A stretch of 64,000 nt of DNA, taken from NCBI RefSeq assembly GCF_009914755.1, contig NC_060938.1, one strand, 5' to 3'. The position numbers and the translations under genes are program-made. Positions 1 to 64,000 of this stretch are shown in pieces. The first letter of the stretch is position 1; every line of letters starts with the position of its first letter. The notes under the pieces were generated by a model that saw nothing but the letters and a program-made list of their open reading frames with translations, did no database searches and was not told the DNA's origin. Source of the DNA: the human T2T-CHM13v2.0 reference genome, Homo sapiens.

Positions 1-673
1 GTTTCATTAAGAAAAAAATATGTCAAATATGTTCAAAATAGATCACTAGTACAGATGCAGCAAAGGCAAAAACAGTAGGATCTGTTGAATAAATTTGAAG
101 TGTCCCAATAGGGATTTCACATTTTTAGGGGAAAGTAGAGACGATGAAATAGATATTGCAAATAACTGTCTTTTTTTAAATCTAAGCAATGGGGTGGGTG
201 AGGACAGTATTTATTATCAAATGCCAAAACCATTCCTGCAAGGCTTGTTGGACAAGAATGTAGTCACACTGGAAGGAAGAAATGTTTCAAGGACAAACCT
301 CCAAATCTTGTATCTCACTTACATTTCAATTACATAGCTTTTAGACTTGTGTGTACAGAGATCCCTCGACAAGTGGGCACTATCACTGCACCAAGGGCAA
401 ATTTTACCCACAGTCAGTGTTAAGGAGACTGCCAATTACAGATCTTTCTCAAGTACCCTTCTGACCCCAGAGAAATTAGCAACGGAGCAGGGAGGTGCAG
501 GATGAGGAGACCGATGACCCTACCAGCTTAGTAATGACACATATTGGAAGGAAAAACGATGAGGTTGCAGTATGAACAATGCAAAAAGTTTTTAAATAAA
601 GGTTTTTAACGTTTAATATAAGGGAGCTAAAAAGCTTTGACGTTCAATTTCAGTTCAAAGTGATACTTATTGA

Positions 674-980
674 CAGTACTGTCCAATAGAAATATAATGC
701 AAGCCACATATGAAATTTAAATTTTCTGGAAGCCACATTAAAAATAAAAAAAGGTTAATTTTAATAGTACATTTTATTTAACCCAATATATCCAACTTAC
801 AATTTCAACATGTAGTAAATAGAAAAACTTATTAATGAGATATTTTACTTTTTTTTTTTTACTAAGTCTTTGAACTTTAGCATATATTTCATCCTTGTAG
901 CACATCTCAGTTTGGACTAGTCACATTTCAAGTGATCAGTGGCCATGCATAGCTAGTGGCTACTGTATTAGACATTATAG
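674..980 (+). mobile_element. MER33 hAT-Charlie DNA transposon fossil
   Basis: Starts CAGTACTGTCCAATAGAAATATAATGCAAGCCACAT and ends GCTAGTGGCTACTGTATTAGACA. Matches recalled MER33 consensus over about 305 bp. Confidence 0.85.
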
Positions 981-1001
981 CTCTATAGGCACCCCAAGAA
1001 T

Positions 1002-2137
1002 ATTCATTCATTCATTTGATTAATATATAAGAATCACCTACTCTGTTTCAGACACTCTGTAAGGCACTAAGCATATGTCAGTGAAAAGAATTACTACATC
1101 TTTGCTCTTATAGAGCTTGGAATTTGGCATCTTGGCAAAAACAAAGATATTAAGCAAACAATTATGTGAATGTTTATAATAAAGTGTGATAAAGGAAATA
1201 TACAAAGTGCTGCAACATATACTACTATATGCCTACCAGGAAGAGAGAAAGAGATCAAGAAGACATTCATGAAGGAAGGGACACCTAATCTGAGATTGGA
1301 AGGATGGGTAAAGATTTATCAAGCTTGGAGGCTGGGAGAGGGGTGGGATCAGGGAAATAAGTGGTCCAAGTAGCCTTTGAGTGGAGAGCAACCTGATGAG
1401 GATGAGGGACTGATAGAAAGCCCATGAGCTGACAGCATGATAGGTAAAGAGGAGAGTAGCAAAAAATGAGATTAAAGAGGTAGGCAGGAATCAGAGTTCA
1501 ACAAAGATTTGAGCTTTTATCAAAAGAGCAAATGGCCGCTTGAGGAGAATGTTAGAGGGAGGTTTGACATGATCAGATTGCATATTAAGAGGATAAATCT
1601 AGCTGCTGAATGGAAAATATATTTGAGGTTATACAGAGTAAATGTTTAGAGCCCAATTACAAGGCTACAGCAGCCCAGGGGAAAGATGGTGGTGGTTCAA
1701 CATATCTGGGAGATAGACTGAATAGGATGTGGACTCTATACCAATGACTCAGTAGGATGTGAGTAGTAAGAAAAGGAGTTGTCAAGAATGCCACTAGGTT
1801 TCTGATATCAGCCATAAGATAAATGGTGGGGCCATTTGATGAACTGGAGATAAAATAGAGGAGTAAGAAGAATATGAGTTCCATTTTGAACACGTTCATT
1901 TTGAGATATCTGCAATACATCCAAGAGGGAATGTCATTAAGACAGAGATGTGGCCCTGGAAGTCAGAAGAGAGGTTGGAGCTAAAATTTTAGCATTATCA
2001 TTGGCAGAAAGCAGTTAACTGAAGCCACAGAAAAAGATGAAATCACCTAAGGTCCAAATTTCAAGTGAAAAGAGAGGGCATAGGGCTGAGTCCTGAGAGT
2101 CTCCATCAGATAAAGACTGAGTAGTGAAGAAGGGCCC
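1002..2137 (-). mobile_element. L2 LINE 3' portion, split by the THE1C insertion
   Basis: ATTCATTCATTCA...CACCTACTCTGT...GGCACT is the reverse complement of an L2 3' end, followed by a purine-rich L2 body. It resumes after 6862. Confidence 0.8.
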
Positions 2138-3931
2138 TGATATGTTTTGCTGTGTCCCCACCTAAATATCATCTTGAATTGTAGCTGCCATAATTCCTAT
2201 GTGTCGTGGGAGGGGTAGGTGGGAGGTAATTGAATCATGGGGGCAGTTACCCCCATGCTGCTCTTCTCATGATAGTAAGTGACTTCTCATGAGATCTGAT
2301 GGTTTTATACAAGGGAAATTTCCCTCTTTGCTCAGCACTACTTCTTCCTGCCATCATGTGAAGAAGGACATGTTTGCCTCCCCTTCCACCATAATTGTAA
2401 GTTTCCTTAGGCCTCTTCAGCTATGCAGAACTGTGAGTCAATTAAACCTCTTTCCTTTATAAATTACCCAGTCTTGAGCAGTTCTTTATAGCAGCATGAG
2501 AATGGACTAACATAGTAAGTTGGTACCGTTTAGTGGGGTGCTGCTGTACAGATACTTGAAAGTGTGGAAGCAGCTTTGAAACTGGGTAACAGGCAGAGGT
2601 TGGAACAGTTTGGAAGGCTCAGAACAAGATAGGAAGATGTGGGAAAGTTTGGAACTTCCTAGAGACTTGTTAAATGGCTTCAACCAAAATGCTGATAGTG
2701 ATATGGACAATGAAGTCCAGATTGAAGTGGACTCAGATGGAGATGTGGAATTTATTGGGAACTGGAATAAAGTTTACTCTTGCTATGTGTTAGCAAGCAG
2801 ACTGGTGGCATTTTGCCCCTGCTCTAAAGACCTGTGGAACTTTAGGGTATCTGGCAGAAGAAATTTATAAATGGCAAAGTGTTCAAGAGGTGACTTGGGT
2901 GCTGTTAAAAGCATTCAGTTTCGTGTATTCACAAAGATATGTTTTGGAATTTAAACGTACGTTTAAAAGGAAAGCAGAGTATACAATTTTGGAAAATTTG
3001 CAGCCTGATGATGCATAGAAAAGTAAAACACATTTTCTGAGGAGAAATTCAAGCTGGCTGCAGAAACTTGTGTAAGTAAGGGGCAGCCAAATGTTAATTG
3101 GCAAGACAGTGGGGAGAAATGTCTCCAGGGAATGTCAGAGGTCTTCACAGCAGGCCCTCCCATCACAGGCCCAGAGGCCTTAGAAAAAAAATGGTTTCAT
3201 GGGCTGGGCCCAGGGCCTTGCTGCATTTGGCAGTCTCAGGACTTGGTACCCTGTGTTCCAGCCATGGCTAAAAAAGGCCAATGTATGGCTCAGGCCATTG
3301 CCTCAGAAGGTGCAAGCCTCAAGCCTTGGTGGCTTACACAGGGTTTGGGGCCTGCAGGTGCATAGAAGTCAAGAATTGAGGTTTGGGAACCTCCACCTAG
3401 ATTTCAGGGGATGTATGAAAATGCCTGGAGGTCCAGGCAGAAGTTTGCTGCAGGGGTGGAGCCCTCATGGAGAACCTCTGGTAAGACAGTGAAGGCAAAT
3501 GTGGGGTCAGAGGCCCCACAAGGGCACTGCCTAGTGGAGCCATAAAAAGAGGGCCATCTTCCTCCAGACTCTAGAATGGTAGATCCACCAACAGCTTGCA
3601 CCATGCACCTGGAAAAGCCACAGACACTCAATACCAGCACTTGAAGGCAGTGAGGAGGGGGGCTATACCTTACAATGCCAGAGGGGTAGAGTTTCACAAG
3701 GCCTTTGGAGCCCAACTCTTACATCAACATGACCTGGATGTGAGACACGGAGTCAAAGGAGATCATTTTAGAGCTTTAAGATTTGACTGCCCTGCTGGAT
3801 TTTGGACTTGCATGGGGCCTATAGCCCCTTCATTTTGGCTAATTTCTCCCATTTAGAATGGGTATATTTACCCAATGCCTGTACCCCCATTGTATCTAGG
3901 AAATAACTAACTTGCTTTTGATGTTACAGGC

Positions 3932-6322
3932 CGATATGGCTTGGCTGTGTCCTCACCCAAATCTCATCTTGAATTGTAGTTGCCATAACCCCCACATGTC
4001 ATGGGAGGGACCCAGAGGGAGACAATTGAATCATGGGTGTGGTTACCTCCATGCTGTTCTTGTGATAGTGAGTGAGTTCTCATGAGATCTGATGGTTTTA
4101 TAAAGGGCTTTTCCCCTTTTACTCATTCTTCTTCTCCCTTCTGCCAGGTGAAGAAAGGTGTGTTTGCTTCCCCTTCTGCCATGATTTATTGTAAGTTTCC
4201 TGAGGCCACAACAGCCATGCTGAACTGTGAGTCAATTAAACCTCTTTCCTTTACAAATTACCCAGTTTCAGGTATGTCCTTATAGTAGCATGAGAATGGA
4301 CTAATATAGCAAATTGTTGTGATAGAGTGGAGTACTGCTATTAAGATACCCAAAAATGTGGAAACAACTTTGGAACTGGGTAACAGGCAGAGATTGGAAC
4401 AGTTTGGAGGGTTCAGAAGAAGATAGGAAAATGTGGGAAAGTTTGGAACTTCTTAGAGACTTGTTGCATGGCTTTCACCAAAATGCTGATAGTGATTTGG
4501 GCAATAAAGTCCAGGCTGAGGTAGTCTCAGATGGAGATGAGGAACTCGTTGGGAACTGGAGTAAAGGTCACTCTTGCTATGCAAAGAGACTGGAAGCATT
4601 TTGCCCCTGCCCTAGAGATCTGTGGAACTTTGAACTTGAGAGAGATTATTTAGGGTATCTGGAGGAGGAATTTCTAAGTGACAAAGCATTCAAGAGGAAG
4701 CACACATAAAAATTTGGAAAATTTGCAGCCTGACGATGTCATAGAAAAGAAAAACCCATTTTCTGGGGAAAAATTCAAGTCTGCTCAGAAATTTGCATAA
4801 GTAAAAAGGAGCTGAATGTTAGTCATCAAGACAATGGGGAAAATGTCTCCAGGGCATGTTGCAGACCTTCACAGCAGCCACTGTCATCACAGGCCTGGAG
4901 GCCTAGGAGGAAAAACTGGTTTCTTGGACTAGGCCCAGGACCCCTCCACTGTGTGCAGCCTAGGAACATGGTGCCCTGCATCACAGCCATCCCAGCCATG
5001 GCTAAAAGGGGCCAAGGTACTGCATGGGCCATGGCTTCAGAGGGCGCAAGCCCCAGGCCTTGGCAGCTGCCACGTGGTGTTGAGCTTGTGGGTGCACAGA
5101 AGTCAAGAACTGAGGTTTGGAAACCTCTGCCTAGATATCAGACAATGTACGGAAACACCTCAATGTCCTGGCAGGGGTGTGCTTCAGGGGCAGAGCCCTC
5201 ATGGAGAACCTCTGCTAGGACAGTATGAAAGGGAAATGTGGGTCAGAGCCCCAACACAGAGTCCCCACTGAGGCACTGCTATTGGAGCTGTGAGAAGACG
5301 GCCACAGTCCTCCAAACTCCAGAATGGGAGATTCACCTACAGCTTGCACCATACAACTGGCAAAGCCACAGGCACTCAACACCAGCTCATGAAAGCAGCT
5401 GGGAGTGGGGCTGTACCAGGCAAAGCCACAGGGACAGAGCTTCCCAAGGCCACAGTAGCTCACCTCTTGCATCAGCGTGATACAAGTTCACTCTCAAGTT
5501 CAAAGTTCCACAGATCTCTAGGGCAGAGGCAAAATGCTTCCAGTCTCTTTGCATAGCAAGAATGACCTTTACTCCAGTTCCCAACAAGTTCCTCAGCTCC
5601 ATCTGAGGCTACCTCAGCTTGGATGTGAGACATGGAGTCAAAGGAGATCATTTTGGAACTTTAAGGTTTAATGACCATTCTATTGGATTTCCAACTTGCA
5701 TGGGAGCTGTAGCTCCTTTGTTTTTGCCAATTTCTCCAATTTGGAAAGGATGTATTTACCCAATGCCTATACCCCCATTGTATCTAAGGATTTTACAGGC
5801 TGATAGGTGGAAGAGACTTGCCTTGTCTCAGATGAGTCTTTGGACTTGGACTTTTGGGTTAATGCTGGAATGAGCTAAAACCTTGTGAGACTGTTGGAAT
5901 GGCATGACTGTGTTATGAAATGTGAGGACATGAGATCTGGGAGCAGCCAGGGGCAGAACAATATGGTTTGACTGTGTCCCCACACAAATCTCATTTTGAA
6001 TTGTAGTTGCCATAATCCCAACATGTGAGAGGAACCAGGTAGGAGGTAATTGAATCATGGGGGCGGTTACCTCCATGCTATTCTTGTGATAGTGAGTGAG
6101 TTCTCATGAGCTCTGATAGTTTTATAAGGAGCTTTTCCCTTTTATTCATTCTTCTCCCTGCCACCATGTGAAGAAGGACATGTTTTCTTCTTCTTCTGCC
6201 ATGACTAAGTTTCCTGAGGCCTCCCCAGCCATGCCAAACTGTGAGTCAATTAAATTTTTTTCCTTTACAAATTACCCAGTCTTGGGTATGTCCTTATAGC
6301 AGCATGAGAACAGACTAATGCA
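3932..6322 (+). mobile_element. Inner THE1C element nested in the outer internal region: 5' LTR 3932-4308, 3' LTR 5959-6322
   Basis: 5-bp TSD CAGGC at 3927-3931 and 6323-6327, after which the outer internal sequence resumes. Both LTRs share GTTGCCATA, TTACCTCCATGC and GGTATGTCCTTATAG. Confidence 0.92.
5491..5623 (-). repeat. Inverted copy of 4510-4642
   Basis: The reverse complement aligns to 4510-4642 with about 6 mismatches in 133 bp. Confidence 0.92.
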
Positions 6323-6862
6323 CAGGCTAATAGGCAGAATGGACTTGCCTTGTCTAAGATGAGACTTTGGACTTGGACATTTGGGTTAATGCTGAAATGA
6401 GTTAACACTTTGGGGGACTGTTGGGAAGGCATGATTGTGTTTTGAAAGGAGAGGACATGAGATTTGGGAGGGCCAGGGGTATAGTGATATGGTTTGGCTG
6501 TGTCTCCACCTAAATATCATCTTTAATTATAGTTTCCATAATCCCCACGTGTCATGGGAGGGACCAGGTGGGAGGTAATTGAATCATGAGGCAGTTACCC
6601 CCATGCTGCTGTTCTCATGATAGTGAGTGAGGCCTCATGAGATCTGATGGTTTTACAAGGGGCTTTTCCCTTTTTGCTTGGTACTTCTTCCTGCCATCAT
6701 GTGAAGAAGGATATGTTTGCTTCCCCTTCTGCCATGATTGTAAGTTTTCTAAGTCCTCCCCAGCCATGCGGAACTGTAAGTCAATTAAACCTCTTTCCTT
6801 TATAAATTACCCAGTCTCAACCAGCTTTTTATCGCAGCATGAGAATGGACTAATAAAGGCCC

Positions 6863-7140
6863 CATAATGGCAGGGAAGTCACCAGGAAATCACAAGACAA
6901 AAATATACAGGGAAGCCAAGAATAGAGTTTTTTCAAATAAGAAGGAGTGAGTAGTGAATGTATGGAAATTTCATAAAAAGTCAAGTTAGATAAGAATTAT
7001 CCATTAGACTTAGAAACAAGACAACTTTGTAAGAGCAGTTTCAATGAAGTGGTGGGCCCAATTGAATCAGGAAGTGAAGACAGTACATATCAACAAATCT
7101 GAAAATCTGGTTATGATAGGAAGACGAGAGTCTGGGAAGT
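6863..7140 (-). mobile_element. L2 continuation
   Basis: AAGTCAAGTTAGATAAG...TCCATTAGACTTAG...AGAGCAGTTTCAATGAAGTGGTGGG are typical antisense L2 blocks. Confidence 0.7.
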
Positions 7141-7699
7141 AACCTCATCACCATTCTCCATTTTCCATTATCCTGCTTCCATCTGTCAATGTCTGACTCA
7201 ATATAAAATCAGCACTGACACATGCATAGTTACAGCTACACATAAGAAGTCTGTCTGTAGCTAAAGCCAAGCAAACATAATACCCACAGCAGGGATGGAA
7301 ACTAAATATCATGAGGTGATTGTCATCAAAAGATGACTCCTTTTTGAGGAAATCCCAAGTGAAAAAAGAATTGGCACTGGGGTCAGGAGATTTTCCTAAA
7401 ACATCCTCCTGTTGCTAAGGAACTTGAAGTCTACACAACTGTACACACATAAGTCTACTCCTGGCCTGTGGCGATCCTTATTATTCCCTATTTTCCTACA
7501 TTCAGAACCACTGAGGAGAAAAATATCCATGGGCAGGCCAGCGAGTTACAAATAATGGAGAAATAGACATGGAATAAAATTGAATCATCGAGTTTGTGAA
7601 CCAAAGGCCAACCTGCCAACTCATTTCTAAGGTTTGTAGCAGGTTGTCTGTGGTCAGAAACTATATAGATAGTTTTTACGCATTTCAAAACCTCAAAAG

Positions 7700-7928
7700 A
7701 CAGCGTGGCAGAGAAAAGAAGCTGGATCTCAGACCTGTCTGGATTTAAATCCTGGTATCCTTACCTACTGCAGATTGTCCTGGGCAAGTCACTTCCACAG
7801 GCTGAGCCTCAGTTTCTTCATCCAATAAAAGAGGTCTAAAAATATCTCCCTTATGGTTTAGTGGAGGAAATTAAATGAGATAATGTATAGAGTGCTCAAT
7901 GGGCTGTCTGGCATGCAATAAATATTCA
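7700..7928 (+). mobile_element. MIR SINE
   Basis: MIR core GGGCAAGTCACTT...CTGAGCCTCAGTTTCTTCATC...ATTAAATGAGATAATGTA. Confidence 0.85.
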
Positions 7929-8884
7929 TTTCTTCTGACTGGTCAAAATGCGCTTTGAATGTGCATTTAGTAGCATGAATAGGAGGTGTGTGCTAGTACT
8001 TAATACATCAGCAAAAAGAATCTAGGTGGAAATTAGAAGAAATGCAGTAAACAAACAATTTAATGTGTCAACATATTCTGAAGGAGTTAGAGAAATCCTG
8101 AAATTACACCAATGGTTATTATCTGATGGATGGGTAAATAAAACAGACAGTCCATGACACTATCCTTTCAGTCTTTTTAGAAGAGAATGAGGTATGGTAT
8201 CCTCTAAGGTAGTATCCTTCCCACACAAGGACATTTTGTCATTAATATCATTTTTAACACAAGAAGAACCAATGAGACTTTTTTACTTCTGCATGCCCAA
8301 TTTCAGAACCACAGTTAAACAATTGTTTTTTAAAAGAGATTTAACATTATAGGAAATATTTTTCAAAATTTTATTTTATTCAATTATTTAGAGACTAATA
8401 GGCTTGCGTTCTGCTTCCTTATTCATTATCCTAGATTTTGAGCTACAGATCATTGCTCTAAATCTCACGATCAGCTGGACCACTCTGAAATAGAGCTCTT
8501 AGATATTTAAAGGAGGCATTTCCTAAGGCAATGCTCATCTCATCACATGTCTCCCCCAGCATACAAGATCAGTGATAGTCACTGGACTTATACAAGATTT
8601 TGAAATGCTTCCACATAGCCCTTCAGAAAGTATGTAAAATGCTATGAATAAGACATTGTCTCTGGGTTAAACGTTTAATCAAACCTAATGTACTTTTTAA
8701 GAGCAAATCAGTGATCACTTCAATATTCTTTACACATGACTTTTGAGTCCCCTTACAACTAAGTCAGCCTCAGTACCAAGAGTAGATAGAGATTTGATTT
8801 TCAAAGGGCCATTTTTGTCATAATCCATACCACTTAGAAACCTGAACGACAACACTCAAGAGCAAATTCTTACACACTGAAGTC

Positions 8885-9109
8885 AAACTTTCCCATAGTC
8901 TGACCCATCTCATCTTCTACATCTCCCTTCCATAAACACTAAACCCTAATTGACTTTATCTACTAGCCATTTCCCAAACACAGTGCTCATTCTTTCTCAT
9001 CTTGCACTTTCCTGATAATGCCGTTGCCTTTGTCTAGACTGATTTCCTTCCATCTCCATCTATTTAGAGCTACATGCCCTTTCAAGGCCTGGTTCAAATG
9101 CCCCTTTCT
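8885..9109 (+). mobile_element. L2 fragment interrupted by L1; resumes about 10635-10862
   Basis: CCCTTTCAAGGCCTGGTTCAAATGCCCC motif. The distal half ends GTGCTCAATAAAT. Confidence 0.65.
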
Positions 9110-10634
<1,525 letters not shown>

Positions 10635-13378
10635 TTATGAAATTTCCATCATCAACCCAGCTAGAAATTAATTCTCTCTCCCCAGAACAGCCATAACACT
10701 CAGACTATACTCATCTGCTACTGCTTTGTACCTCCTGAGTTTAACTACACTTGTATGGAGGTATAATCCATCTGTCTTACTGGTCTTTAAGTTTCTTGAT
10801 GAAAGAGATGATGCTTAAATATTATAATAATTCTTTATAAATAATAAGTGCTCAATAAATAATAATCCTTGTTTTACAAAATCTTAGCAAGTGCTTCACA
10901 TCACTAATCACATATGTAAAATCTCCACTTCTCATTTGCATAACACTCAAGGGTTGTGTGAAAGGATGGGCAAAGCGAAGCTTCTTTTAATCCGTTTCTA
11001 AGCTTCTTTGCACCACTTGCCACATTCTAGTTTTCCTTCTAGTCATCCTAATGTATTCATTATGGCATTCATTCTAAACCCACATGAGACCCTCAAATAA
11101 GTCAATCCTCCTTTGAAACTACACTTTATAATTAGGATTCATGATTGGAATGAACATTTGTATTTCAGCCTATAGGCTGGCCCCTTAAGTTTTGAAATTC
11201 TTATTATGACTATATAGTAAACATTTTCATCATGTGAGAAAACATCCTTTCTCCTACATAGCAGATATAGAAGTCACAGAGCACATTGCCTGACACCTAC
11301 CATCTCATCAGAAAGACACAGTTCACTATTCAGATAGTGAGTGCTTTCTGTGACCCTAGCTAATGCGGAGCTCCTGAAAAGCCACCCACTAAGGATGGCA
11401 GGATTGTACTAGCTGGAAGACTGATATGGTTTATGATCATTCCTCAGTTTGAGCCTGTGTCACACTCCCACTGTACAAGATTTTTCTTCCTATCTGGGAC
11501 ATACATTCCTCCATTACTTTTGAAGTTTTCTAAAGAAAAACACTCTCCTCCTGCCTCTCTTTTTTTGGGGGTTGGGAGGGAGTTGATGCTTTTAAGAGAG
11601 GAGGGGACTCTGTACCCCTCCATGGAAGAATTAAAGCCCATCATATCTTTTTCTGGGATTTTTCTGACAGTTTACCCTTTGTCATATCAGAGACAGAGCC
11701 TAAGCTTCCTTGTGCAAAGGCAAAAGATATGCAGAGAGAGAGAGCCTGGGCCTCTACTAAGGAGCTTTTCTAAAAAAAAAACAACAACAACAAAAAAAAT
11801 AGCTACTGCTATTGAACAGATTCTAGGGAAAGGTGGCCAACCCTGGAGAGTCAAAGTTCAGGAACAGCTGGTTGATTTTCAATTAAATTCCATGATTTAT
11901 GAAATCTGTGTTTCCAATTTGAACAAAAATAAATGACAGATTAAAAAGAGTAGGTCCTTAAAAGGACATAAAATATTGACAGTATAAATAGCTGTCAGGT
12001 TCAAAATTTAATCATGAATTGAATCCAAGATGATTGTGTTTACACCAAAACAGTGTCCACATGGACATATTAGTAGCAGTCCTACTTGACGATTCCAAAG
12101 CAGTAAAGCCACATTGGGTGGAAGATGGACCTCTGCAGAGAAGGTAAATTGCACAGAGATGATCGTGTCCCTTCTTCCCTGTCATTCTTCCCGAAGAGAA
12201 CCTCAAAGCAGTTCAATTTAAAATGTTGCAAAGCACCACTACCTCCTTTCAACTTTTAGCTGTTCTGTTATTCTTCACTGAATTGAAAAAGGGCAGAGTT
12301 GGGACAGGCTTTTATGCCCCACACCTCCAGAAGAATTCACAGAGCTTGACCAGAAAGCAGTGTTGCTGTCTAAATGATAAAGGGATAATTCTAATTTAAT
12401 TTAAAAGGGTAAGCCGTTAGGGAACTGAACACCTCAGGACTTATCCGTAAGAGCTAAGGCCTTTTATTACTAGATTCATATATCCCCATACCACCCAGAT
12501 CAAAAGTAAGTAAAAGTCATTTCCACATAATAACTCTCTGGTAGCCTATGGATAATGAGTTTGTTATCTCCAGCCATCTCTCATTAGGAAGGGATTGGCC
12601 CCTTTACAAACACAGTACAGAGTGGCTAACTCTATATAAAGCTTTTATGAAGAAAGAGCTAGATACAATTTCCCAGTGCATCAAGGAAAGCAGATTCTAA
12701 CCTCATCTGCGCTGACTGGGTTTGACAAATTTAACCTTGACACACTTCCATTTGTAAAGATGTAAAACAGAAATACCCTCAATAACAACTCATCTTCCAC
12801 AGAGTCTTTGTCAGGATTAATGACTTTGGTGTGTATCGTAAGAAAAATATTCAAATAGAATCCACAGCTGTATTTTTCTGCTGTTCCAACTATAGCCATG
12901 GTAAAGCCTGGTAAAGACAATGATTCAGTAAGAAAAAGAAGGCAGAAGTTTGTTACCAGGGGTTGGCAATAATATTCTTATATGGTAGATGAGCTTTTAG
13001 TGTTGAGGTACCTGCTTATCTATCCTCATGGTACCAACAGCTCTGAGCTTTTCTAATCAGGAGAATCTCCCAATCCAGCAGTGCCACATGGACCATGTCA
13101 AGATGCCTCCCAAGAGGAGCATGTGAGGAGTCGGTGTTCTATGTCCACTTACCTGTGTCCTGTCCTAGAGTGTAGCTTTTAACTGCTTGTTTGTCAGTTT
13201 GGTAGTAAACAACACCAAAAGTAACAACAAACTTTAACATAGTCCAAGTTGTCATTCTCACCAATCTTCAAACCCAAACCAAACTTTGTCATAAGCCCTA
13301 GCTTGCTAAGTCAGGACAACTTGTACCACGTCACAGCCATGAGAACAACTTTGTCCTACACTGAGCACTGCCTAACAT

Positions 13379-13543
13379 CAATGGTTCCCAACCCTGGCTA
13401 CACATTAGAATCACCTGGGGAGCTCTTAAAATCCAGTTGCCTAGGCAGCATCCTGACTAAGTCAGATTTTCTGGGGTGTGTCACTGGTTTTCAGGTCTCG
13501 CTGGGTGATTCCAAGGTATATGCAAGGCTGAGAACCACAACTG
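13379..13543. mobile_element. MER5A-like hAT-Charlie MITE
   Basis: CAATGGTTCCCAACCCTGGCTACACATTAGAATCACCTGGGGAGC...GGCTGAGAACCAC. Confidence 0.85.
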
Positions 13544-13580
13544 TAGAGTATCTTTCCTTTCTACTATATGAGTTCAATAC

Positions 13581-13693
13581 TAGGATGACCAGCTCATCCT
13601 TGTTTGTCTAGGACTGTCTCGGTTTCACCACTGAAAGACCCACATCCCAGGAACCTCTTCAGTCCAAGCAAACCAGGGCAGTTTGTTAGCCTA
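13581..13693. mobile_element. MER81 hAT-Blackjack MITE
   Basis: 113 bp, TAGGATGACC...GTTAGCCTA, with degenerate TIRs and a CACTGAAAG centre. Confidence 0.8.
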
Positions 13694-13919
13694 GTGCCGA
13701 ACTGTTTTTTCAATAACTAGCTTTCAATCCTATTGTTGTTGTTCTTACACTTTCCATTAACAAACCATCACACACCAAAATCTGCTGTTTCTCACTTGTG
13801 CCATAAATGTTCTTTATTCTGCATCTCATTCCCTATCCAAAAGATTTGGGGATAAAATGTCTAAAATCCAAGAGATATTGACTCACGAGCAGATGAATTA
13901 CCTGAAGAAGTTAAAAATG

Positions 13920-14030
13920 GATTTCAATAAACATTTATTAAAAGCCACTATGTGCCAAGCAGTTTCCAATGCTGTGTGTCAAAGATGAATAAAAAGACAA
14001 GCTTACATTCAGAATGTTCACAATCTGCTA
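13920..14030 (-). mobile_element. L2 3' end fragment
   Basis: TTCAATAAACATTTATT...ACTATGTGCCAAGCA. Confidence 0.6.
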
Positions 14031-15040
14031 GCATCGTAAAAGCCAAGAGAGAAAAAGGAGAGGACCAAGAGAAACAAAGAATATGAAGAGATGGATTAAA
14101 AATAAGCTAAGCAAATAAATTTGCAGATGTTATAAACTTTAACTTTGGAGGAAAATATAGTATAGATCTGCTGAAAATAAAAATGTTAATGCAGGAGAAC
14201 AAACACAGGAGCCTCCCCACAGAATTTTTAGAGCATATTTCTTCATATATCACTTCAGAAAATGTTCCATTTCTAACATTTAAAACTCAGCGCAGATGAG
14301 CAGATTCAGAATGACTTAAAACTCCTAGAAATCCAAGGTCAATGACATTATAAATTCCAAGTACACCTGAGTTAAAGGCATATGTTTTATTGGTAATTGG
14401 CCTCCATTTTGGAATCTGTGCTCATTATACTATGAAAAACCCTCTCGTATAATACAGGTAACAAAAGCAAAAGGTAAGAATAGTGCTAGGCTGCTAGGTC
14501 AAGACACATTAAATAAAATATGAAAACAGTGAAGATAAAAGGTAATCTCAGAATTTTATAAGAAAATAAAATACAATCCACTCTTAAAATCAAACATCAA
14601 AAAAGAACTGGAAGTTTTCGTTTTCACTCAAGAACATTCTCAACCACCACACAGACTTGATCTCATCAGTTTTTAGCAGGTTTAAATATTTTATTTTATA
14701 TTTCCCCAGAAAAAGTAATTATAGCCTTATTCTACCATTTTTATACCAAATCGGAAAGTTGCCTATAACAGCTCTCTCTTCTTTCCTATTTCCATTTCAC
14801 TCCAGAAAAAAAAAAGGTATAAAACTAACTACCACATCAATCTTTAAAATATCTAAGAATATTTAAGTTCTATTTCTTTTTTTCTTACCAAGAAATTGAT
14901 AAAAGAAAGACAAAGGGAAAAGTTTTTACTAATTTATATTACAACTCTAATGGCCAGTCACATCGGTTGTAGTTCCTACATGATTGCATCGTTTCTAAAA
15001 TTAGCTCAGTTTAAATAGGAAGCATTTGTAGGTTAGAGTT

Positions 15041-16245
15041 CAAGGGATGTGCTGGAGCTGGCTTGCACCAGCTTGAAATGGCTGATTGTTGAATTTTATG
15101 AGCTGGTTATTTTATATTGGTGGCTTAAAACAGCTTTGGAAAGAGAATTTACACCACAGAAATTGGCAAGAGTTACTAGAAATCAGGGCTTTTGTTAATT
15201 GACAAACAATAATTGTATATATTTACAGGGTACAGTGGGATGTTTTGATAAACCTTTATATTTTGGAATGACTAAATCAGACTAATTAACATATCCATCA
15301 CCCCAAATACTTGTCATCTTTTCTGCAATAGATCTCAAAAACTAATTCCTCCTGTCTAACTGACATTTTGAATCCTTTTACCCCTATCTTCCTCTTTCCT
15401 GCCCCACCCCTCACCTTCGCCTCTGGTAACCACCATTCTACTCTCTATTTCTATGGGTTTGACTCTTTAGATTCCACATATAAGTGAAATCATGCACTAT
15501 TTGTCCTTCTGTACCTTATTTCACTTAGCATAATGACCTCCAGGGTCATCCATGTTGTCACAAATGACACGATTGCCTTCTGTTTAATGGTTGAATACTA
15601 TTTCACTGTATATATATACTACATTTTCTTTATCCATTAACCCATTATGGACAGTTAGGTTGATTTTTATATCTTGGCTATTGTGAATAAAGCTGCAAGG
15701 AACATGGGAGTGCAGATACCTCTTTGACTTACTGATTCCAATTCTATTGGACATATACACAGAACTGAGATTGCTGGATCATATGGTAGTTCTATTTTTG
15801 TTTTTTGAGGAAGCTTCATTGTTTTCCATAATGACTATACAAATTCATGTTTCCAAGAACAGTGTACAAGAGTTCCTTTTTCTCTACATCCTCACCAATA
15901 CTTGTTAACTTTCATATTTTTATAGTAGCCATTCTAACAGGTGTGAGCTGAAAACTCATTATGATTTTGATCTGCATTTCCCTGATGATTAGTGATGTTG
16001 AGGATTTTTTCACATATTCATTGGACACTTGCAGGTGTTCTTTTGAGAAATACCTACTCAAGTATTTTGCCTATTTTTAAATTGGGTTATTTTCTTGCCA
16101 TTGATTTGTTTGAGTTCCTTACACATTTTGGAAATTAATCAGATGTATGGTTTGAAAATTTTCACCCAATCTGTGGATTGTCTTTTCATTCTTGTTTCCT
16201 TTGCTGTGCAGAAGCTGGTTATTAATCATTTACCAGCACACCACT
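15041..16245 (-). mobile_element. MER63A-like hAT element (15041-15192 and 16213-16245) split by L1MA
   Basis: Left part GTGCTGGAGCTGGCT...TTTACACCACAGAAATTGGC...AAATCAGGGCTTTT. Right terminus TTTACCAGCACACCACT. Confidence 0.75.
15193..16212 (-). mobile_element. L1MA 3' fragment
   Basis: L1MA 3' UTR (AATTGTATATATTT...CTAATTAACATATCCATCACC), then antisense ORF2 end to TTTGCTGTGCAGAAG. Confidence 0.85.
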
Positions 16246-16848
16246 TGCTCTAGCTCATCACCCATCTTGAATGCGTTAAAAGAATCAGACACAATTTTTT
16301 TTAAAAAAGGTGAATTCTGGAGCAGAAAAATAAGAGTCTCCATGATAACCATCAGTGAAATGGGCAAATAAACAGAGAGAATGCAAAATTTTTCCTACCA
16401 CAGTGATAGAATGTGAAGGAAAAAAGCTGCTCAGTTCAGGATCTCAGCTCAAAAACATCCACCTTTAAAGAGGAAAGGCACAAAGGCAGCCATAATGTGG
16501 AAAGAGGTTGACACTCTGGAGGCACCCAGAGAAATCATGGTGAGGGTGCAACAGACTCCTCGCACTTTCTATCTGCCCCATTTCCACATTACAGTGATGA
16601 AAGGGTGGGCTGGGAAACCCGCGTATGGGGTTCCTAAGAGGGACCTGACTCTTTTTTTATAAGATTTGCCCAGTTCCACCGGCCAGAATGTCTTTCCTTT
16701 CCACAGCCCCACAACGATGCCCTTCATGAAGTTTAAATACAAAATTCATCCCAAAGCCTTTCCTCTCTGTCATATCAAAGTCATAGCAAGAGGGAAAAAA
16801 ATTCCTGTTTCCCATTCTGAAGGTGATGTTCAAAGTAAGAGATACTCT

Positions 16849-16883
16849 ATTTTTGTCCATGCTTTGTAAGCATGGACAAAAAT
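16849..16883. repeat. Perfect inverted repeat, 16-bp arms, 3-nt loop
   Basis: ATTTTTGTCCATGCTT-TGT-AAGCATGGACAAAAAT. Confidence 0.97.
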
Positions 16884-17169
16884 TTACTGTGAGTCCTTTC
16901 TGGTAGGTTTCTGTTTATGTTTTTATCCAAACACATTAGAACACTGGCTTCCTGTTTCTTTCCCAGAAATACGCCTTATGGGCCCAGTGCTTCCCTGCTA
17001 ATCTCTCACATCCTGTTCTGTGACAGTCTAAAATGAAGGTGCAGCAGGTCAAACTGTCATTGATTTAGCAATGCTTCCCTTAGCTTGAAGAGGTGGAGAA
17101 ATGTTTCCTGTCCCTTAAGAGGCATAAAGGTAGGAAATCAGGCTTTTCAAAAGGCAGTCACATTCTGTC

Positions 17170-17380
17170 CATGTGAATACTTTCCTTAGCCTGCTTGGGC
17201 TCTGACACCTGCACTGTTTACACACCTGGATGCACTTTGTAACCCCAATCGGGCTCTGACACCCCACATCAGGCCACCAGTGCCCACCTGCATGGATGCC
17301 CACCTAAACCTTCTCTAGCTCTGGCACTCTACACTGGGCTGCCTTCACAGGCTCTCCCTTCTCACTTCACTCAGGCTGGG
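17170..17380. repeat. Degenerate 55-65 bp tandem array, 3-4 units, probably inside an old DNA transposon
   Basis: Recurring TGGATGC and GGGCTCTGACACC units near 17197, 17251 and 17316. Confidence 0.55.
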
Positions 17381-17488
17381 AACGTTGTGTGTTCATGAGT
17401 TCACTTAAACTCTTCATATCTGAAATAGTTTATCTCATTCTCTTTTTTCCTATATAGAATGTTCTGTAAATGTTCCTATGTTCCATAG

Positions 17489-17873
<385 letters not shown>

Positions 17874-18756
17874 CCAGGGGCATTTTCTAACCACACACCT
17901 CTGTATGTTCATAAAACTAAACCTTTTCCTTATACTGCTTTTTCATGTCCCTGGATTGCCAACATTATTCAGCTGTGGCAACACCCATCAACACTGCAGC
18001 CACACACCATTTGCAATTCCTCTGCATCTTAACAGTTTACTCTGCTCCCAAGATATTTTGCAGGAAAGAGAAAAAAGAAAAGGTTATAAAAATTTTTTGT
18101 TCTGCAGTAGCCCTGGGAATTTTTTAACATGAGGTGCATTCACACCATTAAGTGAGCAAACAAAAAAAAAGCCTTCATTTTATAAGAGCCATTTTAAAAC
18201 TGCTTAAAGGAAAGTAAAAGCAAAAGCATCACAGAATTAGATGCCACTAAAAATATTTAATTAATTTGAGATGAGTAGTACATTGGGCTCCAACCACTTT
18301 CCTGCAATAACACTGGTAACCTGATACCAAAAGTGAGGAAGGAATACAGGAACTTACCCTCTCCCAGGGCAAGAGCACACCTAATCTGGGAATAGCAAAA
18401 GGAGATGCAGTACAGAAATTAGCTGGGACACAGAATTTATGAAAGAAAGAAGCCTTGCCGGAAGCCATCCACTTGTGCCTCACTATTAGAAATCATTGGT
18501 GCAAGGTAATATTTGGACAGGCGTAAACACTCATTTGTATTTGAAGGTAAGCAACGAGCAGCCAAAGGCTTAATTAACTTTGCTTTCAACTACTACTGTG
18601 ATGTAATTAATTATTGCTATCCCTAAAACCATTATTTTTTTGTGGTTGATCTTTTATTGATGGGATCTTTCAAAGGATGGAACAGCAAGATTTTTTAACC
18701 CTTTGTGACTCATAAGGACTTTCAATCTCCCAAGTTGAAAATGCCAGCATCTAATA

Positions 18757-20095
18757 TAATAGCCTTCCACATGAGGTGCATAATTCCTTAGGAGTGTGCA
18801 AGATGATCCTTTGGAGTACTGGAAAAAAATATTAGGGCATTTACATTTGTTTATATTTTAATCTATAAATAGAGAAAGAAACCAAGCTCTACTAATATCT
18901 AATGTACAGACCAGCTCTGGCACCCTCACTCAGTGCATGTGTCCAATAGCCAGGTAGTCAGACATCACTGATCTAGATGTACCCTATCACAGAGTGGGAG
19001 AAGCTGCCAGCCTGCCCTCTCTTTGTCTTTGGTTTTCAGCATTTGGCTCTACATCACAGTTTGCATGTGCCCAGCAAAGTGGATTCACAGATCATGTTAC
19101 TTAATTTTAATCAAACTAATTCTCACCAAATGCTGTTATGGCTTTAAGATATTTCTGCAAAGAATCCAATGGATTAATAATGTAAATGCAAGTGAAAAAA
19201 ATAAGAAGAGAGCAATGGCAAAGCTGACACTTCTACCTTCAGTACAAGCTCTTTGCCAGCTACACATTTAATCGGTTCCTTCAAGGTAAATTAGATGTTT
19301 TAACAATAAGCAACAAAGCAACTTCTTTTTAAAAGAAATTCATGCTATAGAAAGAGCATTGTGAAAATGAACGTTTGGAAATGTTTCCATCATTACATGA
19401 TTTTGTTGAGGAAAACACTGTAAGTATACACTCTAAACACTCCCTCTCTGCTGTTTTTAAATCTTCCAAATGGAGAGTTTCAGTGGGTTTTGAATGCCTT
19501 TGTTAAAAACATTAAAATGCATTATCTTCAAATTAGTTTTGCAAGAACATCTGATTGAGATCACAGAAGATGGAAATTTGCTAGCCATATTTCAACAAAA
19601 ACCATTGCAAGATGAATTCTAGATTGAAAATTGACTTACATGATTGTGAAGTCCGTAATGCACTCCTCCTACTTGGATGTTTTCAGAAATATGTTTCAAC
19701 TATGATAATAATTGAAAACTAAGTCTCAAGATAAACTCGAGGTAGAAATACAACTTCTAATTGCTTCACTGCAAAATTTTAAACTAATCGTTTAAAAACA
19801 AATAAACCATATTAAAGTATATTGCTCTCCTTTAAAAATGGTACTAATACTTGGATGAGAACAAAAATATTTTATAACTATAAACAAATACAATAAAATA
19901 TCATTTTAATGTGTTTATTTTATATTCATGACATCCTTTAAATTTATTTAAGTGTATGTTTTACAATAAGCATACATAGCTATTGTAGTACATTTATAGA
20001 AATGATAAATAAGCATATGTAGATTGTGGATAGAAAGTTCAAAAATATTTTACTGATAGAGGCACAAGATCTAAAAAGTGTTGTGATGACCATTG
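18757..20095 (+). mobile_element. Charlie7-like hAT transposon, internally deleted, with decayed transposase
   Basis: 5' end GAGGTGCA...GTGTGCAAGATGATCC...AAAAATATTAG and 3' end TTTTACTGATAG...AAAAAGTG...GACCATTG resemble recalled Charlie7 termini. Flanks resemble the NTCTAGAN target. Confidence 0.65.
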
Positions 20096-20141
20096 GTCTA
20101 CAATGGCTTCCAGCCTGGTGAGAGTTTACTTCCAATACATG

Positions 20142-20210
20142 TACTGTGTACATCAGAGAGCTGAAGTTCCATCATGGTGCCTACTGTATACATCAGAGAG
20201 CTGAAGCTCC
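20142..20210. repeat. Direct duplication, 29-bp unit, 40-bp period
   Basis: TACTGT(G/A)TACATCAGAGAGCTGAAG(T/C)TCC twice. Confidence 0.9.
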
Positions 20211-20549
20211 GTGTTAGGTAAGTTTGGGAGCAACAAAAACATATTCAAGGTAGTGCATCAGTAAAGCTTCGATTAAGAAAAACAAGATTTACTAAAATGT
20301 AGGCCATAAAATACGGGTTTTACATATATTAACTTCAGAATCATAACAGTATACCCACATTGGTTGCAGTACTCCACTTAAATAAGTTTAGAAATGCTGC
20401 ATATGACTAAGAATGCTTTCAAATCAAAGGTTCCTAAAGCCATTAAACTGCCTTCCACCTTAGAGTAAAATCACGTTCACAGATGATGTCAAAACTTCTG
20501 ATAAACAAAACACAACTTTCATCATTGACAAAATTTTTCCCTATATGTC

Positions 20550-21048
20550 AACTCATGCCGCTCCTATATTCAACACTTTCCAGCAGGCTTTTCATCTCAA
20601 AGTAGAATCCCAAATTTTTGGAGTTGCCTACAAGATCCTCTCTGATCTCACCCCTTCTACCTCTCTGGCCTCAGCTCCTTCTACCCTCCGTCACTGGGCT
20701 GCAGCTACACACCAGTCCCCTCACTCTTTCTTGAACATTCCAGGCCCATTCCCACCTCAGGCCACTCTTGCTGTTCCCCCAGCCTAGGAGATTATCCGTT
20801 CTCCTCCCCCACTGTCCTTGACTGCCACTTTAGCAGGAAAGCCTTTCCTGAACACCCTCCTGCAACCTCTATGTCTCTTTCATGATTCATTTTTCTCCTT
20901 AACTCCTGTCACCATCTCAAATTATATGTATTTAGGTTTTTTTTGTTTTTTTGCCACAAAGGAAGATTTTGTGTTTTATTCACTGTTGTATCTCCAGTAC
21001 TTAGCACAGTGCCTGGCACATAGAATAGTAAACATCTTTTGAATAAAT
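20550..21048 (+). mobile_element. L2 3' portion
   Basis: Ends TTCACTGTTGTATCTCCAGTACTTAGCACAGTGCCTGGCACATAG...TGAATAAAT. Confidence 0.85.
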
Positions 21049-21133
21049 CTGCATCTTAAGCAGAAAACTGAAGAGCTGTTTCAAAATACTCAGAAGTAGA
21101 AACCATCTCCATCAACTTATTCAATATTTATTG

Positions 21134-21171
21134 TGAATTTACTATGTGAATTTACTATGTAATTTACTATG
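21134..21171. repeat. 13-bp tandem repeat x3 at the start of an antisense L2 fragment
   Basis: TGAATTTACTATG TGAATTTACTATG TAATTTACTATG. Confidence 0.85.
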
Positions 21172-22697
21172 ACCAGGCACCATTTTGGATTGTTTGAGAA
21201 AATGTAAAAATAAAACAAAACTCTCTTAAGAAGCTTAGGATTTGACATAAAATGCAAACAGATCATTGTAATATTCAGCAGGCTATGTTTGCTAAGCATT
21301 ATTGAAGGGTTGCTGGCTTGGGAAGTGTCGGGAAGAGAGAACTCACTTCTATCTATTAGAGCGGGAAAGTCAGGGAAGTAGAATATCAGGAATGACTTCA
21401 GAGAAGAAAGTATTTGAATTAACTTTCAAAGGTAAACTTTTGTTTATAACTTTAAGTACACCGTGTATTATATAGTATGATTCATTTTTCTCTAAGATTA
21501 TTTTCAATTTTCTCCACTCCCTAGTTCGCAGAAAGGTAAAGAAAATGAACTTATAAACATACTGGCTTTCAAGGAGCTTAGAGCTTCTTATCAATCCAGG
21601 AATTATTAGAATTTTAACAAAGCCTCTTGAATTCAGAAACAGAGAAACTTGGCCCACTGTAGCAAGGGGACATTGTCACATCAGAGGCGAGTAAGTGTGA
21701 GTTAGACGACCAGGATACACCCCAATCTGAATGGGGAAGGAAAATGTGTTTGATTAATTTTGACACCAATAGTTTCTTTTAGCAAATGCCACATTCTTGG
21801 CAGGTTTATGTTTCTTATTATGCCATTTTACCATTTAAAGAGGATAAAAGGGAAAAATTAAAGTCCCATGAGTCTCTATTAATCTTTTCTTCAAACATCA
21901 CCTCAAGGATCAGGCATCAGATATGACATCTTTCAGGGTTTTCACCCTGAGTATTCAAGTCCTTTTATGCCAAATGCAAAGAAGAGACACCAATCCAGTA
22001 TTACCAGATTTATATTCATTGGCATTTTTATCTCATCCTACTATTACATATCTGTGATCATAGCACCTGCTGATTCAGAAGCACCAAAAGACCAGGTTCA
22101 AGAGCTCTTGCAACTAGTTAGTTACTGAACTAAAATAGGTGTCTGGACAGCAGAGACTTGTGCTTAAAATAGGAGAGCAAAAATATCTTCCATGCCATTA
22201 GAAATGCATAACCTTCCAGCAACAATGTGACGGTGGCCAGTGGTCACTAGAAACCCCCCAACCTATAAGCACCTTGAGGTTATAACTGAAGTGTGTCCTT
22301 TATTTCTGACAGTTAATCCCAAACATGGCATCAAAAAGGGACTTCCCAGGAGCACTAATGGGGTCATTTTCTTTACAATGGTACAAGCAGTTATTTGATA
22401 TGAGTAGGTTCTAAGAATAAAGAACTCTGGCATTATTTCCATATTGACTAAAGAGTATCAGACCCCACAAACAAATATTTTATTTATAAATAAAAGTGTG
22501 CAATGGTACATGAATACAAAAACAGTTAAAGGTAGGAAACTCTTCCCATTATAAATATCCACAGCTTTTAATTGAGTATAAAATAATATCTCCTGCTTGA
22601 ATAATTTTGTAAGAAATTAGGATATGCAAGTCAATGAAGAAAAGTGTCTGGGAATAATGCTTGGATTATATGACAAGGATCCTTATTGGCAGTCATT

Positions 22698-22764
22698 AAT
22701 GTCACTTATATCCCTGTCTTTTCAGAAGAAAAGAATGTCACTTATATCATTTTCAAAAGAAAAG
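22698..22764. repeat. Imperfect tandem duplication (36 + 31 bp)
   Basis: AATGTCACTTATATC...TTTTCA(G/A)AAGAAAAG twice. Confidence 0.85.
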
Positions 22765-25555
22765 GCAGGGATGGCTGCTATATAGACCATCACAAAGCTC
22801 AAAAGAAATTAATTTGGTTTGCCAATCCTTTTTGTAGCCAGGCTCATGTTTGTAATTTCTTGTTGATTCAGAAGCAATGAACAAATTTTTGCTCAGTTTA
22901 GGATGTCTTTTTTGGACAAATTCTGATTTCCAGAGCCAAGGAGTTAATTTTCAGATATTTCACATGACATTCTAGAGGTTAATTATTAAGCAGGTAGTGT
23001 GCATTTCATTTCCAGGAAGAGATGGACATCTACCCTGACAGTTCTCAGGGATAATGGAAGGCAGAAGAAAGATCTAATCTTCATTTCACTGTTGATGAAG
23101 TGAATATCCTGAATGGATATTCTGTGGCAGTCTAATGAGACAACACAGCATACAGCGGAAATTTGAAATATTCTGAGTCACTACAGAAGAGTAGATAGAT
23201 TCAAACCTGCTTTTATTGTCTCATTTCCAAGAGCTTTTATACCATTTCTCCAAATATGAAAACGTTCCTTGTCTCTCTCCTACCACTCCTTTTTGCTTGT
23301 GTCAGTTACTCAATGCAAAACAATTCCAACCAGGAACAGTCATTCCAGCCCCAAACAATCATCTGAGTTTGGCTTTCTGTCCTCAAACAGCGTCCACACA
23401 CACTTGATTCCACTCAAATACTCTTTATCCTCCTGCCACGTCATAGAAATGGCCTTGACACATCCCAAGGCACAGACCACAGCACGCAGTTCTCCAGTAC
23501 ATAAGTACATAAGAGACAGAGAACAACTCCAAGTGAGTTATTCAGTATCTCTTATATAACTCATTCCATTCTGAAAAGCAGACTTCAGCCACGGTTTAGA
23601 ATCAAATTGCAACATAGCTCTAACAGAAGTAAGGTCTGTAGCCCAAGGAAATACCACAGTCACTTTTTATTGAAATCCTTTATTGGCTAGAGTCTAGATT
23701 CTCTTAGGTATAGGCTGATGTCTTTCGTGTCCTATGGCCTATGAACATTTGCCACTATCTTGATGGATCTGTTCCATGAGTAAACAAAAATTTCTCACCT
23801 TTACAATTGTCAATCCAAAAATTTTCATCAAGGCCCTCAAAAGCTTTTTGGAACTCCCAAAGTGTACCTAAAAAACACACTGCACTACTTATAATCTCAG
23901 ATTTCTCTACACTTGCCTTAGAGCAAATTATTTCTCCTCATCACCCTCTCCCCTACCCTTTCCACAGGCAAAAGTCAAAAAGCTAGTTCATATTAAATTT
24001 TAAGATCTGTAAGAAAAAAACTCAGCAAGTTGCTGTTGGTTGAAGCAAAACAACATAAAAATCTTCCTCCATAAGTGAAGACACAGGGAAAGAAAGAAAA
24101 CTTGAGCCCAGCAAAATAGTGCTCTCTTCACGCAATCAAGATTTCTGTTAAAAGTCTATTCTTTATAAGCAGTACATACCCATGGTTCTCACCTGATGCC
24201 AGAGAAGCTCAAGGTATTTTAGGTTTCCATCCTGAACATTTTCCTTAAGAAATGATACCTGCTGACCAGAGAAAAGAATTAGCTATTACTGAATAAATAT
24301 TATTTTATGAACTTCAGGGCCTCAGGGGGACCATGATTTTACCAACGAGCTAGCTTTTTAAACAGGATGGATGAGTGCACGGGCACATTACAGACGCGAT
24401 CCTATGGCCATTACCTGTCTGTGCATCTCCCTCTGAGACACCAGGTAGCAAAGTAAACTGCTCCCCTGTAAGATAAAGCCTTAAATGATGAAAATTCAAT
24501 TCAAGTGTCCCAGTAAACTATATCCTATTTTCCCACCCCTGAAGACCAATAGCCTCCTCTTTCTTTTGCCTTTCTTTCTGAGTTACTTTTCTCTGTGCCT
24601 CTGCCTCTCGTTCTGTCTCCATCTGTGAGGAAAGAGGGCTCAGGGAATGAGGAAGAATTCTGTCTTTTGACTTCTGTCTCCTTCTCCTAGCCTCTCTCCC
24701 CCTGTTTCTACCTCTCAGCATCTCTTCCCCAAGTCTCTCTCCCTCTTTCCCCATCTCCTTCTCTCCCTGTCTCACTTTGGTATTTCAATTTGGGTTTTCT
24801 TGTTTTGCAGGAAACAGTACTGATTTTATACTCCTGGAAATGAGGGTATACAGCTGGGCAAGAACTTCTCTGGGAGTGAATCACTATTGTTCCCAGAGGT
24901 TTTATTTGTCTTCTTTACAAGTCTCCCTGCTGCCCACAAAAGTGCCAAGCTCTTGATCAATGGGATGGTGAAGTGTCACATTTTTCCCCTCTAAATGCAG
25001 AGTAAACCTTCACAGCCTTGCTCCACTGCACTGAAAAATGAAACTGTAACTACATGCTGGAAGGTCCTTAAACAATTCCTCTCTAGGCATAGCCCCTGAA
25101 TGGCTTCTACATGGCTAAACAAGTGCCTCAGAGGAAGAATGTTTATCCTTATAAAATAATTTCCCATAAGAAAACTTTGGTTCCACAATTGTCTTTTCCA
25201 GGAATCCTAGTTACACCGTCAACATTAAAACCCACACCTGTCACATGAAGCAGATCAAAAGAAAAAGAAAAAGAAGCCCTTCCCATTGAGGACTCAGCCC
25301 TATGTACCTTCCTATTCCCCATAGCTAGCAAGTATAGGTGATAAATGCATATTGGTAATAATGAGACCTATGTTTTATGACCTAAAATCCTGCTAAAACT
25401 AGAGTCCTGACCCATCCTTTCTCTTCCCAGAATTTTATTCATTCTGAAAATAATAGAAGTTTTCTTACAAGTTTCAATAAGCCACGACTATCAATAATAA
25501 GAGCCTCACTCCACAATTATATTAATTCACACTTGTAGCTCCTGTTGCTCTATGC

Positions 25556-25704
25556 CAGATCCTGAAAAACTATGGCCCATGGGCCATATCCAGCCCACTT
25601 ATGTAAGTTTTACTGGGACACAGCCATGCTCATTTGCTTACATAGTGTCGAAGCCTGCTTCACACTACAATGGCAGAGTTGAGCAGTTGCCACAGAGACA
25701 GACC
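25556..25704 (+). mobile_element. MER58A hAT-Charlie fragment
   Basis: AAACTATGGCCCATGGGCC...AAGTTTTACTGGGACACAGCCATGCTCATT...GGCAGAGTTGAGCAGTTG. Confidence 0.8.
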
Positions 25705-25848
25705 CTTTGCAGAAACAATAGATGTACCTGCTCTAAGCAACAGAAACACCTAATGATTATGCCAATAATTGCCATCACTCATTCAGTATTCCATGAGAAA
25801 GTGACACATACTTTTCCTGGATTATTGATTTGCCACAGCCTTATGAGT

Positions 25849-25887
25849 AAGTGCTGGGATTATAGGCGTGAGCCACAGCACCTGGCC
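25849..25887 (-). mobile_element. 39-bp Alu 5'-end remnant
   Basis: AAGTGCTGGGATTATAGGCGTGAGCCACAGCACCTGGCC. Confidence 0.9.
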
Positions 25888-25911
25888 TGAGTTAGGCACT
25901 TTTATTAACAC

Positions 25912-26278
25912 TACGATAGACTGAATGTTTGTGTTCCCCCCTAAAACTCATGTTGAAATTTGAACCCCCAATATTATGGTATTAGGAGGTGGGGCCTTTG
26001 GGAGGTAATTAGGCCATGAGGGAGGAGCCTTCATGAATGGGATTAGTGCCCTTATAAAAGAGACCCTAGAGAGATCCCTGACCCATTTTGCCATGAGAAG
26101 ACACAGTAAGAAAACAGCTGTCTATAAGCCAGGAAGCATGCCCATGCCAAACACTGAACCTGCTGGTACCTTGATCTTGGACTTCTCAGCCTCCAGAATT
26201 GTGAGAAGCAAATTTCTGTTGTTTATAAGCCACCCAGCCTATGATATTCTGTGACAGCAGCCTGAAAGAACTAAAAGA
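25912..26278 (+). mobile_element. MLT1A/MLT1A0 solo LTR
   Basis: GACTGAATGTTTGTG...ATGGGATTAGTGCCCTTATAAAAGAGACCC...CTTGATCTTGGACTTCTCAGCCTCCAGAA. Confidence 0.88.
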
Positions 26279-26905
26279 ATTATCATTTTCAAAACGAAAC
26301 CAGGTATCTTGTAAGAGGAGAAAGAAGTCAAACCCAGACAGTCTGGCTTGAGAGTCCATGCTGGTAATCACTACTCCAAACTGTCTCTAGATTTGGGGAT
26401 GCTAATGCTCAGACAGGAAAGAAGTTGGGTAACAGTAGGACACAGTACAAAACAAAACAGTGAATGTATTTTTAAAAGCTGAAGAAAGTAAAACCAAATA
26501 ATAAGAAAGGATTGGGAGCTATCAATATAAGAGCTGGGACAACAGTTTGTAAAATTTCACCCAAGTCAGACTTTTAAACAACTTTCATAGATTCTTTAGA
26601 TGAAATTCAGGAGAGAGCAACTAGCTAGATACTGAATAAATGTTTGTTGAGTGGATGGTTGGATAGATGGATAAGCACTACGGTATCTCACAGAATCAAG
26701 CGAATGACCAAGAAGTGGGAAGAATTGGGACCAAGGTAAATCAAACTTCAATAGGAGAATTTAGAGGTCCTCTTTATAAATGACTATCATCAGCATGACT
26801 CAGCCTCAGGAACACTCAGTTTCTGGGTATTCCCATTCCAGATTTCAAACTCCAAGGAGACAAAATCTTACTGGGTCACCTTAGCCTAGATAAATACCCC
26901 TAGAG

Positions 26906-27010
26906 CAGTGGTTCTAAGCCCTAGCTGCACACTTGAATCCCCTGAGGCTCTTTTAAAGAATACCAACTCCTGAGCCTCACCTAAGCTCAACTGAAACTGA
27001 ATCTCTGGGG
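26906..27010. mobile_element. MER5A fragment among degraded MLT1, MIR and L2 pieces
   Basis: CAGTGGTTCT...GCTGCACACTTGAATCCCCTG...AATCTCTGGGG. Confidence 0.7.
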
Positions 27011-29454
27011 ATAAAGACATGGGTGAACTTGGGACTCTATTCTGTGATTGAGGCAGGCAGCCATCTCATAAAGCCAACTGGAAACAAAGCAGAAACACAG
27101 AGCTAAAGCCCTCATGGAGTCTTTTCAGGTACAGGAGCTAATAAAATCATTCTTCTCTATGCTAATTTGTGTTGGGTCTTTTCTTACTCACAAAATGTAG
27201 CATCCTAACCAATAGAATCCTGATCTCCAAATGCCATGAAATCAGACCTAGTAAGTTAATGAACATATTCCGAGTATCTGCTCTATACTCAGACCTGTCC
27301 TGAGTGCTACAGGGGACATTAATAATTATTAGACTCCCTGTGTCCTCAATAACTCATAACTCTAACCTATGGAATCTAGAAGAAATAGAGCATGAGAGAT
27401 CTGAACTGAGTTAGTATGCTAATAATACATATTTTTTGGTCTGGCTTCTTTTCTTAGAAGAAATGGATTTTCAAACAGTTTAGAATCTATGTTTGGGAGA
27501 AATTTTAAAGAATGGTTATCTTGGGCATTGGCTTATATTTTGGCCTCCGATATGGGAAGAAAACTAGTAATGCTTCTAGAACTATTTGTAGGACTGACTG
27601 AAAGGGCAATCAATGGAACTCATGAGATTCTCTACAGCTGCAAAGTCATGATTTCTGAAGCAAATCAAACTTTCTATGCAAAATCTTATCTCCTCAAGGA
27701 AAGCAGTGCAACCTGTAGTCAGGGGAAGGGAAGGGAGGGAGGAAGGAGGAACAAAGCACTGATTTCAAAAGAGAGCTGCTTACCAAACTCATCCAAATCT
27801 CCAGTGGCCACTTGCTTCTGATTGAACCACCTGATCTTTGTGAAGAGAAATAAATCTTCTCCTCAGTGCTTTGACTGTTAGTACCGTGGAGAGTTCTTCC
27901 AAGATGCAAAAAGAAAGGAATTTAAAGAATTAAGAGAATAAGCAACTGCTGGCTCTTCTCCTTCTGCTCTAGGGATTTAGGTTATTAGAAGACTTTCAAC
28001 CTCCTTGGCTGAAGGAGCCTCATGGTACACACTAAAACTGCAACCATTTAGGGCTAAACTCAACGCTGTTCAGGCCTTGCACAGCCTCCCTAATACAATT
28101 CATCATGTAGTTTATGGAACAGTTGAATAGGGGGCCATAGGAATTGGAACCAGAGTTTATCACTGTGAAGATATTTGAAGAGTCTGCTCCACCATGTTAA
28201 GGGAGCCTGAACAAAACAAAACAAAGGGCAAATTATCATAAAATGTAAAAACAGGCAAATGGGTCGTGATGGTCATGGTGGTGATAAGTTGAAATTAAAA
28301 TGTAATGCTGACTCATTTTCCTTTGGAATTCAGAAGTGATTGTCTTTATAGCTTTTTTATCTGAAAGTATGTCAGAAACTAGCCATGGATGTTACTTGTT
28401 AGTAGTGTATTGTAGAATATTTGCTTTGATTGCAAAACAAATTCTTTCAGTCTCAAAGAACACAAGTACACAAATCCAAACAAGAAACACAAAGTTTTTG
28501 AAGAATAGCATCTTTTTGAAATAAAGTTCTCCTAAAGCAAGAATATTAGTGCTGCCAGTGGGATATTCATATCAGAAAGACAGACAACTGGTCAACTCCC
28601 TACCATTCCAAATGAGAAGACCCTGTAAAAAGATCATCAGCAACCTATTCAGCAAAGTGGAGAGCCATTTTTTTTTTTCAAAAACTCTTTTTGTGTTTAT
28701 AGCTGTATGGGCCATGCCTTAACACATTTCTTATATAACTAGCAAGAGAATTTCTGCTGCTTGGAAACCAGAGATTAAAATTAATATATTGGTTGATAAC
28801 CACAACAGCCTCTCAGGTGTCGTCATTGAGAATTATTATTTTCAGCAGTTCATGGCTCATTTCTTTAAAATTAAAATTAGTGTTGTGGCACCCAAGGATA
28901 ATTTTCCAGCTGTCTCTATGGAGAATAATATAAGCTTGGTGAGTTTAATGAATGGTAGTTTACTGCCATTCAGTGTCAATGCAGTGAGTGAGTTTGGATT
29001 TAACAGGAACTGGAATAACAGTCTTACCACTGTGTCTTCATTAATATGGAATCCTAATACAGCCATGATAGCTGATAAATTATGCCCAGCATCTCAATTA
29101 CCTTATCAAAGAAAATTATTCCTAATGACCAAGGAGGGGATAAGGAAATGCAAAGAGAAATAGGGGCCAAATTAGTTGGGATGAAATTAGACCTTGTGCA
29201 GATTGGCAGATCAGATCTGAGCTAGTTAGTACGAAGATGTGAAGGTAGTGGAAAAACAAGAACAAATAGGAACTAGAACATGAAGGTCATGAAAGGCGAC
29301 CAAGAAAGATGACAGTCCCTGAACTTCTCCAAACAAACAACCAAGATCTCACACCACCATTTATGTCGGGTTTGCAAACACACACGAGGAAGTGTGCACA
29401 TAATCAGAGTGCTGGAACTGCTTTGGGACTTTGGGAAGACCCTACAAGTGAGGT

Positions 29455-29944
29455 TCCTGGTGCTATGCCCTAGACACCTTGTTCCTAAATTCTTCCCAGC
29501 CTTCCCCCACCTAACTCTGTAATGCAGAAGGACTAACTCTTGCAGGATCATTCCCATGTTCCCTCCTCAGCTGCCTTCCAGTTGGATTTGGCCAGCAGGA
29601 GCACTAATGAGACTGGAGGGAGGAAAGGAGAAGCCAGAGTATTTCTGCCGCTCTCTGTCTTGGGTAGCATCTCCAGCAGAAGCTATTTCTCCTCTACCCC
29701 AGCTCCCACTGAACGGACAACTATCAGTGACCCCAACCCATGGGCTCCAGAAACACCTCCTTCTTTCTTCGTTCCTGCAGACAGGGATGGTATAGCAATC
29801 TCTCACTGTTTCTAATCTCCAGAGTACCTACTGTCCTCCACATGACTACCCAGTTCTTGCCATCATAACCAGTTCCTTGCATTAAATTCACGTTGTTTTA
29901 AACACAGTAATTTCTGTTTTCCTGGTCGGACTTTGAGTGATACA
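29455..29944 (+). mobile_element. LTR33-like ERVL solo LTR
   Basis: GAGACTGGAGGGAGGAAAGGAGAAGCCAGAGTATTTCT...ATTAAATTC...TTTCTGTTTTCCTG...TGATACA. Confidence 0.7.
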
Positions 29945-31654
29945 GGAAATAAGAGATGGAGAGGCCACAACTGAAAGGCCTCAGGAGTCTGTATGACAGG
30001 CCCATTCACTCTCATACTGAATTCAGGAGTGGGGGGTAATTCATTACGAGAAAGTGCCTGCAGAGCCAGGCGCCCAGGTTTACGTAAATTCATTGCATGC
30101 TTCTCCTTCAAGTAGCCTAGAAATTGAGGGAAACAAGAAGCAATACCCTTCCCAGGTAGGCCCTTAGGAAAGAAAAAGCTGCAAAATCAAGGCACTTATT
30201 CTTCGCCTCCCCTCTGGAGGAGACTTGAGAAAACAATGGAGAGTTACCAGATGGACAGAAAGATAAGTGGGCAGCAAAACCTCTCCTCCCCATTCAAAGA
30301 TGCATCACCAGGGTTTTCACACAATCTAAAAGAGATGAACCCAGGGCAGCACAGTCAAAACAGAAAGCAGAGATTTCCACCAACAGTGTGGACCTTTTAG
30401 CCAAGCAGCAAAAACCTAATCAAAAGAAAATACTAACTAAAGTTAACACTTCCTCTGTCTCCAAAGTCAAACAGGTGGGCAACCCTGGGCTGGGAGTGGC
30501 TCAGGAGCAAAGGCCATGTCCTACCAGCCTTGCAGGGGGTCAGGAAATGTTTGTGAAGGAAGCCCCTCTAGTTTCTTTCCCAGATGAGCCCCATGAATCA
30601 TCAGAAGACTGAAATAATTCCATCTTTCTCACAGAAGAACTGAGGCAATGTAATGGGATCCAGATTGCACAACCCACTGGTGGTTGAAGAGAGACAAATA
30701 ATAAGATTTATATATAAGCAAAGTCTCTGACATTAAGAATGAGTCCACTGGCATGCTGCTGCCTCTCAGGGATCATTACCATACTGCTTTCCGTAATCTC
30801 CTTAAAGTGAAATTAAAAGTCACCACTGCTCTTCATCTCCCTGCCTATTTACTCAATGGAATGAAATCATTCTTCCTTGTGCTGCAAATGAGCCGCCTAC
30901 TTCAAAAATCCCTTAGACACTCCTGGCATTTTCTTGAAGAAAGGCCTCCTCCATCCACCCTTAATTAAACCAAGGTGACAGAAGAGGCTCCCCTACGGCC
31001 CTCTTCAGCATGTGCAGTGGTATCAAGTGCTTCACTCCTCTCACCTTTATTTCCTGTTAGGCTCCCAGCACACAGGCCAGTTGCGAGCCAGTTTGGCCAT
31101 GCAGAAAATGCTCATGCTATACACTCGGGGAGCCTTTTCCCTGACTGTTTCAAAGAACATCTGCATTAGCATTCTATGCCTCTAGGGGACAGGGTGAGGG
31201 AGCTATGTTTGAGTTCTGGCAAGAGGAGTGAGAGTAAGGGAGCCCTCCCTTCTGTAAGCACTTGCCCATCCCTATGGAAAGCTTCTCCTGGGAGCCTCCA
31301 AGGCTTGGAGGCAGGCCATTTCTGCACACATCAGCCCCTGCAAGCATCTGACCAGATGGACTGTGAACCTGACCTCCAGGCCCAGTGCAAAGAGTTTCCA
31401 GCAGCAACTGCATTAGTGCCACCTTAGGCTTGAATAATTTTCTATCTCAGAAAATTTAAGAGTATTTGAAGAAGAAGCAATACCTTCTGAAATTAAGCCA
31501 TTTAAAGGGGAGGTAGTAAAGTGCCAGATTACTTTGTTCATAGGCAGTCAAGGTAGCTAGCGTATGTAATTTAAGAATTCTAGGAGCAGTCCCAATCAGC
31601 TCCCACCCTCCTCCAAGAGGCAATTACAGAATACAAGCCAAGAATCACTTAGAG

Positions 31655-31835
31655 CCAAGAGACTTGAAATTGATTCTGAGATCCACCATATACTGAGTGA
31701 CTAGAACGAATAACTTCTCTGTATTTTACTTTCTCATCTGTAAAATGGAAGTAGTGATTATAAAAGTACCACTTCAAGGCTATTGTGAGAATTGAACAGG
31801 TTAGCCTATATAAAGAGCTTATGGTCTTGGCCTAA
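31655..31835 (+). mobile_element. MIR
   Basis: TTTCTCATCTGTAAAATGG...GCTATTGTGAGAATT. Confidence 0.7.
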
Positions 31836-32129
31836 GGAAAGCTTACTGTATTTAGTAGTCTGTTTCTTAAACAGCCAAATACTGATGTCCTGGTGACTGC
31901 AATTTTCAAGGATGAGAAATTTTGTTGTTACTGTTGTTCATTTGTTTGTTTTTAAGGCATCAATCCCTGTTCTACTGTTAGTACCCCCAGGAGGAGCCAC
32001 ATGTTGCGCACACTTTTTCTCATAGAAATAAGTTGGTAGGCAGTTTCTCCAAGTTTGGAGAATTATTAATGAGGCCTTGCCCTGTAACAGATGTCAGCAC
32101 ACCACACAATCTCCTGGCTCCCTTCACCA

Positions 32130-32299
32130 CAGCACTTCTCAAACTTTATTGTGCTTTAAAAACTCACCTGGGGAAATCTTGTTATATTATGTATTAGGAT
32201 TTTGTAACTCCAGGATGGGGCTTGAGGCTCTGAATTTCTAATGCATCCTCAAGTTGTGCTACTGCTGCTAACCCAAAGACCAATCTTTAAGTATCAAGA
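32130..32299. mobile_element. MER5-family MITE
   Basis: CTTCTCAAACTTT...TCACCTGGGG...GGGGCTTGAG...ATTTCTAA. Confidence 0.7.
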
Positions 32300-32309
32300 T
32301 ATCTGTATA

Positions 32310-32684
32310 CACCAAATTCTAGTGCAATTTCACTCCCCACAGCCAGCACCTGTGTCTTTTTATCAGCAGGCTGCCCGCAGGCTGCAGGAACAGCTCTGCC
32401 ATCACATACCCAAAGCTGGAAAGGATGAGAATTGATGCCCTTGGGAGCAGCTCTTAATGCTGGACGGTACTGGGTGTAAATACCTCAGTGACCTCTTGCC
32501 TGTTCTGGACAACACTGAAGTGTGATTGCTGCTATCTCAAAAGCTCTTCTGTGGAATTGAACTAAAGTTAGCTTCTGGGAGACTTTGCTTGCTTTTGTAC
32601 ACTTTCTTGGCTTCTTTCCCTTTCCTGTCCAACTTCCCCACTATTCTCATACCTTTTTTTTTCAAGAACACTTCTTAATAAATT
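32310..32684 (+). mobile_element. LTR16-like ERVL LTR
   Basis: GAATTGATGCCCTTGGGAGCAGC...GTAAATACCTCAG...TTCCCTTTCCTGTC...CTTCCCCAC...AATAAA. Confidence 0.65.
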
Positions 32685-32694
32685 CCAATGAATG

Positions 32695-33000
32695 GGCTGT
32701 GCATGGTGGATCACGCCTGTAATCCCAACATTTGGGGAGGCCAAGATGGGACAATCACTTGAGGTCAGGAGTTCAAAACCAACATGGCCAACATAGTGAA
32801 ACCCCATCTCTACTAAAAATACAAAAAAAAAAAAAATTAGCCAGGGTGGTGGCACGCACCTGTAGTCCCAGCTACTCAGGAGGCTGAGGCAGAAGAATCA
32901 CTTGAACCAGAAGGCAGAGGCTGCAGTGAGAGTTTGTGCCACTGCACTCCAGCCTGGGTGACAGAGCAAGACGCTGCCTCAAAAAATATATATATAGTAA
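32695..33000 (+). mobile_element. Alu (old S or Jb-like)
   Basis: Full dimer. 18-bp TSD AATAAATTCC(A/G)ATGAATG at 32677 and 33001. Confidence 0.95.
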
Positions 33001-34825
33001 AATAAATTCCGATGAATGGTGTTTGTCATTCATTCATTCAAAAAAAATTCATTCATTCAACAAATTTTTATTATTCTCCCTGACTCCTATATGTGCCTGA
33101 ATATGACACTGTGGTACAGGAACAAGTCTCAGTCCCTACCCCAAAGAGTCCTAAGCCCACAAAGACCAGAGCCTACACAGGTAGCACTTGGAGAGAGCAG
33201 AAGCCCATGCTGAAGTTGAAACTAACCCACCTGGGAAAACATGTTCAGCTCTAAACATGGTCATGCACTAGTGGCCTTTTCCAAACAGTGTCCCAAACAG
33301 AAGTGACAACACCAAAATTGATTAGCACGTCAGTTCTCTCTCTCCATCCTTTCCTCTCTCAGGAAGCTTGAATGGCAAGATGCCATGACAGTGGAGAACC
33401 CACAGCTGCCTACAGCCTGGTGGATCTGGAGCCAGGCTGGCTGAGCCCACTCTGGCTGCCTGAGCCGGCCTTGGCTGCCCCTCCTCATCAACAGCTTCCG
33501 CCTCTCAAGAAGTGCAGGTGCAAGCTGGTTTGCAGGGCACCAGCTTGATGCAGGAAGCAGCAGTGGGCCGGGAAAGCAGCTGCAGGGAAATTCATAGCTA
33601 GTCATGAGATGACACATGCCCCTCACTCCACCTTCCCTGCATCTCTGGAAGAATGGCTGATATTCCTGAGGCTCTCTCTCTTCAGAAGCCACTAAGTGGT
33701 TCTGCCAAGTGGGGAGTGCCAACAGCCAGGTGACTTCTCTCCCTGGAATACAAATAAGAAGTAACATTGGCCAAGTAGGCTGAAATCAGAATCACGCTGG
33801 AAAAAAAACTAGGAAAGTGCCCCAGGAACAGTCTATAGGCAGGGAGACCCGCTCTCCGTGTGTGACCATCTCAGTAATAAACAGGCATGAGAAAAGGTCA
33901 GCAAAGTGACCAAAGAAGAAAATCTCTCCAGGAGACTTCATCTCAAGAATCAGCAGGATAATGGATAAAATCATGAGCTAAAAACAGGGCCTTTAAAACC
34001 TGGATCAGAATTTTAATGCTGAAGCATCAACAGTTGTTAATCTCTCTTTGTGTCCCAGTCCCCAACAGGTAGACTGGGGGAATCGCACCCATCTCATGGG
34101 GTTGCTGTAAGGATCTAATGGTGCCAACGTTCAATACTTAGCACAGTGCTCATAAATGGGGTTCCTCCTGCGCCTCAAAGCCTCATCCACCTCCTCCACT
34201 TCCACGGCTCCACTTCTCTTCCCTTCTTTCAAGCAAAGTTGCCTCTCCCTTTCACTTATCTGCCTTCTTTTCAACATCCACTCCTGTCCTTGGTTTTCCC
34301 CACAGCATCACCTAAATGTGCATGTATTTGCTTTTATTTCCTCCAAGAGCCCCCAGAAGCCTACTTCTCCCACATAAAGCCAATGTGGCTCCTGGATCAC
34401 ATTCTCTGATCCTCTGAACTTCTGAGTCTCCTCAATCTCCCAGGGTAGTTCCTCAAACACCAGATAAATGTATTGTAACTAATCTGAACAAATGTGTCCC
34501 TAAATTATTTTTCATTGACAGAATGTATTTTAACCTAAACAAGACAAACCAACATCCCATTTGACTTCAACCATAGCTGCCGCTTGTGCCCACGCAAGTG
34601 CATTTCTAGGACCACTGGAGATAGTTTCTGTGTGTGACTCAGGAGAAGGTGTCATCAGGGCTGTGTGTTCTAAAAACACCCTTCCTCATTCACAGTGACA
34701 TCCAAGCATGCTACTTTGCCTTAAGTAACTTGAAAACTTCTTCAACACTAAAATGGGAAGATCTTGACATAGTTTCCTAGAATTTAATGAGAAATCACTA
34801 AAAAAACTTATATATACATGTGAGA

Positions 34826-34851
34826 GTGTGTGTGTGTGTGTGTGTGTGTGT
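34826..34851. repeat. (GT)13 microsatellite
   Basis: Read directly from the sequence. Confidence 0.95.
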
Positions 34852-35591
34852 CAAAAGATAAAACGCTTCACAATTGTCCAGTAATAGTTGCAAAAATAAA
34901 AGATTATTTAATTTTTAGGAAGATTGCTTTACTATAAACATAGCTGAGGGTTTATATATTTTAATCACAATCACATGATAAACATTTGATTTATGTTTAT
35001 CAGATAATCGAGAATAAAAGTTACAATCTCAGGAAAGACATTTAATAATTCTAAATGCTGAACATTTGAATAATAGTGACAAGGGACTGTAATAACAGTA
35101 AAACGTACCCAAGAAGAAAATTCAGAGGCTTCAAAACATCTTTATGGAAAAATAAATAAATAATAGAATAATAAAAAGCATCACAGCTTAAAAGATGAAG
35201 GAGGGGGCAAAGATTTTAAAAATTAATGAACTGGGGTCTTTTCTCCAGAAACATCATTTCTGTATCATTTAATCAGACTTGAGCTTTCTTAAATTGCCTT
35301 TGAAACAAGTTAATAAACAATGTGTGCTGTCCTAGTATGGCATTTTTTACAAGTAAAATGTACTCTGAGATTTGTCCTTCAGTAAACATAGGAGAAATAC
35401 TAGTGGTTCCTGTTGGCCTTATTTGACGTCAACAGTGAAGGATAAATGGGGAAAAAGCTCTTCCTCAAAGACACAGGAAAACACCACCTGCTCCTTACTG
35501 TGTGACTGGACTGTCCACTTCTAGGCTGAGAGTCACTGGTAGGCACTAACTCCTTGTCTACAAAGATTTTTAATAAAGAAAAAACATGTAG

Positions 35592-35905
35592 GGCTGGACA
35601 CAGTGGCTCACACCTATAATCCCAACACTTTGGGAGGTCAAGGCAGGGAGATCACTTAAGGCCAGGAGTTCGAGACCAGCCTGGGCAGCATAATGAGACA
35701 CTGCCTCCACATAAAAAATTTAAATATCAGCCAGGTGTGGTGGCGCATGCCTATAGTCCCAGCTACTCAAGAGGCTGAGGCAGGAAGATTGCTTGAGCCC
35801 AGGCATTTGAGGCCATAGTGCACGATGATCAATCCTGTACATAGGCACTACATTCAGCCTGGGTGATAGAGTGAGACCTATCTCTAAAATATATATAAAT
35901 AAATA
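35592..35905 (+). mobile_element. AluJ
   Basis: J-type GATTGCTTGAGCCCAGG and GATGATC, with a degraded AT tail. Confidence 0.92.
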
Positions 35906-36108
35906 AATATGTGGGCTGAGACAGGCTGTAGCTTAATTCACAAGTACTTATCAATACATTAAGAGGAATCAGAGCCCCAGAAGTGAGTGTACAAAAGATT
36001 GAGATGATTGTTCCTAGGGCAGAGAAGATAGAAAGGTTGTATTTGGAAAATGAGAAGGCTATTTTGGAGTACTAGGAATAGTTAAAGGGATCATCAGGAA
36101 TGAAGGGG

Positions 36109-37372
<1,264 letters not shown>

Positions 37373-40300
37373 AGCACCCTCATCTATTTTGCAATTTTAC
37401 CAAAGGTAGGAATACCTCTACCAGGTATCTGGCTATGTCCTAATATACCAGATGGAGATTAACTGCCAATGAAACAACTTTGTTTTAAGTTAGGGATTCA
37501 TGTCTCAGAGCCCACAGAGGAACAAGCCCTCTAGTTTTCAAATCCATGAGAATCTACCTTTTCCTCAGTATCAAGCTCAGTGGAAATCTTAAACTTCATG
37601 GAGTTAAACTTAAAATAACACTAAGATCAAAGTGTTTAGACATAAGCCAGCCAAAGAAAACCTCACCTATTCACCCACACTTAGATTCCCAGGTGCCATG
37701 TAAACAACTCTGTACTGCTGATACCCAACATAATACAAGAAAGGCTCAAATTTTCAGAGAAATAAATAATTATTCCACAGTTTGGGAAATGAACTTTGTT
37801 CGTGTCAAAACTGTTGTAGATTGTACACTTTTCTGTTTCTTGAAGACCTGAAAACACAGAGGGACTCAGGTATGAAATTGAGAGAGTAGATCACTGCGGA
37901 GTTTGTTGCAACTGTAGGTCTAGTTAAATGTTGGCTGGAAATGTGCACAAAATACCCCCCCAAAAAAAAAGATTTCTCAAAGGAATAGAGTGATGTGAAA
38001 GCTCACGGTCTATTCGTTGGAGAGTTTCCCTCAGATACAGAGCCCCTGATTGAAATTTCATTGCCCAGCAATTTCAGATTCTTCTATATTAAGCAGGCAC
38101 CAAACCATTCCCACCAAGAGCTAAGATTCGTGAAATGTTCTAACAATTTTAAATTGCTCTCTTCCACTCATGAACTGACTTCCCAATCAACCTCCCATTC
38201 CAGAGCATATTAAGATGGCAGGAATTTTGTGAATATTAAATCACTGCGAATCATGCATGGTAATTTAAAACTATTACAGACTAATGTTTGATTGAGAAAA
38301 GTATTCTAATTGGAAAAATGATAGAAAAGTTAGTCTAGTTCAATGCTCCAGGACATATTGAAAGAAACTGTGGCTAAAAAGCATTACTCAATTACACAAT
38401 AATTCTTGCCTCTGTGTCTAAGTCCTTGTTGAGAGAGGAGAACCCACCCTTACCCCTCTTCATGGAGCATTAGGCAATCTGGAGAGGAAGTTACTGGGAG
38501 TGAACCCTGCTGAAAGAGAACATCCTGGAGGCAAGAATGGGCAACCCAGGTGGCTGAAGAATGGTAAGCAAAGGAAAGACTGAAAGGCAAGTGATAAAAA
38601 GACCAATCTTGGGAAGCATTTGTAACCACAGGAAGGGAGACAGAAGCAAGGACCTAACTAGGAATACACATAACTCAACAAAAGCCAGCAGGAATGAGAG
38701 CCAATCAATATGTCAAGTTGGAGATGGGTCAGAGGAAATGATTCAAAACTAAGCTCAGGAACCATACAAGTGCTACTTTCACATGGTCCATGTTGGGGGT
38801 AAGGAGGTGAGTTGGGTGGCTCACAGTACCAATGCAAGTTGGGTAATAACCCCCAGTGGCTTAGACCAAGGGATGCAACTCAGGATTGGCCCAGGATTGC
38901 ACTCTCAAATTGTGTTTGTGTTCCTCTAATGTGTCAAAGTATATGCAAAATTCCAAGATAAACATGGCATGTAAAGTGTCAATTGTCCTAGGTGCATAAC
39001 TTAAACGCTATTCTCATTTTAAAGCAATCCAGGATATACTATGCAGCAGAATCCAAAATTTGCACTAATTTCTAATAAAATAAGTGGCTTGGAAAACTGC
39101 GGTATTATCAGAAGACAGGTCTGTATTGGGCTCTGTCTTGAAGCTCCCTGGGGACACTAATTCTATTTTACCAAAAAGGGAACTTCACTCTAAGACTGGA
39201 CAAATGTGTGAATACAGTTGGACCCACTGAGGTCACCTTTTCTCAAACAAACAAGACTCAAGTAAACAACGCCTAATCTCCCATGATCTATTTTCTGCCT
39301 TAGGCAGACGCACATGCCTCTTTTATTTGGATATGAATTGAAAACCAAAGTTTGGAAAGCAGATTCTGAAGCCCACAGAGCCTGGAGCTCATGATGCTCT
39401 CTGAGAGACTGTGTTTGCAAGCATGCCCCCTACACCCCATCAAGAGTCTCCAGCTTTAATGGTCTGTAGAAGTTGAATAGAATTGCCTAAGGGAAAATGC
39501 TATTCTTTTGCAACACAACACACAGCTCCTCATTCATTTGAGATTTACAATGTGTAATTATATAAAGATCTACAGCTAACACTGTGTGGAACTGCCAATT
39601 GTCACTTTGTGGATTTTGCTTAACCTGTGACGGTTATAGAGTTAAATCATTCTTGGCATAAAAAGGGTTAAATTCATGAAATAGTCACATGATGTTTACT
39701 AAGTTGTCTCTAGCAAATACTATGTAAGAAAATAACATGAAAATTATTTCCTCAGCTAGAAATTCAGATAAAAAGGGAGGTCTTCCACAAGAAGGAAGGG
39801 GAGGGGGGATTAACAAAGATGCTTCAGATTAATCCTTAAGAAAATGCCATCTCTTTCCAATCTCTAAGCTGATGGGGGTTGGGTGGAGACAAGAGACAGA
39901 AGGACAAACCAGAGCTGTGCCAGAAGAAAGCCAGTTTCTATTCTTGTTCTCCAAGTCAGTGAGAGCAGACACCTTAAAAGTCACACACCAAGAATCAAAA
40001 CGTGACCACTTATATTTACCCAACCCAGGGACCCTAAGGAAGCTAAGTTCTATGTACCCAGTTTGGAGAAATATGAGATTTCCAAAGCTGCTCCCAGATT
40101 TCATGACCTGTTGAGGAGGCATATGAAGAGGAATTTTAGTTCAGACACTGCCTAGAGGAAATTATAGGCACTTTATAGTAACCCAAAAGGAGCATATGAC
40201 CTAAGTCTGAGCAAAGGAAGTCTGAAGAACTATATCCTGTCTCAGAGATTCAAAGCTGCTAGAAGGAAACCTCAGAGTAGATCAGTTTCCCAGGCTCACT

Positions 40301-40939
40301 TTCCTGGTGAACCCATTTTCCTTAAGAGACTCGCCCTTGAAGAACTCAACAAGGAAAGTGCTGTGAGCTGTCCTCCACTGTGGTGCTGAAATATGAAGGC
40401 TGCTCACCAAGACACCAATATACCATTGAAGGAGATGGGAAACAATGAGGAGTAGCTGTTGTTAGAGTCCACATAGGTTTCCAAAAGGAGCTGTGATCAC
40501 AGAGTGCCACCCCCACTCGCCTCTGAGCTGCTGTCGCTGAGAACAAGTGCCAAAAAATCAGCAGGCAGTCCCCTCGGCTGGGAGCTCCCACGGGCTGGAT
40601 TGTCCCTGGAAGCAGTAGTTTCAGGCTAAGCAGAAAAGGAGAGGACATTTATTCCTGATGGATTTTTTCATCTCTCCCTGCCACAGCAATACAATGACAT
40701 TATTGTAACATCCAAAAGGAAAATATCTTCTGATATGTTTATTGATGGGTCTTCTGATAAATTCACTAAAGGAAAAGGACAATTTTACATTAAATAATTC
40801 CACTGAGATTAGAGACCTCAAAACTTTGGGCAGGCTCTACTGTATCTTGAGTATATTAACTCAAGCTTCTGACTCCCTAGGGCCCAGAATGTGACACTGG
40901 AAAAGAACATTATACATAACAAGACGTGATCAATGGGCC

Positions 40940-41092
40940 ATTGCTTTCCTAACTGCTCCAAACCTCATCTGTAAACAATGGGTAATAATATCCTCCTCAT
41001 AGTAAGCTGTGGTGATTAAATTAAATTATTTTTAAGATATTGGACAAAAGTCCCTGTCATATTGGCTGGGCAATAGTAGATGCTTATTAATA
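40940..41092 (+). mobile_element. MIR fragment
   Basis: CCTCATCTGTAAACAATGGGTAATAATATCCTCCTCATAG...GTGATTAAAT. Confidence 0.7.
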
Positions 41093-43287
41093 GAGAACAG
41101 CATATGAAGAAACCAAGGGTCAGGGAAATGTGTAAATTGCCCTTCATATACATCTTTATTATAACATTTATTATGATATTTTTCAATTATAATGATCCAA
41201 CTGTATGTCTCCTCTATGAAAACAAAATCATATTTATTCAAATTCCTTTGCCCTGCTCCTAACATTTTTTATTGCATGCTTAGTAAGTATGTTTTGAATT
41301 AAGTTTACTTGCATTTCCTACAATTAGACTTGAAGCATGATAAGAGGACAGCAGCCACACAATTATCTGGGCAGTCTCCAGTCTTCCTGCCTAATACTTA
41401 GAAATTTCAGTGAACTATAACAGCAGCTACCCCTCACCATCTCTCATTTCTTTAGACATCTCTTTGGCATTAGCAGACAGTCTGACACGTCTGGTCCACC
41501 GCACCCTCATATTGCATTACTACTGTCCACTTTCCATGCCTCAAGGCTAATCATAGAAAAATATTCCATTCTTTAGATGTGCTTTCTGTATTGCCCATAA
41601 GTCAAACAGCAGCAAAGGGAGGAAATAAAACAGAACAAGTGAGAAAGAAATGTATTTTTTTTCTGCTCTCACACTTGTGAGCACAGCTCCTGGACACTTC
41701 AGCTATAATTATTTTTTATTTCTGGACAAAACTAAAGTTTCACTGAAGGAACAATGTGATAACTTTCCTATAGATTTCCATATGTAGGATTTGAAGTTTT
41801 TTAATGTTTACTAATAAATTAGTAAAAAAAAAAAATCTATACTCCAAAGAGTATATCTGCTCTCCAAAGAGATCAGATGATGTTTCCTAAATACATTTAC
41901 TAGCTTTAGCAAAAACTTAAGTCCTGCTAAGTTCTGGAATTGCTCATTATTTCAGATGTCCATTTTACAGTTCTGTATATCGCCTCTAAAGTGACCATCT
42001 CTAGACACTTCTTTCTTTTAATTCTGTTACCTACGTATAATTCCAGATTGGTAGAGAGGCTTGTAGAGATGGTACTAAATGAATTACCCAGACCAGAATG
42101 AACCCTCTTGCTATGCTCATATTTATTATCATATACACTTGCAGCTTCTAAGACCCACACTTAAAATTGTTAATATGTAGGAGGTGTACAGCAACACAGA
42201 CCATACAAGAGCTGAGTCATTGGTATGCATAACTAGAATTGAGAATAAAAACATGCACTATTTGATCTTGGACCTAGACATAGCTTCATAGTAAAAGGTA
42301 GGTATTTTTGGATCTTTGATGCAGATAATCAAAGGGAGAAAAAAAAAATCCTATGGTGTTTGATCAGGTCTCAAAAGGAAATTAACCATGGCTGTTCCAT
42401 TAAACAACTTGGGGGTTCCAAACTCATTTTACAGAAATATATAGCCTATATTTGATGCTAATTTCAGATGCTGCTGTAAGTATCTGTGCTGTTATGACTA
42501 AGCCATTGCAGAAAAGAAAGGTGAAAAAGAAATGAGTCCCTACCACGGTTAAAAACTGAAAAAACATTGAGAAAGAGCTCCACCTACTGGAATGTTTTTC
42601 TACAACTGAAGACCTATAAAGTTACCCTCAAACTTTTCTAAAATAAAACTTCAATAGGGTCATAGGTCAGATAACAGGTAACATCCTTTGAAGTTGCTTA
42701 ACCCTCTGATTTCAGGTTGCACTGAGAGGCAGAGAATTTTTCAAGAAAATCAAAGGAAATTTTTGTAATTAATTGACTTATTTCATCTACTGGTTCATAG
42801 ATTGTATTATGGCAACCAGATCAATATTATATAGAAAAAAGAGGGGATTTTTAAATTGTATTTCTATGTGGCCAAGTAGAGCTAATAGCAGTAGTGTCTA
42901 GCATTTGTATAAGTCTTTAGTTCATAAAGCATTTATATGTATATATATATATCATTTAATAATATCTAGCAACCACATAGTTTCCACAATTAATATTCAG
43001 CATATCACACCAGTATTACACACTTAAAGCATTCATCCTGATTAGTGAGTGCCTATTCAGTGCCAGCTGTTAAGATATTTTTAATATTGCCCTTGACTTT
43101 ATTGCATCCTGATTCACGTAAAACTGAATAGAAAAGGGAATATTTGAGTAATTTTCAATCAATAGATAAATATTTTCTTTAATCTATCCTCCCAATACCA
43201 ACCCCTCACACATGGCCCCTAAATCAATGTTTGCGCTGGGGAGGGGAGGAGGGATTCTGCCCTCCAGTTCTAACCATGCTTCCCCTC

Positions 43288-43383
43288 GGAAATATCCTTC
43301 ACAGGATTTACACACACACACATTTACTTTCAAATGGAAATATCCTTCACAGGATTTACATACACACACACACATTTACTTTC
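43288..43383. repeat. Tandem duplication, 48-bp period, each unit containing a (CA)n tract
   Basis: GGAAATATCCTTCACAGGATTTA-(CA)n-TTTACTTTC twice. Confidence 0.95.
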
Positions 43384-43786
43384 CCTAACTCTGAGGAAAT
43401 CTCAACTCTTTCATTCAATTGGCTGCTGAACACTATTGTGTGTCAGTTACATTCTAGAAATACAAAGAAGATGATAAGGAAGACAGTAAAACTGGAGCCC
43501 TGTCCCAGTACCACATGCAAAGCCTGACGTGGACTCTAAGACCCATTACCTAAATGCAAAAGTCAAAGCTGCAAAGCTAGTAGAAGAAACTGTAGAATGT
43601 CTATGTGACCTAAGGATGAGAAATACTTCTTAAACAAAATACAAAAGCGCAAACCAAAAGGCAAAACATTGACTAATGAGGTTTCATCAAAGCTAAGCTT
43701 TTCAGTTCCACAAACGATATTACGGACAAAATTAACAGAGCACTGACAGAGTAGGAGAAGATATTTATAATGCTTTACCCATTTTA

Positions 43787-44460
43787 TTTTTTTTTTAAGT
43801 GAAAGCAAGTTTATTAAGAAAGTGAAGGAATAAAAGAATGGCTACTCCATAGGCTGCTGGTTGCCCATTTTTATGGTTATTTCTTGATTAGATGCCAAAT
43901 AAGGGGTAGATTATTCATAAGTTTTCCAGGAAAGGGGTGGGCAATTCCCAGAGCTAAGGATTTCTCCCCCTTTTTAGACCATATAGGGTAACTTCCTGAT
44001 GTTACCATGGCATTTGTAAACTGTCATGGCGCTGGTGGGAGTGTAGCAGTCAGGACCACCAAAGGTCACTCTCATTGTCGTCTTGGTTTTGGAGGGTTTT
44101 AGCCCGGTTATTTGCTGCAAACTGTTTTATCAGCAAGGTCTTCATGACCTGTATCTCGTGCTGACCGCCTATCTCATCCTGTGACTTAGAACGTCCAGCC
44201 TCCTGGTAATGCAGCCCAGTAGGTCTCAGCCTTATTTTACCCAGCCCCTATTTAAGATGGAGGCACTCTGGTTCAAATGCCTTCGACATTTCTCCCCTCC
44301 CTTTTATAAGAGAACCCTTAATCCTAAGTGTTGTAGGAAGATGAAGATCCATCTTCCGTAACTTCTTCAGGCTGAATAGGGGCGATGATATTCCTGCCTC
44401 AGTATGAGGGTTTCTTGTATTCGGGGCAGAGAGGGCTTAGTTATACAGCATCAGTATGCA
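43787..44460 (-). mobile_element. Processed MER41 (ERV1) transcript: internal 3' end, PPT, LTR U3-R (44288-43797), poly-A
   Basis: Minus strand: PPT AAAAGGGAGGGGAGAAA, then TGTCGAAGGCATTTGAACCAGAG (MER41 start), ending AATAAACTTGCTTTCACTT-(A)10. 14-bp TSD CTTTACCCATTTTA at 43773-43786 and 44461-44474. Confidence 0.88.
43924..43932. promoter_or_regulatory. GAS (STAT) motif TTCCAGGAA in the MER41 LTR
   Basis: Matches TTCNNNGAA. The neighbouring site at 43945-43953 (TTCCCAGAG) is broken. Binding not shown. Confidence 0.5.
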
Positions 44461-44831
44461 CTTTACCCATTTTAGAGTAATATCTACAATGTCTAAGAAA
44501 TTCCTAAATCCAAAATAAAAAGACAGCAATCTCAAAGGAAAAATAGGTAAAGGATGACAAAATGCAATTTACAGTGAAGGAAACCCCAGAGGACTAACAT
44601 GCTTATGAACAGACACTCAGATCCACAGTTATCAGTGAAATGAAAATTGAAACAACAATGAAATGTAACTTTACAATTAGACTGCCAAAATTTAGAAATC
44701 CGGAAAATGCTAAGGGTTGGCTGCAGTATGGGACTATAAAACCCAAAGGATAAAAAAGATAAATAAGACCATTACCGCAATAATGACTAATAATACCACA
44801 GAAATTAGAAGCATCTTTAAAAAAAAATTAC

Positions 44832-45060
44832 AGTTTTGAGCACCTAGTCTGAGCCAGTCCCTGTCCTAATAGTCACCTGAACATGCATTATCTTCTTTAT
44901 TCATGATAGTGACAGTTATTACGGTCCCCATTGTATAACCAGTATAAGAAAACTAAAGCATATAACAATTAAGGGCTCAATCACACAGCTACAAACCACT
45001 GGATGAACATTTAAACCAATGTCTTCTGACTTAGAGACCAAGGTTCTTTCAATACCACAG
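44832..45060 (-). mobile_element. MIR
   Basis: TTGAGCACCTA...CCCCATTGTA...GAAAACTAAAGC...TCACACAGCTA...TCTGACTTAGAG. Confidence 0.7.
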
Positions 45061-46009
45061 AGTCCTCTTGAGTTTTTCCCTACACCCAGCTGCCACCCCT
45101 AGAAACACTCTAGTAGGCCAAGGAAACAGAATTTGCTTTTAAAATTAAGTTAGTACAATTGTTTCTGAAGTACCTGCATAAGTTAACAGTAAAATCAACT
45201 CTTTTGTGTGAAAAAAAATTAATAATCTTTTCTGATTATGCAAAAATAGGACTCTACTCTGGGATACAGATTAAGGAATTTTGTGCTTTTCACTGGCAAC
45301 CTCAAAAGAATGAGAGGGTGTGAAGTGCCCAGAATTTAAAGACAGCAGGAGAGGAAATTGGCATGGGGAAGAGAAGGGGTCCAGGACGATGGCAGAGTCC
45401 AAGCAAGGATTTGCAACAAAGAGTGGCTGTAGTGGGGAGTGATAGTGACATATTTACAAAGGAATATTGGAAACCAATATGAGGTGGTTTCCCATTCTAT
45501 TCTGAGCTTGCCCTCCAGGATCCCCCAGTCTGTCATACATCACAGCCAGCCTCAGTAACCTTGCTCACCCTCTACACTCTCCCTCCAGATTTCCCACAAG
45601 GCCACAGTAGCATCAGGCAGGGCATGTGAGGCAATGGGGACACACATGTATTCAGTTGATTGTCTACACTGACCACAGCTGAGCCTGGAAGGATTGTTTT
45701 ACCCTTTTTATACACAAAATCAATATTCTTTCCCTCATGATTGCATTTGTGTTGTGTGCTGCTCAAACCTCTCTGAAATTCTTTCCCTGACAGTACCTAT
45801 GGATGGAGCTAGCTAAACTGTGGGATGCTGCTCCTCTAATTACTATTTCCTTTACTTACTTGGGGCTTTTCTTATAATGATTTCATTACCATAGAGGAAA
45901 GAGGAAGACCACGCAGCCAAGCCAACCCAAAGAAATGAGTGCTTCATTCAGTCTCACTAGATGCCCTGGTCCATTTGGTCCATTTGGCCCATTTGGCCTG
46001 GAGTAAGGG

Positions 46010-46330
46010 GAAAATCAGGGAAGCCCTCCTGGAGGAGGTGATGCCTAAACCCAATCTTGAAGGTTAACTAGTACTCAGCAGACGAAGAAAGGGGAGCAGA
46101 ACATCCAGACAGAGGAAAGGAACAGAGGTACAGAAGGAGGAATGACAAGTGCATGTGTGAGGTAAAGGGAGTGTGGAGGGACTGAGCATGAAGAACAAGG
46201 CAGGGTTTGGTGGAATAAAGGACTGAAGAGAGCACTGAGCAGTGTGCACTATATTCTTAGATTGACGGGATGCAACTGAGGGGTGTCAAACTAAAGAATG
46301 GCAGGATCCGATTTGTGCTTTACCTAGCCT
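46010..46330 (-). mobile_element. L2 fragment
   Basis: ATCAGGGAAGCCCTCCTGGAGGAGGTGATGCCTAAAC...TCTTGAAGG. Confidence 0.75.
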
Positions 46331-47051
46331 GACAAAATGATCACCTATTGAAAAGCCTAACAAAGAATTTCTCCTAATTTTTTAATCAATTGACACAAAA
46401 TATTTATAAAGGTTTTTTAAAATAGATCATACTTAATCATTCCTTTCTCAAGTTATTAAGGATATCCCAGAAAAACTATGATGCAGACATCATATTAATT
46501 TCTGGAATATGACAACAGAAAGATAATTCTTATTCCAAAAGGCATAAATCTAATTTTTAAAGGACATGGGAGTAAAATTTCACATCAAGAAGATAAGGTC
46601 ATGTGCAGAAACCCAGGAAGCCAGCACATGATATTGAAGATAGGTTACCAGGTTGCAGAAGGAAGTCCAGCTAGGCAGGCTAAGGAATGGCACCCAGGAG
46701 ACCCAATGAGGAGTGGCAGGTCTCCAGAGGGTGTGGCTTCCACTGCCATGGAAACAACATAATGAATGAGCAGAGACATTAGCATCTCAAAAGGCTCTTT
46801 TTCCCTATAGTCTACATTTATAGGGATAAATATAAGGTCAAGGAACCCAGCTGCACAAACTATATCCTACACCTTACCTACACCTAAAAGAATCCCCTCA
46901 AAGTGGTTTTTATCCATGTTCCTCACATGGCATTACCAACCTTTTCTTCCTATCCTCCCATAAATCCTGGTATATAACCTTCTCTCAGTTGCATATGCTC
47001 AGTTGGGTATGTGGCTATTTCCACGGACATGCATGTGTGCACACAGGCATG

Positions 47052-47056
47052 CACAC

Positions 47057-47103
<47 letters not shown>

Positions 47104-47114
47104 CTCTCTCTCTC
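47052..47114. repeat. Compound (AC)18(TC)7 microsatellite with imperfect CA lead-in
   Basis: Pure AC at 47065-47100 and TC at 47101-47114. Confidence 0.95.
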
Positions 47115-47622
47115 CAGCAACAATGTACCTGTCAAGCATGTTGCCATCACTTCCAAGTTTCCAAGTTCCTGTCGTACACTTGGCTCCCAACCCCGGTTAT
47201 CATCAGAATCAATCAGGAGCCTCATGCTGGTCAATTTTTTAATGGTTAACCAACATGCAACCTTTCAGTAACATCAACTCAAACACAAGCTCGAATGGTG
47301 AAACTCTCCAGTGATATTTTCCTCTCTTATCCTGATGCATCCAACATTTCTGTCATGAAAATGAATGCTTCCTCATTCTCTTTATCATATCTTAACATCA
47401 CGAAGACAAGCAGGTGACATCTAGCTATAGTAAATATATAAAGTAAGGATATAGGGAGAGTAAATCAAGTGGGCAGTCCAGCCTTGGGGTGATCTGACAG
47501 CAGATATCCAGGCTCCTACACCACTGGAGTTGAGTTTGAGAAGCAGAGCTCCAACACTTGGAGAAAATTACAAAAAGAAAATAGAGCCCAAATAATTTAT
47601 CGGTAAAAGTGCTAGACCAGTT

Positions 47623-48003
47623 TTTTGTTTGCTTGTTTTTTTGTTTTGTTTTGTTTCTTGAGACGGAGTTTTGCTCTTGTCCCCCAGGCTGGAGTGCAAT
47701 GGCACAATTTCGACTCACTGCAACCTCCGCCTCCTGGATTCAAGCAATTCTCCTGCCTCACCTCCTGAGTAGCTGGGATTAACCTGTCTTCAATATCATG
47801 TTCTAGCCTTCTGGGTTTCTGCAGATGATGTTATCTTCTTGATGTGAACCGCCACCACACCCAGCTAAGTTTTCTGTATTTTTAATAGAGACAGGGTTTC
47901 ACCATGATGGCCAACCTGCTCTCGAACTCCTGACCTCAGGTGATCCACTCGCCTTGGCCTCCCAAAGTGCTAGGATTACAGGCATGAGCCACCGCACCTG
48001 GCC
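47623..48003 (-). mobile_element. AluS (Sq/Sp-like) carrying a non-Alu insert
   Basis: TSD TAGACCAGTT at 47613 and 48004. The Alu is interrupted at 47780-47848. Confidence 0.95.
47780..47848 (-). repeat. Inverted copy of 46579-46647
   Basis: Ungapped reverse-complement alignment, 8 mismatches in 69 bp. Confidence 0.92.
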
Positions 48004-48740
48004 TAGACCAGTTACTAAAGCAGGAAATCAAGTGCAAGGAAATGAGACTGGAGACAGGAAATGAGACCCTCAGGTACCCAGTCAGAGCAAGTCTATCATC
48101 AAATCTGACTTCATGTTGCATCTCCGAATCTCCTTAAATGCCGCAGGACATGGTGCTAGAGTCAGCATAATATTACCTTCCCTGTAAGGAAAAGTCAGGT
48201 GGGCCTGCTGTGAGGATCAGAGACTTCAGAAGCAAAGAGGCAAACAAGAACCCACAATGAGAAAGAAGCTGATTAAACCAAAATAACTCGAAGTTCAAGT
48301 TCAGACAAATTAGGTCCCAGGCTACTGAACACATTTTCAGTTATGATCACAAACCACCATCAGAAATCTTGGAAGGTTCACAGTAAAGGCTTCAAGGAAC
48401 AGAAGAGGTGGGCGAACATTGTTGCAAATTTTTGGACCATGAACACCAGTCCCTGGCAAAATTATAAAACACATTAAATAAACAGCTCATTATAAAAAAG
48501 AAAAGACACTGTGCTTAGGAACCTGCCTGAGTTCACTGAGAATAAGTCATGTAAAACTCATCTTTCTCTATTTTCAATGGCTACTAAATTGATGGTGCAG
48601 CAGAGATTATCAGCTGTTGTTCTGATTTCCACAATGAACTTGTCAAAATCTTTTATAAAATCCTCATAGAAAAGATGGAGAAATACACACCAATTAAATT
48701 TTTAACTATTGGACGAACGTCTACCTAGATAAAGGACTTT

Positions 48741-49241
48741 TGTAGTGCACCACAATAGTAGCATCCTTCACCCCACCTCTGATCTTGGCCACAGCTATGG
48801 GAGATATTCTGGGCGAGCTCATTTTTGCTGTGACAGCATCATACCCCAAGCTGGGGGTGTATATTGCGTCCTTCATTCTCTTTCTCAGGGACTTCTCTGA
48901 AGAAGAGAGAGCCCACTGGCCCTATTCACAAGCACACCCTGAAAGGGCAGAGATGTCAATGCCCCCAGGGAAAACACATAACAAACTAGAGATGGATACC
49001 AGTGGATATATGCAACACACATCCATCCTTCTGAACAACTCTGGGAGACCTTCAGTGTACCTCTCAGGAGGTCTCTCTAGAATTGAGCCCCAATGCCTAT
49101 AAGAGTCTCAAATGGCTTTTTCTCCTTCCCTGCCTCTCTCTCCCCACCTCCGCACTCCTGCTTTCTGGGATCATCTTCCAGAAAAACATCTACACACAAA
49201 TCCTTGAGTTGGCTACGTTTGTGGAGAACTACAGTAAGATA
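48741..49241 (+). mobile_element. LTR16-like ERVL solo LTR
   Basis: TGTAGTG...TCAATGCCCCCAGGG...CTCCTGCTTTCTGGGATCATCTTCC...AAATCCTTG...TAAGATA. Confidence 0.7.
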
Positions 49242-49534
49242 GTCACTAAGTTCTTGCCATTGTCCTAGAGACACTTCTAAAGATAGAAAGGGCATGCATG
49301 GTAAATTTGTGCATGACCAAAAATAGGATGAAATACCTGAGAATAATACCAAAAAATCATTCAGAAAGACATGGATAGGCTGGAAAGACAAGCTAAAACA
49401 AAAAGCATGCAATATTATATAAATAAATTGATCATTCTAGACCCAAGTGTAAAACATCAAGTACACAATTGCAGATGGAAGAGGCCTGGCTTAAAAGCTG
49501 TTTGTGTTTAAAAGGCTCTTGATACAGATGATCT

Positions 49535-50048
49535 CATGTGCTGTTAGAGGAAGTGTAAATTAGTCAACACTTTCTGGAGCTGCACATATTCTGATTTATC
49601 CAATCTGGAGCTGTGCATATTCTGACATAAGTTCCTGCCAGGAATTTGTTAAATAAGTATGCAAATGTGTATATACAAGCATATTCATCACAGCATTTAT
49701 TATAGAAAAAGGAATGTTTAACAATTTAAATAACCATCAATAGAGAAATAGTTAAATAAACTATGGTACATCCACTCAATGGAATACTATAGATTAAGTA
49801 TAATAAAGTTGTTTCATAACTGCTGGCATGGAAAAATATTTTATGATATAAAAATGTTGAAAAATCGGATTGCAAAGTAGTATGTCTGATATTATTCACT
49901 TTCATAAAACATACAAACAAATATATGTATATATAGGTATATACATTTTTAAAGTAGGAAGGATTTACCTAAGTGATTTTTTCTATTTTTTATCTATTTT
50001 TATAGAGTTTCTACAATAACAATATTCTATTTCTGTTATGAGAAACAG
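49535..50048 (+). mobile_element. L1ME 3' fragment
   Basis: CCATCAATAGAGAAATAGTTAAATAAACTATGGTACATCCACTCAATGGAATACTAT. Includes a 31-bp-period duplication at 49573-49625. Confidence 0.75.
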
Positions 50049-50175
50049 GTTCTTTTTTAAAGAAGAAGTCCCCTGGATTTTATTTGCCATCACAATATGA
50101 ATCAATATGATACAAGTGATGCAAATGTAAATTTGGTAGAAGTAAAGTGTTTAATTCTATTAAGAGTTAATAGAC

Positions 50176-50460
50176 AACCGGGAGCAATGGCTCATGCCTG
50201 TAATCGCAGCACTTTGGGAGGCTGTGGCGGGTGGATCCCTAGGTCAGGAGATCAAGACCATCCTGGCTAACACGGTGAAACCCCGTCTCTACTAAAAATA
50301 CAAAAATTAGCCGGGCGTGGTGGCGGGCACCTGTAGTCCCAGCTACTCAGGAGGCTGAGGCAGGAGAATGATGAGGCAGAGCTTGCAGTGAGCCGCGATC
50401 ACACCACTGCACTCCAGCCTGGGCGACAGAGCAAGACTCCATCTCAAAAAAAAAAAAAAA
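50176..50460 (+). mobile_element. AluY-like with a small right-arm deletion
   Basis: Diagnostic ACCATCCTGGCTAACACGG and GAGCTTGCAG. TSD AAGAGTTAATAGAC at 50162 and 50461. Confidence 0.93.
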
Positions 50461-52111
50461 AAGAGTTAATAGACGTATAGTGTTCAGGAGGACTTGGAAG
50501 GCACAGGTCATTGTCCAGACCACTGGTCCGACCACATCCAGACCCTTCTTTCCAGGCTGCATTCCAAGTATTGAGAGTAACATTGATAAACTAAAGCTCA
50601 TCAGAGAAGTGTTCTCAGGAGCGTGAAGGGCCAAGAAACCTGTTGCTGACGAATGGGTGATGGGATGTTTATCCCTAACATCAGACATGCTGAAGTTAGT
50701 ATGAGAGTTAGCATCAATAACAAAAAGAGCTAATGTGTAGAAGAAAGATCTGGATCATTCTGAACAGTGTTGGAGGACCAGTGGGTGAAAGTATAAATAA
50801 ATCAGATTTTTCACTTACAACAAAGGAGAAAGAAAACGAGAAAAGGGGATAGAAAGAAAAGAAGTAAAAGAACCTTCTAACAATTCAAACTGTTTGAAAA
50901 CTGAATAGGCCAAAGTGATGAGTTAGTTCATCACTGAATATGTGCAAAATGCATATTCAGGTCCATCTTTCAGGAATAGTATTGTGGGGTCTTATACTGG
51001 GGATGGTCCCTAATGTTCCTTCCAATTCTAGGGTGTTATAAAAATTCACTCACCCCCTTATATCCTCCAATATGCAGTCTGCAAAACAGACGACAGGAAA
51101 TAAATCAAATGCTTGGGTTCAATAGCGCATAGAACTAAGGATAACGTAATTCCCTTGAGTACAGCATGACTCATTCAGAGCATTCACATTTCTGTAGAAT
51201 TTGGAGAAATTGTTATGAAAATGTTAAGTGTATAAGAGGTGAATGTCACTTAAAGTTAGAATTGTTTCTTGTTTCCATACTGCAGTAGTAACAGCTTCTT
51301 GTCTATGTTCCAGGCCTAGTTTATCAAAATGAAAGTTGGCTTGGGGATTTGTGTAACTGTACAGTCCTTCAACTGAGAAGACTCACAGTGGTAATCCTTT
51401 CATAAGAAGTTTTTCTCACACAAAAAGTTACCTCACTACAATAAATCTGTTTCATCTTTTCAAAATGAGTGGAACACTTACCTATGTCACACAAATATAA
51501 GGATGAACAATAATTTTAAAATTATATTACTTACCTAAATTATATATAAACTGTAATAAAGTGCATTTACTTAGCATAACACATACCATTACAAAATAGG
51601 AAATAACATAAAAAATAAGACATATTTGCCCATATGAATCACACTTCAGACCTTACGGTTGCTTCTTGTGAAAGTGTAACAGTGCCTCTTGAAAGTGAAC
51701 ACCATCTGCGTGGTGCAGCACCCCCTAGAGAAGTATGGTGTGGTCCTTTGTCAAGAAGAGCTCCCTGTGTTCCCTAAGTTCTTCTGAGCAGGGTTGGGAG
51801 GACAAGCATGGTGGAGAGGCTCAAGGTCAGAGTCCCATTTTCTCATCGCACAAAGGTCCCAGGCTAGAGAGGTAGCATGCTTGTTGAAGAAGACCACGGT
51901 CATTTCTTAGGGTGCTGATCCTCAAGAAGGGATGAAAGGTAATGTCAAAGTGAAGAGCAGAGCTGGTCATCAGATTGACAGCAATCTGAGGCAAAGTAAA
52001 AGTAGCCCACAAAGCTCTAGTTTCATCCAGGAAGCTCCTAGTCAAAGCTCAGACTCTCATGTGGAGGCCCCAGAGACAGGTCAGACTGAACTATTATTCC
52101 AAGTTTTGACT

Positions 52112-52295
52112 AATTAGCACTTACTGAGAGTTTAACACGGCAGCTACCCTGAATGTTCTTATGTATTCATTGAGTCCCCACAACTCTCCATTAGGCAGAA
52201 ACTACTATCTTCCCATTTTGCACATTAGATGACTGAGATTTCAGTAACTTTCACAAGGCTAGGAGGTTAACTCAGGTCTTTCTGACACCACACTC
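52112..52295 (-). mobile_element. MIR
   Basis: CACTTACTGAG...CACAACTCTC...CCCATTTTGCA...ACTGAGA. Confidence 0.7.
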
Positions 52296-52311
52296 TATAT
52301 AAAATATCTCA

Positions 52312-52620
<309 letters not shown>

Positions 52621-53067
52621 AAATCTCATGCAAAAGGTGAATTGGTCCATGATGAAACAATCTCACTATTTCTGAGCTGGTTGTAGTTCAGGATTTGGAT
52701 ATTGTGAGTATATGAATTTGTACTATTGTTTCCAGTCAGGTTCCTCAGGCTCAGCCAGCTCCCTGAATGCTTCTTCCACATAACATAATTCTAAATGTTT
52801 AAAAGCTTAATCTATTTACAAACATCAATTGAGAACCTACTAGTACCGGATGCTATGCTGGATTCTGGGATACATAGGTAAGAACCAGACATGCACCCTG
52901 CCCTGAAGAGTCTCAGAACAGTCTAGCAGAGATAAGGTATATGCCAAGAATGAAATAAAAGTTTAAAAGGCACTGACAGAAAAAGAAAAGCTGGAAAAAG
53001 TAAGACTGTCTCCAAATCCAGGAATAAGGAAAAGGAGAGGAGAGAAGAGGACAAAAAAGGATAGGTT

Positions 53068-53375
53068 TGGGTACAAAGTTTCAGTTAGACAAAAGAAATA
53101 AGTTCTGCAGATCTACTGTACAGCATGGTGACCATAGTTAATAACAATGTACTGTGTACTTGAAAATTTCTGAGAGTAGATCTTAAAATGTTCTCACCAC
53201 AAAGAAAGATAAGTATGTGAGGTAAGAGATGATTAATATGTTAATTTCTTAATTTAATTATTTCACAGTATATACAGATATCTAAACATCACGTTGTATA
53301 CCATAAATATATACAATTTTTGTCAATCTTACCATAATAAAACTAGAGAAAGATAAATAAATAAAATAAAATAAA
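53068..53375 (+). mobile_element. L1MA (about MA8-MA9) 3' UTR end
   Basis: GGGTACAAAGTTTCAGTTAGAC...TGTTCTCACCAC...AATAAA and an A-rich tail. Confidence 0.85.
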
Positions 53376-53613
53376 AGCAATGGGCCCAATGCAAAGTAAT
53401 AAATTGTAATCAAGTTTACTTGAGAGACATGCTGTTTACCCCGTGAGATCCTGAGAGGATATTTTGTCCAGACTACTCTTTGTTTCGTATTTTTTTACTT
53501 CTAGAAAACACTGTTTTTAGGTAAATAAATATGTAAATATTACTGTATATAAAAAGGCTTTAATGACTGAAGAAAATTGATTATAAAAAGCCTCTCAGAA
53601 CTCAGACGAACTA

Positions 53614-54146
53614 GGCCACGTGCAGTGGTTCACATCTGTAATCCCAGCACTTTGGGAGGCCAAGGCAGGAGGATCACTTGAGCCCAGGAGTTCAAAGCCA
53701 GCCTGAGCAACACAGGAAGACCCCATTACTACAAAATAAATAAATAAATAAAACTTTTTGGAAATCTTTACTTTTCAAAATCTGGGCTGTTTAAGATCTG
53801 GCCCAAAGAAATCCTTGGAAATTTATTTCTCATGACTCTTACATACTTTGCATTTCAGCCAAAGCCCTTATTTTCTCTAAGTATGCCTCAGATCATTCTA
53901 TTTCCCCTGCCTGTTTTCATCCTTCTTTGTCTCTTCTCTTCTTCCCTTCTCCTTATTCCTGGATTTGGAGATAGTCTTACCTTTTTCAGCTTCTCTTTTT
54001 CTGTCAGTGCCTTTTAAACCTTTATTCCATTCTTTGTATATACCTTATCCCTACTAGACTTGCTAACTTTTTAATTAGTCAAGCATAGTGGCTGTGATCA
54101 CACCACTGCATTCCAGCCTGAGCAACAGACCTCAAAAAAAAAAAAA
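53614..54146 (+). mobile_element. AluJ split in its linker by a 305-bp insert (53760-54064); right arm internally deleted
   Basis: Left arm 53614-53750. Right arm AATTAGTCAAGCATAGTGGC...CCAGCCTGAGCAACAGA-poly-A from 54073. Degenerate TSD AACTCAGACGAACTA / AACTTCTGATAAACTA. Confidence 0.8.
53919..54060 (-). repeat. Inverted copy of 52920-53062
   Basis: Reverse-complement alignment with about 15 substitutions and 1 gap in 143 bp. Confidence 0.92.
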
Positions 54147-54824
54147 CTTCTGATAAACTAAACATAAAGAGAAGCTGAATGGCCTTTAAAATACACATTG
54201 GGGATGGTTCATGCCAGAGTCTCACTGAGTTCACCGTATGTTTTAAAATAGTTTGAAATATTAGCCCAACTAACTTTTGTTAGAAACCCAGTTGATCTCA
54301 GGAAAATAAACAGAAATATATTAATTTGACACAAAAGTGATGCTGTTAGAAGACAATCCCATCTGGTTCTTAAAAGGCAGCTCATTTTGACAATAAGTTT
54401 CACCTACATTAAGAACAGGCACAGGTTTACCCAGATCTGTATGCCCAAGGAAACATGGAAACCAGCACTGCAAGCTCATTGCCCAGAGAGGGGCATAATG
54501 AAGAGTGGCAGCATAGGTACATTCAATGCTGTATTCTAAAAGGAAATCAGAGTAAAAAGAGTTTTCCAATGTTGGTAATTTCCTATATGATGCTGCTTCT
54601 GGCTCTCTCTAGGAATGTTCTGTACAAGTAGTAGTCATATCCAAGTGCCTTAATTTAGTTGTTTGACTGAGACAGAAATCTGTCTTCACTGCAAAATAGA
54701 ACTAGCCATTTATATATCCAACATTCACTGCTTTGGGGTTTCTCCGGGGCTTCTAGAGCTTTAGTGAGTCTTTTAAATACTATTGATGATAATCACTGAA
54801 TTGGTCAACTGACTAATGAAGTTG

Positions 54825-55000
54825 ATTTATTTATGTATTTATTCTGAAACTTCATTGAGTACCTACTATGGTTCAGGCACTGGATGCTGAGAATATAATG
54901 GTGAACAAGATAAATAATTCCCTCTCTCAAGGTTATATACAGCAGCGAAAATGACATTAGTGCCTGTTCTGTGCTGTGATATGTTAAAAACTGTGGGCGT
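54825..55000 (-). mobile_element. L2 3' fragment
   Basis: CATTGAGTACCTACTATGG...CAGGCACTG...GGTGAACAAGA. Confidence 0.7.
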
Positions 55001-55024
55001 AGTTAGTTGGGGAGATACAGGGAC

Positions 55025-55305
55025 AAAGAAAGGAGAAGGAAGGAAGGAAGGAAGGAAGGAAGGAAGGAAGGAAGGAAGGAAGGAAGGGAGGGAGGGAGGG
55101 AGGGAGGGAGGGATGGATGGATGGATGGAGGGGAGAGGAGGGGAGGGCAGGGGAGGGGAGGGGAGGAGAAGGGAAGGGAGGGAGGGGAGTGGAAAGGAGA
55201 GAAGGAGGAAGGAAGGGAGGGAGGGAGGAAAGAAGGAAGGGAGGGAAGGAAGGAAAGAAGGGAAGAGAGGGAAGGGAAGGGAAGGGAAGGGAGGGAAGGA
55301 GGGAA
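55025..55305. repeat. Polypurine satellite: (GGAA)12, (GGGA)7, (GGAT)n and degenerate GA tract
   Basis: 12 consecutive GGAA at 55038-55085. About 280 bp almost purely purine. Confidence 0.97.
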
Positions 55306-57719
55306 CATACACAATGATATTGTCCCATCCTTAAGACTTTTTTTAACCTTGTTGGAGACACAAGACATAATATGAACAAAAGTGAAACATAACAGACTTG
55401 GAAACAAAAATTTTGGCTTCAAGAATATCATCAAAAAAATCACACATACACAAACACACACAAAGGTTTGAACTTTAGTATCATCTGAGTAATGTGTCAG
55501 CAGTTTTCCCTGTCAGCAAGGGAATTTGTCTGAAAAAGTCCTAATTAATGAGTCTTCCTTTGAAATCTGAGTTGAGATGCTAAAAGAGCTCTCCATGCTG
55601 GCACAAAGCAATTTATACACATTTGAGAAATGATTCTGTAAAGAAAACTTCAAGAACATCATTATATTTGGAGTGCACCTGCTGGGGAGCCAACTGTTGG
55701 ACATTTTTAGATGCTACCTCAGCAGCCGATGAGGTTTGAATGTGTAATTATTGTATTTATATTCTTATACTCTGCCAAAGTTCATTGTAAAATAGTGTCA
55801 TTTTCCATATAGTTTTTGACCTGTCCTTTAGACCCAGGTCCATCTGCTTTTCTAGTGTGATGACTTTAAGTTGGAGACTGTGAAGCACAGAGTCAAGAAG
55901 ATAAATAGAAGTTGCATCTCCACTCCAAGGCAAAGTTCTTAAAAATGCAAAACTAATAACATGAGCTATTATGATATATCTATGCTAAGTGAAGCACAGA
56001 AAAGTGATGTGGAGAGAGGTTACCTCTTGACATCACAGTTGGGGCTAAAGCAGTTTTTTTCACAATGTAGTTATGGCTCATATCACACTCTTAAGTATAA
56101 AATAATAGACCAATTTTTTCTTGTCTTACAATGAATTTATTTAAACTGAGAACGCCTTCTGACCCTATTAGCAGAAGAGTCAACTTCAGTCGTTAATGGA
56201 GCTTGCTACACACTCTCACTCTTGGGGTCATGGAGAGGTCTCGAGGTTTTGTGATGAAAAGAAGAGCACATTGGAGGAGACCCCTCTCATGTTCAGTCCA
56301 CAGCAGTTACCACTGAGACGGCATGTTCCACGCCCATCTCCCTTGAAGTATGGCAGCTCTCTGCTTCCCAGTTTTGATTGGGGCACTCCCACTTTGTGGG
56401 AGGCTGAGAATTCTTGTCCTATGTCATCTTCCCTGCTGCTCCATGTCACCCTTTTCCCTGAGGTCTGGCCACCCATACTGGGTGCAGCTGAGAGCAGAGA
56501 TCTGCGCTTAATACATCTTCCTTTCCTCTCTCCCCTAATTCCTGACCAGCATAATCCCCCACAAAGAACTCAGGCTTCCAAGGGGAAAAAATCCAGGAAG
56601 ACAAATTGTTTAATTTTTTTTCAACCATCAACAAACCCTCCTTGATGGCAAATGAGCGTAAGAGCCCAGCAACCTGGAAGGAAATGATGAGCACAAAATC
56701 AAGGAAGAACTAAAACACAATCAATGTCTCAATACATCATCCTGCCACAGTCAAATAACATCATTTGAACTTCAGAAGAGCTAGAAATGGATACGTTCTA
56801 GTAATGTCAGGATTCGGGAATTGCTTCTCAGATTTTTTTTCCATTAGTCAATGCAAAATGGAACATGAATGTCGGAAGTGTGAAAGCAGCTCCTAGTTTC
56901 CTCGTGGGAATAGAGATAGAATAAACAAAAAGACATAACTCCCTTCTCTCATTCACACAGAAAAGCATTGCAATTAACACAGACCAGAGCAGGCCTGGAG
57001 CTATTTTTCCTATTCAACAGCATGCAATGTGTTTACATTTCATTAAGATCCATATTCACACTGGTGATGGCATGACACAAAGTCCAGGGCTACTTTGCCC
57101 CTGAAGTGGTACCCCAATGTGACTGCAGTTATTAGAGTGTTCAGGGATAGCCATCTGTGATTTCATACTAGAGATTAAGATCTTTGAGGAGAGAGAGATA
57201 GAAATAGCACCAACACTTATAAACTCAAATTAGTATGTATGCTTGCCAGATACAGCACAGAAAAAAAATAATTAATGACCATTTTAATGTGAATTATGGA
57301 TGTGTGACCTAGGTCACACTCTGAGTACCTATCCTCCAGTTCTGAAACTTTTTTTGGTGGAAGAATGAAATAATATCAAAAATATGATCATTTGAAACTG
57401 GCTGAAGCAAAATGAGTGAGTTGGCTGTTGCCTGGTCTCTCCAGGTATTCAGCAACAACCTCCAGGGAAATTTTGTTTTGGCTGATATGCAAAGCTGATG
57501 GAGCCAAGGTCCTGTCTTCAAAACATGAGTGTAAGTGACATGCTGGAAGAACATTTGTGCAGTCTTCACGGACAAATTCATCTCAGTGGTTAGCATTCTT
57601 ATTTGTGACTTAATGAATAATTGTTGAATGAATGGATGATTGTGTGAATGAGCAAGTAAATGAAAGGTTGCAAAGGCCCTCAGAATGAAAGGCGCTTTAG
57701 GGATTGCTTTTCACCAAAA

Positions 57720-58665
57720 GTAGAGTGAGAAAGAGAGAGAGTGCTGTGAGACAAGGATGAAGATGAAAACAAGGGCCAGATAACTCAGCATCTGGCATGC
57801 CATGGTAAGGAGATGGACTGTATTTTTGATGATATTGGAAGCTTCTGATGGATTTTTAGCAGCTCAATGACGTGATCTGTGCTTTAATTCTGAGTACTAC
57901 ATTTAGAATAAAATAGAATTGCAGTGGCGTATACAGGACAAGTATGGTGCTACACAATAGTCCAAGAGAAAGATGATGGAGGCTTGGACCAAAATGGGGT
58001 TGACAAAGGAAAAGACAAGCAGACAGGTCCAAGACATTTTGAAAAGAGGAGTCAAGGACAACTACCAGGTTTTTGCTTTAGTGACTAGAGGACAAGGAAA
58101 CCATTTACCGGGATGGAGAGGACTGGATATGGCCAACTTAGAGAGGAAAATCATGGAGTCCAGTTTTGATGCTAAGTTTAAGAGGCAAGTGAGGCATGCA
58201 AAGGGAGATGTTGAGAAGGCAATTAGAGATGAGTCCTGCACCCAGCACAACTAACTAGAGATCAAAAGCTTGGAGTGATCAGCATAGACATGGTACTTAA
58301 AATCATAGAAAGGATCAGATTACCTAGGGAGAGAGCACAAGCATGAAGAGGGTCCAGGGTCCAGCCCTGAGGAACTCCAATAGGAAGGGGCTGGATAGAG
58401 CAGAAAGGCCAGGAAGGAAGAAAACCAACAGAGGATGGTGGTGTCACAGAAACCAAAAAAAAAAAAAAAAAAGGAGAGAGAGAGAGAATGTCACCAGAAA
58501 AAAGGCACAAATTGCTACATGGAGTCAAGGAAGAAGAAGATGAAAAATGTTTCACTGGATTCAGCAGGAGTCATTGACTTTGATGAGCAATTCTAGCAGA
58601 AACCAGATTGCAACACAGAGCACAGTGAGAAGTGATTACACTGTAGACTACTCTTTCAGGAAGTA
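57720..58665 (-). mobile_element. L2 fragment
   Basis: GGGCCAGAT...CATGGTAAGGAG...TAGTCCAAGAGAAAGATGATGGAGGCTTGGACC...GGAGTCAAGGA...GCCCTGAGGAACTCCAA. Confidence 0.85.
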
Positions 58666-61600
58666 TATTTAACCTTCATTATTTCCATCAATTCTTTCAC
58701 CTATTTAACCCTAAAATCAAACACTTCCGTATTTGCCATGAAAATTAACAAACCACTTACAATGAAATAGCTTCAGCCATTGAAAGAATAAGGTATCAAA
58801 TGTGTGTATATATGGAAAGATGAAGGAACCAGATGTGTGTGTGTACCAGATGTATATATTAATATATAGACATGGAAAGATGAAAAAGATATATAGTTAA
58901 ATGGAAAGAAATTGAGCATTGAAAAAGAGATAAAATAAAGAAAATACACATGTATGTTTAAAAAAACAATATGTTGAAGGAATACATAGCAAAGTAATAA
59001 TTGTGATTATTTCTGAGGACGGGAGTGTGAAGCATTTTCATACTGTGTGTCATACAAATTTTATAGAGGTATAACTTATTTTTGTAATTAGAGAAAAATA
59101 AGTTTGTTTTTTTTAGGACCATTACAAAACGCCGTATCAAAAGAAAATGCCCTTAACCCACAGGAGCTCACATTTAATTGGTCTATAAGGTGTGGCCTAA
59201 AAGAGCTAACACATTCTAACTGCTCTGCAGAGGAAAAGACCATCCATCTTTACCAGAGAGCAGCCGACTTTTGGTTGGGACTCTTCATAAAACATCCTGT
59301 AAAAAAATCTTCTAAAAGTCAGTTATAAACTTCCAAACTTTCCAGCAAAGAAATATGCTTTAGTGCAAAGTAGAATCTGACTTGAGAAGTGCCACAGATG
59401 GAAGACTGTCTTCAAATACAAGTTTAAATTATCTTCCTTCTGTGTCTGCTTTAATGGCAAGCACTTGATAAGTTTCTTTTTTCTAATAAATTACCAATAA
59501 GTAATTTAAAAAATGCAATGTTTTTAAAAGCAAGTCAGACAATTTACAACTGATAAATCAAAAGATCTGAAACTATGGTAACATGGTCAAAGTCAATATT
59601 AGCCGTGTTTATACATCAAAAGTGTGGATCTAGCCAAATGAACAATGCTCCATAGGGAAAAATGTTTTATTGACCTCAAGGGCAACAGTTGGTTTCCAAG
59701 AAGGAAATTTCATTACTTTGTGTTATGTGTTCTACTACAGATCCTGCTTTGTTGTAAACTTGTCATTTTGAGTCTGAGTTCTGTATTTGTTGCTGAAATA
59801 CAGGGGCAGTGAATCTACACGCTGAGAACCCAGAGTGGAAACTGGTTTCCTTTCATTTGTTCTGACTCAACATCCAATCAGCACCAGTGACCTACTGAAC
59901 TGGCATGAGGGAACACACATGAAGAGGAAGATACTCAATTAGATCTGTGCCCTTCACAATCTTCAATTTGTCAGTCAAGCCACCCTCTAATTCATATCTA
60001 TTCCTGGATACATAATTTTTCTGTTCCAGAACATATTGTCTGTTTTAGCTTTACAATCCAAAATAGAATTGGCTGGCTTTTGTTTTAACAATTTGCAAAG
60101 TGTCTCTAATTTGCTGCTACCCATTTTCACCTTTCTTTTTCCTACCAAACATCTGTTCACTTTACATTTTTTTCTGATCATTCTATCCTAACATTCTATT
60201 CTAACATATAATTTCCTGACACTCTCAAAAACAAACAAAAACCTCTTGGGAGCCATTCATTCAACTGTTCACATTCAAGGTTATTATAACTCAGTTTGGG
60301 AGAAATATAAAATACAATTTTATTAATAATTTAAATAGATTTCCAGCTCAAAATGTCCAACCCCCTAATTCTACAAATAAGAAAATTACTAAGCCCACTA
60401 ATATCTGATGGCCTGATCAGAGCACATTAAGAAATGGCTCAGATCTATGACTACTACCTAAAAAAGCACTGGAGACTTTTTTACATGCATAGGTCGGTAA
60501 TAACAATAGTAAAGGAAACATCACATTGGTTTTATATTACAATTATTTGGGACTATTTGTCTTCCCCAATAGATGGTAATACACTAGAGAGCAGAAACTA
60601 TGATGTGTTCATTTTACTTATAGCAGCACATCTTGCACATAGGAATGCTTAATAAATATTTGCCGTCTTCAATGTGTTGAGTGGCTTTGTAGTTGACCTC
60701 CTGGTAACAAGATGGTTGCTGGGTAACTAGCATCACTTACAAACACAGCAATATCCAGCAGAAGAAGAACTGGTTCTTCTGGGTCACCTGAGTACATCTG
60801 AACCACTCACTTTTAAGGGGAATGGAGTCACTATGCCTGGTTTTATGAAGTCACCAGCAATATCTGTGTAACACTAATAACACTTTGTAACAACCTTGGA
60901 GCTTGCTTGTAGAGACCTATAAATAAAAATGCAAACTGCCAAGTTGTGTGTACTTTACAATTCAACTTTGTAAAATGTTTGCACATATGGCAAAAAAAAA
61001 CTCTGAAATATATACCTATTAAAATATATTTGCTTGACAGGATAAAGGCTCCTTTTCTTCTGTTGTCAATTTCTTTCTTAATATTGTTGGATTGTTTTAG
61101 AACTTTTTTAAAAAATCAAGTGAACTTTAATATTCACATACATAGCCCAGTTTAACGAGACAATAGTCTTTGACCTCTGATCTTCCCCTTCAGGACTGAC
61201 TACCCAAGAGATAGATGACCCTCCCCAGGGCAAATCTATTCCAGGAGCAACTGAGACAGATTCCCCAGGTGATGAGCATTGATAGCAGCTTCACTTTTCT
61301 TGACGATGTCCAATGAGAGTGCACTGAAGGTTGCTGAGATAAGTGGCAACACCTGCTATGTGTGGAAATTTGGGAAGGATGGTAGTGTTTGGGAGAGCTC
61401 TGAGTCATCCTCTGGCCCTTCTGTTGGCTCCTCAGAAGCTGACTTCAATGGATGATGGTGACATCCTGGAAGATGCCACAGCAACTGCACCCACAGTGTG
61501 GTGTGATGGAATGAGAAGGGAGGAGCCTGAACTACCCAGGGAGCAGGTCAAATCAGGAGATCATGCCTGCTGGGACACGTCATTGAGGGTGAACAAGCAA

Positions 61601-62034
61601 AGAAAAAGAGACCACCACAGTGAAATTTTACAGTATTGGCTGTTGGATGGTTTTCCAGGGTAGGAGGTTATATTGTGTGTTAGTTGTAAAAGTTTTTTTG
61701 TATAGGTTGTGGCCAGGAAGCTTGCAGTGAAAATAAAATGGCAGCCTACCAGTGCAGGACAGGACAGACATTTTCTAGGGCTTATGGATGGGGCTTGCTC
61801 CAGTGAGCACTCCTAAAGAGACAGGTGCCATATGCTTCGGAACAGCTCCATCCATTTTCCATTCTTAATCTCCTCCAACAGGCACAGCATACTGAGTACT
61901 GAATCTATTGAACTAGTTTACTTTGTAATAAACAAATATTTCCATTTTGACTTTCTAAGGTAAGAGATTTTTATATCATATATAAAAAATAAATCATAAG
62001 CATCAAATATCAAATAATCATTATAGATAGCAAG

Positions 62035-62520
62035 TAAAAATGTCCAGAAACACTCCATTGACCAAATAATCAAAGAAATGTTAATTAAAATAATACAGAA
62101 TGTTTTTCATTCATTACACTAGAAAAAGTATTTAACAATATTAAGTTGAGGAGAAGGAGAAGTGAAACGAAAATGGATACTCTAGTGCCATGTAAATTAG
62201 AATCACCTTTTATAGAGAGTAATTTAGCATACAAACAAAATGATCATCTCATAGGAACCAGCAAATATATCACAGAAATCTAATTCAAGAAATAATCCAA
62301 AATGTAGAAAAATCTGTAGACCCAAAGATGTTTGTCATAGTGTTCTTTATATTAACCTAAATATAAAATAATTGGGGGCCATTAAACTAAATCATAAAAT
62401 ATAACATCAATCAACTATTGTGCCACCATTATCAACCCTAGTTAGGAAAACTGTGTTGAGGTAGAGAAAAAGTACAATTTAACCCATGCTTTAATTTTGA
62501 AACACAGAGAAAATGTATGC
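62035..62520 (+). mobile_element. Old L1M (L1ME-like) fragment
   Basis: AATAATCAAAGAAATGTTAATTAAAATAA...TGTAAATTAG...AAAGATGTTTGTCATAGTGTT. Confidence 0.65.
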
Positions 62521-62565
62521 TTATCTTGTCTGCAATTAATTTGGTCATCCTGCTGAGCCCCCATT

Positions 62566-63902
62566 TGATATGGTTTGGTTCTGTGTCCCCAGCCAAATCT
62601 CATCTCAAACTGTAATCCCAACCTGTTGAGGGAGGGACTTGGTGGGAGGTGATTGGATCATGGAAGCAGTTTCTCCCATGCTGTTCTCATCATAGTGAGG
62701 GAGTTCTCATGAGATCTGATGGTTTAAAAGTGGCAGTTTCCCCTGCCTACTCTGTCTCTCCTGACACCATGTAAGATGTGCCATGCTTCCCCTTTGCCTT
62801 CCACCGTAATTGTAAGTTTCCTGAGGCCTACCTAGCCATGCAGAATGGTGAGTCAATTAAACCTCTTTTCTTTATAAGCTTCCCAGTCTCAGGCAGTTCT
62901 TGATAGCAGTGTGAAATGGGCTAATACAGAGAATTGGTACTGGCAGAGGAGGGTAATGCTATAAAGATAAACTGAAAATGTGGAATCAGCTTTGGAACTG
63001 GGTAATGGGCCAGAGGCTGGAACAGTTTGGAGGACTCAGAAAAAGACAAGAAGATGTGGGAAAGTTCGAAACTTCCTAGAAATTTGTTGAATGGTTTTGA
63101 CCAAAATGCTGATAATGATATGAACAATGAAGTCCAGGCTAAGGTGGTCTCAGATGGAGATGAGGAACTTATTGGGAACTGGAGTAAAGGTCACTCTTGC
63201 TATGCTTTACAAAGAGACTGGTGGCATTTTGCCCCTGCCCTAGAGATCTGTGGAATATTGAACTTGAGAGAGATTATTTAGGGTATCTAGTGGAACAAAT
63301 TTCTAAGCAGCAAACCATTCAAGAGGTCACCTGGCCAATTCAGAAAGCATTCAGTCATGTGTATTCACAAAGAGATTATCTGAAACTTGGAACTTTTATT
63401 TAAAAGGGAAGCAGAGCATAAAAGTTTTGAATATTTGCAGCCCGACCATGAGGTAGAAAAGTAAAACCCATTTTCTGGGGAGAAATTCAAGCTGGCTGCA
63501 GAAATTTGCATAAGTAACAAGGAGTTGAGTGTTAATCCCTAAGACAATGGGGAAAATGTCCCCAAGGCATTTCAGAGATCTTCACAGCAGCCCTTTCCAT
63601 CAAAGGCCTGGAGGCCTAGGAGGCCTAGGAGGAGGCCCAGGGCTCTGCTGCTTTGTAGAGCCTTGAAACTTGATGCCCTGCATCCCAGCTGCTCTAGCCC
63701 CAGCCATGGCTAAAAGGGACCAAGGTACAGCTCCAGCCATTGCTTCAGAAGATGCAAGTCCCAAGTCTTGGTGGCTTCCATGTGGTGTTGGGCCTGTGGG
63801 TGCATGGAAGACAAGAGTTGAGGTTTGGGAACCTCCACTTAGATTTCAGGAATGTATGAAAATACCTGGATATCCAGGCAGAAGTCTGCTGCAGGGGTGG
63901 AG
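62566..63902 (+). mobile_element. THE1D 5' LTR (62566-62928) and internal region truncated near 63902
   Basis: TGATATGGTTTGGTTCTGTGTCCCC...GTGATTGGATCATGG...TTTAAAAGTGGCAGTTTCCCC...CTAATACA. The internal region is homologous to the THE1C internals at 2.5-5.9 kb. Confidence 0.9.
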
Positions 63903-64000
63903 ATGTGCCTAAACAGGAAAGAAGTCCAGAGGTTTCTGAGTTAGTTGATTTAGTGGCTCCTTAGTATAATCCTAGGTTCTTTTTATAAACTGGTTCTGCC

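What the first reader, a model, noticed from the sequence alone, without database searches (positions are those of the whole stretch)
4510..54064. Three locally templated inverted insertions with the same geometry in one window
Seen: three short segments have an inverted copy to their right. The pairs are 4510-4642 / 5491-5623 (gap about 850 bp), 46579-46647 / 47780-47848 (gap about 1130 bp) and 52920-53062 / 53919-54060 (gap about 860 bp). Each copy interrupts a transposon whose consensus fixes which side is the insertion, and the donor is on the left each time. Known: replication template switching (FoSTeS/MMBIR) and polymerase theta end joining make locally templated inverted insertions. 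Inference: the shared polarity and roughly 1-kb reach may record a consistent fork direction or repair scale at this locus. Caveats: n=3, so shared polarity has a 1-in-4 chance, and insertions into known repeats are the easiest to spot.
Basis: partly seen in the sequence, partly recalled or inferred. Interest (0 to 1): 0.8.

Follow-up and report, generated by a model that had tools for sequence, protein, structure and literature searches.

The report
Three old inverted local copy-paste insertions
Three stretches of 70 to 140 bases were each copied backwards, long ago, from about 1 kb to their left into a resident repeat; this is a known kind of DNA repair or replication scar, and three in one 64-kb window is somewhat unusual.

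Summary
All three inverted pairs are real: 4510-4645/5488-5623 (136 nt, 95%), 46579-46647/47780-47848 (69 nt, 88%) and 52920-53062/53919-54060 (143 nt, 89%).

- **Which side is the insertion.** In each pair the right copy sits inside a repeat whose other copies lack it. The hosts are a MaLR-type LTR element and two Alus with target-site duplications.
- **Donors.** For pairs 2 and 3 the local donor is the only other match in the whole genome. For pair 1 it is the best match, but only by one mismatch (95% against 94%).
- **Not inversions.** The sequence between the arms is not inverted in any pair.
- **Most likely origin.** They look like three separate template-switch scars from break repair or stalled replication. 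Arm divergences of 5%, 12% and 11% suggest ages of tens of millions of years.
- **Pair 3 is more complex than reported.** The insert is 327 nt. Of these, 173 nt have no source anywhere in the genome.
- **Clustering.** The same scan of 160 kb of control sequence (80 kb of immediate flanks, 80 kb from two random blocks) found none. The window is therefore locally enriched, but it was picked after the fact.
- **Polarity.** Three of three donors on the left has p = 0.25. A strand-composition proxy suggests steady leftward forks here, which is compatible with the fork idea but proves nothing.

This is a known mechanism at an unusual length and reach. Interest is modest.

The parts
3933..6319 (+). 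Host of insertion 1. A complete MaLR-type LTR element 'B' (the names THE1/MST are recalled; no repeat library was available). It has LTRs at 3933-4309 and about 5958-6319 with an internal region between. It is nested, with a 5-bp duplication CAGGC, inside an older MaLR 'A' (2138-3898 plus 6322-6854).
   Evidence: Direct-repeat map. Junction print and LTR comparison. 28 genomic family copies align collinearly.
4510..4645 (+). Donor 1, in the internal region of element B.
   Evidence: It is the best genome-wide match to the insert, 95% against 94% for the next copy. It shares 2 non-majority bases with the insert.
5481..5623 (-). Insertion 1. A 7-9 nt filler contains an 8-nt repeat of the start of the copied tract. 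It is followed by a 136-nt inverted copy of donor 1 (5488-5623). The right junction lies in a 5-6 nt microhomology (C)CTGGA.
   Evidence: The insert is absent from 21 of 21 informative family copies and from copy A. In a junction query only the window itself spanned the junction, 1 of 40 scored out of 164 candidates.
46579..46647 (+). Donor 2, unique sequence.
   Evidence: The genome-wide search gives only the insert itself and this donor.
47623..48002 (-). Host Alu of insertion 2. It is flanked by a perfect 11-nt target-site duplication, CTAGACCAGTT, at 47612-47622 and 48003-48013.
   Evidence: Alignment to two other Alus. Flank print. Sub-threshold Metazoa_SRP match at 47886-48002 on the minus strand.
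47780..47848 (-). Insertion 2. A 69-nt inverted copy of donor 2 replaces 7 nt of the Alu. There is 2 nt of microhomology (TA) at the left junction and none at the right.
52920..53062 (+). Donor 3, unique sequence. Its right end lies 3-6 nt from the 5' end of an older L1 3' fragment (53066-53375).
   Evidence: only two copies in the genome. The best genome hits to the L1 fragment are 80-81% identical.
53614..54146 (+). Host Alu of insertion 3. The left arm is 53614-53745. The right arm resumes at about 54073 and has a separate internal deletion of about 90 nt. The A tail ends at 54146. Candidate target-site duplications are at 53599-53613 and 54145-54160 (12 of 16 matches).
   Evidence: Sub-threshold Metazoa_SRP match at 53615-53726 on the plus strand.
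53746..53918 (.). Orphan segment of 173 nt inside insertion 3, with no other copy in the genome.
   Evidence: Whole-genome search finds only itself at E up to 10. Nothing in the 224-kb local sample. It is not an inverted copy of 53063-53640 (score 23 against shuffles of 20.9 +/- 2.8).
53919..54072 (-). Insertion 3, templated part. A 142-nt inverted copy of donor 3 (53919-54060) is followed by a 12-nt filler. The whole 327-nt insert is flanked by an 8-nt direct repeat, AACTTTTT.

Best explanation
These are three separate, ancient, DNA-level template-switch insertions. In each case a 3' DNA end was left by a double-strand break, or a nascent strand stalled, inside a resident repeat (one MaLR internal region, two Alus).

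That end paired with single-stranded DNA of the same chromosome region 0.85-1.1 kb to its left. It copied 69-143 nt in the opposite direction. It was then rejoined to the original site, with little or no microhomology, small fillers and small deletions.

Two known processes fit this anatomy. One is snap-back, synthesis-dependent end joining after kilobase-scale resection. The other is a replicative switch of the FoSTeS/MMBIR type.

**Shown:** the insertions, their local donors, the junction anatomy, and their age relative to the host elements. **Inferred:** the enzymology, and whether the trigger was a break or a stalled fork.

I read the shared left-hand polarity and the roughly 1-kb reach as mainly small-number coincidence. 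Two filters probably add to it. Closer inverted repeats are unstable and get lost. Arms shorter than about 35 nt were not detectable.
For: **Right copies are insertions.**
- Pair 1: 21 of 21 informative family copies (28 examined) and copy A lack the insert. The junction is unique in the genome among 40 scored of 164 candidates.
- Pair 2: two Alus in the window run through the site, with 7 nt replaced. The host Alu has a perfect 11-nt target-site duplication.
- Pair 3: the copy lies between two parts of one Alu.

**Donors are local.** For pairs 2 and 3 the genome holds only the insert and the local donor. For pair 1 the local donor is the top hit.

**No inversion of the intervening DNA.** Element B aligns collinearly with its family from 4300 to 5480. 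Both parts of each Alu keep one orientation.

**Junction signatures.**
- Pair 1: (C)CTGGA microhomology and an 8-nt stutter repeat.
- Pair 2: TA microhomology and a 7-nt deletion.
- Pair 3: 12-nt filler.

**Event 1 post-dates its host.** The arms are 5.1% diverged and B's two LTRs 13.9% (Fisher p = 0.007; non-CpG 4.4% against 10.3%, p = 0.048).

**Different ages.** JC distances are 0.053, 0.126 and 0.114.

**No link to host orientation.** The hosts lie in +, - and + orientation.

**Literature.**
- Inverted templated insertions with nearby templates occur as human germline variants: 103 and 99 events of at least 25 bp in two people, with the template within 100 bp by the tool's definition (PMC8421209, passages).
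- Snap-back synthesis in end joining: PMC2943611 and PMC5728401 (search listing and start of abstract only).
- Depletion of closely spaced inverted Alu pairs: PMC3215922 (search listing and start of abstract only).
Against: - **Length and reach.** The copied tracts (69-143 nt) and template distances (843-1133 nt) exceed those in the papers I read. These were templates within 100 bp (PMC8421209) and an expected copied length of about 10 nt for short-range switches in apes (PMC7954356).
- **Weak microhomology.** It is weak or absent at 4 of the 6 outer junctions.
- **Orphan segment.** Pair 3 carries 173 nt with no donor anywhere. A simple one-switch model does not explain this.
- **Unexplained details of pair 3.** The donor ends at the edge of an older L1 fragment, and the insert is flanked by an 8-nt direct repeat.
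- **Pair 1 donor.** It is only one mismatch better than distant family copies (7 against 8 mismatches). Only 40 of 2263 candidates were scored.
- **Clustering.** 0 comparable pairs in 160 kb of controls against 3 in 64 kb argues against pure coincidence.
- **Shared age of events 2 and 3.** They are 6 kb apart and have indistinguishable divergence.
Confidence: 0.72

Rival explanations
1. The locus has a real, direction-linked propensity. Forks cross this gene-poor region in one direction. Stalled leading strands switch onto exposed lagging-strand template roughly a kilobase ahead. Donors therefore always lie on the same side at a similar distance.
For: - 3 of 3 donors lie on the left, with spacers of 843, 1133 and 857 nt.
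- Controls hold 0 such pairs in 160 kb, including 40 kb on each side of the window.
- Total skew S is negative in all nine 16-kb bins over 144 kb. The mean is -0.085 on low-copy sequence.
- By the skew/fork-direction correspondence in PMC4729899 (passages) this suggests steady leftward forks. Left-hand donors would then lie ahead of the stalled end.
Against: - n = 3, and the polarity p is 0.25.
- The window was chosen because it had three events.
- The immediate 40-kb flanks share the same skew yet hold no event.
- Event ages differ about twofold.
- My repeat mask was crude. It used copy depth in a 224-kb sample and masked only 28% of the sequence.
- An annotated minus-strand lncRNA covers the window up to 24261 and could add transcription skew.
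- Either fork direction can be fitted by some switch model.
Confidence: 0.15
2. Insertions 2 and 3, which are 6 kb apart, were made in one multi-switch replicative repair episode (MMBIR-like). Only insertion 1 is a separate, later event.
For: - The arm divergences are indistinguishable: 8 of 69 and 15 of 142 mismatches, JC 0.126 and 0.114.
- Polarity is the same in both.
- Insertion 3 is itself multi-part: orphan 173 nt, copied 142 nt, 12-nt filler and a nearby Alu deletion of about 90 nt. This is typical of serial switching.
- Germline events copying from up to five templates are reported in PMC8421209 (passages).
Against: - The counts are small, so equal divergence is weak evidence.
- No further short inverted patches lie between or around the two insertions. 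The exact inverted 14-mer scan gave only the known pairs plus 2 others in the window, about the chance expectation.
- No outgroup was available.
Confidence: 0.12
3. Retroelement machinery made some of them. Insertion 1 would come from a reverse-transcriptase strand switch when element B was copied. Insertion 3 would arise at a break nicked by the L1 endonuclease in the Alu's A-rich linker.
For: - Pair 1's donor and insert lie in the same element.
- The pair 3 insert is flanked by an 8-nt direct repeat. The right-hand repeat sits on TTTTT/AA, a sequence of the type cut by the L1 endonuclease (motif recalled; sequence).
- L1 ORF2p breaks yield local inversions and templated insertions in cell models (PMC11702581, passages).
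Against: - Arms of pair 1 are much less diverged than B's LTRs (5.1% against 13.9%, p = 0.007). The event is therefore later than integration, unless gene conversion homogenised the arms.
- No poly-A tract lies at either end of insertion 3.
- Insertion 2 has a 7-nt deletion, no duplication and no A tract.
- No source exists for the orphan 173 nt, as would be needed for a spliced or chimeric RNA.
Confidence: 0.07
4. They are not insertions at all. They could be terminal inverted repeats of a mobile element, inversions with duplicated breakpoints, two copies of a rare repeat, or chance.
For: The arm-spacer-arm geometry is similar in the three cases.
Against: - The arms of pairs 2 and 3 occur exactly twice in 3.1 Gb.
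- The spacers consist of unrelated material: MaLR internal sequence, a microsatellite plus half an Alu, and an L1 fragment plus half an Alu.
- The intervening DNA is not inverted.
- E-values run from 1e-16 to 1e-53.
Confidence: 0.01

Closest known systems
MMBIR-type templated insertions (MMB-TI; PMC8421209, passages read)
   Same: The insertion is an inverted copy of a nearby template. Junctions have little microhomology, the insertion can replace a few bases, and some events use several templates. Such events are present as germline variants in normal people.
   Different: That work defines templates within 100 bp and inserts up to read length. Here the templates are 843-1133 nt away and the tracts are 69-143 nt. 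These events are fixed and tens of millions of years old rather than polymorphic.
Snap-back synthesis in synthesis-dependent microhomology-mediated / polymerase-theta end joining (PMC2943611 and PMC5728401: search listing and start of abstract only; details recalled)
   Same: A resected 3' end folds back on its own strand, primes and copies. This gives an inverted templated insert on the same side as the donor. Stutter repeats and small deletions, as seen at junctions 1 and 2, also fit.
   Different: As I recall, typical inserts are a few to a few tens of nucleotides, templated within tens of bp of the break. Kilobase reach and tracts over 100 nt would need long resection and a more processive polymerase.
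Short-range template switches in great-ape evolution (PMC7954356, passages read)
   Same: These are evolutionary, fixed events in which replication briefly copies the opposite strand nearby and returns. They create inverted repeats.
   Different: The expected copied length there is about 10 nt, within a small flanking region (4017 significant events across the apes). The events here are about ten times longer and reach about 1 kb.
Inversions flanked by inverted duplications, and L1 twin-priming inversions (10.1101/2021.12.20.472354: search listing and start of abstract only)
   Same: Both produce small inverted segments near retroelements.
   Different: Here nothing between the arms is inverted, and the copied DNA is not L1 sequence.

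Membership tests
Locally templated inverted insertion (MMBIR-type / MMB-TI signature) | The inserted sequence is the reverse complement of a template on the same chromosome nearby. | tested here: met
   The genome-wide best or only donor is the local one.
Locally templated inverted insertion (MMBIR-type / MMB-TI signature) | The insertion is absent from the pre-event (empty) site. | tested here: met
   Tested with paralogues, not orthologues. 21 of 21 informative MaLR copies and copy A lack it. Two Alus in the window lack it. The Alus' target-site duplications bracket the inserts. Orthologous empty sites were not available.
Locally templated inverted insertion (MMBIR-type / MMB-TI signature) | The template lies within 100 bp of the insertion (operational definition in PMC8421209). 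| tested here: not met
   Spacers are 843, 1133 and 857 nt.
Locally templated inverted insertion (MMBIR-type / MMB-TI signature) | Microhomology at the switch junctions. | tested here: inconclusive
   Pair 1 right junction has 5-6 nt. Pair 2 left junction has 2 nt. The other junctions have 0-1 nt or fillers.
Polymerase-theta / SD-MMEJ snap-back insertion | A short insert templated within tens of bp of the break, with small deletions and stutter (features recalled). | tested here: not met
   A stutter repeat (pair 1) and a 7-nt deletion (pair 2) are present. The length (69-143 nt) and distance (about 1 kb) are out of range.
Polymerase-theta / SD-MMEJ snap-back insertion | Dependence on POLQ. 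| not testable with these tools
   This needs genetics in cells.
Inversion with duplicated breakpoints (staggered-break model) | The segment between the inverted copies is inverted relative to the ancestral order. | tested here: not met
   Element B is collinear with its family across 4300-5480. Both halves of each Alu keep one orientation.
DNA transposon or foldback element with terminal inverted repeats | The arm-spacer-arm unit is repeated in the genome and bounded by target-site duplications. | tested here: not met
   The arms of pairs 2 and 3 occur only twice in the genome. The spacers are mosaics of unrelated repeats.
L1-mediated (TPRT) insertion | A poly-A tail, a target-site duplication and an endonuclease-type target. 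| tested here: inconclusive
   Pair 3 has an 8-nt flanking direct repeat on TTTTT/AA but no A tract. Pairs 1 and 2 have none of the three features.

The most novel reading that the evidence does not exclude
This gene-poor stretch of chr14q21 may be a long-lived hotspot of a mesoscale template-switch process, with tracts of about 100 nt and a reach of about 1 kb. In it, stalled leading strands of persistently leftward forks copy the exposed lagging-strand template ahead of them. Donor side would then record germline fork direction. Insertions 2 and 3 may even come from one multi-switch episode. If general, such scars would be a fossil record of fork direction that can be read from sequence alone.
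Probability: 0.12. Interest if true: 0.6.

Novelty: new member of a known kind. Interest (0 to 1): 0.3.

Why it matters
Locally templated inverted insertions are an accepted signature of error-prone break repair and replication restart. They have been catalogued mainly at two scales. One is tiny (about 10 nt, or templates within 100 bp). The other is very large (kilobase to megabase rearrangements).

These three fixed events lie in between, and they can be polarised cleanly because each sits in a repeat with known empty-site paralogues. That suggests a practical genome-wide screen: look for non-family inserts in repeats that have an inverted source within a few kb. Such a screen could measure the rate, reach and strand bias of this process over evolutionary time.

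In themselves the three scars have no evident function. They lie in an intron of an uncharacterised lncRNA or in intergenic DNA.

Tried and rejected
- **Extending pair 3.** I tested whether the 173 nt to the left of the copy are an inverted copy of the DNA next to the donor, across or beyond the L1 fragment. They are not (score 23 against shuffles of 20.9 +/- 2.8). An apparent extension was an artefact of lenient gap penalties.
- **Source of the 173-nt orphan.** Nothing in the whole genome at E up to 10, and nothing in the 224-kb local sample with 7-nt words.
- **Donor 3 embedded in an ancient repeat.** I recalled a MIR-like element running across its left boundary. The genome search found only the two copies. 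The sensitive local search gave one weak hit (65% identity, E = 0.009). This is not established.
- **Propagated family variant for pair 1.** Rejected.
- **Background rate from 2 Mb of sequence.** This was not possible. The rate test is weak: 0 events in 160 kb puts the 95% upper limit near 1.2 events per 64 kb.
- **Search for shorter hidden events.** A scan for exact inverted 14-mers within 2 kb in low-copy sequence found the three pairs, a 16-bp hairpin and one 14-mer in the window. It found 2 hits in the 160 kb of controls, which is about the chance level.
- **Excess changes on the inserted copy of pair 1.** The inserted copy has 6 private differences and the donor 1. This hints at error-prone synthesis, but the exact two-sided p is 0.125.
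- **Transition excess in pair 3.** There are 14 transitions to 1 transversion. The donor looks purine-rich, though I did not measure this, so I draw nothing from the ratio.

Full report
**Observation**

The window is human T2T chr14:43462001-43526000 (hub note; one search confirms it as G000:C14). The three inverted pairs exist as described:

| Pair | Left copy | Right copy | Length | Identity | Spacer |
|---|---|---|---|---|---|
| 1 | 4510-4645 | 5488-5623 | 136 nt | 94.9% | 843 nt |
| 2 | 46579-46647 | 47780-47848 | 69 nt | 88.4% | 1133 nt |
| 3 | 52920-53062 | 53919-54060 | 142-143 nt | 89% | 857 nt |

A self-BLAST of the whole window on both strands found six inverted pairs within 3 kb. 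The other three are two Alu-Alu matches and an older MaLR copy matching insert 1 at 79%. Whole-genome E-values for the donor matches range from 2.8e-16 to 1.7e-53.

**Pair 1**

*Host.* The host is a complete LTR-internal-LTR element 'B' (3933-6319). I recognise it from memory as a MaLR of the THE1/MST type. No repeat library was available to name it.

B is nested, with a 5-bp duplication CAGGC, inside an older relative 'A' (2138-3898 and 6322-6854).

*The right copy is an insertion.*
- A runs straight through the site: 3732 to 3735, where B has 5480 to 5620.
- I fetched 28 further genomic copies. 21 cover both sides of the site, and all 21 have only -1 to 8 nt there. The other 7 are uninformative.
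- In a 76-nt junction query only the window itself spanned the junction, 1 of 40 scored out of 164 candidates.

*The donor.* It lies in the same element, 843 nt upstream. It is the best match in the genome, but narrowly: 95% against 94% for the next copy, with 40 of 2263 candidates scored. It shares two non-majority bases with the insert. The local origin therefore rests on proximity and on analogy with pairs 2 and 3, as much as on identity.

*Junctions.* The right junction lies in a 5-6 nt microhomology, (C)CTGGA. The left junction has a 7-9 nt filler holding an 8-nt repeat of the start of the copied tract.

*Timing.* B's two LTRs differ by 13.9% and the arms by 5.1% (Fisher p = 0.007; non-CpG 10.3% against 4.4%, p = 0.048). 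The event is therefore later than B's integration, barring gene conversion between the arms.

**Pair 2**

- The host is a minus-strand Alu (47623-48002) with a perfect 11-nt target-site duplication. It has a sub-threshold 7SL match.
- Against two other Alus in the window, 7 nt are replaced by the 69-nt inverted copy.
- There are 2 nt of microhomology on the left and none on the right.
- The genome holds only the insert and the local donor.

**Pair 3**

*Host.* The host is a plus-strand Alu.
- The left arm (53614-53745) has a sub-threshold 7SL match.
- The right arm resumes at about 54073. A 20-nt stretch there differs from the other Alus only by four transitions. The right arm also carries a separate internal deletion of about 90 nt.
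- A 12-of-16 candidate target-site duplication sits exactly at both Alu ends. As a free local alignment, 10.5% of shuffles reach its score.

*Insert.* Between the two Alu parts lie 327 nt:

| Part | Coordinates | Length |
|---|---|---|
| Orphan segment | 53746-53918 | 173 nt |
| Inverted copy of donor 3 | 53919-54060 | 142 nt |
| Filler | 54061-54072 | 12 nt |

- The orphan has no other match in the genome.
- It is not an inverted copy of the DNA beside the donor.
- The donor and the copy are the only two copies in the genome.

*Three details remain unexplained.*
- The orphan itself.
- The donor ends 3-6 nt from the 5' end of an L1 3' fragment. That fragment is older than the event: its best genome hits are 80-81% identical, against 89% for the arms.
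- An 8-nt direct repeat, AACTTTTT, flanks the whole insert.

**What they are not**

- They are not inversions with duplicated breakpoints. In all three the DNA between the arms keeps its ancestral orientation.
- They are not terminal repeats of a mobile element. The arms are unique pairs and the spacers are mosaics of unrelated repeats.

**Mechanism**

The anatomy fits a 3' end that leaves its site, copies single-stranded DNA of the same region in the reverse direction, and returns. The end could be the resected end of a break folding back on itself. It could also be a stalled nascent strand switching to the opposite template.

What the papers showed me:
- Inverted templated insertions with nearby templates occur as human germline variants. 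There were 103 and 99 events of at least 25 bp in two people.
- Short-range switches are common in ape evolution, with 4017 events and an expected copied length of about 10 nt (PMC7954356, passages).
- For snap-back end joining I saw only search listings and the start of abstracts (PMC2943611, PMC5728401).

The events here are longer and reach further than in those catalogues, so they sit between the short-range and the kilobase-to-megabase classes. Which polymerase acted, and whether the trigger was a break or a fork, is inference.

**Ages**

JC distances between the arms are 0.053, 0.126 and 0.114. At long-term primate rates as I recall them, about 1e-9 per site per year, these are tens of millions of years. 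Events 2 and 3 are roughly twice as old as event 1. Error-prone copying would inflate all three estimates.

**Clustering, polarity and reach**

- *Controls.* The same scan on 160 kb of control sequence found no low-copy inverted pair within 10 kb above 77% identity. The controls were 40 kb on each side of the window plus two random 40-kb blocks on chromosomes 7 and 12. Every pair within 3 kb there was Alu-Alu, with copy depth of 38 or more. An exact 14-mer scan gave the same picture.
- *Enrichment.* Given three events in 224 kb, all three falling in the window has probability 0.023. However, the window was selected for having them. The control sample only bounds the rate at roughly 1.2 or fewer per 64 kb.
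- *Rough scaling (my own inference).* I scaled from about 100 polymorphic events per person, using recalled values of about 4.5 million SNVs per person and about 5% lineage divergence. This gives well under 0.1 fixed events per 64 kb. A handful of windows with three or more events would then be expected genome-wide.
- *Polarity.* Three of three donors on the left has p = 0.25.
- *Fork-direction proxy.* I computed S = (T-A)/(T+A) + (G-C)/(G+C) over the contiguous 144 kb. It is negative in all nine 16-kb bins, with a mean of -0.085 on low-copy sequence. With the skew/fork-direction correspondence of PMC4729899 (passages), this suggests predominantly leftward germline forks. The left-hand donors would then lie ahead of a stalled end. 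That fits a switch onto uncoupled lagging-strand template, but other models fit the opposite direction equally well.
- *Caveats on the proxy.* My repeat mask was crude. An annotated minus-strand lncRNA covers the window up to 24261.
- *The 1-kb reach.* It may partly reflect survivorship. Closely spaced inverted Alu pairs are depleted in the genome (PMC3215922, start of abstract). Instability falls with distance and divergence (PMC10164571, start of abstract).

**Verdict**

The reading as locally templated inverted insertions is supported. The fork-direction inference remains open.

This is a known mutational process seen at an uncommon scale, in a window that is modestly enriched for it. I found no description of this ~1-kb-reach, ~100-nt class in my four repair and rearrangement searches. 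Those searches cover open-access full text only, and I opened no supplementary files.

Noticed in passing
window 16849-16883: A perfect 16-bp inverted repeat with a 3-nt loop in low-copy sequence. It is far beyond chance for 64 kb. It could be a short-range template-switch product or part of an unrecognised element.
   Followed up: partly
L042:849-6407 and L042:9429 to L043:4989 (chr14:43546849-43552407 / 43555429-43560989, right flank of the window): A 5.6-kb inverted pair at 86.5% identity with a 3-kb spacer and copy depth 4 in my sample. It is probably two full-length L1-type elements head to head, or an inverted duplication.
   Followed up: no
window 2138-6854: Nested LTR elements. A complete MaLR-type element (3933-6319) is inserted with a 5-bp duplication CAGGC into the internal region of an older relative. 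The older element's own LTRs are 2138-2510 and 6485-6853, 11.7% diverged.
   Followed up: yes
window 53746-53918: A 173-nt segment inside the split Alu with no other copy in the genome. Its source is unknown.
   Followed up: yes
window 53062-53069: The right end of donor 3 coincides within 3-6 nt with the 5' truncation point of an older L1 3' fragment at 53066-53375.
   Followed up: partly
window 54073-54100: The right arm of the host Alu of pair 3 has a separate internal deletion of about 90 nt between two similar short motifs, about 20 nt downstream of the insert.
   Followed up: partly
window -39999 to 104000 (L036-L043 plus the window): Strand-composition skew S is negative in all nine 16-kb bins over 144 kb, including the stretch with no annotated gene.
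   Followed up: partly
window 47030-47115: A (CA)n/(CT)n microsatellite lies between donor 2 and its copy. It gives a sub-threshold Rfam mir-297 match, which is a simple-repeat artefact.
   Followed up: no

What the first reader, a model, noticed from the sequence alone, without database searches (positions are those of the whole stretch)
43773..44474. MER41 endogenous retrovirus RNA apparently retroposed by L1
Seen: the insert has about 170 bp of internal sequence, a PPT and U3-R. It stops 13 nt after AATAAA with an A10 tail, lacks U5, and is 5'-truncated. It is flanked by a 14-bp TSD at a CT/AAAA site. Known: ERV1 integrase gives about 4-bp TSDs and complete LTRs, whereas these marks fit L1 target-primed reverse transcription, as in HERV-W processed pseudogenes. 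Inference: L1 also spread MER41 U3 enhancers, and this copy maps the MER41 poly-A site. I do not know whether this has been catalogued for MER41.
Basis: partly seen in the sequence, partly recalled or inferred. Interest (0 to 1): 0.7.

Follow-up and report, generated by a model that had tools for sequence, protein, structure and literature searches.

The report
MER41 viral RNAs pasted by L1
This is a 674-base end piece of an ancient primate retrovirus (MER41) with a poly-A tail and a 14-base duplication, likely pasted in as RNA by the L1 enzyme, and about one in ten matching sites in the human genome end the same way, many as 67-base stubs that likely record prematurely ended transcripts.

Summary
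Confirmed. The insert (minus strand, 44460-43787) is 170 bp of internal sequence with a polypurine tract, then U3-R, ending 13 nt after AATAAA in A10, without U5, between exact 14-bp repeats. It interrupts an old L1 fragment that aligns to its paralogues best with one 14-mer, so the repeat arose at insertion. It is not alone: 63 of 591 plus-strand copies of the poly-A motif are followed by an A run. Of 39 tailed loci examined, 9 carry a whole U3, 6 part of U3, and 24 are R-only stubs of about 67 nt that start about 29 nt after a TATA-like box. Two full-length copies start at the same base and have lost GT-AG introns precisely, which shows an RNA intermediate. Best reading: L1 retroposed MER41 RNAs in bulk, and the stubs are fossils of promoter-proximal polyadenylation (rival: a truncation hot spot at a hairpin). 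A 2017 review calls HERV-W the sole HERV group so mobilised; ten literature searches found no MER41 or R-only report, but Dfam notes and Pavlicek 2002 could not be read. Enhancer activity of this copy is untested, and L1's share of U3 spread is small.

The parts
44461..44474 (-). Target-site duplication, copy at the 5' end of the insert (13-14 bp)
   Evidence: host colinearity
44459..44460 (-). Two bases that match neither target nor neighbours (likely untemplated)
44289..44458 (-). 3' end of the internal region, 5'-truncated 30-45 nt downstream of a splice acceptor seen in neighbours
44289..44305 (-). Polypurine tract
   Evidence: sequence
43797..44288 (-). U3-R of a MER41A/B-type LTR, no U5
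43945..43953 (-). Degenerate GAS (STAT1-type) site, 21 bp from the second
   Evidence: spacing as in PMC2897888
43924..43932 (-). Intact TTC-N3-GAA GAS motif; binding untested
43868..43875 (-). TATA-like box, about 29 nt upstream of the inferred start of R in intact copies
43852..43855 (-). Site of a 17-bp gap relative to neighbours, covering the inferred transcription start
43810..43815 (-). AATAAA poly-A signal
43787..43796 (-). A10 tail at the modal cleavage site
43773..43786 (-). Target-site duplication, copy after the tail
43548..43772 (+). Host: old L1 ORF2 3' fragment, left part
44475..44664 (+). Host: old L1 ORF2 3' fragment, right part, colinear with the left

Best explanation
The insert is a tailed, U5-less, 5'-truncated piece of a MER41-type element between 14-bp repeats, likely made when L1 ORF2p nicked an old L1 fragment and reverse-transcribed a polyadenylated MER41 RNA there, and it is one of a genome-wide set whose commonest form is an R-only stub that likely derives from LTR transcripts polyadenylated about 67 nt after their start. 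Shown: anatomy, duplication, shared 3' end, intron loss in sister copies, shared 5' start of stubs and full-length copies. Inferred: L1 as the enzyme, the position of the start site, premature polyadenylation as source of the stubs, an age of roughly 35-45 million years. The copy cannot move again and, lacking the inferred start site, is probably no promoter; it could still act as a weak enhancer.
For: Exact repeat at both ends, chance 0.08. Flanks align with three L1 paralogues best with one 14-mer (scores 26, 14, 18) rather than two (19, 7, 11) or none (17, 9, 9); a fourth paralogue was uninformative; the paralogue is L1 ORF2 (E 1.5e-29). Genome-wide 43 of 591 plus-strand motif sites are followed by A7 and 63 of 591 by A4. 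In 16 of 29 tailed loci tested, the locus's own flanks give a better duplication than all 28 mismatched-flank controls. L062 and L010 run R-U5-leader-internal-U3-R-tail and join a donor to the acceptor exactly; L005 lacks the GT...AG stretch that L004 keeps. 24 of 39 tailed loci are R-only, starting 61-69 nt before the tail site on the ruler copy, where L062 and L010 also start. Short RNAs polyadenylated in the 5' LTR are documented for foamy virus and MLV (PMC3694450, passages).
Against: No primate orthologue could be examined. 13 of 29 tested loci did not beat all controls, 11 of them R-only; of the 12 R-only passes one is only 7 bp and one lies 33 nt from the end. No convincing duplication was found for the 10 A-ended neighbours, most of whose 5' ends lie outside the held stretch. 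The stubs start at the foot of a 9-bp hairpin, so a truncation hot spot is not excluded, and the full-length copies carry the same hairpin. A cap-to-AATAAA distance of about 48 nt is short, and promoter proximity usually suppresses polyadenylation (recalled). No transcript data were seen. The sample was chosen by an exact 20-mer and an A run.
Confidence: 0.8

Rival explanations
1. The focal copy is an L1 retrocopy as described, but the R-only stubs are ordinary long MER41 RNAs whose copying stopped at the 9-bp hairpin at the start of R.
For: The stub start coincides with the 5' foot of the hairpin (-18.6 kcal/mol, z -3.1 for L074 with some flank). Both full-length copies have the same hairpin at their 5' end, so they do not separate the two readings.
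Against: The start also sits 29-30 nt after the TATA-like box. 15 of 39 tailed loci were copied through the hairpin. A 60% stop at one short hairpin is out of line with L1 copying highly structured Alu RNA mostly whole (recalled).
Confidence: 0.25
2. A normal provirus or LTR lost U5 and most of its body by deletion, or a tail-only L1/Alu inserted at the R/U5 border, and the repeat is chance.
For: Alu insertions and deletions do hit this LTR region (L008, L009, L014, L023).
Against: In those cases U5 resumes after the Alu; here it is absent. It explains neither the 14-bp repeat around the whole element, the colinear host, the shared end base nor the precise intron loss.
Confidence: 0.02
3. The piece was carried as the 3' end of a cellular or L1 read-through RNA that used a resident MER41 poly-A site, not of a viral transcript.
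For: A 5'-truncated copy does not show where its RNA began; L066 starts at the first bases of U3 with no polypurine tract and remains unexplained.
Against: All of the insert but 2 bases is MER41-type sequence, and full-length sister copies start at R. The enzyme would still be L1.
Confidence: 0.1

Closest known systems
HERV-W processed pseudogenes (PMC5016936, PMC5537654, PMC6995185; passages read)
   Same: R-U5 at the 5' end, U3-R at the 3' end, poly-A, TT/AAAA-like site, 5-15 bp duplication, some copies spliced; R of similar length (positions 256-326 of LTR17); MER41 is placed in the same HERVW9 supergroup.
   Different: Another LTR family; those papers call HERV-W the sole group so mobilised and catalogue 135 of 213 elements; no R-only class appears in the passages read.
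HERV-K(HML-2) 2q32.1 retrocopy and HERV-H retroposed copies (PMC3590776, passages)
   Same: Spliced HERV RNA copied by L1 with tail and duplication.
   Different: Reported as single or few loci, not as about a tenth of a family's poly-A sites.
Promoter-proximal polyadenylation in foamy virus, MLV and HIV-1 5' LTRs (PMC3694450, passages)
   Same: Short R RNAs cleaved and polyadenylated in the promoter LTR when suppression is incomplete.
   Different: Measured as RNA in cells; here inferred from genomic copies.
MER41B STAT1-bound LTRs (PMC2897888, passages)
   Same: Tandem GAS sites 21 bp apart.
   Different: One site is degenerate here, U5 is absent and binding is untested.

Membership tests
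L1-made HERV processed pseudogene | 3' LTR is U3-R without U5 | tested here: met
L1-made HERV processed pseudogene | Poly-A tail at the viral cleavage site | tested here: met
   A10, 13 nt after AATAAA; same base in 40 of 60 listed loci
L1-made HERV processed pseudogene | 5-15 bp duplication at a TT/AAAA-like site | tested here: met
   13-14 bp, CT/AAAA
L1-made HERV processed pseudogene | 5' LTR is R-U5, or introns are lost | tested here: inconclusive
   The focal copy is truncated below the acceptor; met in L062, L010 and (intron only) L005
L1-made HERV processed pseudogene | Single target copy at the empty site | tested here: met
   By proxy only: host L1 aligns best with one copy in 3 of 4 paralogues, the fourth uninformative; orthologues not available
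MER41 (A/B) LTR | Best match to the Dfam/Repbase MER41 models | not testable with these tools
   No repeat library held; name recalled
MER41 (A/B) LTR | Tandem GAS sites 21 bp apart (MER41B) | tested here: met
   43953-43945 and 43932-43924 against PMC2897888
MER41 (A/B) LTR | Thousands of dispersed copies | tested here: met
   3834 first-look candidates; 1167 exact 20-mer sites; 7197 annotated
MER41 (A/B) LTR | Simian-specific | not testable with these tools
   No other primate genome held
Integrase-made provirus or solo LTR | Complete U5 and a 4-bp duplication | tested here: not met
   4 bp given for ERV-MER41E in PMC11905727
SINE (for the R-only stubs) | Amplification from master copies with their own promoter | tested here: inconclusive
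   19 stubs are 0.87 alike, as are 10 long tailed copies, with 1 identical pair of 171 over 44 nt: no sign of a young burst; promoter not tested
Known structured RNA family | Rfam match | tested here: not met
   2 weak matches far below gathering score

The most novel reading that the evidence does not exclude
MER41 is a second HERV family retroposed in bulk by L1 (several hundred copies by extrapolation), and most of these copies are an undescribed class of 67-nt R-only poly-A retrocopies that preserve the start site, the poly-A site and the leaky promoter-proximal polyadenylation of an extinct virus in the simian germ line; the same class may exist, unnoticed, for other LTR families.
Probability: 0.4. 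Interest if true: 0.72.

Novelty: new variant of a known kind. Interest (0 to 1): 0.58.

Why it matters
It contradicts the published statement that L1 mobilisation is peculiar to HERV-W and gives a second family, in the same supergroup, for asking what made these RNAs good L1 substrates. The retrocopies map start site, splice junctions and poly-A site of an extinct element without any RNA data. Roughly a tenth of MER41 poly-A sites are not LTRs made by the virus, which bears on solo-LTR counts, dating and enhancer enrichment. The R-only stubs would be a genomic record of premature polyadenylation in germ cells. The focal locus alone is ordinary and lies far from genes.

Tried and rejected
Rfam scan of 43600-44700: nothing near threshold. 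The shared start of most BLAST hits at 44458 first looked like a natural boundary; it is only the end of the query, as the neighbours continue upstream. Exact-match duplication search in the 10 A-ended neighbours found none beyond chance. An 11-mer candidate duplication for L066 lies in a flanking L1-like fragment and was rejected. L002 has a gap near the focal 17-bp gap but with other ends, so it is not a source marker. The spliced-junction pattern gave only 4 matches against 1 in the control, too few to count spliced copies. One search listed R-U5-leader copies but cannot tell proviruses from retrocopies without flanks. A young master-copy (SINE-like) burst of stubs was not supported. Regular-expression subfamily typing mostly failed and was not used. 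Pavlicek 2002, Chuong 2016 and Ohshima 2003 were not held; no supplements were read.

Full report
Observation. On the minus strand the order is: 14-bp repeat (44474-44461), 2 unmatched bases, 170 bp of internal sequence ending in a polypurine tract, an LTR from 44288, AATAAA at 43815-43810, the last element base at 43797, A10, and the second repeat (43786-43773). The repeat occurs only at these 2 places in the window; 0.08 matches are expected by chance. A nick at CT/AAAA would give 13 bp, so the fourteenth base is ambiguous.

Empty site by proxy. No primate orthologue is held. The flanks, however, match other places in the window and loci, and one of these translates to L1 ORF2 residues 996-1069 (E 1.5e-29). 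With the insert removed, the flanks align to three L1 paralogues best with one copy of the 14-mer (26, 14, 18) rather than two (19, 7, 11) or none (17, 9, 9); a fourth paralogue gave no alignment. The margins are modest but agree: the repeat was made at insertion.

Family. I recognise the LTR as MER41A/B from recall; no repeat library was available. Support from calls: two GAS-type sites 21 bp apart, the spacing given for MER41B in PMC2897888 (passages), and high copy number. One site is an intact TTC-N3-GAA, the other degenerate. The copy is 81-86% identical to its 29 fetched neighbours, which fits entry in the simian ancestor (PMC11905727, passages); an age of 35-45 million years is my inference from a recalled neutral rate. 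The LTR lacks 17 bp found in L003 and L013 just 3' of the TATA-like box.

Not a single event. The search with the insert scored 40 of 3834 candidates and I fetched 30 loci, the focal one included. Of the 29 others, 18 continue into U5 (two are near-identical X/Y copies), 10 stop at the same point in A-rich sequence (8 clear, 2 decayed) and 1 is cut by an Alu. A 20-mer around the poly-A signal has 1167 exact sites. On the plus strand, where counts are not redundant, 43 of 591 are followed within 4 bases by A7 and 63 of 591 by A4; reversed-pattern controls gave 0. Among the 60 distinct loci in the 100 rows listed (22 rows were not listed), 40 begin the A run at the same base as the focal copy, by my count. 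Only 2 matches ran 6 or more bases into U5 before an A7. The cleavage site is therefore sharp and the focal end is the modal one. Scaling 11% to the 7197 annotated MER41 pieces suggests several hundred retrocopies; this is extrapolation, and the motif may also occur in related LTR families.

Anatomy of tailed copies. I examined 39 of those 60 loci; 3 more were already held and 18 were not seen. Nine carry a whole U3, 6 part of U3, and 24 only R (2 of them split by later Alus). The R-only copies begin 61-69 nt before the tail site on the ruler copy L013, most at 66-68, which is 29-30 nt after a TATA-like box. For 29 loci with a 5' end set by eye (23 R-only, 6 longer), I scored the best duplication against 28 controls pairing the same 5' flank with another locus's 3' flank: 16 of 29 beat all controls, 12 of 23 R-only. 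One pass is only 7 bp and one lies 33 nt from the end; the 13 failures are mostly short A-rich or decayed repeats. The stubs are no more alike (0.87 over 44 nt, 19 copies) than long tailed copies (0.87, 10 copies), so they look like many old independent events.

RNA intermediate. L062 reads R-U5-leader-internal end-U3-R-tail in about 910 bases; L010 has the same plan with another exon and two Alus; both start where the stubs start. Their junctions join a donor seen as GT in unspliced copies (L006, L007) to the AG acceptor seen in most neighbours, and L005 lacks exactly the GT...AG stretch that L004 keeps. The focal copy starts 30-45 nt below that acceptor, so its own splicing state is unknown. 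One U5-bearing copy (L006) also lacks a similar stretch, so loss of it is not confined to tailed copies.

Mechanism. Shown: the structures above. Inferred from established L1 biology: ORF2p nicked the T-rich strand, primed on the tail, copied 664 bases and stopped. Inferred for the stubs: LTR transcripts were cleaved at the promoter LTR's own signal, about 48 nt from the cap, most simply in solo LTRs that have no downstream splice donor to suppress it. Short RNAs of this kind are shown for foamy virus and noted for MLV in PMC3694450 (passages). The rival is real: R opens with a 9-bp hairpin whose foot is the stub start, so reverse transcription may stop there. I put about 0.9 on L1 retroposition of the focal copy and about 0.7 against 0.3 on premature polyadenylation against truncation for the stubs.

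Enhancer claim. Ten of the 12 U3-bearing tailed loci scanned... were not all GAS-positive: 9 of 12 hold at least one intact GAS motif, as does the focal copy. But whole-U3 copies are 9 of 39 tailed loci, thus some 2-3% of motif sites. L1 added to the spread of MER41 U3 but did not drive it. No binding or activity data were seen, and the hub's table lists no functional element here.

What is in print. PMC5537654 (passages) calls HERV-W the sole HERV group specifically mobilised by L1; PMC5016936 (passages and one section) counts 135 such copies and notes that the earlier Pavlicek set was rich in pieces under 0.5 kb; PMC3590776 (passages) reports one HML-2 case and cites HERV-H; PMC6995185 (passages) reports spliced HERV-W copies. 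PMC5753468 and PMC4724089 (passages) place MER41 in the HERVW9 group with HERV-W. PMC11359688 and PMC10194239 (passages) held nothing on the point. Ten searches (listings only, apart from the papers named) showed no report of MER41 retrocopies or of R-only copies. Pavlicek 2002, Dfam and Repbase notes, subscription papers and all supplements were not seen and may mention them.

Verdict. The locus is a new member of a known kind; the family-wide set and the R-only class make it a new variant. Interest 0.58.

Noticed in passing
L038 (G000:C1:202863269): An R-only tailed copy with a 9-10 bp duplication sits in reverse orientation inside the R region of another MER41-type LTR.
   Followed up: partly
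L045/L046 (G000:C2:108082324 and 108083309): Compound element with two tails: a short U3-R-tail piece lies inside the internal region of a longer tailed copy.
   Followed up: no
L060 (G000:C3:199097786): Tailed copy with a duplicated leader, an apparently spliced junction and a 36-bp tandem array inside U3.
   Followed up: partly
L066 (G000:C5:58179024): Tailed copy that starts at the first bases of U3, with no polypurine tract, no U5 and no clear duplication; unexplained.
   Followed up: partly
G000:C23:48090302-48090614: An R-U5-leader match lies about 90 bases before a spliced-junction match: candidate multiply spliced full-length copy, not fetched.
   Followed up: no
G000:C23:61564596-61565071 and 61663541-61664016: The internal acceptor motif recurs every 228 bp, three times, in two inverted places.
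   Followed up: no
L010, L031, L053, L054, L056: Alus often inserted at or inside the junctions of tailed copies, which reuse the A-rich targets.
   Followed up: partly
window 43288-43383: Short tandem duplication (48-52 bp spacing) with CA runs, 400 bp from the insert.
   Followed up: no
window 9849-10287 and 37101-37289: L1 ORF2 3' fragments on the minus strand, used as paralogues of the host.
   Followed up: yes
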